Source of the DNA: a virus
Taxonomy: Duplodnaviria > Caudoviricetes
Virus record (IMG/VR): IMGVR_UViG_2524614764_000005
Span: 32,001-96,000 of that record
Length of the DNA stretch: 64,000 nucleotides
Direction: 5' to 3' (one strand)
The notes beneath the pieces are model-generated. The model saw nothing but the letters and a program-made list of their open reading frames with translations, did no database searches and was not told the origin of the DNA. How positions within the stretch are numbered: the first letter of the stretch is position 1; every line of letters begins with the position of its first letter. A program made the position numbers and the translations under genes. This document shows, one piece after another, positions 1 to 64,000 of the stretch.

Positions 1-283
1 AAGGGGAAATCGGGAATTCCCAAGCCTCGTTAATTCCTTCTGTTCCAGTTGCTATTCGGTAATCACTTAACTGAGTACCTCCTAATTCAATTTCCTGATC
101 ATCATTCGTCAATCCCACAAACGAAATTTTTCTTGAAGTAGATGTCCCAGTGATGCTGATGGCTAATTTTTGATAATGTTTAACTTCAAATGGCTCACCG
201 TCAGAAGGGGAGGCTGACTTCTCATGAAAAACAAATGATGCACGATCAGGAATTACGACAATAGGAGCTGTATCTTCTGCTAT
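1..283 (-). CDS. yomS: YomS-like virion protein, runs off the window edge
   Basis: Read by hand: AEDTAPIVVIPDRASFVFHEKSASPSDGEPFEVKHYQKL... resembles SPbeta YomS as recalled. SD AAGGAG lies 8 nt upstream of an ATA codon; in-frame GTG at 292. Confidence 0.7.
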   Translation of the reverse strand, partial: MAEDTAPIVVIPDRASFVFHEKSASPSDGEPFEVKHYQKLAISITGTSTSRKISFVGLTNDDQEIELGGTQLSDYRIATGTEGINEAWEFPISP

Positions 284-304
284 AATAATCACTCCTTTTA
301 AAAA

Positions 305-323
305 GAGGAGGGGAGACCTCCTC
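305..323 (-). terminator. GC hairpin, probable terminator after the 333..914 gene
   Basis: GAGGAGG-GGAGA-CCTCCTC, followed by a T run on the minus strand. Confidence 0.6.
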
Positions 324-332
324 ATAAATAAA

Positions 333-914
333 TTAATCCATACCCCATACAGCTAAAGTAAAGCCAGTTAAATCAACAGTTCCACTCGCCTTTACAACAA
401 TTGAAATTTTAGGTGATTTAAAAGAAATAGATTTAGAAAGAGGGGAATTTTTTGTAAGTGTAGATTCATTAAATAATACGTTCTTATCACTTTCGGAAGA
501 AGGGAAAAATAAAGAGGAAGCCTTAGGGATTGCATAGACTTCACAATCAACTTTACCCAATTCATCTTCTTGCGTTGATAATAATGAAATTCCGTATGTA
601 TTAAATAAGCCAAAATCATCTACCAAATCAAGGGCGTATACAGAGGACTCTCCACTTGAAATATCTACATTTTCGGCAAGCAGTGCTTCTTTATAACCTT
701 TTTGAACAGTTGTTTTAATTGGAATTGTGTTCCTAATAACAACAGGAATAGAAGATGTGTTAGAAACTTCCACAGAAACTTTTTCATTTGATAGAGTTAC
801 ATCAATTGGCTCCTTGTTGTTCACTTCAACAGAGGTGATAGGGTTGCCATTCCCGTCATCTTTAGATGATGTATATCGCCCATTAGACTGGTTTAAAAAG
901 TCACCCAATAACAT
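333..914 (-). CDS. Tail-associated protein (YouA-like)
   Basis: 193 aa ORF directly after the tail tube gene, SD AAGGAGGT; TTG at 908 may be the true start. Confidence 0.6.
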   Translation of the reverse strand: MLLGDFLNQSNGRYTSSKDDGNGNPITSVEVNNKEPIDVTLSNEKVSVEVSNTSSIPVVIRNTIPIKTTVQKGYKEALLAENVDISSGESSVYALDLVDDFGLFNTYGISLLSTQEDELGKVDCEVYAIPKASSLFFPSSESDKNVLFNESTLTKNSPLSKSISFKSPKISIVVKASGTVDLTGFTLAVWGMD

Positions 915-927
915 ATACCTCCTTTAA

Positions 928-1719
928 TTACGCTCCCAGATCGCCATCATTAGCGCCTTCATCCGGCTGAGTCGGCGATTCTTTTTCTGGTTGTTCACGT
1001 GGGATTTCAGAAATCACAGCCATATTATCAGTGTCCATATCTGCAAGTGCTTCAAATTTGAACTCTGGAGTTAACGCTTGTCCGTTTTCTAAAGATAGCT
1101 CAAATTCTCCTGAAGGTGATACGTTAGGGAACTGAATGATGATATCAGAGTAAACTTGCTCAGTCTCTGGATTGTAAGCAATTGTTCTGTATTCAACTTC
1201 ATATCTCTCAGAAAAACGAGAAGCCTTGATATTCATACTTCTACCCATTTTTTCAACATGGAATACTGCAGTAACAGTTTCCTTAGGAGATACAAACGCA
1301 GTTGGCAACGTGTATTTTCCATCGCTGTTAGAAATGACTTGATATGTCTGATTTTTTTTGTTGTAAAAAGTAACCATGTGATCCGCAAGAGGCTTTCCTT
1401 TTAATTCAACACTATTATCTTCTGAAACTTTAATACTGTGCTCTCGATCAAACAGTTTAACACTCACATCTTCTTGAACCCCTTCACCTTGTGACATCGC
1501 CAAGAATTCAAGATCAAACAAAGCATTCCTAACAGAGAGTGTAAGTTCTTTTTGAGTCTTGAGAATGTAGATAGGCTTGTTGCCAATTCCAGCGTATAGC
1601 TTTTCTTCGGAGATAGCTCCAGAAAGTGAAGCTAATTGAGCTTCCGTTGTAAACACAGTATGTCCATCGGATTTACGTTTAAAATAAACATCGGCTGTGT
1701 CTTGAATTACCATTTTCAT
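928..1719 (-). CDS. yomU: Major tail (tube) protein
   Basis: 263 aa, beta-rich, strong SD; position matches SPbeta yomU. Confidence 0.7.
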   Translation of the reverse strand: MKMVIQDTADVYFKRKSDGHTVFTTEAQLASLSGAISEEKLYAGIGNKPIYILKTQKELTLSVRNALFDLEFLAMSQGEGVQEDVSVKLFDREHSIKVSEDNSVELKGKPLADHMVTFYNKKNQTYQVISNSDGKYTLPTAFVSPKETVTAVFHVEKMGRSMNIKASRFSERYEVEYRTIAYNPETEQVYSDIIIQFPNVSPSGEFELSLENGQALTPEFKFEALADMDTDNMAVISEIPREQPEKESPTQPDEGANDGDLGA

Positions 1720-1761
1720 TAATGAATTCCTCCTTAAAATAAAAAAAGACGATGCAATGCA

Positions 1762-2490
1762 TCATCCTTGTGCGAAACCTTTAGTTGAATTAAAGAAGCT
1801 TTCTCTACTCATGTAGTGTTTTTCTTCCTCAAATAAGTCAATAGACTTACTCCAGCTTTCAATGTTTTTACCAGCTTCTGGGCTTACAGTTGCAAACAAA
1901 GTAGTGGTTTCGTAATTCTTGAATTGAGCCAGTCGATAATACAGCCTGTATAACTGATACATCGATCCCTCATTAATAATGTGAATTGGGGTATTCGCAC
2001 CGATTGCAACACTATCTATAATGTCAGCTAGTTCAACGTTGCCTGAATCTGCTTGTTTAACCCTTCGACTTCGTTCGTTTGCTCTTTGTATTTCGGGATT
2101 CGAGCTGATTTTCTCTTCTTTAAGTACGCACATTTTCAGAATCAAATTTCTAATATCGTTGAAATCATCTTCAGAAATTTCCTCTAAGATGTTTTTTCCA
2201 AACATATAGGAAAAGACTGATTCATATGCTTCTTTGAAGTTTTCTAGCTCGCCAGTTATCTCAAACAATGTCATTTTTTTTAATTCAGCAATTAAATCGT
2301 CTAACTCACCATATTGATTGTTTTCTTTCTTGCTATAGTTATAGATAATCTCTTTCTTGGACATTTTGAACAAGGCTAAATGGCTTTGGAATTGCGGATA
2401 ATCTTTAATCTTTATAAAAGAACACTCACCATATGGAGTTTTAATGGGCTGCCCAGTAATTAAATAATCAAGATTAAATGCAATCACCAT
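1762..2490 (-). CDS. Virion morphogenesis protein (YomV-like)
   Basis: ORF track; synteny. Confidence 0.55.
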   Translation of the reverse strand: MVIAFNLDYLITGQPIKTPYGECSFIKIKDYPQFQSHLALFKMSKKEIIYNYSKKENNQYGELDDLIAELKKMTLFEITGELENFKEAYESVFSYMFGKNILEEISEDDFNDIRNLILKMCVLKEEKISSNPEIQRANERSRRVKQADSGNVELADIIDSVAIGANTPIHIINEGSMYQLYRLYYRLAQFKNYETTTLFATVSPEAGKNIESWSKSIDLFEEEKHYMSRESFFNSTKGFAQG

Positions 2491-2999
2491 TTTTGCCCAC
2501 CAATCTTAAAAATCAATTTGTATCCAGTGTAACCACTTGGAGGATTAGCGATTGGTTGCCCTCTCACAAACTGTGTTTTCCCATAACCAGCAACATTCTT
2601 CCCTAAATATATCTTTGAAAGTCTGTCAATAATTTTGAGACTCCTAAATTCGTTTTCTTCGAATGTGTCAATGTGAGTGTATACATCAAAATGCAAATCT
2701 CGCTCTAAAACTTTCTCACTTAAATGCGGAGGGAGAGGAGAAGAGATGCCAAAATAAATACACACTCTGCAAATAGGCTTATCATCAGTTAAATCGTTTG
2801 TTTTAGCAGCCCTTTTGAAGATTGTCTTGAAAATTGAAGTTTTCTCATCTGGGGTTGGTTCGAAATAGTTGTCCAACTCTTGGACATTAGGAAGATCAGG
2901 GGAGAGGGGGGTGTCTTTATAATAGAGAAGACGATTTAGATCGATATCCTGCCATGCTCTATTAAACAACTCAGTCATTTCTTGAACCATCATACTCAT
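2484..2999 (-). CDS. Tail terminator/completion-like protein (YomW-like)
   Basis: 171 aa; coupled start/stop overlaps; synteny. Confidence 0.55.
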   Translation of the reverse strand: MSMMVQEMTELFNRAWQDIDLNRLLYYKDTPLSPDLPNVQELDNYFEPTPDEKTSIFKTIFKRAAKTNDLTDDKPICRVCIYFGISSPLPPHLSEKVLERDLHFDVYTHIDTFEENEFRSLKIIDRLSKIYLGKNVAGYGKTQFVRGQPIANPPSGYTGYKLIFKIGGQKW

Positions 3000-3643
3000 T
3001 TGGTATCACTGACTTTCTTTTTTGCAATGAGTTTAATGGTACCCACACCATCAATTACTTTTGAATAATCAATATCGTGGACAATATACTCTTCTGAATA
3101 AAATTGCGTTTTTAACCCAATTTTTAATTGAGGATTAGTGGAGTAGGGGAGAGTGATGTGGGCTTGGCCATCAGGTAGATTGATCGGTTGATCAGAGCCG
3201 CTAACTGAAACAGTTCGCTCAAAAATACAAGGGATTTCAATGCTTTCACCAGGAACAAGTTTTTTAAATGGTCTTCCAGTGATCTCATTGACCTTGCCAG
3301 TGTCTATATAGATGTCTCCTGAAGATAATTTGATTGAACTGTTGCATAGTCGCATTTCTGCTTTTTTGTAAATCTTATTGTCATAAGGCTGTGTTACAAT
3401 TAACCAATTACCGATATCCCATTCAACAATACTACCCAATTTAATCTCATCAGGTTTAGCTAATATGTATCTAAATAATCCGTCATTTGATTTAGATTGA
3501 ATCAGACATTTCGCAGAATTACCGTCAACAAAAACCTCTTCACCTTGAAAGCCTTCTAATCCACGTTCAAAAATACCCTGACCATCAAAAGAAATCTTCT
3601 GATTAGGATTAAACTTATGATAATTTCTAAAGTCCCTCATCAT
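2996..3643 (-). CDS. Head-tail connector/closure protein (YomX-like)
   Basis: Track ORF 2996..3688; probable start at MMRDFRNY (3643). Confidence 0.55.
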   Translation of the reverse strand: MMRDFRNYHKFNPNQKISFDGQGIFERGLEGFQGEEVFVDGNSAKCLIQSKSNDGLFRYILAKPDEIKLGSIVEWDIGNWLIVTQPYDNKIYKKAEMRLCNSSIKLSSGDIYIDTGKVNEITGRPFKKLVPGESIEIPCIFERTVSVSGSDQPINLPDGQAHITLPYSTNPQLKIGLKTQFYSEEYIVHDIDYSKVIDGVGTIKLIAKKKVSDTK

Positions 3644-3863
3644 GATCACCACAAACAATTGAATTTTCCAAACGCACGATATCGCCACTTACTGACAAAA
3701 TAATGTCTCTAATTTCAGACAAAGAGGGGTCAGCAATCAGTTTTTTATCTAGGAATTCTTCCAATTTGAATAGCACTGAATTATTTTTCCTACTTAGTCT
3801 AATAAGGTGTTCATTAATTGGAACGCAACTAGAATACAATTGATCGTTTACGTATAATTTCAT
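3627..3863 (-). CDS. Small phage protein (YomY-like)
   Basis: 78 aa, ATGA coupling with the upstream gene. Confidence 0.55.
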   Translation of the reverse strand: MKLYVNDQLYSSCVPINEHLIRLSRKNNSVLFKLEEFLDKKLIADPSLSEIRDIILSVSGDIVRLENSIVCGDHDEGL

Positions 3864-4261
3864 ACGAAATCTACCTCCGTATTAAAAATTATTTTGTCAA
3901 TTGTTCTTTGCTGCTCATTCACTTGGGATTCTAGTGCTTTAATCTGCGCTGAAAAATGAGTTGTCCCAATGTCTTTGGAGAAGGGTTGCCATGTACTCGA
4001 ATAAGCGGTTAATTCATTTTTCAAAAACACTAAACGGATGTAGTTTCCCAAGATAAGTAGATCATCCTCATTTAGAAGACGATCTACAGTCTCTGTATCA
4101 TTGTCACATATAATGCGATTATCTCTAAATCGATTATTGAAGAGAAGGGAGGCATTCTTGATTTGAGAGTAAATACCTTCATCATCAGAAGGGAGGTTTA
4201 TGTCAGAGGTTTTGCAATTATCTAAAAAACATTGCCAAATTTGATCATATGTAGTATTCAT
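3860..4261 (-). CDS. Head-tail adaptor-like protein (YomZ-like)
   Basis: 133 aa; synteny. Confidence 0.55.
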   Translation of the reverse strand: MNTTYDQIWQCFLDNCKTSDINLPSDDEGIYSQIKNASLLFNNRFRDNRIICDNDTETVDRLLNEDDLLILGNYIRLVFLKNELTAYSSTWQPFSKDIGTTHFSAQIKALESQVNEQQRTIDKIIFNTEVDFV

Positions 4262-4271
4262 AAATTACCAC

Positions 4272-4742
4272 CTAATCAAAAAGAATTGAACTGTCTTCTA
4301 CACCCATCCAGTCAGCTAACACTGTAAGTTTTCCTTTTGCAATATCGTCACTGAATTCTGATGCAACATCAATTACGAATTGTTTTTCAGCTTCAACAGT
4401 GATCTCTGCCAATTGTTTCTTGAGTTGAGCGGCCGTACTAGACTTAATCATAGTTTCAATTTCTTCTTTGGTATGAGTGTTATTAACATAAGTTTCAACA
4501 TCATTAATAGAGTCTTGAATTTCTTGCGATTCCTCATTTTCCTCAATCAGAACCAATTCACCTTTATCAAAACATACGCTACTCATAGCTAACCAATCAA
4601 CAAGTTCTCTTGGAACTTCTTTGATATCGACTTTTCCATTTTTACTCCCTGCCCAATTATACTGTTTGAGAGCGCCATCACCTGTGTAACCAACAAAATA
4701 TGATGTGTTTCTATATCGTGCTAATTTAACTTTTTCCGCCAA
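4272..4742 (-). CDS. YonA-like virion protein
   Basis: 156 aa, TTG start with SD AGGAGG; follows the capsid gene. Confidence 0.6.
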
Positions 4743-4777
4743 CTAATATTCCTCCTAAAAAATCCTTATTGTGTAAA

Positions 4778-5791
4778 TTAAATAGATACTGCTGCTTGTT
4801 CTTCAATAATACCGATAGCTTCACCAAACAATAGAACGATTGAAGCGGATTGAGTAATTTTCATTTTTACTCTTTCATCCTCAATATCTTGTTCTGTCAT
4901 CTGTTTCAATCCACCATACTCAACTACAGAGAAAGGTTTTTGCGAAACGCCTCCAGCAAACATATAACCTTTATTTACAGGGAGTTCAACTTTAGAGTTA
5001 GTCTCATCAGTGAATGGGTTGATTAAGTTTACTGCAGTAGTTCTTCCGATAGTGGTAGGGTTTAAAGCTGTAAGAAGTTCCTCTTTAATCTTGTCAGATA
5101 AAAGGTTTACATACTTCGGATCAGTTGCTTGTTGAGATGCGAAGTAATCAATCAATAGTGAGTCAGCGATGAACACTGGGCGACCACCATATCGTTGAAG
5201 GACAGAAGCCACTTCACTGTATTTTTGCAGAGTTAGATTAGAACCTGTCTGAACGTTCTTTGCAGGAATTTTACCAGAGGTAACAGCTGATGCGGTTAGT
5301 TCGTGAATTTTGTCTAGATAAAGCCGAACTTTAGCGTCTGCAATATCGTTTACAAGATTATTAAAAGCTGCAATTGTGTCAGTTACAAGATCAAGCGGTT
5401 CATAATAGAATCCAGCAGACATAGTTTGCGGAACGGCTGTGATCGATTCACGACCTTCAACACGAACCAAGTCTACGCCTGATCCTGAGGCTGACCAAAC
5501 GACTTTAGCCTTAGTTTTCTTAGGGATTTTAAGTTGTTTTAAATTACCTGGCTTCTCTTGTGAAGTCTCAGCAAATAGTTTTAATAGCTCAGTTACTTTT
5601 GGTTTAGCAATTGCGTCAGCTTGTTCTACAACCAAGTTGTTAAACTGGTGTAATAAAGAGGGGTCAGGAGTAACAGTACCATCACCAAAAACTTTTTTAA
5701 TACATTCTTCGATATCCGATTCATCCTTTTGCTCCATTTGGTTGTTTAGAACACGGCTGAATAGGCCTCTAACTTTTACATTATCAAACAT
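4778..5791 (-). CDS. yonB: Major capsid protein
   Basis: 337 aa; position after protease/scaffold and decoration genes. Confidence 0.75.
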   Translation of the reverse strand: MFDNVKVRGLFSRVLNNQMEQKDESDIEECIKKVFGDGTVTPDPSLLHQFNNLVVEQADAIAKPKVTELLKLFAETSQEKPGNLKQLKIPKKTKAKVVWSASGSGVDLVRVEGRESITAVPQTMSAGFYYEPLDLVTDTIAAFNNLVNDIADAKVRLYLDKIHELTASAVTSGKIPAKNVQTGSNLTLQKYSEVASVLQRYGGRPVFIADSLLIDYFASQQATDPKYVNLLSDKIKEELLTALNPTTIGRTTAVNLINPFTDETNSKVELPVNKGYMFAGGVSQKPFSVVEYGGLKQMTEQDIEDERVKMKITQSASIVLLFGEAIGIIEEQAAVSI

Positions 5792-5832
5792 TAAAATGCT
5801 CCTTTTATTGAGAAATTTTTGTGTGTAAATAC

Positions 5833-6369
5833 TTAAGCTTCAATTACTTCAAGTCGAACAAGTTTTTGACCCATCGTATAACTAAGGTCATCTTCACCAT
5901 TAACTACTAGGAATTTAGCTGAAGAGTCTTCATAGTCTTCATGTGGTGCTGCAGCATCACTCAGAATATATTTATCCGAAGCAATGTCGAAATGAGCCAC
6001 TTGTCCACGTTTAACTTCAGTTTGACCAGTGTTAAGCGTGAATGCCGAAACATCGAAGCGAGTATAAGCGGGCTCTAGAATAACAATTCTTGCAAGTTCG
6101 CCTTCACCATTGTAAAAGTCTCTTAGCGACTCACCCATGTAACGAGTTTCTGGAGTCGCAATCAGATATGCTTTTTTCGTCTTATCAGACAGTTTTTTCG
6201 CAATACGATCTCCATCAGAATTGAATCCTAATTCCACCAATGTGAAATTATCAATATCAGAACCTGACACTTTAGCGCCATGCGCCACTGTTTTAATTTT
6301 CAATGAATTTAGGTTGCCAGTAGTATGTTTACCTACTTCAGTAATAGCTTTTTGAAGTTTTGTTGCCAT
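5833..6369 (-). CDS. Head decoration-like protein (YonC-like)
   Basis: 178 aa between scaffold and capsid. Confidence 0.55.
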   Translation of the reverse strand: MATKLQKAITEVGKHTTGNLNSLKIKTVAHGAKVSGSDIDNFTLVELGFNSDGDRIAKKLSDKTKKAYLIATPETRYMGESLRDFYNGEGELARIVILEPAYTRFDVSAFTLNTGQTEVKRGQVAHFDIASDKYILSDAAAPHEDYEDSSAKFLVVNGEDDLSYTMGQKLVRLEVIEA

Positions 6370-6386
6370 TATAATTTTGCCTCCAA

Positions 6387-7808
6387 TTATTTAATAAGAT
6401 ATCTTGATTCAAATGAATCTTCTTTTGGGATTAATTCCTTACGGACACTTGATTGTTCTCTGAGAGGGGGGATCTCGGTAGGGGAGATATTAGTGGAAAC
6501 TAAATCAACTAGAATAGAATTCAACTGCAATAAAGCTCTATCAGAATTCTCATCCTGTTTTGCTACTTCTGATAGAAGTGTTTGAACTTCATCAGTCTCA
6601 AACTTATCCGAAGCATTCAATGCATTAAATTTTGCTTTGAAATGCTCACTTTTTTCATTTAAACGAGCTTCGAATTGAACTTTTTCATACTGTTCTTTAA
6701 AAGGAGTTAAATCTTCAACCATTTGATTAAGTTTAATTAGCTTGTCACTTGCGTCATTATATTTTGTCTCTAATTCTTCTTTTGCAGACAGTTTAGTAGC
6801 TAAATCACTGATTTGTTGATCTTTTGCATTAAGTTGATTCGCGACTTCTTCTGGAGTAACTTCTTCCCAATTTCTCTTAAGGAACACTTCTTGTTTAGAG
6901 TCGAATTGGATGTCGACAACGTCATCATTTTTTGTGTAATTGTACTTATAGTATGAGTCTGTCTTTGCGTTGTAATCTTCGATGTTAACGACAAAGTAAT
7001 TTTCATAAACATCACAAATATATGAGTGAACATTCTCACCTAATTCTGGATCTAGCTTGGAGTATAACAGTGATCTAACATCATCATGGGATAACTCAAA
7101 CACTTTCTTAAAACTCACATTTTCACCTTCCTTTTCATTGATAATTGCCTGTGCAATAAGCTTTTCAAATTTATTTTTTTCATTAAAACTCAATAGTTTG
7201 CTTGAATCATATGCAGGGAAAACAATGTCTTGATCTCCACGTTTTTCAGAGTTCAAAATAGCATGACCTTCCAAATAAACAGGTGACTCAAGGTATTCAA
7301 TACCGTCTTTAAATGTGTAATTTGAATACAATAACTCGCAACTTGTATTAATATTTATTCCTCTAGAGTTCCATTCTAAAAGTAGATCACAAGCATCTTT
7401 AAAACGTGATCTCCATAGAATAGCATCAGCAGCAAGAACTTCAGTCTTTTCTCCATTAGAGCCCAGTATTTCCATGATGTAGCCCTCACTTGTGAAAACA
7501 CCGATTGCTGCGGTATCCATCTTCACCTCTAAATCACCGTGTTTATCAGTGCTTAAATACATCTCGTGAGACCCAAATGAATCAGTTGCTGTTCCAATAG
7601 AATCAACCTCATTGTATTTTGCTACAATTGGCTTATTGATAATCGTAGCGGCTGTTTCAATTGCTACTTCTTTTGAAATGACTGTATTATTATGAGACTT
7701 TTCAAAATCAAAAATGACAAATGTGCAAGATAACTTGGATGGATCATCGTTTGCTTTAATTTCATTTAATTGAAGTTTATAATCAATTTTCTTTTGTTTG
7801 TCTTTCAA
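6387..7808 (-). CDS. Prohead protease/scaffold fusion (YonD-like)
   Basis: N-terminal protease-like region (SH...TSCEL), C-terminal coiled coil; follows portal. Confidence 0.65.
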   Translation of the reverse strand: MKDKQKKIDYKLQLNEIKANDDPSKLSCTFVIFDFEKSHNNTVISKEVAIETAATIINKPIVAKYNEVDSIGTATDSFGSHEMYLSTDKHGDLEVKMDTAAIGVFTSEGYIMEILGSNGEKTEVLAADAILWRSRFKDACDLLLEWNSRGININTSCELLYSNYTFKDGIEYLESPVYLEGHAILNSEKRGDQDIVFPAYDSSKLLSFNEKNKFEKLIAQAIINEKEGENVSFKKVFELSHDDVRSLLYSKLDPELGENVHSYICDVYENYFVVNIEDYNAKTDSYYKYNYTKNDDVVDIQFDSKQEVFLKRNWEEVTPEEVANQLNAKDQQISDLATKLSAKEELETKYNDASDKLIKLNQMVEDLTPFKEQYEKVQFEARLNEKSEHFKAKFNALNASDKFETDEVQTLLSEVAKQDENSDRALLQLNSILVDLVSTNISPTEIPPLREQSSVRKELIPKEDSFESRYLIK

Positions 7809-7845
7809 GTATTTTCACCTCCTTCCAAAGACAAAAAGGGGAGAG

Positions 7846-9372
7846 CTATGGAGTGTTGTTCCCGTCTGATGATTTTGATTTTAAAGTGTTTTCATTAGTC
7901 GAAGTGTCATCAGAAATATTCCCTGAATCGTTACCTGAGAATGTATATGATGTTTGGTAAGGCTTGATTTTATCTTGTAGTTGCAATGATTCGGTTTCGT
8001 GGAGTGTTTGATCTAAATATGATTCCCACGACACGCCAGGAATATTGTCAACTACGTGTTTAATAGACCAACCTTTATCATTTAATTTCAACAATAAGTC
8101 AACTTTCTCTTTGAGAGTCAGTGGTTTCTCTTTGTCGTATACAATATAGTAATTATCACTTTGATTCTTCGGCAGAATTAAATTAAACAATTTCTGATAC
8201 ACTTCTTGTTCAATATCTTCTAAAAGAACTCCAATTCTTTTATAAAAGGTATCTAAATTCAATGAAGATGTTGCATAGTTACCACCTTCGCCATTTAACA
8301 TAGAGCCAGAAAGACCATATGCAGATTGAATGTCGTTGTTTATATGATCGAATTTCTTGCCATCCAAACCGTCAGTTTTAACATCAGGAAAGTCTAAGCT
8401 TGCATAATCTGGAATGGAAACGACAGTTACACCATCAGTTTGATTTTTCTCTAAAGCTTGCTTTACTCCTGAGTGGATTTTTTGTTTGATAGGCTTAGGG
8501 AGTTTTTGGTTGCTGTATTCTCCATTATTTTTATCAGTACCAATTGTCAATACCGCAACCGCATTAATGATTTTATTCGCAATGGATTGCTCAACATCTT
8601 TAAGCTTTTTCTTATGGAGAACATCATAGAGACCAGGAGCAACCCAAGACGTACCTAAACCCTGATTTCTCTTAAGAGTCCCAGTTCTAAGACAGAATGT
8701 TCTATTTTGAGGAAGCTCTTTATATTTATATTGAACGGAATCTTTTTTGAAATTTTGATAATCTTGATATGTAATATAGGGGTGGAAATTCAAAATGAGG
8801 TCTTTGCGGTAGGAATCATTATCTGAAATATTGTCAAAAAAACTCATATCCAACGTACATACCCATTCGCCATTTCTACGATAAGAGGGCTGAGCATATT
8901 CCGATCCATCGAAGATGAAGGGGTAGGGGGATTTTTTATCACCTAACCAAATACCAATTAAAATACCCGCAGCTGCAGTTTGTTTCAACAAATCTCTAGT
9001 TAATCGCTTGTGCTTATTTTTGTGCAAAACTTTTTTTATTGTTTTAACATGGCTCTCTGAAGCATCGGGATTTTCAAAGGAATCTATTTTAAAATTTAAT
9101 GTGGGTAAAGCTTCAATTAGTTCGAAAAGTTGATGGATTTCTCCAGTGGACACATAAAAATAATTGGCTAAATCTTCGATTTCTCTTTGATACGCATCAG
9201 GTGAGGAGAAATATTCTTTTAACTGTTCCGCTGTTACGTCATTTATAATTCCTTTTGAAAACAAGTTTGAAACGAAACCAGTCGCAAAAGTAGATGCGTA
9301 CGTTTCAAGATCATTCAACATTTGCTTATGTTCCTCAGATTCAATATCAACTTGCTTAATTTTTTTCGCCAC
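7846..9372 (-). CDS. yonE: Portal protein
   Basis: 508 aa directly downstream of the large terminase. Confidence 0.75.
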   Translation of the reverse strand: MAKKIKQVDIESEEHKQMLNDLETYASTFATGFVSNLFSKGIINDVTAEQLKEYFSSPDAYQREIEDLANYFYVSTGEIHQLFELIEALPTLNFKIDSFENPDASESHVKTIKKVLHKNKHKRLTRDLLKQTAAAGILIGIWLGDKKSPYPFIFDGSEYAQPSYRRNGEWVCTLDMSFFDNISDNDSYRKDLILNFHPYITYQDYQNFKKDSVQYKYKELPQNRTFCLRTGTLKRNQGLGTSWVAPGLYDVLHKKKLKDVEQSIANKIINAVAVLTIGTDKNNGEYSNQKLPKPIKQKIHSGVKQALEKNQTDGVTVVSIPDYASLDFPDVKTDGLDGKKFDHINNDIQSAYGLSGSMLNGEGGNYATSSLNLDTFYKRIGVLLEDIEQEVYQKLFNLILPKNQSDNYYIVYDKEKPLTLKEKVDLLLKLNDKGWSIKHVVDNIPGVSWESYLDQTLHETESLQLQDKIKPYQTSYTFSGNDSGNISDDTSTNENTLKSKSSDGNNTP

Positions 9373-9390
9373 TTTTTCACCTCAATTCTT

Positions 9391-20342: not shown

Positions 20343-21248
20343 GTTATCGTAAATTTTTGAGGACGATATCGTAAAATTGATAAAATGGAGAAAAAACAGA
20401 GTAATAGCAATAGGTTTGATGATATTTTAATGAATATGAGGGAGATGTAATCGTAAAGTCGTTGTGGGAGTAAGGAAAAGTGGGTAAATCTGATGAAAAT
20501 CAGGAAAAATGGGTGAGTAGGGGAAGGGATTAACGTTGATATATAAGGCTTTTACGATAGCAAGTACGATAGAAAATAGGCTAAAATCGATAAAATTTAT
20601 AGGGTGTGGAAATGGAAGTGCTATGGGCACATTTGTTCTTTGTTTTAGCGATTTGGATGTTAATATACCCCCCTCTAATGGTAATAGATGGTTATGAATG
20701 CGTCTTATAATTATAGTTATAATGCAGATTCCTTTGCGAGTCTGCTTTTTTATTTGTGGCCAATCCAATGCACAATTAATAAGAAAAATCAACACTTTAT
20801 TGAACTAAATTTAAAAATTTTAAAAAATTGATGTGATTTTCAATATTTGTTCCATTATGCGGAACTCTTCGTATGAATAACAGGGGGCAGGAAATCGAAG
20901 TGTTATTTTTTTATATTTAATGTTTATTATTATATAGTCTTGGTACTGTAATCTTCTCACATTATCCACCTTAACTAGTCTCATCACCTTATATCTACAC
21001 ACATTCACCATAATATACTCTAATCCTCACATCAATCACACATCACCAAATCAATCCTGAGCACACTCACATCCTCATACAAAGGTTTAATTTAATCACA
21101 CAACCAATCTATCTAATCCTACTCAACACATCATACAGACGAATATAAGAACAAAAATAAATATAAGTAAATCAAATTATTAAAACACAAATTACATACA
21201 TTATCACGAATATATGTTATAATATAAGTATGGAAAGGAGGTGCAAAA

Positions 21249-21422
21249 GTGCTTGAAAAGGTGACTATAATAATGGCTTTACTTATCAGTCTTACTACAG
21301 TCTTAATCAATATGCTTGTGATTATTGAAAAGGTTGTCAGTATCACTAAAAGTATAAGCCAAAAGAAAAAGCGTACACGTAAGCGACCTAGGTCAAGGAC
21401 ACGCAAACGGATACGCCATTAA
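21249..21422 (+). CDS. yonT: Type I toxin YonT (57 aa)
   Basis: Read by hand: MLEKVTIIMALLISLTTVLINMLVIIEKV...KKKRTRKRPRSRTRKRIRH; SD AAGGAGGTG; extended -10 TGTTATAAT at 21215. Confidence 0.9.
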   Translation: MLEKVTIIMALLISLTTVLINMLVIIEKVVSITKSISQKKKRTRKRPRSRTRKRIRH

Positions 21423-21493
21423 ACATCATAAGACATTGGGAGATACTTCTCCCTTTGTCACCTATATTATAGCACCTTGCAGCACTTTGTAAA
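21360..21493 (-). ncRNA. SR6-like antisense antitoxin RNA with its promoter
   Basis: Minus-strand TTTACA (21493-88), 16 nt, TGcTATAAT (21471-66) pointing into the yonT 3' end; 3' end approximate. Confidence 0.6.
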
Positions 21494-21498
21494 CATAT

Positions 21499-21684
21499 AT
21501 GCAGCATAAACAATTAAGGTACTCACTAATCACATTCGGTATTACATTCATTGTATTCTGGCTTATTAAAGGTTTATTCAGCAGCAGCACACAATCACAT
21601 ATTATGTGGACATATGCTATTGCTACATCGATCCTTATAATCACTTGGTTGTCTTACTTTGTGTATAAAGGTTTTAAACGGTGA
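21499..21684 (+). CDS. Small two-TM membrane protein (YoyJ position)
   Basis: 61 aa hydrophobic ORF following yonT. Confidence 0.55.
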   Translation: MQHKQLRYSLITFGITFIVFWLIKGLFSSSTQSHIMWTYAIATSILIITWLSYFVYKGFKR

Positions 21685-21732
21685 GCGGTAGCTCAGCTCG
21701 CCATACATATAATTTTGAATAGGGGAGAACCA

Positions 21733-22965
21733 ATGTCAAAAGTAAAAATTATTGATTCGATTATGGGAAGCGGTAAAACAAGTCTAATGATTGATCACAT
21801 GAATGAATCATCTTTAGATAAACATTTCATTTTTATCACCCCATACCTGGATGAAGTATCAAGGATTAAGAAGTCATGCAGCAACAGAAAGTTTCATGAG
21901 CCTAAGGTGCACACAGAAAAGGGAGAGGTATTATATAAAATTGATTCATTTCATAAGTTGCTGTCAGAAAACAAAGACATTGTTGCTACTCACGCATTAT
22001 TTAGCATGTCTGACCAAACAACTAAAGATTTGATTTACTCAGGTAATTACACTTTGGTGCTAGACGAATCAATGGAAGTGATTAAAAAATTCAATATTTC
22101 CAAAGATGATTTAGATATGTTATTTAAAAACAAATGGATCATTAACAACAACGGTAAGATATTGTGGAACTCTGAGAATGAAGAAAAATTGAATAGGGAA
22201 TACAAAGGGGAGTTTCAGACATTAAAGAAGCTGGCCAAAAGTGATAATCTAATTTATCACAATGAATCTGTTTTGTTCTGGGAATTTCCTAGCGATGTCT
22301 TTAATAAGTTTAACAACGTGTATGTATTGACATATTTGTTTAATGCTCAGATACAAAAGTATTATTTTGACTTACACAAAATTGAATATGAATTATTATC
22401 AGTCGTAAAAGAAAATGGAAACTACAAATTAATTGCACATAATGAAAACTTGGATCAAAAGGTTAAAGCTGCTTTGAAAAATAAGATAAACATCTATGAA
22501 GGGGATTTGAACAAGGTAGGTGATGATTATTACGCATTGTCTAAGAATTGGTTTGAAAGTAGAACGGTTTTACATAAGCGATTAAAAAACAACATCTTAA
22601 ACTATTATCAAAACATCATTAAGTCTAAATCAAACGAGAACTTATGGACAACCTTTAAATCACATAAAGGGAAGTTGAGCGGTAAAGGATACACTAAAGG
22701 ATTCCTAGCGTGTAATATTAAAGCAACAAACGAATACAGTCACAAGAAAACATTAGTTTATTCAATAAATAGATTTGTTAATCCAGCAATTAAGGATTTA
22801 TTTAAGCAGAATAACATAGTGATAGATCACGATATATACGCACTATCAGAGATGATTCAATGGATTTGGAGATCAGCAATAAGAAATAATAAATCAATCA
22901 ACATTTACATTCCATCGTCTAGAATGAGAAACCTTTTAATAAAGTGGTTAGAAAATGACCTATGA
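21733..22965 (+). CDS. yonV: SF2 helicase-like protein
   Basis: MGSGKTS, LVLDES, QWIWRSAIR; synteny. Confidence 0.75.
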   Translation: MSKVKIIDSIMGSGKTSLMIDHMNESSLDKHFIFITPYLDEVSRIKKSCSNRKFHEPKVHTEKGEVLYKIDSFHKLLSENKDIVATHALFSMSDQTTKDLIYSGNYTLVLDESMEVIKKFNISKDDLDMLFKNKWIINNNGKILWNSENEEKLNREYKGEFQTLKKLAKSDNLIYHNESVLFWEFPSDVFNKFNNVYVLTYLFNAQIQKYYFDLHKIEYELLSVVKENGNYKLIAHNENLDQKVKAALKNKINIYEGDLNKVGDDYYALSKNWFESRTVLHKRLKNNILNYYQNIIKSKSNENLWTTFKSHKGKLSGKGYTKGFLACNIKATNEYSHKKTLVYSINRFVNPAIKDLFKQNNIVIDHDIYALSEMIQWIWRSAIRNNKSINIYIPSSRMRNLLIKWLENDL

Positions 22966-23200
22966 AAAAAAAAGCAATAAACCATTTTGAAAACTCAACT
23001 ACCGCAACAGTTTTTAGATGTCTCCCGTAAAAGAAAAGAAGTTAAAATTATAAATAATATATAGACTAAAAATAAGACCTTGGGGTGCTGACTTTGGTCA
23101 CTTCAACAAGTTGAATTGCCCTTTCGTCCTACACCACCCCAAACCCCTCATAGGACGTAATAAAATACTAAAAAAAATTAAAAATAACACACAAAAAATA

Positions 23201-23229
23201 TTGATTAAAATACAAATAACATATATAAT
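23201..23229 (+). promoter_or_regulatory. SigA early promoter with an SPBRE operator in its spacer
   Basis: TTGATT-aaaatacaaataacata-TATAAT, 17-nt spacer. Confidence 0.85.
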
Positions 23230-23283
23230 GAAGATATAGAAAAGAACGAAATAAAATGAATATTTTAAAGGGAGAGATTGGAT

Positions 23284-23472
23284 ATGAAAAAAGAAAAACC
23301 GAACAACTGGGTATGGACTAAATTAACAGAAGAAAAGCATCCTGATAGAAAAGCTGGAACACCTGTCCATACAGCTTATATGAGAGAGGGTGACGCTGAG
23401 TGGTCTCCTCACAGCTCATGGATTGCTAAAGGATATATCCAGCATGTTGATACGCTAAACTCGTCACAGTGA
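23284..23472 (+). CDS. Hypothetical protein
   Basis: ORF with SD GGAGAG. Confidence 0.6.
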   Translation: MKKEKPNNWVWTKLTEEKHPDRKAGTPVHTAYMREGDAEWSPHSSWIAKGYIQHVDTLNSSQ

Positions 23473-23570
23473 GTATAAACAAGCATTAGGCTGTGAGCGT
23501 CCTGGTCAATAGTGGCCAGGGGTTGTATCAAATGAAATTCTAATTTTATACAGAAGGAGAATGAGATAAT

Positions 23571-23816
23571 ATGACAAAAGAAAATAGAAACTTAGATATG
23601 CTTGAAGCCGAAAGAAAGATTGCTAAAAATAGATTGCAAGAACAGATTATTAGTATTAAAAGAACCTTGGATGATCTTGAATTTAAGCTCAAGAAAGATG
23701 ACAGGTATTTATTTTCATCTGATGGGCTTATGGGGAATAGTAATAGTATTGATATTTATTTAAATCAAGTTGTTGCATACGATCGAGCAATAGAATTAAT
23801 GAAAAGTGAAAGTTAA
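23571..23816 (+). CDS. Hypothetical protein
   Basis: 81 aa ORF with SD. Confidence 0.65.
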   Translation: MTKENRNLDMLEAERKIAKNRLQEQIISIKRTLDDLEFKLKKDDRYLFSSDGLMGNSNSIDIYLNQVVAYDRAIELMKSES

Positions 23817-23887
23817 ATAAAATGTTGATTTTCTACAGAAGGGAGTGATTCTGTCTGAAATACTTAAACGAGGCTGAACAGCGTGAA

Positions 23888-24187
23888 ATGTTGGAAGAAG
23901 AGGCTGAGAATTATTTGAGAAACCTCTACAATTCTAATCCAGTCGGCAGGGATGAAACCCCTAGCGTTTACCTGTCACAAGGAAAAATACAGGGTATGTG
24001 TAGAATATTTAATGCGACATTTACAGTAGAGCTTCGCAGAAAGATCACATTTTATAAATACAATAAATATCTTGATGAGAAGTTTTGGTTTCATGTAGAG
24101 AGTGAATATTTAACAAAGGAAGAAGCAGAACGTTTAATTAGCCAGATAAACAGGGATAACAGAGAAATCATGCAAGGGCTGTTATGA
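23888..24187 (+). CDS. Hypothetical protein
   Basis: 99 aa ORF; true start may be upstream. Confidence 0.6.
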   Translation: MLEEEAENYLRNLYNSNPVGRDETPSVYLSQGKIQGMCRIFNATFTVELRRKITFYKYNKYLDEKFWFHVESEYLTKEEAERLISQINRDNREIMQGLL

Positions 24188-24384
24188 GGAAGAGGGGGCA
24201 ACCAATGAAATTTAAAAACAAATATGATGCTTTAAATTACATCAATGAAAAATACGATGTTGTAAGCCATGAGGTAACATCATTTGAAGAGATAGATGAG
24301 TTTTGGCATTGTCTTAAACAATTGAATTTCATGAATAAGATACATGGTGATGATTTTAAGTTGGCAGAAAAAATTTGTGTGTGA
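24184..24384 (+). CDS. Hypothetical protein
   Basis: ORF track. Confidence 0.55.
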   Translation: MRKRGQPMKFKNKYDALNYINEKYDVVSHEVTSFEEIDEFWHCLKQLNFMNKIHGDDFKLAEKICV

Positions 24385-24407
24385 TCTGTATAGAGGAGAT
24401 TTATAAA

Positions 24408-24590
24408 ATGAACAAAAAAGAAATGACGGAGCAGGAGTTAAATGATATAAAAACTGAAATATTTCAATTAGAATCAGACAGAAATAATGTTGGTCATGCA
24501 GGCGTGATTGAATATATAGAGAAAAATTTGAAATTGTTGCGATTAGAAGAGGAGATGTATAAAAAAGAATTAGAAAGATTGAATGGATAG
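24408..24590 (+). CDS. Small coiled-coil protein
   Basis: SD GAGGAG before MNKKEM. Confidence 0.6.
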   Translation: MNKKEMTEQELNDIKTEIFQLESDRNNVGHAGVIEYIEKNLKLLRLEEEMYKKELERLNG

Positions 24591-24614
24591 AATATTAATC
24601 TTCCACAGAAAGGA

Positions 24615-24809
24615 GTGATGAGATTGGGAAATGAAGTTGTGTTTCTTTGCAGAAAATGCAATCATCACCTGTTTGCCGAAAATCCTACGATAAACACATT
24701 AAAAAGCATTTCAAAAATGGATTGCCCTGAATGTGGAGAAGAGGGTTATCATAATTGGATACTCTCACATGTGGGTGATTCTGAGAAAGAGAACTATAAT
24801 TGGAAATAG
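24615..24809 (+). CDS. Zn-ribbon protein
   Basis: CRKC...CPEC. Confidence 0.65.
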   Translation: MMRLGNEVVFLCRKCNHHLFAENPTINTLKSISKMDCPECGEEGYHNWILSHVGDSEKENYNWK

Positions 24810-24842
24810 TTAAATTGTTTCTTGCAGGACGGAGTGGTAAAT

Positions 24843-25121
24843 ATGAGCAATGAAAACACTTGGGGATTAGCTTTTATCCAGATCGATGTCAAAGAGGATA
24901 GGTTCAATGAATTACTGTCACTAAACTTGGGTTCAGAACATAAGGCAAGGGAAGTTTTTAATCGTGTTAAGAATGAGTTTAAGGAAAATGACGGAGAACC
25001 TGATGGTGTTATTGATCTTATAGATGAAAATGAAGAAATTATCGATGATTATGCACTTACTACAAATCAATTGATTACAGTTGCCGCAATGCTTGGTCAT
25101 GAAATCGGAAAATCAAAATAA
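24843..25121 (+). CDS. Hypothetical acidic protein
   Basis: SD GGAG before MSNENTW. Confidence 0.6.
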   Translation: MSNENTWGLAFIQIDVKEDRFNELLSLNLGSEHKAREVFNRVKNEFKENDGEPDGVIDLIDENEEIIDDYALTTNQLITVAAMLGHEIGKSK

Positions 25122-25165
25122 AATGTTTCTTTTATACATAATGGAATTGTTTTTAATAAAGGAGG

Positions 25166-25471
25166 ATGATTAGTATCGCAAACAAAGGAGATATTCTTGT
25201 ATTCAAAGACGGTCAAGAATGTATGGTTGTCGAAAATAAAATAAGTCAAGGCAGCTACAATGAAAAAGGCGAATACCATAGCTGGGATGACAGCAGGTGG
25301 ATATTAGTGAATTTGGCAACAGGAAGTGTTGTATTACATTATCGATACAATATTCGATATGAAGATGGAATGCCTTATATACCTATGTGGGGCGGAGTAA
25401 CAAAAGTTAAAAAAAAGGGATCAGAAGAAATAATACGTTTGAGTGAAAATAAGATAAAACATGAGTTTTAA
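25166..25471 (+). CDS. Hypothetical protein
   Basis: 101 aa, SD AAGGAGG. Confidence 0.6.
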   Translation: MISIANKGDILVFKDGQECMVVENKISQGSYNEKGEYHSWDDSRWILVNLATGSVVLHYRYNIRYEDGMPYIPMWGGVTKVKKKGSEEIIRLSENKIKHEF

Positions 25472-25508
25472 ACAAATAAATAACACATATTAAAAAGGAG
25501 TAATAGTC

Positions 25509-25679
25509 ATGTATGTTGTTAGATTAAATGGTGGTTACTTTAAAAAGGGATATATCAATATTGCAGGATTAGAGTTAGATCCATCAACGCCATTGAAAAA
25601 AGATGCTAGGAAGTTTAAGAGCATGAAACAAGCTTATTTTTTCTCTTATAAAATGAATGGCAAAGTCGAGAAAGCATAA
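25509..25679 (+). CDS. Small protein (56 aa, MYVVRLNGGYF...)
   Basis: Read by hand; SD AAGGAG. Confidence 0.6.
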   Translation: MYVVRLNGGYFKKGYINIAGLELDPSTPLKKDARKFKSMKQAYFFSYKMNGKVEKA

Positions 25680-25707
25680 TAAATATTCTTAAAGGAGTGT
25701 ACCATGA

Positions 25708-25818
25708 ATGAAAACAATCCAGGAGCGGTTATTAAAACGGCGAGATGATTTAATCAGTGTTGCTGTATTTAGTATATTGGCCATTATGCTGCTTTGTGCA
25801 TTTGTTTATTCTGGATGA
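25708..25818 (+). CDS. Small single-TM protein (36 aa)
   Basis: MKTIQERLLKRRDDLISVAVFSILAIMLLCAFVYSG; SD AAGGAG. Confidence 0.5.
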   Translation: MKTIQERLLKRRDDLISVAVFSILAIMLLCAFVYSG

Positions 25819-25852
25819 ATTATAAATTACATATATTTGAGAGGTGAATAAT

Positions 25853-26011
25853 ATGCGAGATCTAATTAAGAAAGAACTTTCAAAACCAAGTATACACAAC
25901 ATGTTTAAAGGTTGGGCAGATCAGGAACAAATTTTAGATGAACTTGAAGAAGGGTACGTAAGTTATGATGGCAGCGTAGAGGATTACTTAAGTAACAAAT
26001 TAAACTACTGA
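25853..26011 (+). CDS. Small acidic protein (52 aa)
   Basis: Read by hand; SD GAGGTG. Confidence 0.6.
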   Translation: MRDLIKKELSKPSIHNMFKGWADQEQILDELEEGYVSYDGSVEDYLSNKLNY

Positions 26012-26038
26012 GCTTCTACATAAAAAGGGGTATGACCA

Positions 26039-26212
26039 ATGCCAATTGGAAAACAATTAAAACAAAAATTAGCTAACACAAATGCTTTTGAGAAGAAACA
26101 TAATGAATTCTTAATAGAAATTAAAGAATTTAAAAATAATAAAGAACTCCAAAATGAATATAAACGTGTGCAGCATGTTCTGAAAGATTCAATTGATGGG
26201 AGAGAGTCTTAA
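26039..26212 (+). CDS. Small protein (57 aa)
   Basis: MPIGKQLKQK...; stop overlaps the next ATG. Confidence 0.5.
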   Translation: MPIGKQLKQKLANTNAFEKKHNEFLIEIKEFKNNKELQNEYKRVQHVLKDSIDGRES

Positions 26213-26835
26213 TGGAAAGCAGTGAAAGTGCATCACTTAAAGTGCCTAAACATATCATAAGAAATGATAAATTCTATATAACAAATCAGGAATTTCATCT
26301 ATACGCTTACCTTTGCTATATGAATTTCAGAAATTTCAATGAAGAAGAGATGGAAGTAGATCATCTCAAACTGAAAAATCTTCTTAAGATCAGTGACGCT
26401 AGGACATTGAAGAAGCGTTTAAACACCTTACATAAGCATAATCTTATAAGGAATAAAATCGATAAACTTCCAACCAAGGGTACTATGAAAATTATCTTTA
26501 ATGGAGATGTGAAAAAGGATCAAATGTTCTGCAAGATGAATCCAATCATATTTACATATTTTAAGAATGATCAAATAGACTCGAATGGAATTAGGTTGGC
26601 TTTTTATTACAAGAGTTTCTCACATGAAGGATACTGTACAGTGGGGTTTGAAACACTAAAAGAGAATTTGAAAATTGGGAATAGTACTATTTCCAATTCA
26701 AACAAATCTTTAGAGAGGTCAGAACTTCTGAAAATAAAATCACATAAGTTAGAAACGTATGGTTACAACCAAAAAGATGCGTTGGTTATCGATAGTTGGA
26801 GTAATCATTACCAAATCTTAGAACCATTACGTTAA
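26212..26835 (+). CDS. Double winged-helix protein, Rep-like (paralog 1)
   Basis: EFHLYAYL, LKKRLNTL, GIRLAFYYKS. Confidence 0.6.
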   Translation: MESSESASLKVPKHIIRNDKFYITNQEFHLYAYLCYMNFRNFNEEEMEVDHLKLKNLLKISDARTLKKRLNTLHKHNLIRNKIDKLPTKGTMKIIFNGDVKKDQMFCKMNPIIFTYFKNDQIDSNGIRLAFYYKSFSHEGYCTVGFETLKENLKIGNSTISNSNKSLERSELLKIKSHKLETYGYNQKDALVIDSWSNHYQILEPLR

Positions 26836-26893
26836 TTATTGAAAAAACAGTAATAAATTTCAATAGTTTAAAATAAGAGATAGGAGAGGTTTT

Positions 26894-27580
26894 TTGAGTA
26901 ATAACTCTGAATTACTAATTGCAAATGATGTCATCAGAGATCCGAATTTATCCAGTGAAGAATTTTCAGTTTACGCCGTTCTGATAAGGCTTTACTTCTC
27001 TAAAAAAGAGAAAGTGAATCCGATTCAAGTTAACCATAAACGAATTAGTGAACGGTTGGGAATACCAAAGAACGAGACTTTGAAAAAATACATAAATGGG
27101 CTTTATGAGAAGAAATTGATACTTAATAAGGTTGATGCTTTACCAAGAAAAGGCTTAATAGACATAACGTTAAATGAATCTCGACTACCTGTAAAGGGTA
27201 GCAATATAACTTTCACTCAAACCACTGAGAGCATTATATCATCCGAATGTGTGTCGCAAATTAAAATGAAGGGTATAAGGCTCTACTTCTATTTAAAGAG
27301 CTACATGGACACAAGGCACACTCCTTCATTTGCTTATCCAGGGATGGATAGAATTTCCGCCGAAACGGGAGTTGCAAAAAACACCATTAGAAAACATTTA
27401 TCTCTAATGAAAAACAAAAGGTTTATTGATATTCAACATTCGGATAAGCAAAGTTCCAAAGAGTCTTATTATGGTGAAGACGATCAAGTTATTACCACTG
27501 GATATCAGAACAAGTACATTTTATATGATCATCACATCAATGAATATGCAAGAAAGAATAGCGGTTTATCATGTGGTTGA
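26894..27580 (+). CDS. Double winged-helix protein, Rep-like (paralog 2)
   Basis: EFSVYAVL, GIRLYFYLKS, AYPGMDRISAETGVAKNTIRKHL (HTH_36-like). Confidence 0.65.
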   Translation: MSNNSELLIANDVIRDPNLSSEEFSVYAVLIRLYFSKKEKVNPIQVNHKRISERLGIPKNETLKKYINGLYEKKLILNKVDALPRKGLIDITLNESRLPVKGSNITFTQTTESIISSECVSQIKMKGIRLYFYLKSYMDTRHTPSFAYPGMDRISAETGVAKNTIRKHLSLMKNKRFIDIQHSDKQSSKESYYGEDDQVITTGYQNKYILYDHHINEYARKNSGLSCG

Positions 27581-27627
27581 AACCCAGTGTTCATACGAAG
27601 TGCAAAAATGTTGCGATATGGCAGCAA

Positions 27628-28003
27628 ATAAAATACTCAAGTAAAATGGTGCTTGTGTTACTATCATTTCAAATGAGAGTATTTATTCATCACAGATGAC
27701 GGGCTATGTTAAACATAGGGCTTAGTTTCAACCGACACTCTCACAGCGCAATTTTGAGCTGTCAACTCATGAAGTAGTAATAAGCTGATGTCATTTGAAA
27801 CGACGGGAGATGCCGTCACGAATCGTTACGTCATCAATAAACAAATACTCACTCACCACAAAATTGTGGTCAGTAAAAAATTTATGGAATAGGGTGTAGT
27901 AAACAGAGTGTGTAGAAGGAGATTTTTCACTCAGTAATCTTTCCGAGTGAAAACATGAAATGAGCTTAATTTTGAGCCGGTGTCATTTCAAATGAGACCG
28001 GCT
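27628..28003. repeat. Palindrome/iteron cluster, candidate origin
   Basis: TCATTTCAAATGA at 27664 and 27983, GTCATTTGAAACGAC at 27790, AATTTTGAGC twice, TTTTCACTC/GAGTGAAAA hairpin. Confidence 0.6.
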
Positions 28004-28146
28004 TCTGAATAAAATGATGTTTTTATTAATAAAATAATAATGTTGAAACTGATATCCTACTAAACTAACAATATGTTACAATGCCAATATAAGGATAACT
28101 TTAAAAGTAACTCACAAATGACAGCTGCTGAAAGGTTTGTTGAAAA

Positions 28147-28773
28147 ATGACAATGTTGATAGTTATGGCAACAGATAACAGTATTATTATGACTGCCGAT
28201 AAAAGAGTTACAAGAACAGATGGTTATGGGAAAGTTATAAAGATTGTGTCGGATGATTATAAAAAAATAAAAATAATAAAAGGGAAGTATATTGTTTCTT
28301 TTGCTGGCAGAACAGCAATTGCGGAAAAAGCATTCAAATTTATTGATGAAAAAATTGTATCGTTGGAATATGACATTCATTTGTTTTTTAAAAATGCATT
28401 TCAATACGGAAAAGCCTGTTTTGAAAACAGTTTTCCAAATATAGAACCTACATCAGTATTCTTTCTGGGTTATATTAAAGATGATACGAGTTATTTAAAA
28501 GGCTACTCATCAGACGATGATTACAAAGGAATGCCTATCTCTGATAGTATAAAGGTTAGAGCGGAATCCCTTGTTGTGGAGAATCTCCTTTTTAATGAGA
28601 CGCAAAATTTCCTATCAACCAAAATATCTAGTCGACCATCTTTTTATCAGTCCAATGAAAACCTTTCAGTTCTTTTTTCTGAAGCAATTAAAAGAATGAA
28701 TGATCAAATGATTGGAAAAACAACCTACTCTGTGGTTTTAACATCTAATGGTGCAACAGAACTGCACAATTAA
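28147..28773 (+). CDS. Ntn-hydrolase / proteasome-beta-like protein
   Basis: M-T at N terminus, IIMTADKRVT, SFAGRT. Confidence 0.6.
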   Translation: MTMLIVMATDNSIIMTADKRVTRTDGYGKVIKIVSDDYKKIKIIKGKYIVSFAGRTAIAEKAFKFIDEKIVSLEYDIHLFFKNAFQYGKACFENSFPNIEPTSVFFLGYIKDDTSYLKGYSSDDDYKGMPISDSIKVRAESLVVENLLFNETQNFLSTKISSRPSFYQSNENLSVLFSEAIKRMNDQMIGKTTYSVVLTSNGATELHN

Positions 28774-28869
28774 CTTATTGACTGTTATAAGAAACAATTG
28801 CAAAATGAGCTTCAGTGTTAGTAATAAAGATCAAATAAAATCATTCTTTTAAGGAGAGGTGACAGTTAG

Positions 28870-29922
28870 TTGATTAACATTTTTATAGATACGAACATCT
28901 ATGAGGCGAAGAATTTTAATTTTGATAATAGTAGTATTTCCAGGCTGCAAAATTTCATTGAGAATGAGCATGTTGAATTATTTATAACACCCGTAATAAT
29001 AAAAGAAATCGAAGATCACATTGAACAAAAGGTTGAGGGGTCAGGGAAACAAATTAAGGAATTTAAACAAAATGCGCCTATTATGATAAATTTTGAACCA
29101 TTAAAAAAGATATGGGATCGCGACTTGATAAATCAAGCAAAATTGAAAATTTTAGACCGCTTTCATGAATTTTTAAGAATAAATAGAGTGTATACAGTTC
29201 CTATCAGTGTCACTTATGCAAATCAAATTATACAAAATTACCTTGAAGGCAGTGCGCCTTTTAGTAAAAAAAAGAAGAAAGAATTCCCAGACGCTTTTAC
29301 TATGTATACTCTTTTGGAATGGGCTGAAAAAAATAACGAGATAATTTGTATAATTAGTAATGATAAGGAAATTAGGGATTTTTGTGAGGGTAATTCTAGA
29401 CTCTATTACATCAAGACATTGGAAGAGGCCTTTGATTATATAAACCAACAAGATGATGTTAAGTATCAACAAGCTCAAAACATTTATATGGATCATCTGG
29501 AACAATTTCTAGATGATATAGACAATGAAATTAATGAAGCATGCTTTGCTTTTAATATAGAGGTTTTTGATGTTGAAGATGTAAAAGTAAAAGACTTTTC
29601 TCTTGTGAGAGAAGGGGAATGCTACGATGAGCCTCGGGTTCTTGAATTAGAAGATAGTAAACTTACATTTGTACTTGATGTTAATTTTGAGTTTACTATT
29701 GTAACCAGTAAAATTGACCCCACAAGATCTCCATACGATTCTGAGGAGGGAATGTACTTATACATAGAATATGAAGAAACAGAATATACAGAAATCGTTG
29801 AGCTACCGGTAGAACTTGAATTAAATGTTCAGGATTATGAGAAACAAGACTTTATTATCGAATCAATAAAAATAAATAATGATGAAGCATATCTACATAC
29901 TATTAATGATGATTATTTTTAA
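28870..29922 (+). CDS. PIN-domain protein (DUF4935-like) with acidic C-terminal domain
   Basis: IFIDTNIY, KEFPDAF, IISNDKE. Confidence 0.8.
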   Translation: MINIFIDTNIYEAKNFNFDNSSISRLQNFIENEHVELFITPVIIKEIEDHIEQKVEGSGKQIKEFKQNAPIMINFEPLKKIWDRDLINQAKLKILDRFHEFLRINRVYTVPISVTYANQIIQNYLEGSAPFSKKKKKEFPDAFTMYTLLEWAEKNNEIICIISNDKEIRDFCEGNSRLYYIKTLEEAFDYINQQDDVKYQQAQNIYMDHLEQFLDDIDNEINEACFAFNIEVFDVEDVKVKDFSLVREGECYDEPRVLELEDSKLTFVLDVNFEFTIVTSKIDPTRSPYDSEEGMYLYIEYEETEYTEIVELPVELELNVQDYEKQDFIIESIKINNDEAYLHTINDDYF

Positions 29923-29977
29923 AATTAAATGTGCTATTTTAAATAAAAGAAGTATTTCATTTAGAAGGTGATGAAAA

Positions 29978-30010
29978 ATGAATCTTGAAGCAATTAAAGT
30001 AGGAGGTTGA
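29978..30010 (+). CDS. Candidate micropeptide MNLEAIKVGG
   Basis: SD AAGGTG upstream; follows the junction site at 29944. Confidence 0.35.
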   Translation: MNLEAIKVGG

Positions 30011-30014
30011 CAGT

Positions 30015-30056
30015 ATGGGAGGTGAGTTCATGGCTGATATTCGTCCAGGAGGATAA
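30015..30056 (+). CDS. Candidate micropeptide (MGGEF)MADIRPGG
   Basis: SDs AGGAGG and GGAGGTG before ATG 30015 and ATG 30030; terminator-like GAGGG-ACTAAA-CCCTC-TTTTT after. Confidence 0.35.
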   Translation: MGGEFMADIRPGG

Positions 30057-30070
30057 GAGTGGAGGAGGGA

Positions 30071-30235
30071 CTAAACCCTCTTTTTCATTCCACATTTGGC
30101 ACATTTGCGTATGAATTCGCCTTTAGATATAGTGGACTTAAATTGAGCTGTATCACAATTGTCGCAGCGGCCACTATTTTTATCAGGGTATTCTCGTATG
30201 TCGTAAATCTTTTCTAAATCAATTTCTTTCAACAT
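30071..30235 (-). CDS. Small Zn-ribbon protein (54 aa)
   Basis: Read by hand: MLKEIDLEKIYDIREYPDKNSGRCDNC...CAKCGMKKRV; SD AGGAG. Confidence 0.75.
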   Translation of the reverse strand: MLKEIDLEKIYDIREYPDKNSGRCDNCDTAQFKSTISKGEFIRKCAKCGMKKRV

Positions 30236-30386
30236 GATTTAATTTCTCCTTAGAGCAAGTTTTTAAGTGTTTATTATAGTATATGATCAAACAAAATTAA
30301 ACTCCCTTAAATAAACAACAAATTACATATATTGTGTTGACAATGAAATGAAATTATAGTAAATTTATAGTAGGGAGTGGGGTCAT

Positions 30387-31544
30387 ATGAATCTTAAAAC
30401 ATACATAAAAAATAAATGCGAAGATGATTCTTCATTGGCTATGAAATTAGCTAAAATAGCTGGCTATTCGGATAGAACTGGCCTTTATAAATTCTTAAAT
30501 AGCCCTAACAAAGAGATGGATGATTTAAACAATCTTATTAATTTAGTTAGGGAAGTTGATCAAGAAAGAGAAATTGAAATAATTAGCACCTATATTACAA
30601 CACTCGACCCTAACAAATCAGCTGCTAGACAAGCTGTAGAATATTTAGATGCTAATCAACTTGGCGACGAAACTGATGAGCTAGTTATTAAATTATGTAA
30701 TGCCAGCAACGCAGTGAGCAAAGAGTGGGGGAATGTATATCGCATCCATAGATTGCTCACAAAAGGTGAAATTGATTTAACTTCTGCTATCAAAGAAACT
30801 GGAACTATTAAAATCAAGAGTGAGGAAATGTTTGTTTTTTCAAGAATGATGACATTATATGAATACCTAAACATTGGTGAGTTTGGTCTTATGAAAAGCA
30901 CTTCAACATATATCGATCTATCTAATTTGAAAAAGGGATACGTTAAGGATTCCTTTAGCTCAAGGTATTTGTTGCTTATGGCCAACGTGTTTTTAAATGA
31001 TAACAATTTAAAACCTCTTAGAGACTACTGTAATCAAATTATATCTGAAGAAGTTAAGGTGAATCGATTTCAAGTGTTTGCTCACCTCACTTGCGGGAAT
31101 TCTTATGTGTTTGATGATTATGATAAAGCAAAAGCATATTACATCAACGGTATGAAATTCGCAAAAAACAGTTTTCATAAATATAAACTTAGATCTGCAT
31201 TAGCATTCTTAGAAAACACATGGGGAATAAAAGAAAACAAATACCTGGAACAGGAACCTAAGAATGATTCTGATTTTATAGAACTCGCACATCATTTAAT
31301 GCTTAATGATCAAACCGAAAAAATGATGGAGGTGTTTAATAAATTAGATTCATCTACTATGCATGACAATGATTTAGGTTTTCTCTACTACGTTAAAGGA
31401 ATTTTCTATAAAGATAAGGCTTGCTATTTGAAATCAGTTAAACATTTTAAGAAATCAGATGACAAGTATTTTATCAAGCTACCTCTAATTAAGTTAAAAA
31501 CAATGGGCATAGATAGTGAGATTTTAGATTTATTGGCTATCTAA
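30387..31544 (+). CDS. aimR: Arbitrium receptor AimR (HTH plus TPR, RRNPP family)
   Basis: 385 aa; LAKIAGYS...ARQAVEY...SKEWGNVY; followed by a propeptide gene; TTGACA at 30337. Confidence 0.93.
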   Translation: MNLKTYIKNKCEDDSSLAMKLAKIAGYSDRTGLYKFLNSPNKEMDDLNNLINLVREVDQEREIEIISTYITTLDPNKSAARQAVEYLDANQLGDETDELVIKLCNASNAVSKEWGNVYRIHRLLTKGEIDLTSAIKETGTIKIKSEEMFVFSRMMTLYEYLNIGEFGLMKSTSTYIDLSNLKKGYVKDSFSSRYLLLMANVFLNDNNLKPLRDYCNQIISEEVKVNRFQVFAHLTCGNSYVFDDYDKAKAYYINGMKFAKNSFHKYKLRSALAFLENTWGIKENKYLEQEPKNDSDFIELAHHLMLNDQTEKMMEVFNKLDSSTMHDNDLGFLYYVKGIFYKDKACYLKSVKHFKKSDDKYFIKLPLIKLKTMGIDSEILDLLAI

Positions 31545-31573
31545 ATTATAAGACTTGAAGGGAGGTGACATAT

Positions 31574-31699
31574 ATGAAAAAATTAGTCATGGCTTTAGTT
31601 TTACTTGCAGCAGTGGCAGGTGTGTTCTCTGGAACACAACAATCAATTGCTTTGGATGATGAGAAAGTCTCTACATCATCTGCTTCTAGAGGTGCATAA
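31574..31699 (+). CDS. aimP: Arbitrium propeptide AimP, predicted mature SASRGA
   Basis: MKKLVMALVLLAAVAGVFSGTQQSIALDDEKVSTSSASRGA: signal peptide plus C-terminal RGA hexapeptide. Confidence 0.93.
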   Translation: MKKLVMALVLLAAVAGVFSGTQQSIALDDEKVSTSSASRGA

Positions 31700-31717
31700 A
31701 TGCATAGTTGGAACTTA

Positions 31718-31740
31718 GGGATAGAAATATCCCCTTTTTC
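31718..31740 (+). terminator. Terminator after aimP
   Basis: GGGATA-GAAA-TATCCC then TTTTT. Confidence 0.8.
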
Positions 31741-31835
31741 TTGATAATTCTAGAATTAAAGTATATAATTATTTGAATAATTGTTGTACATAATATGACG
31801 TATAACCCTTATGGGGTTTGCGTCATTTTGTATTT
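31741..31835 (+). ncRNA. Short non-coding transcript at the aimX position (promoter plus ~55 nt RNA)
   Basis: TTGATA-17-TATAAT (31741-31769), then hairpin ATGACG...CGTCAT with T tail; no ORF. Confidence 0.55.
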
Positions 31836-31991
31836 TTACGACAATATGCCAGTTTTCAAGAAAATGAATAATGATCTTACAAAAGCACATTAAAAATGTG
31901 CTATTTGTCGTGAAAAAAGCTTTACATATAGTTTTTTATCGATTAAACTATAAATAAGACATACGGAAATTGAAGTTTGAGGAGGAATACC

Positions 31992-32177
31992 ATGTTAGCT
32001 GCTAGAAAAGACAATGTTATAAATTTTAATAAAACGGTTTATGCTCGTAAGATAGATAAATTCGGGGGAGAATGGTTTAATCACCAAGAAAACAAAAATA
32101 ACATAGATAAAGAAATCAAAAAAGAACAAATTAGAAGATCGATGATTTCAGGATATTTGAAATTATTGAATAGTTAG
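31992..32177 (+). CDS. SroA/YopM-position protein
   Basis: First gene after the promoter TTTACA-17-TAAACT (31921-31949). Confidence 0.6.
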   Translation: MLAARKDNVINFNKTVYARKIDKFGGEWFNHQENKNNIDKEIKKEQIRRSMISGYLKLLNS

Positions 32178-32189
32178 GAGGTAAGGCCA

Positions 32190-32498
32190 GTGATTGCATC
32201 ACCAGAAAAAAGCTGTGCGGACATTGAGTATCAGTACGAAATTATAAAAAGCTTAGAAGAAGAGCTCACATATTTACGCAGTCTTAGTTTTTCAATTAAT
32301 TCACCAGTTGATTTATATAGGGTTAAACAGGCTGTAGATGCATACTTAAGACAAATAGATGAGTTTTCTTTTAATCAAACCGTACTGACAAACACTTATA
32401 CTGGAGATCTTCTCGCAGCCTATGAGCATAGAATGGAATTCATTATAGAACTTCGAAAATCTGTTGAATATGAATTCGAGTATTTTATCACTACATAA
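32190..32498 (+). CDS. SroB/YopN-position protein (lysogeny promoting)
   Basis: 102 aa helical protein; synteny. Confidence 0.6.
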   Translation: MIASPEKSCADIEYQYEIIKSLEEELTYLRSLSFSINSPVDLYRVKQAVDAYLRQIDEFSFNQTVLTNTYTGDLLAAYEHRMEFIIELRKSVEYEFEYFITT

Positions 32499-32550
32499 AA
32501 TTAACATCAATGGCCAGGGCATCTAAGATACATAAGCATTCGAAGGAGAT

Positions 32551-32739
32551 GTGCCAGTGCCTAATAACTTAATTAATATTATAGAACAATCAAACAAAAC
32601 TATTGAGAGTGTAGCTGCTGAATCAGGCATCTCAGTGAAAAGGCTAAACCAAATCATCTCTAATCCTGAAGAGGCTAGGCTAATTGAAATGGCAAAAATA
32701 GCGATTGTTCTTAACTCAACAATTGAAGAATTAATGTGA
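32551..32739 (+). CDS. SroC/YopO-like HTH protein
   Basis: IESVAAESGISVKRLNQI. Confidence 0.75.
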   Translation: MPVPNNLINIIEQSNKTIESVAAESGISVKRLNQIISNPEEARLIEMAKIAIVLNSTIEELM

Positions 32740-32752
32740 AGGAGGGAGAAAA

Positions 32753-33835
32753 ATGAATTCGAAAGCAGTCCCATTAAAGGAATACACTGTATATAACGAT
32801 ATAATGACCTATCTAAAAAAGATCGATGATGAAGGATCAGTAGGAAATATTGATGTTTTTTCTAAAACACAGCGGAGACATAAATTGTTTGAGACAAATA
32901 CAGCAGTTAATTATTATGGTGACATTAAACAATTCTTTGGTTTTCTTAAACCCACTATTGGAATAGAGTTTTTAACTCCGAAAGATATTGAAATCACATC
33001 AATTGACCTGATAAATTTTAGGAAACATCTGAAAGAAAAAGGTTTGGCGAATTCAACTATCAACCGTAAAGTGATATCAGTTAAAGGCTTATACAAGTTT
33101 CTTAAGTCAGTTAGTACTTATTCTTCTTCAATTGATTTAAATCAATTTGGATCAACAAAGAAATTAAAAGAAATCTCTAAAAGTTACGGCAAAACTACAC
33201 AAACTGAAGCAGAAAGAATTGCTGAAAACATGCTATTTGAGCGGGAGAATGGCTTAAAAAAGAAGCTACTAACAAAATTTCTAATTCGTACTTCTTTTAG
33301 GATCGAGTATGCACTTACTGTTAGATGGATGGATATCAAGAAAGTTGATGGTGAATTGTATAAAGTTGAAGCTTTGAACAAAGGTTCGTATGTAGTTTCT
33401 ACAGGACTACATGAAAATTTCTTAAATGAGTTGCGGCAATTAAGAAAACAAAACAGTATGGAGAATGATTTAGTGTTTGGTGGATTGACATCAAGATCTT
33501 ACAGAGAATCGTTCAACAGAGCTTTGGATAGATTAGATATACCTGCATCAAGAAACCTTAAACCTCACTCTTTAAAGGGAGTTGGGATTGATATAGCTTA
33601 TGAAGAGTCTGGCAATGATATTCGAGTTGCTATGAATCAAGGGAACCATAAAGATCCTACGACTCCATTGAGATATTTAACTAAAAATGACAACATCGAA
33701 AACTCTGCGGGTATATTGATGGATAAAGAAGTAGATTTTACATTGATTGAAAGTGCGACAAAAGAGGATTTTGTCAATTTTTTTCGTAAAGCAGATAGGG
33801 GAACTATGCAAAAGTTCCTAGATTTTGTGAGGTAA
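32753..33835 (+). CDS. yopP: Tyrosine recombinase-fold protein SroD/YopP
   Basis: TSFR, PHSLK, GNHKD..TPLRY; SAM-like STINRK. Confidence 0.8.
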   Translation: MNSKAVPLKEYTVYNDIMTYLKKIDDEGSVGNIDVFSKTQRRHKLFETNTAVNYYGDIKQFFGFLKPTIGIEFLTPKDIEITSIDLINFRKHLKEKGLANSTINRKVISVKGLYKFLKSVSTYSSSIDLNQFGSTKKLKEISKSYGKTTQTEAERIAENMLFERENGLKKKLLTKFLIRTSFRIEYALTVRWMDIKKVDGELYKVEALNKGSYVVSTGLHENFLNELRQLRKQNSMENDLVFGGLTSRSYRESFNRALDRLDIPASRNLKPHSLKGVGIDIAYEESGNDIRVAMNQGNHKDPTTPLRYLTKNDNIENSAGILMDKEVDFTLIESATKEDFVNFFRKADRGTMQKFLDFVR

Positions 33836-33918
33836 GTTTACATTTAGATTAATTTTATGACTATAAATTGATTTAATATAATTTGTTTGTTATTTTTGTT
33901 TTAGAAGAGGTGTGCTAT

Positions 33919-35307
33919 ATGAATAAGTTAGTTATTTTTGATAATGAAAAAGATGCTTTACTAAATGAAACAATAGAAATGCTATTGCAAAAAAATAAAC
34001 ATGACAAACAATTTAGAGAAAGACTGCAAAATGCTCTTTCTCATAAAGGCGTTTCGCCAGGGGAAACGATGAATCTAATAATAAGATTTGGGAGACAGGA
34101 AGCGCTGCAGAAAGAAGAAAAATACCTACTAGCTTCAGGTATATACGAAGTAACTAAAGATGAAAAGATTAATCCAATAAATTATTTTCCGGAAAGAATA
34201 ATTCAAGAAATTGAAACAACGTGGGAAGGTTTCTCACAGAATAATGACAGTGAGCTGAATTTTCCCATAAAATTTGAGGATGTTACTAAAGTAGATGACA
34301 ACAACTACACATTCTTACTTAAAAGAAGTGAAATAGCAAAGATGTATGAAAACCATTTGCTTCAATACAACCCAAGAACTCAAAGGACTAGTGAGACTAA
34401 AAATTTTGAGTTCTTAGGTGGTGAAATACCTATCCCTGAGCTAAATCAAAACGCAGTAGAAGAGATTTCACAAAAAACTATCTATGGTACCTTAATAAGC
34501 TCAACTTTAATACTTAACGCAAGATTTGGTTCATCTTCCGAAGGGATTGAGGTAGTTTATGACCCCCATGAAAGAACTTTAACAGTTATGAGCGGCACTC
34601 TGCTAGATGTAATTGATGGTTATCATCGAATTGTAGGGATATCGAAAGCAGTAAGATCTGGCAGCTTTGATGATAAATTTATGAAAATAGACTTTTATAA
34701 TGTAACTCAGAAAGTTGCAAGACAGTTATTTGGTCAGCATAATACAATGACTCCTGTAAGACTTTCGAAGTTAAAAGAAATGAATGAAGAAAATCCTGTG
34801 AATAAAGTTGTTACTCATATAAGAGACAACAGTGTAATTGGACAGAGAATCAGTTTAGATATTGATGTTATTACAACTCATTCAGATTATTTATATTCTT
34901 TAAATGACGTAGCAAATGCAGTTGAGGCTACAAAATTTCCTAAGCTGCTTAAAGATCAGATTGCTGTAAGAAAAATAGGGGTTTATTTGGTAGAATTTTT
35001 TGATGAAGTGACTGAGTTTTATTATGAAGAGTTTCTGGGTGACAAATTTGAGCAGGCGCAAAAAACAATTGTAATAAATAAAAATATTTTAGTTGGATTG
35101 ATGGAAATAGCGTATTATATGTACACTTCTGGAATTAGCGCAAAAATGGCGCAACAAATAATTATAAAAAAGGGATTTAACTTCAACAGAAATAATCCAG
35201 AATTAACAAAATACAAAATATTGAATAAAAAAAATGAAGTAACTCACAGTAAGAATCATATTTTAAAATATGTTAAAGACAAATTGAATGAAGTAGAAGG
35301 TGTATAG
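33919..35307 (+). CDS. yopQ: ParB/DndB-like (DGxHR) protein SroE/YopQ
   Basis: YNPRTQR and VIDGYHR motifs. Confidence 0.75.
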   Translation: MNKLVIFDNEKDALLNETIEMLLQKNKHDKQFRERLQNALSHKGVSPGETMNLIIRFGRQEALQKEEKYLLASGIYEVTKDEKINPINYFPERIIQEIETTWEGFSQNNDSELNFPIKFEDVTKVDDNNYTFLLKRSEIAKMYENHLLQYNPRTQRTSETKNFEFLGGEIPIPELNQNAVEEISQKTIYGTLISSTLILNARFGSSSEGIEVVYDPHERTLTVMSGTLLDVIDGYHRIVGISKAVRSGSFDDKFMKIDFYNVTQKVARQLFGQHNTMTPVRLSKLKEMNEENPVNKVVTHIRDNSVIGQRISLDIDVITTHSDYLYSLNDVANAVEATKFPKLLKDQIAVRKIGVYLVEFFDEVTEFYYEEFLGDKFEQAQKTIVINKNILVGLMEIAYYMYTSGISAKMAQQIIIKKGFNFNRNNPELTKYKILNKKNEVTHSKNHILKYVKDKLNEVEGV

Positions 35308-35309
35308 CT

Positions 35310-36299
35310 TTGTGGTATAACTCACAGTTTAAAAAAACTTATTTAGATACATTAAGTAGTGATAGCCAGCAAAAGCAAGTATCACTGTTGTTCAATCACT
35401 CTCAAAAAGAGGAAGAAATAAGAGAAAAAGACTTATTTGATTTTACAACGGATGAAATTTTGAATGTGCTAAGAGCAATGTATTCAACTTCTCTTGCATC
35501 TTTGGAAACATTTTTATATAACATGATAAGCTATATAGATTGGTCAATTGCAAATGGTGTTACAAAGGGTAGTAATAATTTGGCTAGGTTGATAAAAACC
35601 AATGATTTATTGTCATGTATAGATTCTTCATTAAAATTATATATAACTAAAAATGAATTAGAGAAAATGTGTGCAGAATTAATTAATGCCCAAGATAGAG
35701 CATTGTTTAGATTGCTTTTTGAGGGAATATTGGGCTTTGAGGCAAGTGAAATGACCAGTCTTAAAAGAAGTGATATTGAAAAAGCGTTGAATAATAATAA
35801 TATGCTAACTGTGCATGATTCTAAATTTGGCGAAAGAACTGTAAAAGTAGACAAAATAACTTTGCAAGACTGTCTTGAAGCAAACCGACAAACAGAATAT
35901 AAACCATTGAATGGGAAACCAGGGCTAAGAAAGCCATCATTAAGTTTAGTTGATAATGAATATGTAATAAAAACAAAACAGACTAATGCGATTGGACAAG
36001 GACAAGCTTCGAGAACTGTAGTAAGTTCTACTTTTAGAAACCTTAAAGAAATTTTTGGTTTTTCATTTTTAAGACCTATAGGTATAGTTAAGTCAGGCCT
36101 TCTATATGAGGGTTATAAGCTGATATTAAAAGGGGAAGAGTTGGACAGAAAAGCTCTTAATGAAATATATGAAGATAGGAAAGTCCAAACAACGGACTTG
36201 AACCAAAAGATCATTTCAGATCGAAGAGAATTTATGAATGAGGAAACCATAAGAAAATATTACGCAGATGAACTTAAAGAAGAAGGCAAATCTAAATGA
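35310..36299 (+). CDS. yopR: Master repressor MrpR/SroF/YopR (recombinase fold, non-catalytic)
   Basis: KDLFDF, NAQDRALFRLLFEGILG; last gene of the sro operon. Confidence 0.8.
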   Translation: MWYNSQFKKTYLDTLSSDSQQKQVSLLFNHSQKEEEIREKDLFDFTTDEILNVLRAMYSTSLASLETFLYNMISYIDWSIANGVTKGSNNLARLIKTNDLLSCIDSSLKLYITKNELEKMCAELINAQDRALFRLLFEGILGFEASEMTSLKRSDIEKALNNNNMLTVHDSKFGERTVKVDKITLQDCLEANRQTEYKPLNGKPGLRKPSLSLVDNEYVIKTKQTNAIGQGQASRTVVSSTFRNLKEIFGFSFLRPIGIVKSGLLYEGYKLILKGEELDRKALNEIYEDRKVQTTDLNQKIISDRREFMNEETIRKYYADELKEEGKSK

Positions 36300-36313
36300 T
36301 TTGTCTTCTTTTT
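36280..36313 (+). terminator. Terminator of the sro operon
   Basis: AGAAGGCAAATC-TAAAT-GATTTGTCTTCT-TTTT. Confidence 0.8.
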
Positions 36314-36453
36314 ATGAAAAATTCTAAATAATTTCCCTATTCGACAAAAAAAGACAAAATATTGTGTATACAACCTGTTATGCTTATAGTAGTATAGTCT
36401 TATCAGCGAATTCGCTGATAACGGAGGTGTACTGAGACCATTGTCTCAGTTAA

Positions 36454-36672
36454 TCAATGCCGTATCCTAAACTCAAACAAATCATCAATCCTGCATCCAA
36501 TAGCCATAGCGATCTTAGCTGCCGTTTTAATACGGATGTCTACAGGTTTATTGATTATTTGAAAGATGGTTTGTGGCGTCAGGCCTGTGGCACGTGCCAA
36601 GTCAGCTTGAGTCCAGTTTTTTTCTTTCAATAGTTTAGGAATATGACATTGCCCGATCTCTACATTTAACAT
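36454..36672 (-). CDS. XRE HTH regulator (YopS-like)
   Basis: WTQADLARATGLTPQTI. Confidence 0.85.
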   Translation of the reverse strand: MLNVEIGQCHIPKLLKEKNWTQADLARATGLTPQTIFQIINKPVDIRIKTAAKIAMAIGCRIDDLFEFRIRH

Positions 36673-36804
36673 CGGACAACCTCCAGTTTTGTTGTTAAAA
36701 TGTACAAGCTCTATTACATATCATACCAACTTAACCACAATAAAAAAAGAAAAAAATATTGTAGCCAATATTAGAGCTAAGATGTATAATTAGAACAAGA
36801 AACA

Positions 36805-36816
36805 GAACACACGTTC
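36805..36816. promoter_or_regulatory. LexA (Cheo) SOS box
   Basis: GAAC-ACAC-GTTC just downstream of TATAAT (36785). Confidence 0.75.
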
Positions 36817-36852
36817 CTTTTATGTTGCAGGAGACTAATTAGATAGGGAGAA

Positions 36853-37077
36853 ATGAGTATGGCTAATAAGTTTAGAGCCTGCTTCGTTATAAGCGCTGAT
36901 ACATTCTTAGAAATTGAAGATGTTGAAAATACTGAGGCTGCGTATAAAAAAGCGGATTTGGTTATGACACCTTATGAATTAACAACAGATATCATATTAA
37001 AAATTGGTGATAGGGAAATAAAATTAGAATCTGGATGTCTGGATATTACATTAGAGAATGTTGAAGAGATAGATTAA
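36853..37077 (+). CDS. Small acidic protein (YopT position), probably SOS-induced
   Basis: 74 aa after the SOS box. Confidence 0.6.
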   Translation: MSMANKFRACFVISADTFLEIEDVENTEAAYKKADLVMTPYELTTDIILKIGDREIKLESGCLDITLENVEEID

Positions 37078-37151
37078 ACCTAAAATAACATAAATCCTAC
37101 ATCTAAGATTGTAATCAACTTGCTTTCGGATTGGAAAGAAGATAGCTAAAT

Positions 37152-37349
37152 ATGGCAAATGTCATTATTAAGAGAAAAGACTACCAGGATATTAATCTAA
37201 AAATCAATGTGGACAAACTAAGTGACATGGAAATCGCCTTTGAGCTCGTATTATCAGGGAAAAACAATAATATTGCGATAACAATGAATCCCTCAGACTT
37301 GATACAGCTGAGGGATAAAATTAATGAAACAATTTTTAAGCTGTCATAA
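37152..37349 (+). CDS. Small protein (YopU position)
   Basis: 65 aa; hairpin terminator ATAAGAGCA/TGCTCTTAT follows. Confidence 0.55.
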   Translation: MANVIIKRKDYQDINLKINVDKLSDMEIAFELVLSGKNNNIAITMNPSDLIQLRDKINETIFKLS

Positions 37350-37473
37350 GAGCATTATTTGCTCTTATTTTTATGTAAATAAAACAAAATAACAATTATC
37401 TATTGACATGGAATGGAAGAGTATCGTAACATTAAAATACAAATAACATATATATTAACGGAAGGAGTTATGA

Positions 37474-37644
37474 TTGGAAATATTAGAATCAAAGTTAGAA
37501 AAGATTGAGGGTTCGATTTCTAATTTCAAAAGAAACTTAGAAAAAGGTAAGACTGAAGCAATTGGTGATATTCATTCAATAATAGAGTACGGCTATGAAT
37601 TGCTCTACATATATGAAGCAGCAAGATATGATGATAAAATGTAA
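37474..37644 (+). CDS. Small protein (56 aa, MEILESKLEK...)
   Basis: Read by hand; SD AAGGAG; downstream of TTGACA (37403) and an SPBRE. Confidence 0.55.
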   Translation: MEILESKLEKIEGSISNFKRNLEKGKTEAIGDIHSIIEYGYELLYIYEAARYDDKM

Positions 37645-37734
37645 GTTTTATTTAGAATAGGAGGTAAAGGCCATATCGTAAATGATCAATCATTTGAAAT
37701 TAAAAATACAAATTACAAGCATACTATAGACTTA

Positions 37735-38001
37735 TTGTCAGACATGTTTAACATTACAAATGGTGTAGTTGAAAGTGGAAATACATTGATTAAGTCAATT
37801 AGATTTCTTGATGAGGGTGTCTCATATTCCATTGGAGATAGTGTGGAGGGCTTCTCGGAAGCTAAGATATATTTCATCTATGACTATCGAGAAGAGCCTG
37901 AGAAAGCATTCTGGATTTATCTAGATAGCGGTGATCAGTTCTTTGTGAACAAGGGGAAAGTAATTGTAGAGTATTATAAAGGAGGAGAGTATATCGACTA
38001 A
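37735..38001 (+). CDS. Hypothetical protein
   Basis: ORF track. Confidence 0.5.
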   Translation: MSDMFNITNGVVESGNTLIKSIRFLDEGVSYSIGDSVEGFSEAKIYFIYDYREEPEKAFWIYLDSGDQFFVNKGKVIVEYYKGGEYID

Positions 38002-38020
38002 GAGATTTGAGTTATCAGAG

Positions 38021-39172
38021 ATGCAACAGGAAGCTGTAAGAATTATTGAAGACTGGTTTAAAAATTCAAAAAAGAAATCTTTTTTCCTTGCAGGGTATGC
38101 TGGCACAGGAAAAACAACACTTGTCGAATACATAATAGAAAAATTACATATAAAAGACAGTGAAGTAGCTTTTGCTTGTTATACAGGTAAAGCCTCATTG
38201 GTGGTAACAAGAAAAGCAAATGGAAAGTATACAGCAAGTACAATACATAAACTTATATATAATGTAAGAACAGACAGAAATGGTGACTTACATTCTGAGA
38301 AAAAATCTAAGGATGAGTTATCTCATTTAAAACTGATTGTGATTGATGAAGCTTCAATGGTGGATGGTAAGATCATGAAAGATCTGAAGTCATTCGGTAT
38401 CAAAATTCTATTTATTGGAGATACAGGACAATTACCACCCGTATCACAAGATGGAATTGAAGATTTCATGACTATGTTTAACAATCCAGATTTCACCCTA
38501 ACTGAGATTCATAGACAGGCAGCTGAAAACCCTATAATTAAATTGTCCATGATGGCTAGAACAAAGCAGGAAATTGCTACTGGGGTATATGGAGAGAACA
38601 AAGAAGTTGTTGTCATTGATAAAGTAACGTGGGAATCACACAAAAAAAGATTATATAAAACTGCTGATCAAATCATTTGCGGGTTCAATAAAACAAGGTC
38701 ACATATTAACGATGAGATTAGGGAGCTTTTGGGTTTCGACTCAATTTATCCAATGATCGGCGATAAAATGATATGCCTGAAGAATGATTGGGATAAATCA
38801 GTTAACGATTATTCTCTAGTTAATGGAATGACTGGTTATGTACATAAAGTATATAGCAGTGATGAAATTAAAAGGGATCCTAAATATGAGTCAACAGTTA
38901 TTGATTTTAGACCAGACTTTACAGATGAATTTTTCAAGGAGCTTTATATCCCAAATGATTCAATTGGGAATCCAGGATTCAAATTATTGCCCTATGATGA
39001 ATCTGATTACAATCGTTTTGATTTCGGATATGCAATCACTTGTCATAAATCTCAAGGATCACAATGGGACAATGTTGTGGTACTTAACGAAGTGCTAAAT
39101 CATGAAACGCATCACAGATGGCTCTATACAGCTATCACTAGAGCAGCAGAAAAGCTTATACTTGTTGTTTAA
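38021..39172 (+). CDS. SF1B helicase (RecD/Dda-like)
   Basis: GYAGTGKTT, VIDEASM, GDTGQLPPV, AITCHKSQGSQ, YTAITRA. Confidence 0.92.
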   Translation: MQQEAVRIIEDWFKNSKKKSFFLAGYAGTGKTTLVEYIIEKLHIKDSEVAFACYTGKASLVVTRKANGKYTASTIHKLIYNVRTDRNGDLHSEKKSKDELSHLKLIVIDEASMVDGKIMKDLKSFGIKILFIGDTGQLPPVSQDGIEDFMTMFNNPDFTLTEIHRQAAENPIIKLSMMARTKQEIATGVYGENKEVVVIDKVTWESHKKRLYKTADQIICGFNKTRSHINDEIRELLGFDSIYPMIGDKMICLKNDWDKSVNDYSLVNGMTGYVHKVYSSDEIKRDPKYESTVIDFRPDFTDEFFKELYIPNDSIGNPGFKLLPYDESDYNRFDFGYAITCHKSQGSQWDNVVVLNEVLNHETHHRWLYTAITRAAEKLILVV

Positions 39173-39187
39173 ATAAGGAGGAGAGTT

Positions 39188-39637
39188 ATGGAAAAGGTAA
39201 TCATATACACTGATGGTGGTTGTAGAGGAAATCAAAATGATACAAATGTTGGTGGCTGGGGAGCTGTTTTAACATATAAAGGTAAAGAAATCGAATTGAA
39301 AGGCGGCAAACTAAACACAACAAACAATGTGATGGAACTGAGAGGTGCAATTGAAGCTTTAAAGCATATAAAGACAAATAACATACATATTGAAGTTTAT
39401 GCTGACTCTACATACGTGGTTGATGGCATGAATAGCTGGGTGAAGAATTGGATTAAAAACAATTGGCGTAAATCGAACAAGAAACCAGTTGAAAATAAGG
39501 AACTCTGGATGGAATTAAACGAGCTTGTTAAGAATCAAGCATCAGTCACATTCTTAAAAGTAAAAGGACATAGTGGAGATGTAGGGAATGAAAAGGCAGA
39601 TGAGTTGGCCAACAAAGCAATGGATGAGCTTGAATAG
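39188..39637 (+). CDS. rnhA: Ribonuclease HI
   Basis: YTDG, TTNNVMEL, DSTY, VKGHSG..GNEKADELA. Confidence 0.95.
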   Translation: MEKVIIYTDGGCRGNQNDTNVGGWGAVLTYKGKEIELKGGKLNTTNNVMELRGAIEALKHIKTNNIHIEVYADSTYVVDGMNSWVKNWIKNNWRKSNKKPVENKELWMELNELVKNQASVTFLKVKGHSGDVGNEKADELANKAMDELE

Positions 39638-39674
39638 CAAATAAAAAATAAGCTTTCACAAAAAAAGAGGAGAT

Positions 39675-39941
39675 ATGGCTGTGGCAAACAGGATATATAT
39701 TATAAGGATTGACGTTGCGTATGCAGGTGACTTTATTGTTATTCCCCATACTAGCAAAAAGAAAGCCATGCTAGATTTCTATGAACGAATTAAATGGTGG
39801 GAAGATAGCTTAAAGATAAGTTCGAAAAAGCTTTCGGAAACAAAAACAGAAATTGAAGTTGACGTTAGAGATCCTATAAGCGAAGAAGGTGCAAGTCTGT
39901 ATTTCAATGCAGTCCAATCTGGAGAAGAGCTGGTTTTGTAA
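39675..39941 (+). CDS. Hypothetical protein bounded by junction sites 39643 and 39947
   Basis: 88 aa with SD GAGGAG. Confidence 0.6.
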   Translation: MAVANRIYIIRIDVAYAGDFIVIPHTSKKKAMLDFYERIKWWEDSLKISSKKLSETKTEIEVDVRDPISEEGASLYFNAVQSGEELVL

Positions 39942-39983
39942 CAAAATAAAAGATAGTTTTTAAGGGGTTATGTAACGGAGAGA

Positions 39984-40796
39984 TCAAGCTCTCCATGATT
40001 CGAAGGATGGTATACGGAGTTTTCCGTTCTTGGTCTTATATCTGTGCTTAACCTTACATATAATAGGTTCGATTAATACATAATCGCCAGATTCAGACTT
40101 TACTTGTTTCATAGCGTGGAATCTATTACGTTCTACAGATGGCATGAATTCCATAAGCCCAGCTGCAGTTCCATCAGGATAGGTTAGAAGAAACTTTATA
40201 TCCTTTTTGGTGTAGCCAGTAATAAGAACTTCAGTGTAATCATAATTAATCACTTTAAGCCAATTATGAGAACGTTTATTGATTTGATAAAGGGAGTCAG
40301 CTTTCTTGAGTACGATTCCTTCTAAGTTCTTTTCTTTGGCCAAATTGAAATATGCAAGGCCGTTACCTGGAATTCCCCCGACAGTGCATATATTCGGATG
40401 ATTTAGTTCAAGTAAGTTTAGTGCTGTCTTTCGTTCAGTGAGTGTCTTAGTTGCTATTGACTTACCGTTTTTATAGATAACATCAAAAACACAGTAAACA
40501 ATACTATGAGCAGTTTTATTGGACATAAAACGTTCCATCACAGCATCAAAATTAGGAGCGCCGTCTGGGGCAGCTACAATAACTTCACCATCGAGAACTG
40601 TTCCATTTGGGATATCTAAATCTAAAAGCTCAGGAAACTTATTTGTAACTTCATTATTGTGCCGAGTATAAAGCTTTATCTGATCATTAAACTTGGAAAG
40701 GATAAGCCTTAACCCATCAAATTTAAGCTCTGTAATGTACCTATCATCATCGAATGGTTCTCTAATTGAATGCAACAACATTGGCGATACAAACAA
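39984..40796 (-). CDS. ligB: ATP-dependent DNA ligase
   Basis: ELKFDG, LDGE, EGIVLK, WLKV. Confidence 0.92.
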   Translation of the reverse strand: MFVSPMLLHSIREPFDDDRYITELKFDGLRLILSKFNDQIKLYTRHNNEVTNKFPELLDLDIPNGTVLDGEVIVAAPDGAPNFDAVMERFMSNKTAHSIVYCVFDVIYKNGKSIATKTLTERKTALNLLELNHPNICTVGGIPGNGLAYFNLAKEKNLEGIVLKKADSLYQINKRSHNWLKVINYDYTEVLITGYTKKDIKFLLTYPDGTAAGLMEFMPSVERNRFHAMKQVKSESGDYVLIEPIICKVKHRYKTKNGKLRIPSFESWRA

Positions 40797-40865
40797 AATA
40801 TCACCTCCTACCTATTACATAATAACGAAGTGAAGGTGATATATAAAGCGAAAGAACAGTGGTAC

Positions 40866-41540
40866 TTAATGGGATTGTATGAGCTCTGGTGAATTGTTTT
40901 TAGGCGAGTTTACTAAAGATGAAACCTGGTATGCCTCCATGTCATGAGCAGCATAAGGTTTTAGCAAACTCTTTAGATAATCAGTGTCGGAATTTTTAGG
41001 GTTGAGCCATTCTTTTTCACTCCCCTGAGTCAGGATTACTGGCATACGATCATGAATATCTTCCATAAGCTCATTGGGCTTTGTCGTAATGATTGTGCAA
41101 GTGAATAACGTATTGCCATCTTGCGTGTTCCATTTTTCATATAATCCTGCAAAAGCAAAAAGGCTAGATGATTTAAGCTTAATCCGCATAGGAATTTTAG
41201 TCTTTGGATCGAGGCGTTTCCATTCATAAAAACTGTCAGCTGGTATGATACAACGTTTGTTTATGAGTGGTTTTCGAAAGCTAGGTTTTTCGGTTAATGT
41301 TTCAGAGCGGGCATTAATCATTTTATAACCAATTTTTTCGTCTTTAGCCCAAGGAGGGATAAGACCCCATCTTAGTTTGCCAAGACGGTTATTTGATCCA
41401 TCGTTGATAACTGTCAGGATATTTTGAGAAGGAGCAATATTATAGCTCGGTTGATATTCATCTTCGGGCAAGAACTCATCAATACTGAAATGCTTAATAA
41501 TTTCATCAAATTCAGAGAATAAAGTAAATCTACCACACAT
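40866..41540 (-). CDS. yoqW: SRAP/HMCES abasic-site protein
   Basis: MCGRF N terminus, NARSET, FYEW, IHDRMPVIL. Confidence 0.92.
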   Translation of the reverse strand: MCGRFTLFSEFDEIIKHFSIDEFLPEDEYQPSYNIAPSQNILTVINDGSNNRLGKLRWGLIPPWAKDEKIGYKMINARSETLTEKPSFRKPLINKRCIIPADSFYEWKRLDPKTKIPMRIKLKSSSLFAFAGLYEKWNTQDGNTLFTCTIITTKPNELMEDIHDRMPVILTQGSEKEWLNPKNSDTDYLKSLLKPYAAHDMEAYQVSSLVNSPKNNSPELIQSH

Positions 41541-41615
41541 GTTCATCATCCTTTAGGAGTTTTGAACATTGTACAAGGTTGACAAGGGAAAATCAAAAAG
41601 ATAGGTGGTGACGCA

Positions 41616-41831
41616 ATGTCCGTAATAGGAACAGAGCAAGTTCAAGTATATGTTGAAGGCGTATGGACACAACAACCTTTTAGTGAATTAAGCTGTGGCC
41701 AGGTATTCAAAATGTTGCATGAAGAAGGCATTGGAATTTATGCAGCAATTAGCGATGCATGGTACGACGAGCTGTATGAACAGTGGATGGTACATATTAA
41801 AGAAGATCACGGCGGATTAATTAAAAAATAA
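41616..41831 (+). CDS. Small protein (YoqX position)
   Basis: 71 aa; synteny. Confidence 0.55.
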   Translation: MSVIGTEQVQVYVEGVWTQQPFSELSCGQVFKMLHEEGIGIYAAISDAWYDELYEQWMVHIKEDHGGLIKK

Positions 41832-41851
41832 CATATATATGAGGTGTTTAT

Positions 41852-42160
41852 TTGAGGGTTTTGGTCAGAGACATAAAGTACCTTATGAAGGCAGGAGTAT
41901 TAAAGCAGCCTTTGGCAGGACTAATCTTTGTAAATTTGTTTATTTATCTCTTATCCAAAAGTAATGGCAATGGTGAATTCGTGAATATGGAATTCTTATC
42001 GGGATTGATAAATATATCATTCATTACAGCAGGTGTTATAGGTTATATAAAGTATTGGAAACCGATGATTCAAGAAGAAATTGATGCGGTCGAATTAGAA
42101 ATTACAAATAACAAAAAGTTGATGAGGCATGTCAGATTAAGAAGAAAATTCGATAAGTAA
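41852..42160 (+). CDS. Two-TM membrane protein
   Basis: Hydrophobic segments. Confidence 0.55.
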   Translation: MRVLVRDIKYLMKAGVLKQPLAGLIFVNLFIYLLSKSNGNGEFVNMEFLSGLINISFITAGVIGYIKYWKPMIQEEIDAVELEITNNKKLMRHVRLRRKFDK

Positions 42161-42200
42161 GGATAAAACAGAGATTTCATATAGATTGAGGAGGATTGAA

Positions 42201-42854
42201 ATGGACTATTTTTATGAGGAAGAATTTTATAATGAGCCAAATGAGTTTGAAAAACAAATCAATGAATTTAAGGAAAGTTTGTTGAAATCAGTAAAACAAG
42301 AATATTTGAGTGAAATGGAGCAACTGAAGAAGGAAAATAAAGAACTCCAAGTAGTAAGAGAGAATTTAGATACTATTGAAAAAGAATACAAAGAGAAATC
42401 AAGAAGGTTAGACAGGGAACGCCACAACATGGAAATGGAGTTGAAAAACAAAAGACTCTCAGAACTTATGAATGGTTCTGAAGTTATTATGTACAAAGCT
42501 TACCCATCAGAAGTAGCCCAAGATAAGTGTTCTCAGTGTAATGAAAATAGGCAAATAGAATATGTTACGCCACTTGGCAATAAAGCATTTGAAAAAAAAA
42601 GAGTTTATGTCCCAGAAGAATACATGCGCTATTCTTTTTCACTTGTGAACTCAGGTGGCCGTCGATATGTAAATGCTTTTTACAGAAAGAACGGAAGTGA
42701 TCGTGATGAGTACTTCTCTTATGATGATAAAATTCGAGCCGAAAATATTTATAGCTTAGAGATGAAGTTTGATCAATTGAATAGTTATAATACGTTTTTC
42801 AAAACTGTTGATGAGTGTCAAAGCTATTGTGATTTTTTAAATAAAACTCAATAA
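42201..42854 (+). CDS. Coiled-coil protein bounded by junction sites 42164 and 42852
   Basis: SD GAGGAGG; coiled coil plus CxxC. Confidence 0.65.
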   Translation: MDYFYEEEFYNEPNEFEKQINEFKESLLKSVKQEYLSEMEQLKKENKELQVVRENLDTIEKEYKEKSRRLDRERHNMEMELKNKRLSELMNGSEVIMYKAYPSEVAQDKCSQCNENRQIEYVTPLGNKAFEKKRVYVPEEYMRYSFSLVNSGGRRYVNAFYRKNGSDRDEYFSYDDKIRAENIYSLEMKFDQLNSYNTFFKTVDECQSYCDFLNKTQ

Positions 42855-42890
42855 AAGTAATTTTTTATTCAGTTTAAAAGGAGCGAGGGA

Positions 42891-43304
42891 ATGTCCAACA
42901 ACGAACAAATCAAGCGATTGAATGATATAAACGAGCTGATCAAGCTCATTGCAACCATAGATAGACGTACTTTCTACTGTAAATCAAAGGATCGGATAGC
43001 GTATTTCAGATTTAAGAAAAAACTGTTCTTCGTCGATGATTACACAGGCGATGATGTTTACCCGTATGAATTGGGGTACGGTCGAGCAAACGGATTTTCA
43101 CACGGAGGGAACATGTGGGAGCTGGTCAACAGTTTTAGGAAATTTATCATCACTGGTAAATGTGGTGCTCTCAGAGATTACAAGGAGATCTGGGCGTATA
43201 GTCGTGAAGGCTGTGAAAGGATTCGGCAGAAGGCAAAGGAAATCGGTTTTATCAAAACAGTAGACTACCCATACAGTTTCAGAGAATGGCAGAAAGCAAA
43301 ATAA
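42891..43304 (+). CDS. Hypothetical protein
   Basis: 137 aa, GFSHGG motif. Confidence 0.65.
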   Translation: MSNNEQIKRLNDINELIKLIATIDRRTFYCKSKDRIAYFRFKKKLFFVDDYTGDDVYPYELGYGRANGFSHGGNMWELVNSFRKFIITGKCGALRDYKEIWAYSREGCERIRQKAKEIGFIKTVDYPYSFREWQKAK

Positions 43305-43323
43305 TGGTATAGGGGGAAATGGC

Positions 43324-43857
43324 ATGAAAGAAGCTATTCAATTTCTAAAAGAATTGCAACAAGAATTGAAAACACAGGATGTTGATTGTCAGGCTGCACC
43401 ACGATTTTGGGTCGTAGGTGACTATGAGTGGGTTGAAGCAAATGAAGGAAACGCTGAGCGATATTCTGTGCACTTACCTAATGCAGCAGAATCTTATCCT
43501 GTTAAAGATTACATCGAAAGTGCAAAAGAAGACGGTGAATTCAGTGATGAACAATTAAAGGAACTGGATGAATGCCAAAATGACTACGATGAAATTTTAA
43601 AATGGATACAAAAATACGAAGATGAAGGTGCGGAACTCTTTCCTGAGAAAAAAGTACATATAAAAAAAGACAACACATTCTTTATTACAAAAAAAGAAGC
43701 CAAAAAACATATTAAGGCGAACAGTCATCATTACACTAGTGAAGCGCACACTTACGCAATGACAGCATGGAGAGCGGCAAAAGTCGCTAAGTTGTGGGAG
43801 TTACTAAAAGAATTTGATTGGGATAGTGTGGAGATTAAAAAGGAGGAAGTGATGTGA
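43324..43857 (+). CDS. Hypothetical protein
   Basis: 177 aa. Confidence 0.65.
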   Translation: MKEAIQFLKELQQELKTQDVDCQAAPRFWVVGDYEWVEANEGNAERYSVHLPNAAESYPVKDYIESAKEDGEFSDEQLKELDECQNDYDEILKWIQKYEDEGAELFPEKKVHIKKDNTFFITKKEAKKHIKANSHHYTSEAHTYAMTAWRAAKVAKLWELLKEFDWDSVEIKKEEVM

Positions 43858-44138
43858 GCCTCAATATTAATATGCAAAGGTGGTCTGAGCGATTTTACCA
43901 AAGGAAAATGGACATGGAGCCTATAGAGAAATATTTAAAAATGATACAGAAGGAAAAAGAACAAACTTTTCAAAAGCGATACGACTACCATATCTCACAA
44001 AAATATGAAGCGATGGCAGGTTTTTATGATGGATGGAGCAGCAGTACAGATGCCCGAAATCATCATGCATTAAGTGCAAGCCTAGTTTATCAAGATGCAT
44101 TAACCGAAGGTATTAGGTTGAAAGCGGAGGGTGACTGA
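43854..44138 (+). CDS. Hypothetical protein
   Basis: 94 aa, coupled. Confidence 0.55.
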   Translation: MSLNINMQRWSERFYQRKMDMEPIEKYLKMIQKEKEQTFQKRYDYHISQKYEAMAGFYDGWSSSTDARNHHALSASLVYQDALTEGIRLKAEGD

Positions 44139-44434
44139 TGGCAAAGGTATTGTTGAATCAAACACTCTATCAATGTGAACTTTGTGGGAAACGGCTTCTC
44201 ACACCGCATGGTGCTAAGTTACACGAAACTAAGTATTGTTCAGTTGTTATACAGAGAGAAGCAATGATTGAACGTAAGAAACGTCAGGAGTTCTGTGAAC
44301 ACAAACATATGGAAATGAGCTATATTACGCCATTGGGAGAAGATCATTTGCAGATACCCGACTTTAAATGCTGTGCAGACTGCGGCATGACAGAAATGGA
44401 TATTGAGAAGAAAAACAAGGGGGAATTAGAGTGA
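44138..44434 (+). CDS. Zn-finger protein
   Basis: CELC...H...C; CEH...CADC. Confidence 0.65.
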   Translation: MAKVLLNQTLYQCELCGKRLLTPHGAKLHETKYCSVVIQREAMIERKKRQEFCEHKHMEMSYITPLGEDHLQIPDFKCCADCGMTEMDIEKKNKGELE

Positions 44435-44595
44435 ACGAAACATTTCCATGTATTCAATGTGGAAAAGTAACAACTAAAGATATTGAGTTTTGCTGTGATG
44501 GTTATGAGTGTGGATGTCAAGGTCTTCCTATCCACCCACCAACATGTTGTAAGGAATGTGATGAAAAATTCTTTGGCGGAGGTGAAAATAAATAA
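44431..44595 (+). CDS. Cys-rich small protein (54 aa)
   Basis: Read by hand: MNETFPCIQCGK...CCDGYECGCQG...CCKEC. Confidence 0.6.
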   Translation: MNETFPCIQCGKVTTKDIEFCCDGYECGCQGLPIHPPTCCKECDEKFFGGGENK

Positions 44596-44654
44596 AGAAA
44601 ATTGAAAAATCATTATTTGAATCAGTAGACATAGTAAAGAAAACTAATATAACC

Positions 44655-44753
44655 ATGAAAAACTGGAAAAGACAACATTTCATACTTACATTACTTAATT
44701 TAAGCGCACTTGCTGTTATAGGCACCCTAATTATCATACATAACTTCAAATAA
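44655..44753 (+). CDS. Small single-TM peptide (32 aa)
   Basis: MKNWKRQHFILTLLNLSALAVIGTLIIIHNFK; weak SD. Confidence 0.35.
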   Translation: MKNWKRQHFILTLLNLSALAVIGTLIIIHNFK

Positions 44754-44772
44754 AAACAACCTTTTAACGAAA

Positions 44773-45564
44773 GTGAGGAATTTAATGTTAAGCGAATTAA
44801 AACAGTCCACATTAAACAAACAAGCTGATCTAGATTACTTATTCAATGCGTACTCAATCATTCTTCAAGAAAAAGATAATGTTTTAAGTAATCTAAATAC
44901 ATACTTAGCAAGTCTGACCATTGCCCAAAAGAATTTATTTAATGTTTTAGACAAGGAAGCAAAGAGTAAGTTTTCAATAGATATTAGACAGCGAGTTTTG
45001 CAGCTACTTAATGACTATGTGGCAAACATATACGATGGATGTAGTGTCAAAATATCTGCTGTAAACTTAAACCCCTTCGCAATTATCACCGATAAAGGCA
45101 GCGTTATTAGAGTAAATTGGGAATCAAAAACATACGGCCGAACAGTTGAATGGTCTTCAGAAAAGTATTACGAGAGAGTGAATCAAGACCTTGAAAGTGG
45201 AATTCGAGAGTCTAAAGCTGCTATTAACCGGTACACCGAAGTTTTAAAAAGACCTTTAATTGGACTTTTAAAAGATAACAATCGATTTATCAAGAATCCA
45301 ATTTGTTATATAGCAAAACAGTGTTCTACCTTGCTGGTTCATCCATTTAAAAAGAAAGAATACATAAATATACTTACACAATTGATTAAAAACTATGAAG
45401 ATGGAATTAAATCTAGTCACAAAGAAATCAAAAGGAATCAAGAGAAATGGAAAAAAAAACGAGAGTTAAAGCCTGAAATAGACAAGATATTTAAAGTTTG
45501 GGAAGAACATTTAAAAGGGCTGGGTTTTAGAGAGATTAAGTCTAACTCACCTGAACTTTATTAG
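44773..45564 (+). CDS. Hypothetical protein
   Basis: 263 aa; probable ATG at 44785. Confidence 0.65.
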   Translation: MRNLMLSELKQSTLNKQADLDYLFNAYSIILQEKDNVLSNLNTYLASLTIAQKNLFNVLDKEAKSKFSIDIRQRVLQLLNDYVANIYDGCSVKISAVNLNPFAIITDKGSVIRVNWESKTYGRTVEWSSEKYYERVNQDLESGIRESKAAINRYTEVLKRPLIGLLKDNNRFIKNPICYIAKQCSTLLVHPFKKKEYINILTQLIKNYEDGIKSSHKEIKRNQEKWKKKRELKPEIDKIFKVWEEHLKGLGFREIKSNSPELY

Positions 45565-45575
45565 GAGGAGAAGTG

Positions 45576-45722
45576 TTGAACGCTGAAGCATTAATTAACA
45601 AATTACAAGCAGATAATAAACTATTGAGAATCGAAAATGAAAAACTGAAACAACTTCTAAGCAATATTGAACATCGTGGAATGGAAAATGATATCAAATT
45701 AAAAAGAAAACAAATTTATTGA
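45576..45722 (+). CDS. Small coiled-coil protein (48 aa)
   Basis: SD AGGAGG; MNAEALINKLQADN... Confidence 0.55.
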   Translation: MNAEALINKLQADNKLLRIENEKLKQLLSNIEHRGMENDIKLKRKQIY

Positions 45723-45775
45723 GGGGGAATTATATTGACTAAAATTAAGTTTAAGACTGAACGTAAGGAGGCTGA

Positions 45776-45982
45776 ATGCGAATGAGTAGTGTTCTTAGAG
45801 ATACAATTGAAGGTCACAAAGAAACGGCCAAAGCAATTCAGTCGTTTATGTGGGAAGGGAAGCCATTTAAAAGTAGCAAAAAGGAACGGACAACGGAAGA
45901 ATTAGAGGAGTTTTTGGAGATGATTCGAAGAAGTTCTTCTAGATTGTACGATGATGGGGCAAGTGAGTTAGGTTGGAAATAG
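45776..45982 (+). CDS. Hypothetical protein
   Basis: SD AAGGAGG. Confidence 0.55.
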   Translation: MRMSSVLRDTIEGHKETAKAIQSFMWEGKPFKSSKKERTTEELEEFLEMIRRSSSRLYDDGASELGWK

Positions 45983-45997
45983 GAAGGAGTTAATTAA

Positions 45998-46342
45998 ATG
46001 AAACCTAAAATTACAAAAGAGCAGGCGAAAGCGATTGAGGTTCTACGGAGTGTTCATAACGATAGTAGAATACTAGAAATGTACGTTGAAGACAGTGTCG
46101 GACATAATTGTGCCTCTATACGTGATCTTAATCTAATTGAACTCGCCACTGCTTTAATTAACGGATATGAAGTTGAAAAGTTGCCTGAGGAAAAGGTTCG
46201 GGAATTTTACGATTATAATCACGCAAAACATGAGCAATCGGAGGCATTAAGTCCAGAGGATCATTACACCGCAGGAACAGAATGGGGAATCAGACACACG
46301 CTGTGTCTATTGGACATCAAAATCGAAGGGATAAGCACATGA
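45998..46342 (+). CDS. Hypothetical phage protein
   Basis: KITKEQAKAIE...ALINGYEVE. Confidence 0.65.
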   Translation: MKPKITKEQAKAIEVLRSVHNDSRILEMYVEDSVGHNCASIRDLNLIELATALINGYEVEKLPEEKVREFYDYNHAKHEQSEALSPEDHYTAGTEWGIRHTLCLLDIKIEGIST

Positions 46343-47052
46343 AATACGATAAAACATTCGTTTTAAGTGATATACACGGTGAATTGGCAAAGTTTAAGGA
46401 GCTGCTCCAGTATTGGAAACCGAATGAAGAAAACCTGGTTATCCTTGGTGATCTAATTGATAGAGGTGAACACTCTCTAGAGGTCGTCCAACTGGCTATG
46501 GATCTAAAGAACACATACAATGAGCAGGTTGTTGTGTTAAAAGGAAATCACGAAGACATGCTTTCGATTTTCTTATCTGAAAAAGACTATCAAACAGGAG
46601 ATTGGTATTTTAATAATGGTGGGAATAGAACATGCGAAAGCTTCACGCAGTATAGTTTCCCATTGTATTTCCACAGTTATGAAGAGAGAGCTAATAAGAT
46701 GCTGCAAGTGTCTAACAAGGAAATTCAATTCCTTAAGCAGTTGCCTCTGCATTATGAATTTGGAGATATGCTTTTTGTACATGCAGGGATTAATCCTCAT
46801 TTAAACGATTGGAGAAAATCAGTTGAGAAAGATTTCCTGTGGACTAGAGGTCATTGGAACCATCCAAATGAAACAGGGAAGGCAGTCATTTTTGGCCATA
46901 CTCCAGTTAGACATATTCATGATAGTGATGAAGTATGGGTTAGTAAATGCAAGTCTTACATAGGCATTGATGGTGGAGCAGTTTTTAAGGGTCAACTAAA
47001 CGGCATTGTGATTGATAAAAAAGGACAGATTTTAGAAAAATATAAAGTGTAG
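46339..47052 (+). CDS. Ser/Thr protein phosphatase-like metallophosphoesterase
   Basis: SDIHG, LGDLIDRG, GNHE, HAG, FGHTP. Confidence 0.9.
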   Translation: MKYDKTFVLSDIHGELAKFKELLQYWKPNEENLVILGDLIDRGEHSLEVVQLAMDLKNTYNEQVVVLKGNHEDMLSIFLSEKDYQTGDWYFNNGGNRTCESFTQYSFPLYFHSYEERANKMLQVSNKEIQFLKQLPLHYEFGDMLFVHAGINPHLNDWRKSVEKDFLWTRGHWNHPNETGKAVIFGHTPVRHIHDSDEVWVSKCKSYIGIDGGAVFKGQLNGIVIDKKGQILEKYKV

Positions 47053-47062
47053 GGGTGGAAAA

Positions 47063-47455
47063 ATGACAGTTGTTTTAAGTCCAGAGATTCATGACGCAGT
47101 AGATTTCTTTAAGAAAAATCTTGGATATTCAGATAAGCATCTTTACTTGGGGTTAGTTCAATTTGATGTAATGAAAGATAAGAACCATGAGTTTGCGGAT
47201 GTGATTTACAATTTCTATAAAGAAAAGCCTGAAAGCTTTATTGCAGCTTTTAAGCATGGATATGTGGTCGAGCGACCAATCGAGTTCAACCAGGCTATTG
47301 TTAGATTCTTCAACAAGGAAGAATTAAGCGTCAAACATAAAAATACAGGTAAGCGTTATAAAGTTCATCTGGAGATGAAGAAATATCCTGCAGGTTTTGA
47401 ACTGAGAACGTTGGACATGTGGAATTGGAGTGAGGTTACAGCAAGTAATGAATAA
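47063..47455 (+). CDS. Hypothetical protein
   Basis: 130 aa. Confidence 0.6.
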   Translation: MTVVLSPEIHDAVDFFKKNLGYSDKHLYLGLVQFDVMKDKNHEFADVIYNFYKEKPESFIAAFKHGYVVERPIEFNQAIVRFFNKEELSVKHKNTGKRYKVHLEMKKYPAGFELRTLDMWNWSEVTASNE

Positions 47456-48020
47456 ACTAATAGTGTTATCAGGTCATAGCGGTGGCGGTAAAACATCCTT
47501 AATGCGTCAAATCATGAAAAATGAAGTTGTATCATTTACTACGAGGTCACCAAGAAAAGGTGAAATTGATGGCGTGGACTATAAATTTATTAGCCTTGAG
47601 AAATTCAAGGAGTTAAAGGAACAGGGCAAGCTAATCGAACAAGTTGAATACAGTGGACATTATTATGGAATTGATCAAGAAGAATTTGAAAATAAGATGA
47701 GTTTAGGAAATGCATTTGTTATTGTTGATTATCATGGAATGCAGCAGATCAAAAAGTTCTATTCTAATTGCGTTACCTTGTTTTTATACACTTCTTACGA
47801 CCAAGCATACAAGCAAATGGTTGAGAGAGGAGATGCATTAGAAAAGGTTGAACAAAGGTTGAGCACATATCACGAAGAGATTGGGAATAGAAAGAATTAT
47901 GACTATGTAATAAGAAACAATAATAGCATGTTTAGTGTAACAAAAGAAATTATTGAAAAAATTTTAGAGTCAGAACATCTAAAATTAGATGAAAGTGGAC
48001 GTATAAACAAAATAGAATAG
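47448..48020 (+). CDS. gmk: Guanylate kinase-like
   Basis: GHSGGGKTS, TTRSPRKGEIDGVDYKF, YYG. Confidence 0.85.
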   Translation: MNKLIVLSGHSGGGKTSLMRQIMKNEVVSFTTRSPRKGEIDGVDYKFISLEKFKELKEQGKLIEQVEYSGHYYGIDQEEFENKMSLGNAFVIVDYHGMQQIKKFYSNCVTLFLYTSYDQAYKQMVERGDALEKVEQRLSTYHEEIGNRKNYDYVIRNNNSMFSVTKEIIEKILESEHLKLDESGRINKIE

Positions 48021-48149
48021 CTTAATTTATCTTGTCCTAGAAAAAACAGGTTCATTACCAACTAAGCTAAGAGACAAACAACCAAAAAATGTATTGCATT
48101 TTTCTTTCGGTTTAGTGAAAAGTATACACAAATCGAAAGGAGGATAAAA

Positions 48150-49760
48150 ATGTCTTGCATTGAAATAATGAAGGAGATTAACGGTATTTTGCAACAAGGA
48201 ATAATAAACAGAATAGTTACAAATGATTCTGTAAACGTCCAGACTAATTTGATTGAATGGTTTAAAAAAGCTAGTTATGAAGAGGTTAGAAGAGAAGTCG
48301 CTAGAGGTTTTAAATTAAACTTTACCTTACCAATAGTAGGAGAACTAACTCCATTTGATTTTGGGGCAAGCGATAGTGAACAAAAATTTAATGAATTAAA
48401 AAGTTATATAAATCAAGGGAAAGTTACTAGAATGAGCATAGCCAGCACACGCAACTTTTTAAGTGAGAATATTGATGCAAACACAGTTGCAGCTTGGGAA
48501 CGGTCAATAGCTAGAGCAATGAGTGTATGCACATTGGAGCAATTGACGACTATTCAAACTAATGCTTCAGATACAGGTACTTCAGATACAGGTACTTCTG
48601 ATGGGGACACACATCAACCTCCACCGCCACCTTTTAATTATGGGCTAAGATATACGATTGACAACTCAGATGGAAATACTGTAATAAAGATTTTATATCA
48701 TCCACAAAACAGAAATGATACTTACCCTAAAGTTGAATCATTCTCGGTGATTGGTGGAGAGTGCATACAAGGAGCTCTTACAGCAGGAGAAAGTATAGAT
48801 AATGAAAAAACAATAATATTAAAACAAACCTCATCCGATAGTGCACTATTGTTAATATCAACTGATAAACAGGATCTAGATATTAAATTTTCAACAAATG
48901 TATTGAATACGCTTTTGATGAAAATTTTCGTATACAAGATACCAATTAATCCTTTTCAACATATATATACGCAAAAAGTTCCTGAAGGTTATAAAATTAT
49001 TGGAGCTGGATTTAATTTAGGTTTTGGTAATGGAAATGTCGCCAATAAACCTAATATTATTCCAACATCGTCATATCCATTGAGCAATAATGAATGGTCA
49101 GTAAAATTTTCAAGTAAAATTGAAAATCAAAGCGAGCAAAATCTATTTTTAGCATTAACGACAGTATATGACCCACATAACACTTGGGATATTAAAATTT
49201 TTAGCAATAAACAAAGGAATGTTAGCAAAGTGAGTAGTTCCCCTAATGAAGATTTCATATTAGTTGGAGGAGGATGTAATTTTAATGTTATAGGGGCAAA
49301 TGATTCATCTGATTATTTTAATATGGAAGACTTTAGAGTGGGATTAAGGTCACTTTATCCAAAAAACTCAAGTACATGGGAAGTTAGTCTTGGCGAGTCT
49401 GATATTCAAAGAGTGGGGAACTGGGAGTTAACATGTTATTCAATAGGAATAAAAAACAATGGTAATATTGAAAACTTTGTAAAGCAAGAGAACTCTAAAA
49501 ATAATGCCTATCTTTCAGATGGTATTTATTACACAAGCTCCGGTGGGGGTGTTTTAAATGAAGCTGATAGAAATAAATCTATATCCGTAAACATTCATTA
49601 TTTCAAATCAATTGGTGGTGGAACAGCAACAGATCAATCGACTCCAATAGGATGGTTCTGCAGTTCTAGCAATGGTATGCTTTCAAGTGAGTTAAACACA
49701 TACGCTCTTGGTATAAGACATTCAGGTATTCAATTTTTACCGATTGAGTTCAAATATTAA
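48150..49760 (+). CDS. 536-aa orphan moron protein (helical N domain, Pro linker, beta-rich C domain)
   Basis: Own promoter (TTGCAT..TAGTGA/TATACA region), SD AAGGAGG, strong terminator; low GC. Confidence 0.7.
   Translation: MSCIEIMKEINGILQQGIINRIVTNDSVNVQTNLIEWFKKASYEEVRREVARGFKLNFTLPIVGELTPFDFGASDSEQKFNELKSYINQGKVTRMSIASTRNFLSENIDANTVAAWERSIARAMSVCTLEQLTTIQTNASDTGTSDTGTSDGDTHQPPPPPFNYGLRYTIDNSDGNTVIKILYHPQNRNDTYPKVESFSVIGGECIQGALTAGESIDNEKTIILKQTSSDSALLLISTDKQDLDIKFSTNVLNTLLMKIFVYKIPINPFQHIYTQKVPEGYKIIGAGFNLGFGNGNVANKPNIIPTSSYPLSNNEWSVKFSSKIENQSEQNLFLALTTVYDPHNTWDIKIFSNKQRNVSKVSSSPNEDFILVGGGCNFNVIGANDSSDYFNMEDFRVGLRSLYPKNSSTWEVSLGESDIQRVGNWELTCYSIGIKNNGNIENFVKQENSKNNAYLSDGIYYTSSGGGVLNEADRNKSISVNIHYFKSIGGGTATDQSTPIGWFCSSSNGMLSSELNTYALGIRHSGIQFLPIEFKY
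48565..48602 (+). repeat. 15-bp tandem repeat encoding SDTGT
   Basis: CTTCAGATACAGGTA twice plus CTTCTGAT. Confidence 0.85.
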
Positions 49761-49767
49761 AAACACA

Positions 49768-49805
49768 AAAAGTTAGCAGCAGTGTACTCATCTGCTGCTA
49801 ACTTT
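49768..49805. terminator. Strong (bidirectional) terminator
   Basis: AAAGTTAGCAGCAG / CTGCTGCTAACTTT. Confidence 0.85.
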
Positions 49806-49850
49806 AGAATAAAACTGTCATTTTAATTTAAAAATAACATACAAAAAGTA

Positions 49851-49879
49851 TTGACTAAAATACAAATTACATATATTAT
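49851..49879 (+). promoter_or_regulatory. SigA promoter of the replication operon with SPBRE spacer
   Basis: TTGACT-aaaatacaaattacata-TATTAT. Confidence 0.85.
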
Positions 49880-49908
49880 AGAGTTACAGTTAAAGAGGAG
49901 GTGAGCAT

Positions 49909-50220
49909 ATGAAGCTATTGAAAGTAAGTAAAACAGCTGCTGATACATACAGAAAGACAGTTAAAGGACGAAGTAAATTCTCTGACGAGAAGATTCAAAA
50001 GAAACTTAATCGACACATTATCTGCTTAAAGGAAAGAGAGCCTGATAGAATTATTAAACAAGGGCTGCTGGGCAAGGTTTATCTTTATGGCAATTTAATG
50101 ATTAAAGTGCGGTGGGGAAAGATTGTAGAAGTTATTAATCTGCCTCACAAACTAAGAATCGAAAAACGCTTAGAGGATAGTGTATTCCAGGCAATTGAAA
50201 ACCAATTAAATAACAAATAA
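49909..50220 (+). CDS. Basic protein (YorD position)
   Basis: 103 aa. Confidence 0.6.
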   Translation: MKLLKVSKTAADTYRKTVKGRSKFSDEKIQKKLNRHIICLKEREPDRIIKQGLLGKVYLYGNLMIKVRWGKIVEVINLPHKLRIEKRLEDSVFQAIENQLNNK

Positions 50221-50248
50221 CATACATAAAGGAGATTTAACTATACTT

Positions 50249-51583
50249 ATGGCAAAAAAGAAAAGTGATATTAAAATCAATAAAAATCATGAAGGTAAAG
50301 AATTTAGCAATTTTTTCAGATTTGTAGGTAAAGTAAAACCTGTTATGAAAAAGGACGATGCAACTGATAGTTGGGTAGAAGCAGCGATTTCTGAATTAAC
50401 GCAAACGAAAACAGGCAAAGATCGTAAAGTAGTTCAGTTTATTGTAGAAACAGCTAATAGAAATGAGCTAAAAGTCGAGCTTGCTGGAATGGAACAGTCT
50501 TTTGTTTATCCTTATAGCTCTAAACATAAAAATTCTTTTAAACTAGAGTGGGAACATAGATTCGACAAAACCAAGTTTCCAGACGAATCTTATAAAGTAA
50601 TTGCGACCGATTGGGACTTATGTGATGAACTAGCTGAACTTATTAAACCTGGTATGTGGGTTGATGTAAGAGGAGTGTATGAATTTAGTTCGTTTCAGAA
50701 CGATGAAGGCGAAACAGTAAATGTAGTTAAGAGAACAATTAAACAAGTTTATCCATTAAAGAATGGGCAAGTTGAAATCAACAATGTTAATTCGGGTGAT
50801 GAGTACAGAGTATATGATTCAGAAGAAAATGGGTCATTACTTGGTTATGGTAAAGCAAAAGAAGAAGTCATTAAAATCAATGTAGGGTGGCTTTCGCCAG
50901 AAGGCGGAGATATCTTTATTACTAAATTAAGTAATGGGGAAGAAGGTAAAAGAGCCAAAGCCACATATAACGAAAATGTTAGTGAATCCGATCGAATTAA
51001 AGTCATTAATAATGTAGAAAGTTCAATTAGAATTAACAAAGAAGATGGTTCATATGAGTATATTCCATATATCAGAGACTTTAAATCAGAGAATTTTATT
51101 GAAATCAATGAATTTGAAATGCAAATCGGCATTAAGAGCGTTTATCAACCTGAAGATTCTAAAGATACGAAGGTGAATGCTGCATTTCTCGGTTATGGTA
51201 AAGAAAGAAGTGCAGTATATGACGTTGAATTAACTGTATTTCACAGAGAACCAGAGGAAGGGAAAAGATCGATTGCCGAAGCTTTTGCTAACTTAAACAG
51301 ATTGGATTTTCTTGTAGTACATGGCATCGATAACAACAGAGCCGAATTTGCTACAGTCGAGGTCGAAGAACCAGAAGAAGACAATCCGTTTGCTGATGTT
51401 GCAGAAAAAGTGAAATCCTATGAACAAGTTTCATCTGGGACAAAAAAGGGTCTAGAAATTCAGAATGTATTTGCAGGGACATATGTAAAAGGATTGCTTA
51501 CTGAAGAAGAGATCACAGGAGAGTCAGATGAACAAGATCCTTTCTCTAATGTTTCAGTTTCAGACGACGATCTCCCATTTTAA
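50249..51583 (+). CDS. SSB-like protein (YorF-like) with an internal insert
   Basis: OB-like segments, acidic tail SDDDLPF. Confidence 0.7.
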   Translation: MAKKKSDIKINKNHEGKEFSNFFRFVGKVKPVMKKDDATDSWVEAAISELTQTKTGKDRKVVQFIVETANRNELKVELAGMEQSFVYPYSSKHKNSFKLEWEHRFDKTKFPDESYKVIATDWDLCDELAELIKPGMWVDVRGVYEFSSFQNDEGETVNVVKRTIKQVYPLKNGQVEINNVNSGDEYRVYDSEENGSLLGYGKAKEEVIKINVGWLSPEGGDIFITKLSNGEEGKRAKATYNENVSESDRIKVINNVESSIRINKEDGSYEYIPYIRDFKSENFIEINEFEMQIGIKSVYQPEDSKDTKVNAAFLGYGKERSAVYDVELTVFHREPEEGKRSIAEAFANLNRLDFLVVHGIDNNRAEFATVEVEEPEEDNPFADVAEKVKSYEQVSSGTKKGLEIQNVFAGTYVKGLLTEEEITGESDEQDPFSNVSVSDDDLPF

Positions 51584-51640
51584 TTTAAATACATAAGAAA
51601 ATAAAATACAAATTACATATAAAGAGAGGTCGGGAATTAT

Positions 51641-52771
51641 ATGAGTTTCAGAAAAACAGTTAAGAACATTGTACCTAAAGTCGATTTGCAATCCTATATG
51701 CTTGGGATTGCTGGGGGCTATAAATCAGGAAAAACGAGATTGTATAAAGAGTTAATCGAAAATTTTTATCCAGGAGATCCAGATGCAGGACTTCTATTAG
51801 CTTTTGAGCCAGGATATAACACTTGGGAGTTAGATTCAGTTATTCCTATGCATGACTATGATTGGGAATTCTTTAAAGGCGAAGTAGTAAAAGGGCTGCT
51901 CGATGAAGCAAAAAATGGCAGAGTAACAAAGGTTCTTGGAATTGATACAGCAGATAGAATGATGGATATGGCCACAGATTACATTTTGAAGAAATTAAAC
52001 CAAAAGTACGCAAAAAAAATGAAAACACTTCAGGAAGTCTCTGAAAATGTTAAGGGACTGAACGGCTACATGCTATTAAAGAAAGAAGTTTGGGATCAAT
52101 TAGATTTGTTGAAAAATGCAGGATACGGCATCATTTGGTTGGCTTGGACTAAAGAAAAAGAAACTACTACCAGAGATGATCTTAAATACAACTCAATTGA
52201 ATTGAAGATGAGTAAAACAGGAGCCGATATCTTTGAATCTCAAGTTGATTTAATGTGCACTCTGCATAATGAAGTAAAAGTGATGGATAAGAACGGAAAT
52301 GAACTTGAAGAGAACTTAAAAACTAAAAGTGGCAAAGAACAAGCAGCTAAGTTTCATTCTACAGAAGCGTACATGTACTTCCTCCCTTCAAGTTATATCG
52401 GAATTGGAGGAGGGAGATTTACAGATCTCCCTGAGAAGGTTCCGTACGGTGTAGAAAACTACTTAGAAGTCTTTGAGAATGCGGTCAAAGGTCAACTTAA
52501 AAAAACTACTAAATCAATTAAAGAACTCAAAAGTGAAGAAGATCAAGTTAGAGAAGAGAAGGCTAAAGAGTTTGTAGATAAAGTAAACGAACCCGACCCT
52601 AATAAAATTATTGAAGAGATTAATTCTCTTGTTTCAGATATTCAGCGGGATAAGAAACTTGAGCTATCAGAAAGATTTAAAGAGGCATTCGGTGAAGGTA
52701 ACTATAAACAGCTTAAAACTGTTGAAGAATTGAACAAAGCTCTTGAAATTGTTAGATCATTCTTAAATTAA
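51641..52771 (+). CDS. AAA/Sak4-like NTPase (YorG-like)
   Basis: GGYKSGKT, LAFEPG, IDTAD. Confidence 0.75.
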   Translation: MSFRKTVKNIVPKVDLQSYMLGIAGGYKSGKTRLYKELIENFYPGDPDAGLLLAFEPGYNTWELDSVIPMHDYDWEFFKGEVVKGLLDEAKNGRVTKVLGIDTADRMMDMATDYILKKLNQKYAKKMKTLQEVSENVKGLNGYMLLKKEVWDQLDLLKNAGYGIIWLAWTKEKETTTRDDLKYNSIELKMSKTGADIFESQVDLMCTLHNEVKVMDKNGNELEENLKTKSGKEQAAKFHSTEAYMYFLPSSYIGIGGGRFTDLPEKVPYGVENYLEVFENAVKGQLKKTTKSIKELKSEEDQVREEKAKEFVDKVNEPDPNKIIEEINSLVSDIQRDKKLELSERFKEAFGEGNYKQLKTVEELNKALEIVRSFLN

Positions 52772-52810
52772 GAGGGGATATCCCCTCTTCAATGTACAAG
52801 AGGTGACTGT

Positions 52811-53428
52811 ATGAAAGGCTATAAATGTAGATTCTGTGGTTTGAAAAATGACCATATGCAAATGAAGTGTTATTCAAAACCAACGGGTAAGTTTAACAAA
52901 AACGGTTCTGAAAAGATGGCGAGAAAATATGTCCATTTAAAATGTGACGAAGAATATAAGAAGAATGAAGCATTTAAAGAAAAAGAATTAAAAGAATTAG
53001 ATGAATTGTTTACATATCTTAAGAAGTTACACAGAATTGATACTCTTGATGGTCGAATGATGGAGAAAATCCAAGATCTTAGAAACGGAACTGTGGTGTT
53101 TAATAAGAAAAAAATTAAAAGGTATAAAGAAGGAGTGCCTTTTAGAGACATTTTATATACATACGAGGTCAATGAAACCTACATAAACGAAACTATAAGT
53201 AACATGGTTTTCGCTGCAAAGTGGAATGAGTTTTCATATGTGTTTGCAATTGTTATAAACAACATTAACGATTCAATTGGCGCTACTTCAAATAAAGAAA
53301 TTGTGATGAATCGTAGAGAGGCGATTATTGATAGTAATCTAGTTGAACAGACCTCCTATTCTATCGATGAACCGACACAATACAACAATAACAAAAAAGA
53401 TGTCTTGGATATCTCGGAATTTTTATAG
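52811..53428 (+). CDS. Zn-binding replication protein (YorH-like)
   Basis: CRFC...HLKC; precedes the helicase. Confidence 0.6.
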   Translation: MKGYKCRFCGLKNDHMQMKCYSKPTGKFNKNGSEKMARKYVHLKCDEEYKKNEAFKEKELKELDELFTYLKKLHRIDTLDGRMMEKIQDLRNGTVVFNKKKIKRYKEGVPFRDILYTYEVNETYINETISNMVFAAKWNEFSYVFAIVINNINDSIGATSNKEIVMNRREAIIDSNLVEQTSYSIDEPTQYNNNKKDVLDISEFL

Positions 53429-53437
53429 GAGGGTTAA

Positions 53438-54961
53438 ATGGGAAAACACTTAGCTGAATTTGTGGATCCTTCTCAGGTGCATGAGGCTTTATTTGTGGGA
53501 TATCTTTGGAGAAACCCTGCGTTGTATCAAAGGTATAAGACACATAAAATAACAAATAAAAGTTTCACAGAACAAACATGGTATTTTTACTACACTGTCG
53601 GGCTCCAAATGTTTGATAATGGGATTCGTGACTTCGATGATAAAACAGTTTACTCATTCGTTGTCTCCAGACCAAAAGAAAAAAACAAAAAAAGCTATAT
53701 TGATGCATATAACGATTTCGGTGCATTTCAAACGGTAGAAGAAATAATGAATGAGTGTCAGAAAGATACTCAAAATGAAGAATATCACTTATCTGAGATT
53801 CAAAAATTTGAAGTGCTTAGAAATATGCAATCTATAGGTTTAATTGATGTAAGTAATGAAGATCAAATAGTTAAATTAACTCGAATGAATTTAAAGCAGC
53901 TGCAGATGTATATTCAATTTAAGCAAAAGGAAATGTTTGCTCATGTTAATGCAGGAGAAGTTATCGAGCATGACTTAGTGGACGATTTAACTGAAACCAT
54001 TGAAGAATTGGATTCTGGCGAATCTATGGGTATCCCACTACATGACTCACCAAGACTTAGTAGGAAAATAAAAGGCTGGAAAGACGGTTCTCTATATTAT
54101 CTTGTATTAGCTTCTGGGGTTGGAAAAAGTTCGATTGCAATGGAAAAATTTATACTTTCTTTATTTGAAAATCAAGAAAAAGCAATCTTGGCCATTAATG
54201 AGGAGAGTGTTAAGAAATGGAGATCACTCCTGTTGGCTACTATTTGTTCTAAGATATTAAAGACACCCTTAAATAGAGAGAAGATGTACGAGGGCAAATT
54301 TGATAAAGATACTCTCCAGAAACTTAACAACGCTAAAGAATGGGCAGTCGAAAAAGGACAAGGCTTAATTAAAACACTTGAATTAAAGAAATATAGAATT
54401 GAAGATGTTTTGAGTAGAGTTGAATTATACAGACCTAAAGGATACAAAAAATTAATACTCGATACTTTTAAACCAGATAGGTCTTCAAAAGATAAAGCTC
54501 GATGGGAGGCGTTTTCTGATTCAGCACAAGAACTACACGATTTAATTAAAGAAGATAATCAGAATGTAGGCACCTTGGCTACTGTACAGTTAAAGCTAGG
54601 TAAGGAATCAAGGTTCTTGGATTTAGACGCAACAGGGAAGAGTATGGAGATAAATGAAGTGGCTGCGGTTGTAATGATGGGAAGATTGCTTTATGACGAT
54701 GAATACCCAGGAGCTAAAACAGCTAACGGTAAAAACAGTCCATACATATTGCACCCTTACAATTACAAAAAAGACGAGTTCGATGGTACGTATTACAAAG
54801 AGGATTACAAACTTGATCCTAAAAAGACATACTTAGTTTTATTTCTAGCTAAAAATCGATTTGGAAGTGAAGAAGAGCAGATATTATTTGAAGTTAGCTA
54901 TGGAATAAATACATTTAAAGAGGTTGCATTAGTTCAAGTCCCACGAATTGGAACGCATTAA
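53438..54961 (+). CDS. dnaB: Replicative DnaB-like helicase (YorI)
   Basis: ASGVGKS, INEE, ILDT, TVQL, AKNRFG. Confidence 0.88.
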   Translation: MGKHLAEFVDPSQVHEALFVGYLWRNPALYQRYKTHKITNKSFTEQTWYFYYTVGLQMFDNGIRDFDDKTVYSFVVSRPKEKNKKSYIDAYNDFGAFQTVEEIMNECQKDTQNEEYHLSEIQKFEVLRNMQSIGLIDVSNEDQIVKLTRMNLKQLQMYIQFKQKEMFAHVNAGEVIEHDLVDDLTETIEELDSGESMGIPLHDSPRLSRKIKGWKDGSLYYLVLASGVGKSSIAMEKFILSLFENQEKAILAINEESVKKWRSLLLATICSKILKTPLNREKMYEGKFDKDTLQKLNNAKEWAVEKGQGLIKTLELKKYRIEDVLSRVELYRPKGYKKLILDTFKPDRSSKDKARWEAFSDSAQELHDLIKEDNQNVGTLATVQLKLGKESRFLDLDATGKSMEINEVAAVVMMGRLLYDDEYPGAKTANGKNSPYILHPYNYKKDEFDGTYYKEDYKLDPKKTYLVLFLAKNRFGSEEEQILFEVSYGINTFKEVALVQVPRIGTH

Positions 54962-54975
54962 AAGGAAGATGACAT

Positions 54976-56034
54976 ATGTCTGAACTTAAGGCAATTAAAG
55001 AGCGTATTTTTGATGAGGGTCTAATCAAGCAAATATTATCTGATATTGGGTGCTGGAACATTCAAAACGAACAAAAAGGAAAGTTGATTGTCGCCGGTTT
55101 GCCTGATGGTGATAATGAGAGGAGCGTGCAGATTAAAAACACACCTGCTCTTGCAGCTAACATTAGATCTAAGGGTATAACTGGAGATATTTATGATGTT
55201 ATTTCATACATAGTATTTGAGGCTCAGTCAGATGAAGAGAGAGTAAAATCATTAAATAAAAGTAAGTTTTGGATATGTAAGAAGTATGGTTATTTAGAAT
55301 ACATAGATGAATTTTACAAAACAACTTTAAAAGAACAAAGACCAAATCTAAATAAATGGCTAAACACTTTAAAAAACAAAAGGAAAGAAACTCCTCTTCC
55401 TTTGGAGAATAATACAATTGAGATTTCATATGAGAATCAATTTGGAATACTGCCATATTTAGATTGGTATAAAAGTGGACTGTTTCTAAGTACTCAAAAA
55501 CACTTTGAAATTGGGTTTGATATTAGATCAGAAAGAGTGACCTTTCCAATACATAATGCTGCAGGACAATTAATCGGTGTTAAAGGGCGGTATTGTGGAC
55601 AGGATTCAAAAATTGAAGAAAAGTATAAATACCTTTATGTTCTTCCATGCAATAAATCAATAGAGTTGTTTAATTATCATAGGGCTCTACCGCACATAAA
55701 GGAAAATCAAGAAGTAATTGTTGTTGAGGGTGCCAAAACAACAATGTTTTTAACACAGTGGGGATATAAAAATTGTGTATCTATTGAAGGAGATACTTTA
55801 TCTGAAGAACAGATAAACTTGTTAAAAGAACTTGGTTTAAATGTAACCTATACATTTGCTTTTGATAAAGATAAGATGCCAGATTTTGTACTTGCAGAAG
55901 CGAATAAACTTAAAGGAAGAGTTAAATACGGCATATATGATACTGAATCTTTACTAGAGGACAAAGACTCCCCTACTGATCGAGGAAAAGCGGTTTGGAA
56001 TAAGCTTTACTCAAATAAATATAAAATTTCTTAG
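54976..56034 (+). CDS. dnaG: DNA primase, TOPRIM (YorJ)
   Basis: FPIHN...GVKGR, KY, VVEG, AFDKD. Confidence 0.85.
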   Translation: MSELKAIKERIFDEGLIKQILSDIGCWNIQNEQKGKLIVAGLPDGDNERSVQIKNTPALAANIRSKGITGDIYDVISYIVFEAQSDEERVKSLNKSKFWICKKYGYLEYIDEFYKTTLKEQRPNLNKWLNTLKNKRKETPLPLENNTIEISYENQFGILPYLDWYKSGLFLSTQKHFEIGFDIRSERVTFPIHNAAGQLIGVKGRYCGQDSKIEEKYKYLYVLPCNKSIELFNYHRALPHIKENQEVIVVEGAKTTMFLTQWGYKNCVSIEGDTLSEEQINLLKELGLNVTYTFAFDKDKMPDFVLAEANKLKGRVKYGIYDTESLLEDKDSPTDRGKAVWNKLYSNKYKIS

Positions 56035-56041
56035 AGGTGAA

Positions 56042-57745
56042 ATGTTGGAATATAGGCTAATAGGAAAAAATGATTTTGAACAAGATATCGTCAAAAATAT
56101 TCTAAGCAATAGAGGTATTTATAGCTCTGAGATGAGTTCTGTTTTAAGCCCAACAGCAGTTAATGAGGAACCTTATTCTTTATTATGTAACATAAATAAA
56201 GCTTCTGAATTGCTAATAGAACATATGAAGAAAAACAGCAATATTTTTATCCAAATTGATAGTGATACTGATGGCATCACTTCTTCTATAATTTTAATAA
56301 AGTACATAAAGAAAATGTTTCCTAAATCCAAAATTACATATAGGATGCATGAAGGGAAAGAGCATGGGATTATTCTCGATACAGTGCCTGATAACACTGA
56401 TTTAGTGATAATTCCAGATGCGGGTTCTAATCAATACGAAATCCATAAGGAGCTTAAGGAAAGAGGCTGTGATGTATTAGTCATTGACCATCATGAATGT
56501 GAAGATGAGTCGCAGTATGCAATAGTTGTTAATAATCAGCTTTCACCCAATTATTTAAACAAGTCACTAACGGGGGCTGGAATGGCTTACAAAGTATGCC
56601 AGGCTCTTGATGATAAGCTCGGAAAAAATTATGCTGAAGAGCTGCTTGATTTAGTTGCGATTGGCAATATTGCCGATTCTGCAGATTCAAGAAATTTAGA
56701 AACAAGATATTACATATTAAAAGGGTTAGATTGTGTTAAAAATCCACTTTTGAAAAAGCTGTTTAAAAAGCAGGAGTTTTCAACAAATGGTGTTAAAACA
56801 ATTCAGAATACTCAATTCTATATCAACCCACTTATAAATGCTGCGATTAGAGTAGGTTCGAAAAAAGAAAAAGACCAGTTGATTAAATCATTTCTTGGTT
56901 CAAGAGAAAAGGTTCTATATAAAAAGCGTGGATCTGCAGTTGAAGAATCAATTTCAATTCAAGATGATACTGTAAGAGTTCTAACAAATTTAAAGAATAA
57001 ACAAAAGAGATTAGTTGATAAAGCAACTGATGAAATTGTCCAAAAGATATACCAAGAAAATTTGTTAGAAAACAAGATACTCTCTGTAAATATTGAAGGT
57101 ATTCTCGAAAAGAACCTAACAGGCTTAGTCGCAAATAAACTAGCCGATAGGTTTAAAAGGCCAGTTTTACTTGCTAGGGATGCAGAAAACGATGAGTTTC
57201 TAATAGGTTCAATAAGAGGATATGATAAAGGAGGAGTTAAAAACTTTAAAGAGTTACTGATATCAACGGGTCTATTTGAATTTGTTGAAGGGCATGCGAA
57301 TGCAGCTGGATTTTGTATCAAAAAAAATAGTTTTAATAAAATGAATACAGCGCTTAACGATTTGTTAAAAGATATTGAACACAAGACAGTTCTTGATGTC
57401 GATTTTGAAATTCCATTTAAACTTCTTAAAGAGAATTTTATTTTAGAGATTGGTAATCTAAGAGAACTATGGGGTTACAAATTAGAAGAGCCTTTAGTTG
57501 CATTCACGGATATTCATGTGAGCAGAAGTGAAATAGAGTTAATTAAAAAAAGAACGACTACTCTGAAGATAAGTTCAACACAGGCAGAGTTCAAAAAGCA
57601 ATTTTATAAAAATGAATTCCCTCAGCTGTTAGATGAAAGCGAAAGTTATGTGTTGAATTGTATAGGGAAATGCAAGCTATCTGCCGATAATAAACCCTAT
57701 ATTGAAATTGTAGACTTGAAAGTGGTTCATAGTTTTCTGTTTTAG
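56042..57745 (+). CDS. recJ: RecJ-like ssDNA exonuclease (YorK)
   Basis: DSDTDG, IDHH, GAGMAY, GHANAAG. Confidence 0.9.
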   Translation: MLEYRLIGKNDFEQDIVKNILSNRGIYSSEMSSVLSPTAVNEEPYSLLCNINKASELLIEHMKKNSNIFIQIDSDTDGITSSIILIKYIKKMFPKSKITYRMHEGKEHGIILDTVPDNTDLVIIPDAGSNQYEIHKELKERGCDVLVIDHHECEDESQYAIVVNNQLSPNYLNKSLTGAGMAYKVCQALDDKLGKNYAEELLDLVAIGNIADSADSRNLETRYYILKGLDCVKNPLLKKLFKKQEFSTNGVKTIQNTQFYINPLINAAIRVGSKKEKDQLIKSFLGSREKVLYKKRGSAVEESISIQDDTVRVLTNLKNKQKRLVDKATDEIVQKIYQENLLENKILSVNIEGILEKNLTGLVANKLADRFKRPVLLARDAENDEFLIGSIRGYDKGGVKNFKELLISTGLFEFVEGHANAAGFCIKKNSFNKMNTALNDLLKDIEHKTVLDVDFEIPFKLLKENFILEIGNLRELWGYKLEEPLVAFTDIHVSRSEIELIKKRTTTLKISSTQAEFKKQFYKNEFPQLLDESESYVLNCIGKCKLSADNKPYIEIVDLKVVHSFLF

Positions 57746-57754
57746 AAAGGAGGA

Positions 57755-60055
57755 ATGCTCTTGATCATAAAGCCAAAACTCGAAACAGAAGTGACTAAAA
57801 GATATGAAAAACACTGGGTAGAGAACTTTGAAGAAATCAAAAAGATTTTTGATAAAGACCAACCTAAGTTATGTGTGATTGATTCTGAAACCACTGGGTT
57901 GCATATTATTAACGACAAGCCTTTTATGTGGGTATTTGCTTATAAGTTACCAAAAGAGAAAAGGAAAGAAGGATTAGAGGGCAGAAGCTTTGCTTTTAAC
58001 TCTAATAAAGAAATACTCCATCAAGTTTTACAATTGACTAAAAAATGCCTTATGACTGTTGGGCACAACGTTAAATATGACTTACATATGTTAATTAATG
58101 GGGGAGTAGAAGAAGAAGAGGTATATAATTTAACTAACATTACAGATACTATGGGATTATGCAGACTTACATTTGATGCAGTTTCTGCTAGAGACGGAGG
58201 CGATATGTTAGGGCTGAAAAAAGTTTCTGAAAAATATATTGATCATAGGGCTGCGGAATTTGAAAAGGAGGTAAAAAAAGAACTTAGAAGAATAAACGAT
58301 CAAAAAAGAAACCTTTTAAAAGAATTACTAAAGCCATATAAAGATATCGGTTGGGGTATCGGAAAAATTAAAGATGCTTATAAAGTAAAAAAGAGAAATG
58401 ATATGGATCAGTTTACAACCGAAAGGAAGCAGCGATGGATCACCATTCCTGCTGAAATAGACAGGCTTTATCGAAACTGGTTAAAAGAAAATCCTTTTGC
58501 AAATTATTCAGAAGTTGACAGGAATATCATGATGGAATATGTCCATAGTGATGGAATCTACACTCTTGAAATAGTCGAGATGACTTACCCTACAGTTTTA
58601 AAACGAAAACAGAAAGCGATACTTGAGCACGAAAATAAGTTGATTATGGAATTATTGAGAATGGAACGAGTAGGGATGAAGGTTGATATGCCTTACTTAA
58701 ACGAATGCTTCAAAAAATGTGAAGGTGAAATTCAAAGTCATTACGAAGAACTGTGGAGTATCGTCGGAGAAAATTTTACTGCCTCACAGGCATCTGTAAT
58801 ACAGGATTATTTTGAAAAAAAGTTAGGGGAAAGGCCTCCTACTACAGATAAAGCGTTTTTAAAAAAGCATAAAGATGATAGGCTATCTCAACTGATTACT
58901 CGGCTAAGAAGATTAGAAAAATGGCAGTCCACGTATATTTCTAGAATTATCGAAGTAGCTCAATATGATGAGCATTTTTATACTCAATACGGACAATTCA
59001 ATACAGTATCTGGACGCTTAGGTTCTGATGCACAGCAGTTTCCTAAAGAGAGAATTCTGACAGAAGAAGGTGAAAAATACGAAAAGGAACACGGAGAAGG
59101 AAAAGCCCCCGCAAGCTTTGAAATTTTCTCACCAAGAAAAGCTTTTATTGTAGAGGGAGGAGATTACGATCAAATTGCATACTTTGACTTATCGCAAATA
59201 GAATTACGAGCCCAGGCAAACTATACAGTCTTACTAAATAGGCCTGATTTAAACCTTTGTAGAGCTTATATGCCATTTAAATGCAAGCACTATTTAACTG
59301 GAGAAGAGTACAGTTTTACAAGGAAAGAGGACAGGATAAGATGGTCTGAAAAGAAAGAAGACGGTAGTTCAGTATGGCTTTTAGAGGATGGAGAAAGTTG
59401 GACTCCTACTGACGTTCATAGCGAAACATCCCACAATACACTCATCGCATTAGCGTTTGAATGTGAAGAGAAATATAAACAATACATACATAAGTCAGAT
59501 TCTCCAGTCGATGAAAAATCATTTAAAAAATTTTGGAGATACATAGGGAAAATGTTTAATTTTATGAGGAACTATGGCGGTGGAGCAGCTAAAGCCTCTG
59601 AAGCTTTGGAAGTTTCTATGGAAATTGCAAATGCTTTAGTATCAGGCTGGTCAAACACATTCCCTGAGGTATCGCATTACCAAAAACAAGTTGCTAAAAA
59701 GGTACAGAAGGATAAGCATGCCACCAACATGTATGGACGTGTTTACTATCTGAGCAATACGGAAAAGGCATATAAGGTTGGGAACTATCTTGTGCAAGGT
59801 TCTTGTGCGGATATGTTAAAAGCATATGTAATAAAGATAGGGGAATTTTTAAGGGAAAACAATTGCAAATCATTACCACTAGCTAATATTCATGACGAAT
59901 TACAATTTCTAATTTACAAAGGAGAGGAATGGATTTTCCCTCACATTAAGAGAATTATGGAAGATGTAGATTGGATGCAGGTACCTGTAGTTGTGGATCT
60001 AGAGATCACTAATACAACTTGGGCAGATAAAAAAGAAGTAGAATGTATTGCATGA
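57755..60055 (+). CDS. polA: Family A DNA polymerase with 3'-5' exonuclease
   Basis: DSETTG, HNVKYD, SGRL, DLSQIELR, GKMFNFMRNYG, VQGSCAD, IHDEL. Confidence 0.93.
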   Translation: MLLIIKPKLETEVTKRYEKHWVENFEEIKKIFDKDQPKLCVIDSETTGLHIINDKPFMWVFAYKLPKEKRKEGLEGRSFAFNSNKEILHQVLQLTKKCLMTVGHNVKYDLHMLINGGVEEEEVYNLTNITDTMGLCRLTFDAVSARDGGDMLGLKKVSEKYIDHRAAEFEKEVKKELRRINDQKRNLLKELLKPYKDIGWGIGKIKDAYKVKKRNDMDQFTTERKQRWITIPAEIDRLYRNWLKENPFANYSEVDRNIMMEYVHSDGIYTLEIVEMTYPTVLKRKQKAILEHENKLIMELLRMERVGMKVDMPYLNECFKKCEGEIQSHYEELWSIVGENFTASQASVIQDYFEKKLGERPPTTDKAFLKKHKDDRLSQLITRLRRLEKWQSTYISRIIEVAQYDEHFYTQYGQFNTVSGRLGSDAQQFPKERILTEEGEKYEKEHGEGKAPASFEIFSPRKAFIVEGGDYDQIAYFDLSQIELRAQANYTVLLNRPDLNLCRAYMPFKCKHYLTGEEYSFTRKEDRIRWSEKKEDGSSVWLLEDGESWTPTDVHSETSHNTLIALAFECEEKYKQYIHKSDSPVDEKSFKKFWRYIGKMFNFMRNYGGGAAKASEALEVSMEIANALVSGWSNTFPEVSHYQKQVAKKVQKDKHATNMYGRVYYLSNTEKAYKVGNYLVQGSCADMLKAYVIKIGEFLRENNCKSLPLANIHDELQFLIYKGEEWIFPHIKRIMEDVDWMQVPVVVDLEITNTTWADKKEVECIA

Positions 60056-60743
60056 AGGAGTGATGAGAATTATCAAAAAATTTGTAGACAAAAATACAAA
60101 TAACATATATTATAAAGTTAACTCGAAGGTCTTAATAGTTTTAACAGGATGGCTGCTAACATTCTCGTTTATTAAGATGGAAGCGAGTTTAATCAAGGAC
60201 AACCCGAGCGAAAAGGTAAATAAGACAAAGGTATCTGAAGATTTTCCAACGAAATATATCCAGTTACATGCACCATTACCAAAGCAAGATAGCAAAAAAG
60301 AAATAACTGAGAAATTACAAAAGAAATATCTGAAAATCAAAGTTGAACCAGTTCAAGAGAAAGCTAAAAAAGTTAAAAAGAAGAAAGGAGATAAAAATGA
60401 CAAGCATACAAAGAAAACTGTGGAACAAAAGAGTCAAACACGCAAAATGGTTGTTACAGCTTACACAAATGGTTACGAAAGCACAGGTAAACATCCAGGA
60501 CACGCTGATTATGGAACAACAGCAAGCGGTGTGACTACAAAGCAAGGCATTACAATTGCTTGTCCACCATATATGAAATTTGGAACAAAATTATACATAG
60601 AAGATGTTGGACTAAGAGTATGTCAGGATAGAGGTGGAGACATAAAAGGAAATAGATTAGATGTCTTCATTGAAAATCTCCAAAAGGCAAGAGAGTTCGG
60701 CAGGCAAACACTAACAGTTAAAGAAATTAAAAATAACACATAA
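60048..60743 (+). CDS. Membrane-anchored 3D-domain cell-wall protein (YorM-like)
   Basis: TAYT, GTTASG, FGTKLYI, DRGGDIKGNRLDVF. Confidence 0.85.
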   Translation: MHEGVMRIIKKFVDKNTNNIYYKVNSKVLIVLTGWLLTFSFIKMEASLIKDNPSEKVNKTKVSEDFPTKYIQLHAPLPKQDSKKEITEKLQKKYLKIKVEPVQEKAKKVKKKKGDKNDKHTKKTVEQKSQTRKMVVTAYTNGYESTGKHPGHADYGTTASGVTTKQGITIACPPYMKFGTKLYIEDVGLRVCQDRGGDIKGNRLDVFIENLQKAREFGRQTLTVKEIKNNT

Positions 60744-60760
60744 AGAAGAGAGTGACTTGA

Positions 60761-60916
60761 TTGAGCAAGCTTACTTTAGGACAAAGAGTATTAACCTTAT
60801 ATGGGGAAGGAACAGTAGTGGAAGTACATAAGAACAATCAATATGGAGTTGCTGATGATGAGTACAACCTGGTCGAACTTTATGACAGAAGTGAATTAGC
60901 TGAATTAAGGAGGTGA
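60761..60916 (+). CDS. Small SH3-like protein (51 aa)
   Basis: Read by hand: MSKLTLGQRVLTLYGEGTVVEV... Confidence 0.5.
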   Translation: MSKLTLGQRVLTLYGEGTVVEVHKNNQYGVADDEYNLVELYDRSELAELRR

Positions 60917-60920
60917 TATC

Positions 60921-61079
60921 ATGTTTGAGGTAAACGACACAGTAATAGTTAACCATAATAAAGAAAGGGCAGTAGTGGCTACAGTGTCAACTCGATACTC
61001 ACAACTTGAAGTGCGATATGAGGACGGATCTCATGAAGTAATGGGATTTCACAAAGTTACAAAGGAGGATGATAAATGA
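60921..61079 (+). CDS. Small protein (52 aa, YorQ position)
   Basis: SD AAGGAGGTG; MFEVNDTVIV... Confidence 0.6.
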   Translation: MFEVNDTVIVNHNKERAVVATVSTRYSQLEVRYEDGSHEVMGFHKVTKEDDK

Positions 61080-61582
61080 TCATTATTTTAGAGGGGTGTG
61101 ACTGCTGCTATAAATCTACAGTAGCAAAGCAGCTGTCAAAAAAGCTAGATTACAAAATACTACGAGGTTCGTCGTTTGAATTAGCTAAAGGAAGTCAGGA
61201 CAGCCTATATGATTATTGTTTTGAACTTACAAAACATGAAAACTTGATTATCGATAGATACATATATTCTAACCTTGTTTATGCAACGATGTTTCCCGGT
61301 CATGCAAAGCTTTCAGATGAGCAAGTAAGCAATATCGAGAACAAAATACTGAGTAAGGCCAAGTTAATCTATCTTCATGCAAGACCTGAAGTAATAAAAG
61401 AAAGGATTCTTAACAGAGGAGATGATCAGGTTAACACAAAAGACATTGAACCAATTGTGGAACTCTATAACGAAGTGATACCAAAGTCGAAATTACATAC
61501 ATATTCGTTTGATACAGAGATCTATGGCAGCGGTGAAATTGTTGAGGATATAATCTACTTGGTCAGTGAGGAAGGCTCATGA
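61076..61582 (+). CDS. yorR: dNMP kinase-like (YorR)
   Basis: LEGCDCCYKST, IIDRYIYS. Confidence 0.8.
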   Translation: MIIILEGCDCCYKSTVAKQLSKKLDYKILRGSSFELAKGSQDSLYDYCFELTKHENLIIDRYIYSNLVYATMFPGHAKLSDEQVSNIENKILSKAKLIYLHARPEVIKERILNRGDDQVNTKDIEPIVELYNEVIPKSKLHTYSFDTEIYGSGEIVEDIIYLVSEEGS

Positions 61583-62100
61583 AAAGAAAAGTTATTGCAA
61601 TTGATATGGATGATGTATTAGCAGATTTCTTACCAGCTTGGGTAAAAGCAATCAATCAACATGATGACCCATCATTAAAATGTGAAAACATAAAGTCTTG
61701 GAGCATCTTAGATTACGTGAATACAAAAAATGATGTGTTTAGGCATTTAACGTATGACTTCTTTAAGGGTTTAACAGAAAAAAAAGACAGCCAGAAAGTT
61801 GTTAAGAATCTATGTGATCTCTACGAAGTGTATGTTGTTACTACTGCAACAGCACATCCAGAATCATTAAAAGCTAAATTAGAATGGTTGCAGGAACACT
61901 TTCCATTTTTCTCATATGACCATGTTGTTCTTTGTGGAAATAAAAAGATCATTAAAGCTGATTACATGATTGATGATGGAATACATAACTTGGAGAAATT
62001 TGAAGGCGTGGGCATAGTGTTTGATGCACCTCACAATGAAGATGATAAAAGATTTGTCCGTGTTAAGAATTGGGAAGAAATCGGTCAGAAATTACTTTAA
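61579..62100 (+). CDS. yorS: 5'(3')-deoxyribonucleotidase, HAD (YorS)
   Basis: IDMDDVLAD, KLEWL, MIDD. Confidence 0.88.
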   Translation: MKRKVIAIDMDDVLADFLPAWVKAINQHDDPSLKCENIKSWSILDYVNTKNDVFRHLTYDFFKGLTEKKDSQKVVKNLCDLYEVYVVTTATAHPESLKAKLEWLQEHFPFFSYDHVVLCGNKKIIKADYMIDDGIHNLEKFEGVGIVFDAPHNEDDKRFVRVKNWEEIGQKLL

Positions 62101-62142
62101 AATATCTCTTTTATAGAAAATTAATATTAGGAAGGTGTCTGA

Positions 62143-62943
62143 ATGGCGAGTAAAATTAAAAGCCCGCTTCGGTGGGTTGGTGGAAAAAGCAAGTTATTAA
62201 ATAAAATAATACCTCTTATCCCTGAGCACAAGGGATTTGTTGAAGTCTTTGGGGGTTCTGCCGTTGTATTATTGAACAAAGAAGAGGCGAAATGGGAAGT
62301 TCTAAATGATTATGATAGCAATTTAGCTAATTTCTGGTCAGTGATTCAAAATGCAAAAGAGCAATTTTTGAGAGCTTTTGATTATGAAATCGTAAGCAGA
62401 GAAAGGTTTAATGAGTACAAAATAAAATATAAGAATAACGAATTTGAAGATGCGATTGAAAGGGCAAAAATATTTTATTATTTAGTTCGATCTTGTTTTG
62501 GGAGCGACATGAAAAGTCCAGTGTTTGGAGCATCTAAAGACAGAAATAGGTTAAGAATTGATAAGATACAAGACGATATCGATGCTGTTTATAAAAGATT
62601 TGTTGGAGTTACAGTTGAAAATAAATCTTTTGAGGATATTTTTAAAATTTACGATAGTGAAAACACTTTTTTCTATCTAGATCCACCTTACAGAAACACA
62701 AAACAATACGCAACTGGAAAATTCACAGACGATCAATATAGAATGCTTAGGGATTGCTGTCTAAAAGCGAAGGGCAAATGGTTATTAACAATCAACAATG
62801 ATCCTTATATTAGAGAATTGTTTAAGGATTTTTATATAGTTGATCACAGCGTTTGGTACAGTGTATCCAAAACAGCTGATGGTAGAGGGGATTTCAAGGA
62901 GTTGTTAATATCCAATTATAACTTTAACGATCTTATAAGTTAA
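62143..62943 (+). CDS. Dam/D12-class N6-adenine DNA methyltransferase
   Basis: WVGGKS, EVFGGS, LND, YLDPPY, ELLISNY. Confidence 0.92.
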   Translation: MASKIKSPLRWVGGKSKLLNKIIPLIPEHKGFVEVFGGSAVVLLNKEEAKWEVLNDYDSNLANFWSVIQNAKEQFLRAFDYEIVSRERFNEYKIKYKNNEFEDAIERAKIFYYLVRSCFGSDMKSPVFGASKDRNRLRIDKIQDDIDAVYKRFVGVTVENKSFEDIFKIYDSENTFFYLDPPYRNTKQYATGKFTDDQYRMLRDCCLKAKGKWLLTINNDPYIRELFKDFYIVDHSVWYSVSKTADGRGDFKELLISNYNFNDLIS

Positions 62944-63024
62944 TAAATTGAAGGAACATAGTAAAACTAGAGTTTTTGGAATCAAAATAAAAGATCAATT
63001 TCAATCAGAAAGGGAAGGTGAAAT

Positions 63025-63234
63025 ATGACAGAAAGTGAAATTATTATTACAAACTTTAAAAAGAGTGTTGAAGAATTTCGTATTAAACTGGCCTCTGGTA
63101 GAGAAGCGCACCCTGAAAAATTTATTCAATATTTAGCTACTGAAATCCAGGCTTTAAATAATTTAAAGGAAGCATACCAAGAAGGTATGAACATTATTAA
63201 CGCCGACTTGAAAAAACACGGTCTAGGAAAATGA
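63025..63234 (+). CDS. Hypothetical protein
   Basis: 69 aa with SD. Confidence 0.6.
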   Translation: MTESEIIITNFKKSVEEFRIKLASGREAHPEKFIQYLATEIQALNNLKEAYQEGMNIINADLKKHGLGK

Positions 63235-63602
63235 AAAGTATCCTAGAGCAAATCAACTCATTGAAAGTCGTACATATTGATTTAGACAACTACGCAATTT
63301 ACGTTAAGCAAAACAAGCAAGTGATTCATATATTGCATACATTGATTAAGGATATGACAGTAGAGGAATACATACATAGCTTCAGTAAAGATGGTTTAAT
63401 CGATCTAATTCCAGCAGTAATTGGAACAGGGGTTGCTGATGGATATAAACAAGGCAAGGGATTTGTATCTGAACCTAAACAGTTCTACATGCAACGGTGT
63501 TTAGAGTTGAACAACAAAATTGAATTCCTTGAGAATATGATTGTGTCACTTGGTGGCCATCCTAAAATGCAAATTGTTGATAAGAATAATCTAATTCACT
63601 AG
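63231..63602 (+). CDS. Hypothetical protein
   Basis: 123 aa, coupled. Confidence 0.6.
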   Translation: MKSILEQINSLKVVHIDLDNYAIYVKQNKQVIHILHTLIKDMTVEEYIHSFSKDGLIDLIPAVIGTGVADGYKQGKGFVSEPKQFYMQRCLELNNKIEFLENMIVSLGGHPKMQIVDKNNLIH

Positions 63603-63616
63603 AGAGGAAGAAAGGA

Positions 63617-63934
63617 ATGAAATTTAAAATTGGGCAGAGCGTTCTGATTTCATCTAGGGGTGTTGTTGGTAAAGTTATTAAAGCAACACACCATGTATCA
63701 ATTGAAAAAGGAAAAGAACTGAATGTTATTAAGTATAAGGTTGAAGTAGACGGGCTTTTGTACGCCCAGGAATTTGATGAATCATTACTTACATATGAAG
63801 ATAAAGAATCTAGGAAGATTAAAATAGCTGAGATAAATTCACTAATTGACCAAGCATTAGATACAAAAGATAAGGATTGGTTTGATGATTTAATTCAACA
63901 AAGAAAAACTTTAGAAGAAGGGTTAGTGGAGTAG
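63617..63934 (+). CDS. IDEAL-domain protein
   Basis: C-terminal IDQALDTKDKDWF. Confidence 0.75.
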   Translation: MKFKIGQSVLISSRGVVGKVIKATHHVSIEKGKELNVIKYKVEVDGLLYAQEFDESLLTYEDKESRKIKIAEINSLIDQALDTKDKDWFDDLIQQRKTLEEGLVE

Positions 63935-63965
63935 ATAGAGAATTATTTTAGAGTATTATGGAACG

Positions 63966-63977
63966 GAACAAGAGTTC
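63966..63977. promoter_or_regulatory. Possible LexA SOS box
   Basis: GAAC-AAGA-GTTC after TATTAT. Confidence 0.5.
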
Positions 63978-64000
63978 CAAAGAAGTTTGATACCAAAGCA

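Follow-up and report, generated by a model that had tools for sequence, protein, structure and literature searches.

The difH site of Helicobacter and Campylobacter, TGAAAA-N6-TTTTCA, is near-palindromic and is served by one recombinase, XerH, with inner AAAA and TTTT arms that flank a 6-bp central region and four As that are required for recombination (PMC3325230; 5JK0, 5JJV); it occurs once per chromosome and functions in dimer resolution with FtsK. The loxP site of phage P1, recombined by Cre, has inverted arms around an asymmetric 8 bp spacer and is present once in the natural phage; heterospecific lox sites recombine with same-spacer partners only, and in the laboratory design of cassette exchange two different flanking sites give clean replacement of a segment. 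On Acinetobacter plasmids, small gene modules that vary between related replicons are bounded by many dif-like pdif sites with variable 6-bp centres, distinct XerC and XerD arms and alternating orientation, which are used by host Xer proteins. Integrons (IntI, attI, attC) are arrays of promoter-less single-gene cassettes between tyrosine recombinase sites, with variable-length attC sites that fold as single strands and an attI/Pc platform. Short intergenic repeats also flank accessory genes and mark mosaic boundaries in lambdoid phages and in the PeSL regulatory cassettes reportedly described by Arbiol et al. 2010 in T4-type phages; these are longer promoter or stem-loop repeats, alike everywhere, and are thought to act by homologous recombination. 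Lastly, the SPBRE and Phi3TRE boxes are dispersed intergenic elements of the same phages that are considered here, and are operators bound by MrpR/SroF, a protein of recombinase fold (PMC10516654; bioRxiv 10.1101/2025.11.27.690993). We found no published description in the literature of the palindrome system reported below.

The window, which is the whole 64,000-nt stretch of an SPbeta-like Bacillus phage on which all coordinates are numbered, contains 22 distinct TAAAA-N6-TTTYA sites, with only one to six matches for each of the other spacers from 0 to 13. Counted per strand there are 39 matches, whereas 100 dinucleotide shuffles gave 4.1 on average and never more than 11, and the perfect form TAAAA-N6-TTTTA is present in 17 copies, with one copy for a spacer of 5 and none for a spacer of 7. 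The dispersed palindromes had first been pointed out in a sequence-only reading, and this general observation is confirmed, as is the excess of the 6-nt spacer that had been set beforehand as a test. The 15 exact sites listed there were all recovered at the stated coordinates, and six more were found at 3099, 5792, 15205, 34682, 46350 and 57154. Three of its one-mismatch copies are real, at 23533 (TGAAA arm), 23818 (TTTTC arm) and 62962 (TTTTT arm), but that at 39643 is a left arm only, followed by a 7-nt gap and TTTCA, and that at 29926 is weak; as a class the one-mismatch copies are not enriched, with 20 for spacer 6 compared to 22 and 35 for spacers 5 and 7. The remark that every core differs is true, but only about 0.1 duplicate pairs are expected by chance, and it is therefore not evidence by itself.

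The element spans about 28 bp of DNA and has dyad symmetry, an 11+6+11 layout, a centre-to-centre spacing of 11 bp, and the consensus T-Y-T-R-R-A-TAAAA-N6-TTTTA-W-A-S-A-R-A. It departs from difH in that the base beside the A-tract is T rather than G, and in being found 20–45 times per phage genome at gene junctions, with centres that are all different. Compared to loxP the spacer is shorter (6 bp) and so are the arms, with five strictly conserved bases and three outer positions. The left and right arms are symmetric, as in XerH-difH or lox, so the proposed likeness to the two-arm XerC/XerD sites of pdif does not hold, although the tyrosine recombinase core-site layout is supported. Neither attC-type folded sites nor an attI/Pc platform accompany the elements, and unlike the PeSL and lambdoid repeats each is a palindrome of 16–28 bp with a position-specific centre. 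The phi3T box, in reverse complement GAATAAAA-ATAAAA-TTAC, resembles one palindrome arm plus centre; however, SPBRE and Phi3TRE boxes are immunity-type-specific, lie within promoters, do not vary in sequence between copies and have a monomer as their binding protein, and the phi3T-type box was not found in the window, whereas the palindrome is universal. An assignment of the palindrome as the SPBRE/MrpR operator was rejected, and the plain repressor operator that had been named as a refutation is not borne out for the known repressor, MrpR, whose ChAP-seq peaks in SPbeta correspond only to ten SPBRE promoters and not to the 34 palindromes (PMC10516654).

The sites lie between accessory genes, mostly touching the upstream stop codon and with 5–12 nt between them and the next ribosome-binding site. 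Eighteen of the 22 in the window are at gene junctions, and at least 16 of the 22 fall within the 10.7% of the window outside ORF interiors (binomial P ~1e-11); inspection by hand adds those at 25455 and 44751, which overlap the stop codon of the gene upstream. The four in-gene sites (3099, 34682, 46350 and 57154, of which 46350 codes for DKTFVL near the start of a metallophosphoesterase gene) are as many as expected by chance. None of the 17 junctions within the aimR-sro and replication operons has a site, which bears out the predicted absence from core operons. The constant spacing to the Shine-Dalgarno sequence would suit an element acting in RNA, with a weak A-U hairpin controlling translation or processing, but we regard this as very improbable: several copies have a terminator before them and a promoter after them (28010 and 49810 in the window, and upstream of yorE in SPbeta), sequence is conserved rather than pairing, and the position-wise conservation of the loop (the centre) is left unexplained. 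The outer-arm bases also show no left-right covariation, which indicates duplex DNA bound by protein rather than a hairpin.

Comparison with related phages shows that each genome position has its own 6-bp centre, or address, in an order common to the SPbeta-like phages. The centres across 62 related loci form a single ordered series with only 55 different members, and, of 18 window centres, four are found again in SPbeta, in unchanged order but beside different genes, where about 0.1 would be expected by chance. A single 16-mer is joined to as many as ten upstream and 13 downstream unrelated protein families, and several addresses show two upstream and two downstream families in each of the four possible pairings. 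Conservation is higher in the centres than in the coding DNA beside them, with per-base identities of 0.84–0.97 where the flanks are 60–85% identical, and the centre is still identical in 2.8% of site pairs in which both flanks are unrelated, versus less than 0.1% expected by chance. Among 161 recent one-sided junctions, the centre is the same in 151, differs by one nucleotide in six, and is different in four. Exchange is thus almost confined to same-centre sites, as a result of which gene order is kept, and in this it matches the behaviour of heterospecific lox sites; in the rare joins of two different addresses a whole slot is lost or gained, leaving one intact site.

The ends of homology blocks accumulate at the site edges, and for blocks of at least 98% identity 54% of the ends are on sites, which make up about 1% of the sequence. 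Breaks occur at a rate of 0.86 for junctions with the motif and 0.50 for those without, although these comparative counts come from related genomes that are not phylogenetically independent. Selection for between-gene recombinants, with a purely regulatory or structural motif, would favour breaks between genes everywhere, as the rate at motif-free junctions reflects; this explanation is already disfavoured, because the motif junctions break far more often in every gap-size class, the breaks are at most a few bases away from the 16-mer, the sites dominate the most recent events, and identical centres persist between unrelated flanks. A serious rival is that the palindrome binds a dimeric regulator (for example a 'stoperator'-like SroD/SroE roadblock repressor of accessory genes), and that exchange occurs there only because unrelated cassettes have no homology in common apart from these 16–22 bp of identity, on which a relaxed, Sak4-like annealing protein of the phage or host RecA might act; we consider this possible but the less probable account. 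The same-centre rule is equally explained by a need for uninterrupted identity, and breakpoints are also found at SPBRE-type promoters, which are likewise block boundaries, so that any short conserved intergenic sequence can serve as a joint. In laboratory crosses of phi3T and SPbeta, 15 of 16 junctions were within long homology (bioRxiv 10.1101/2020.05.06.055103). However, 16 bp offers little length for homologous recombination, and still 54% of the most recent block ends are accounted for by it. Regulator binding would also not explain why centres are kept better than their coding flanks whatever the neighbouring genes, and the core operons have no sites.

The window sites delimit blocks common to its closest relatives (designated by L numbers) and to contigs from public runs. 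One site (12687–12702; centre TTAAAG, an exact match) is in the late region, between minus-strand ORFs 12070–12660 and 12814–14013. At 23252–23267 (TGAATA, or TGCATA in more distant relatives), an address common to about 20 loci, L181 homology stops at 23274 and L203 homology at 23252, and an L203 block starts at 23532, at the site at 23533–23548 (left arm TGAAA, centre TTCTAA). The latter centre is that of the SPbeta yotB/yotC junction, where the downstream gene is different. A one-mismatch copy at 23818–23833 (TTTTC arm, centre TGTTGA) is at a junction immediately after the stop of ORF 23571–23816. A 98% identical L181 block begins at 25116, preceded by 1.8 kb without homology, at the site at 25119–25134 (TGTTTC), whose left arm provides the upstream stop codon; the right arm of the site at 25455–25470 (CATGAG) is the stop codon of ORF 25166–25471, and this address is common to L181, L182 and L203, with CATGAA or CATGGA in other relatives. 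The site at 28010–28025 (TGATGT) is immediately 3′ of a terminator-like hairpin and its address is kept in L181 and L203, with no homology in the genes from there to 29944; within this segment the site at 28836–28851 (TCATTC) is upstream of a PIN_12-domain gene (28870–29922). Homology restarts at 29938 (L181) and 29936 (L203), at the site at 29944–29959 (TTTCA arm, centre GAAGTA; GAAGTG or GAAGCA in relatives).

To the right, the site at 37635–37650 (TGTAAG) is at the address with the widest distribution (40 of 64 loci), with unrelated gene families of which three are upstream and 13 downstream. A remnant of a GATGCA address is at 39642–39658, with an intact left arm, where L078 and L064 homology ends, and a foreign centre and right side; a public-run contig departs from the window at 39646 and then reads GATGCA-TTTCA. 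A public-run contig enters the window at 39944, where the L057 and L078 blocks also begin, at the site at 39947–39962 (GATAGT), whose 16-mer is identical in SPbeta, although the DNA to its left and right there is unrelated. A cassette is bordered by the sites at 42164–42179 (TTTCA arm, centre CAGAGA) and 42852–42867 (GTAATT); an L078 block of 94% identity spans exactly 42164–42867, and L064 has different DNA between the same two addresses. The GTAATT 16-mer is identical in SPbeta, where it lies between yoqY and yoqZ with unrelated flanks, and is followed by a yoqU-like gene in the window. An L064 block begins at 44749, at the site at 44751–44766 (ACAACC; the left arm gives the upstream stop codon), and the L057, L064 and L078 blocks all begin at 49809, at the site at 49810–49825 (CTGTCA), with a terminator hairpin on one side and an SPBRE-like promoter on the other. 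Near the right end, an extra cassette (ORF 62143–62943) is bordered by the sites at 62098–62113 (TATCTC) and 62988–63003 (TTTCA arm, centre GATCAA); homology with L251 and L252 ends at 62119–62120 and restarts at 62987–62988, and both have a single GATCAA site where the window has two sites and a gene. A one-mismatch copy (62962–62977; CTAGAG) is 10 bp ahead of the GATCAA site, such that two addresses have no intervening gene, and the GATCAA centre also occurs at the SPbeta yorT/mtbP junction.

The joining is probably performed by a tyrosine recombinase, for which the candidate is the YopP/SroD-like protein encoded at 32753–33835 (plus strand), with Pfam Phage_integrase and SAM-like N-terminal domains; it is a candidate enzyme or binder and the sole PF00589 match in the contig. 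Its best structural matches are XerH bound to difH. Thirteen homologs, some as little as 21% identical, all have the catalytic Arg, Lys, His, His and Tyr, and these residues are also kept in phages described as virulent; the second catalytic Arg position is always K or R, and is Lys in the window, SPbeta and several others. SroD has reportedly been described as an auxiliary repressor by Brady et al. 2023. To its right, on the plus strand, are genes for a YopQ/SroE-like protein with a DndB-like domain (33883–35307) and an MrpR/YopR/SroF-like repressor with a degenerate recombinase fold (35310–36299; Pfam MrpR_C_cat and MrpR_N_CB). A dimeric regulator is in keeping with the dyad symmetry and 11-bp spacing of the sites, and yopP, yopQ and yopR are expressed in lysogens (bioRxiv 10.1101/2021.11.22.469490); exchange by short homology could be driven by the Sak4-like AAA_24 protein (51641–52771, plus strand), with a RecJ-like gene also present. 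However, even very divergent YopP-like proteins retain the catalytic residues, which the true repressor MrpR does not (PMC10516654).

In SPbeta there are 34 perfect copies compared to 0–3 for spacers of 4, 5, 7 and 8, and the 62 related loci together with the window and SPbeta segments have 521 copies, against 17–35 for other spacers. The motif is enriched in Geobacillus virus E3, Tsamsa and a Staphylococcus SPbeta-like phage, all with YopP-like genes, and in Clostridium phage c-st, which lacks a YopP ortholog and has a different tyrosine recombinase and a DndB-like/integrase-like pair. Among the phage genomes scanned it is absent from SPO1, K, A511 and 0305phi8-36, all four without a tyrosine recombinase. 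The c-st case, the Lys at the second Arg position and the fall of YopP to 30% identity between phages with identical sites all count against YopP as the enzyme. Only two window proteins, the MrpR-like protein and a YonG-like protein (11163–11990), have homologs in five of five motif-bearing phages tested and none of three motif-free phages. Host chromosome-dimer resolvases (RipX/CodV in Bacillus) might instead use the sites, as with Acinetobacter pdif or Xer-exploiting elements, given the dif-type 11+6+11 layout and the presence of Xer proteins in all of the several Firmicutes genera whose phages carry the motif. This is unlikely, as XerC/XerD sites have two unlike arms and those here are symmetric, the arms of Bacillus dif do not resemble TAAAA/TTTTA, the motif does not extend to SPO1 and K, which infect the same hosts, and the motif-bearing phages have their own XerH-like gene.

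On the comparative evidence the sites are address-specific crossover joints, the fixed points of gene swapping, since centres are kept at each position as flanking genes are replaced, breaks fall at the 16-mer, and exchange joins, almost without exception, sites of the same centre; through them related phages replace one or a few genes with gene order unchanged. The integron- or pdif-like reading is thus partly supported: the site layout stands, and breakpoints of gain, loss and replacement between relatives map to the sites at base-pair resolution, but free shuffling does not. The reverse is seen, with position-specific centres conserved between phages in a fixed order and cassettes that carry no mobile site of their own, and no evidence was found for excision, circular cassettes or reordering within one genome. 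We put at roughly one in two the probability that a phage-encoded, XerH-like tyrosine recombinase of the YopP/SroD family uses the joints as its heterospecific core sites. A need for identical centres during strand exchange would account for the address behaviour. If true, this would be a natural counterpart of recombinase-mediated cassette exchange with lox spacer variants.

The window is drawn from a 104,461-bp IMG/VR provirus record (bases 32001–96000), and tblastn comparisons place its phage as a distant SPbeta relative; at the DNA level it matches deposited SPbeta-like phages in the ligase region only, at about 84%. By tblastn, late genes together with a YonO-like RNA polymerase gene occupy 1–18240 on the minus strand, and the early genes lie on the plus strand. 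We note that a tubulin/FtsZ-family gene (19192–20304, plus strand; Pfam Tubulin, E 4e-20), whose product is like PhuZ or TubZ, opens the early region of this SPbeta-like phage. To its right, tblastn identifies aimR (30387–31544), a YopP/SroD-like gene (32753–33835, 45% identical to that of SPbeta), a YopQ/SroE-like gene (33883–35307), an MrpR/YopR/SroF-like gene (35310–36299) and a minus-strand block of LigB and YoqW genes (39984–41549). A replication operon encoding AAA_24/Sak4-like, DnaB-like, primase, RecJ-like and PolA proteins lies at about 50–60 kb. Among the cassette genes are those for a PIN_12-domain protein (28870–29922) and a calcineurin-like phosphoesterase (46339–47052).

The sequence-only reading had described real, recombination-site-like repeats with a constant 6-bp spacer, a preference for gene boundaries and an absence from core operons, and these points stand. 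First, there are 39 strand-matches to TAAAA-N6-TTTYA, where shuffled sequence gives 4.1 on average and never more than 11. Secondly, a scan of spacers from 0 to 13 nt finds 22 distinct sites at 6 nt and 1–6 at any other length; the perfect form, TAAAA-N6-TTTTA, occurs 17 times, compared with one copy at spacer 5 and none at spacer 7. Thirdly, at least 16 of the 22 sites fall within the 10.7% of the window outside ORF interiors (P ~1e-11), and none of the 17 junctions of the aimR-sro and replication operons has a site. Four matches are intragenic (3099, 34682, 46350 and 57154), which is about the chance expectation; the one at 46350 encodes the N-terminus of the metallophosphoesterase, and it is conserved because it is coding sequence inside that gene. 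The one-mismatch copies included in the same reading hold up in part: those at the junctions 23533, 23818 and 62962 fit the pattern, but the class as a whole is not enriched. That every core differs is no longer used as evidence, as chance alone predicts all-different centres (the six free bases of each site). At 62962–63003 only 10 bp, and no gene, separate the sites with the centres CTAGAG and GATCAA, which resemble an empty slot.

For comparison with related phages, IMG/VR loci were retrieved around homologs of the ligase (62), YonV (70) and YorS (2). The comparative counts that follow refer to the 64 sequences of the ligase set, made up of its 62 loci and the matching window and SPbeta segments; these are related genomes and the counts are phylogenetically non-independent, with effects that are large and consistent. 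An IMG/VR pattern scan with an extended consensus gave mostly unrelated contigs and was left out of the counts. The ligase set contains 521 perfect sites, versus 17–35 at other spacers, and these use just 55 different centres, arranged in one common order with presence/absence variation. A second ordered series of centres is present after YonV in close relatives. SPbeta itself has four of the window's centres (GATAGT, GTAATT, GATCAA and TTCTAA) in the same order, next to different genes. Each centre thus acts as an address, at which one 16-mer is joined to many unrelated flanks: up to 10 gene families are found upstream and up to 13 downstream of a single address (blastp, 1e-4), and at AGACTG, ACGATA, GATGCA and TCGTGA two upstream and two downstream families occur in all four pairings. 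The reverse-complementary centres TGATAA and TTATCA were considered as a sign of inversion and rejected, one such pair among 55 being about what chance provides and the flanks not fitting an inversion.

The ends of homology blocks cluster at both edges of the sites. Although sites make up about 1% of positions, the fraction of block ends at sites grows with block identity, from 11% at 70–80% through 21%, 27% and 34% to 54% at 98% or more. One homologous and one non-homologous flank are seen in 86% of informative comparisons at junctions with the motif, versus 50% at other junctions, and the contrast holds for every gap-size class. Recent one-sided junction pairs, defined by one flank of at least 97% identity next to an unrelated one, number 161: 151 share the centre, six have centres one nucleotide apart and four have different centres; on this comparative evidence exchange takes place almost only between identical central regions, as at lox, dif and difH, although selection against deletions could contribute to the same-centre rule. 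Centres are shared by 2.8% of site pairs without detectable flank homology, against well under 0.1% by chance, and their per-base identity is 84–97% where both homologous flanks are only 60–85% identical. We conclude, with a probability of roughly 85%, that the sites are address-specific exchange joints.

Breakpoints between the window and its closest relatives map to the sites, as had been anticipated, with blocks starting or stopping at 23252, 23533, 25119, 29944, 39947, 42164, 42852, 44751, 49810, 62098 and 62988. The segment 42164–42867 is a clean two-site cassette, present in one related locus (L078) at 94% identity and replaced in another (L064) by other DNA between the same two addresses. 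At 28010, 28836 and 29944 relatives keep three addresses and the genes between them are unrelated. The ORF at 62143–62943 is bounded by the TATCTC and GATCAA sites; two loci (L251 and L252) have the GATCAA site alone, joined to the same upstream gene, and their difference from the window sets in precisely at the boundary of left arm and centre. At 39642–39658 the window has a left arm only, where relatives have a complete GATGCA site, followed by 4.9 kb with three more addresses. Public-run data are available as contigs, no run covering more than one third of the window; one contig diverges from the window beyond 39646, where it reads GATGCA-TTTCA. The two base-level breaks between left arm and centre are compatible with cleavage and strand exchange where arms and centre meet, but are not proof of it. 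A second contig joins the window at 39944 and departs at 41838, the end of a promoter resembling SPBRE (the promoter box bound by MrpR), which shows that conserved promoters can also be joints. In SPbeta, the homology of several SPbeta-like phages stops exactly at the yorZ/yosA palindrome (31999–32014 of the SPbeta locus, record position ~116415). This palindrome may be the 'non-homologous' laboratory junction near yosA described by Dragos et al., a junction of phi3Ts-SPbeta hybrids that was not located in the deposited hybrid genomes.

The anatomy of the site was derived from a logo of 420 distinct contexts, in which the invariance of the 5-bp inner arms is set by the search definition. Beyond these arms the consensus is T-Y-T-R-R-A on the left and W-A-S-A-R-A on the right, with the Shine-Dalgarno sequence next; the outermost three positions are mirrored (T-Y-T at −6 to −4 and A-R-A at +19 to +21), and those adjacent to the arms are asymmetric. 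The element has, as sequence features, the two inverted recombinase-type arms of a tyrosine-recombinase core site such as lox, dif or difH, and a centre of fixed length (6 bp and no other spacer, within the 6–8 bp of such sites). The XerH site difH (TGAAAA-N6-TTTTCA) needs its four As for recombination (PMC3325230). In the distinct-context logo, complementarity between left and right outer positions does not exceed base-frequency expectation, and with no arm covariation there is no sign of a selected hairpin; an RNA hairpin is rejected on this ground. Copies lying between a terminator and the next promoter (28010 and 49810 in the window, and the SPbeta site upstream of yorE) likewise argue against a role in mRNA. 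To judge from its sequence, the element behaves like duplex DNA recognised by a symmetric protein.

Likenesses to two known cassette systems, both proposed from the sequence, have been abandoned. Modules of the pdif/dif type have distinct XerC and XerD arms and sites of alternating orientation, whereas the arms here are symmetric and alternation is undefinable. In integrons, attC sites (a folded bottom strand of variable length) move with each cassette and are served by intI-attI-Pc; the sites here, in contrast, are duplex palindromes of 16–28 bp lacking arm covariation, and no attI platform was seen. Moreover, one gene family can be found after different addresses, which counts against integron-type sites travelling with the cassette.

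Regulatory sites were also considered. Stoperator arrays, as in mycobacteriophage L5, consist of many identical, asymmetric sites that are oriented with transcription and bound by the immunity repressor. The palindromes resemble them in being many and intergenic; they differ in being symmetric, common to all immunity types and provided with position-specific centres. They are mostly too near the Shine-Dalgarno sequence for a promoter to fit. In SPbeta, MrpR (YopR, SroF) binds SPBRE at ten promoters, as seen by ChAP-seq (PMC10516654), and identity of the palindromes with this operator was rejected: the box has another sequence, it is embedded in promoters and the ten peaks do not match the palindromes. 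The SPbeta yorE, yorZ and yosX promoters share another conserved box, overlapping −35 and −10. In the window, a repeated promoter-like element, TTGAC-N-AAAATACAAAT[AT]ACATATAT, is present at 23213–23240, 37404–37455, 41826–41840 and 49851–49877, and is probably the phage's own SPBRE, serving its MrpR-like repressor as operator; contigs from public runs break or join at copies of it. A monomer binds the SroF box of phi3T, whose copies all have the same sequence (bioRxiv 10.1101/2025.11.27.690993). Boxes of this type are multi-copy repeats in many relatives; the palindromes were not equated with them, the likeness being to one arm only and no copy being present in the window. The core of the published operator, (A)GAATAAAAATAAAAT, has 50–78 copies in the 64 loci, frequently right after a palindrome, and on the opposite strand it resembles one palindrome arm plus centre. 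As a control, conserved 16-mers flanked on either side by unrelated sequence were collected; 61 of the 98 overlap a palindrome, and the majority of the 37 outside are the phi3T-type box, whose flank diversity arises from its many positions per genome and not from exchange at one position. A few other conserved 16-mers with diverse flanks were seen in several loci (L042–L103), for example GGAGGGCGCGGAGTGA and CCTGAGTTATTGGAGG.

The contig has a single Phage_integrase match, the YopP-like gene, and we propose its product as the candidate that would act on the sites. Of the R-K-H-R-H/W-Y catalytic set of tyrosine recombinases, R183, K210, H272, H299 and Y308 are invariant in 13 homologs, down to 21% identity, from phages of Bacillus, Geobacillus, Staphylococcus and Lactococcus; where the second Arg is expected, each homolog has Arg or Lys, and the window phage has Lys. 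The catalytic set is lost in MrpR, unlike in the YopP-like proteins (PMC10516654). Searching the PDB with YopP by sequence and by profile gave no match and the fold search alone did so: the best matches to a model of the YopP-like protein (pLDDT 76) are XerH bound to difH, above XerA, lambda Int and Cre by modest margins.

The perfect motif extends beyond the Bacillus SPbeta-like phages. SPbeta has 34 copies, against 0–3 at spacers 4, 5, 7 and 8; counts at spacers 6 and 7 are 30 and 1 in Geobacillus virus E3, 23 and 3 in Tsamsa, 17 and 4 in a Staphylococcus SPbeta-like phage and 7 and 1 in Lactococcus phage 949, and these last four phages all have YopP-like genes. All 11 sites of a 23.5-kb stretch of E3 are in short gaps between small genes. 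Genes for YopP/integrase-like, DndB-like and MrpR-like proteins are adjacent in E3 (record 106015–109465), an arrangement which shows that the sroD-sroE-sroF module reaches beyond Bacillus SPbeta-like phages; all three are also present in the Staphylococcus phage. Enrichment is absent from SPO1, A511 and 0305phi8-36 (no copies) and from K (4, control 4), four phages in which no tyrosine recombinase was found; Stahl has one copy at each of spacers 6 and 7, and 46 distant loci with only a YonV homolog in common show no enrichment. Clostridium phage c-st has 31 copies, with 5–10 at spacers 4, 5, 7 and 8, and contains other recombinase-fold genes and no YopP ortholog. In c-st (record 25176–26571) a weak integrase-like ORF comes after a DndB-like one, with a palindrome between them at 26141; the arrangement resembles that of yopQ and yopR, although the phage is very distant. 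A presence/absence profile over eight phages points to the MrpR-like protein and to a YonG-like structural protein, and not to YopP; being confounded by shared ancestry, it is not counted as evidence.

Whether the YopP-like protein acts on the sites as a XerH-like recombinase is evenly balanced. A site-specific recombinase would account at once for the palindromic arms and the constant 6-bp length of the centre, for the same-centre rule and the breaks at arm/centre borders, and for the lack of sites in core operons; it would also explain why phages that use a serine recombinase to integrate, or that do not integrate, still keep a recombinase that looks active. Against this are the divergence of YopP to 30% identity among phages with identical sites, the Lys in place of the second catalytic Arg in the window phage, and the motif of c-st in the absence of a YopP ortholog. 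The main alternative, which we think less likely, is that a regulator-bound palindrome is used for short-homology recombination by the Sak4-like protein or RecA. This accounts for the same-centre rule equally well and is favored by the breaks at promoters and by laboratory crosses, in which 15 of 16 junctions lie in long homology (bioRxiv 10.1101/2020.05.06.055103), but it offers no reason why centres should outlast coding sequence or why a recombinase should retain its active site. Returning to the recombinase, we tentatively speculate, at somewhat less than even odds, that SPbeta-like and allied large Firmicutes siphophages (E3, Tsamsa-like and Staphylococcus SPbeta-like) practice a natural recombinase-mediated cassette exchange, in which a XerH-like recombinase of the YopP/SroD family would act on dozens of heterospecific palindromes per genome, the 6-bp centre serving as a slot number. 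Co-resident phages would then exchange accessory and anti-defence genes one slot at a time, leaving the order of essential genes undisturbed.

Phage genomes are mosaics, and how genes are swapped cleanly between existing genes is a long-standing question, for which the two classical views invoke illegitimate recombination followed by selection, or special linker sequences. Literature searches, including the main SPbeta papers, found no published description of the motif. A model phage family here offers a precise, sequence-defined answer, in that over half of the latest exchange boundaries lie at short palindromes with position-specific centres. The joints are directly testable in SPbeta and B. 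subtilis 168, and provide ready-made orthogonal sites for the engineering of Bacillus phages. The sites also predict the positions of accessory and counter-defence genes in these phages. If a dedicated recombinase drives the exchange, tyrosine recombination would have a new role in nature, and the puzzling 'integrase' genes of large phages that integrate otherwise or never would be explained.
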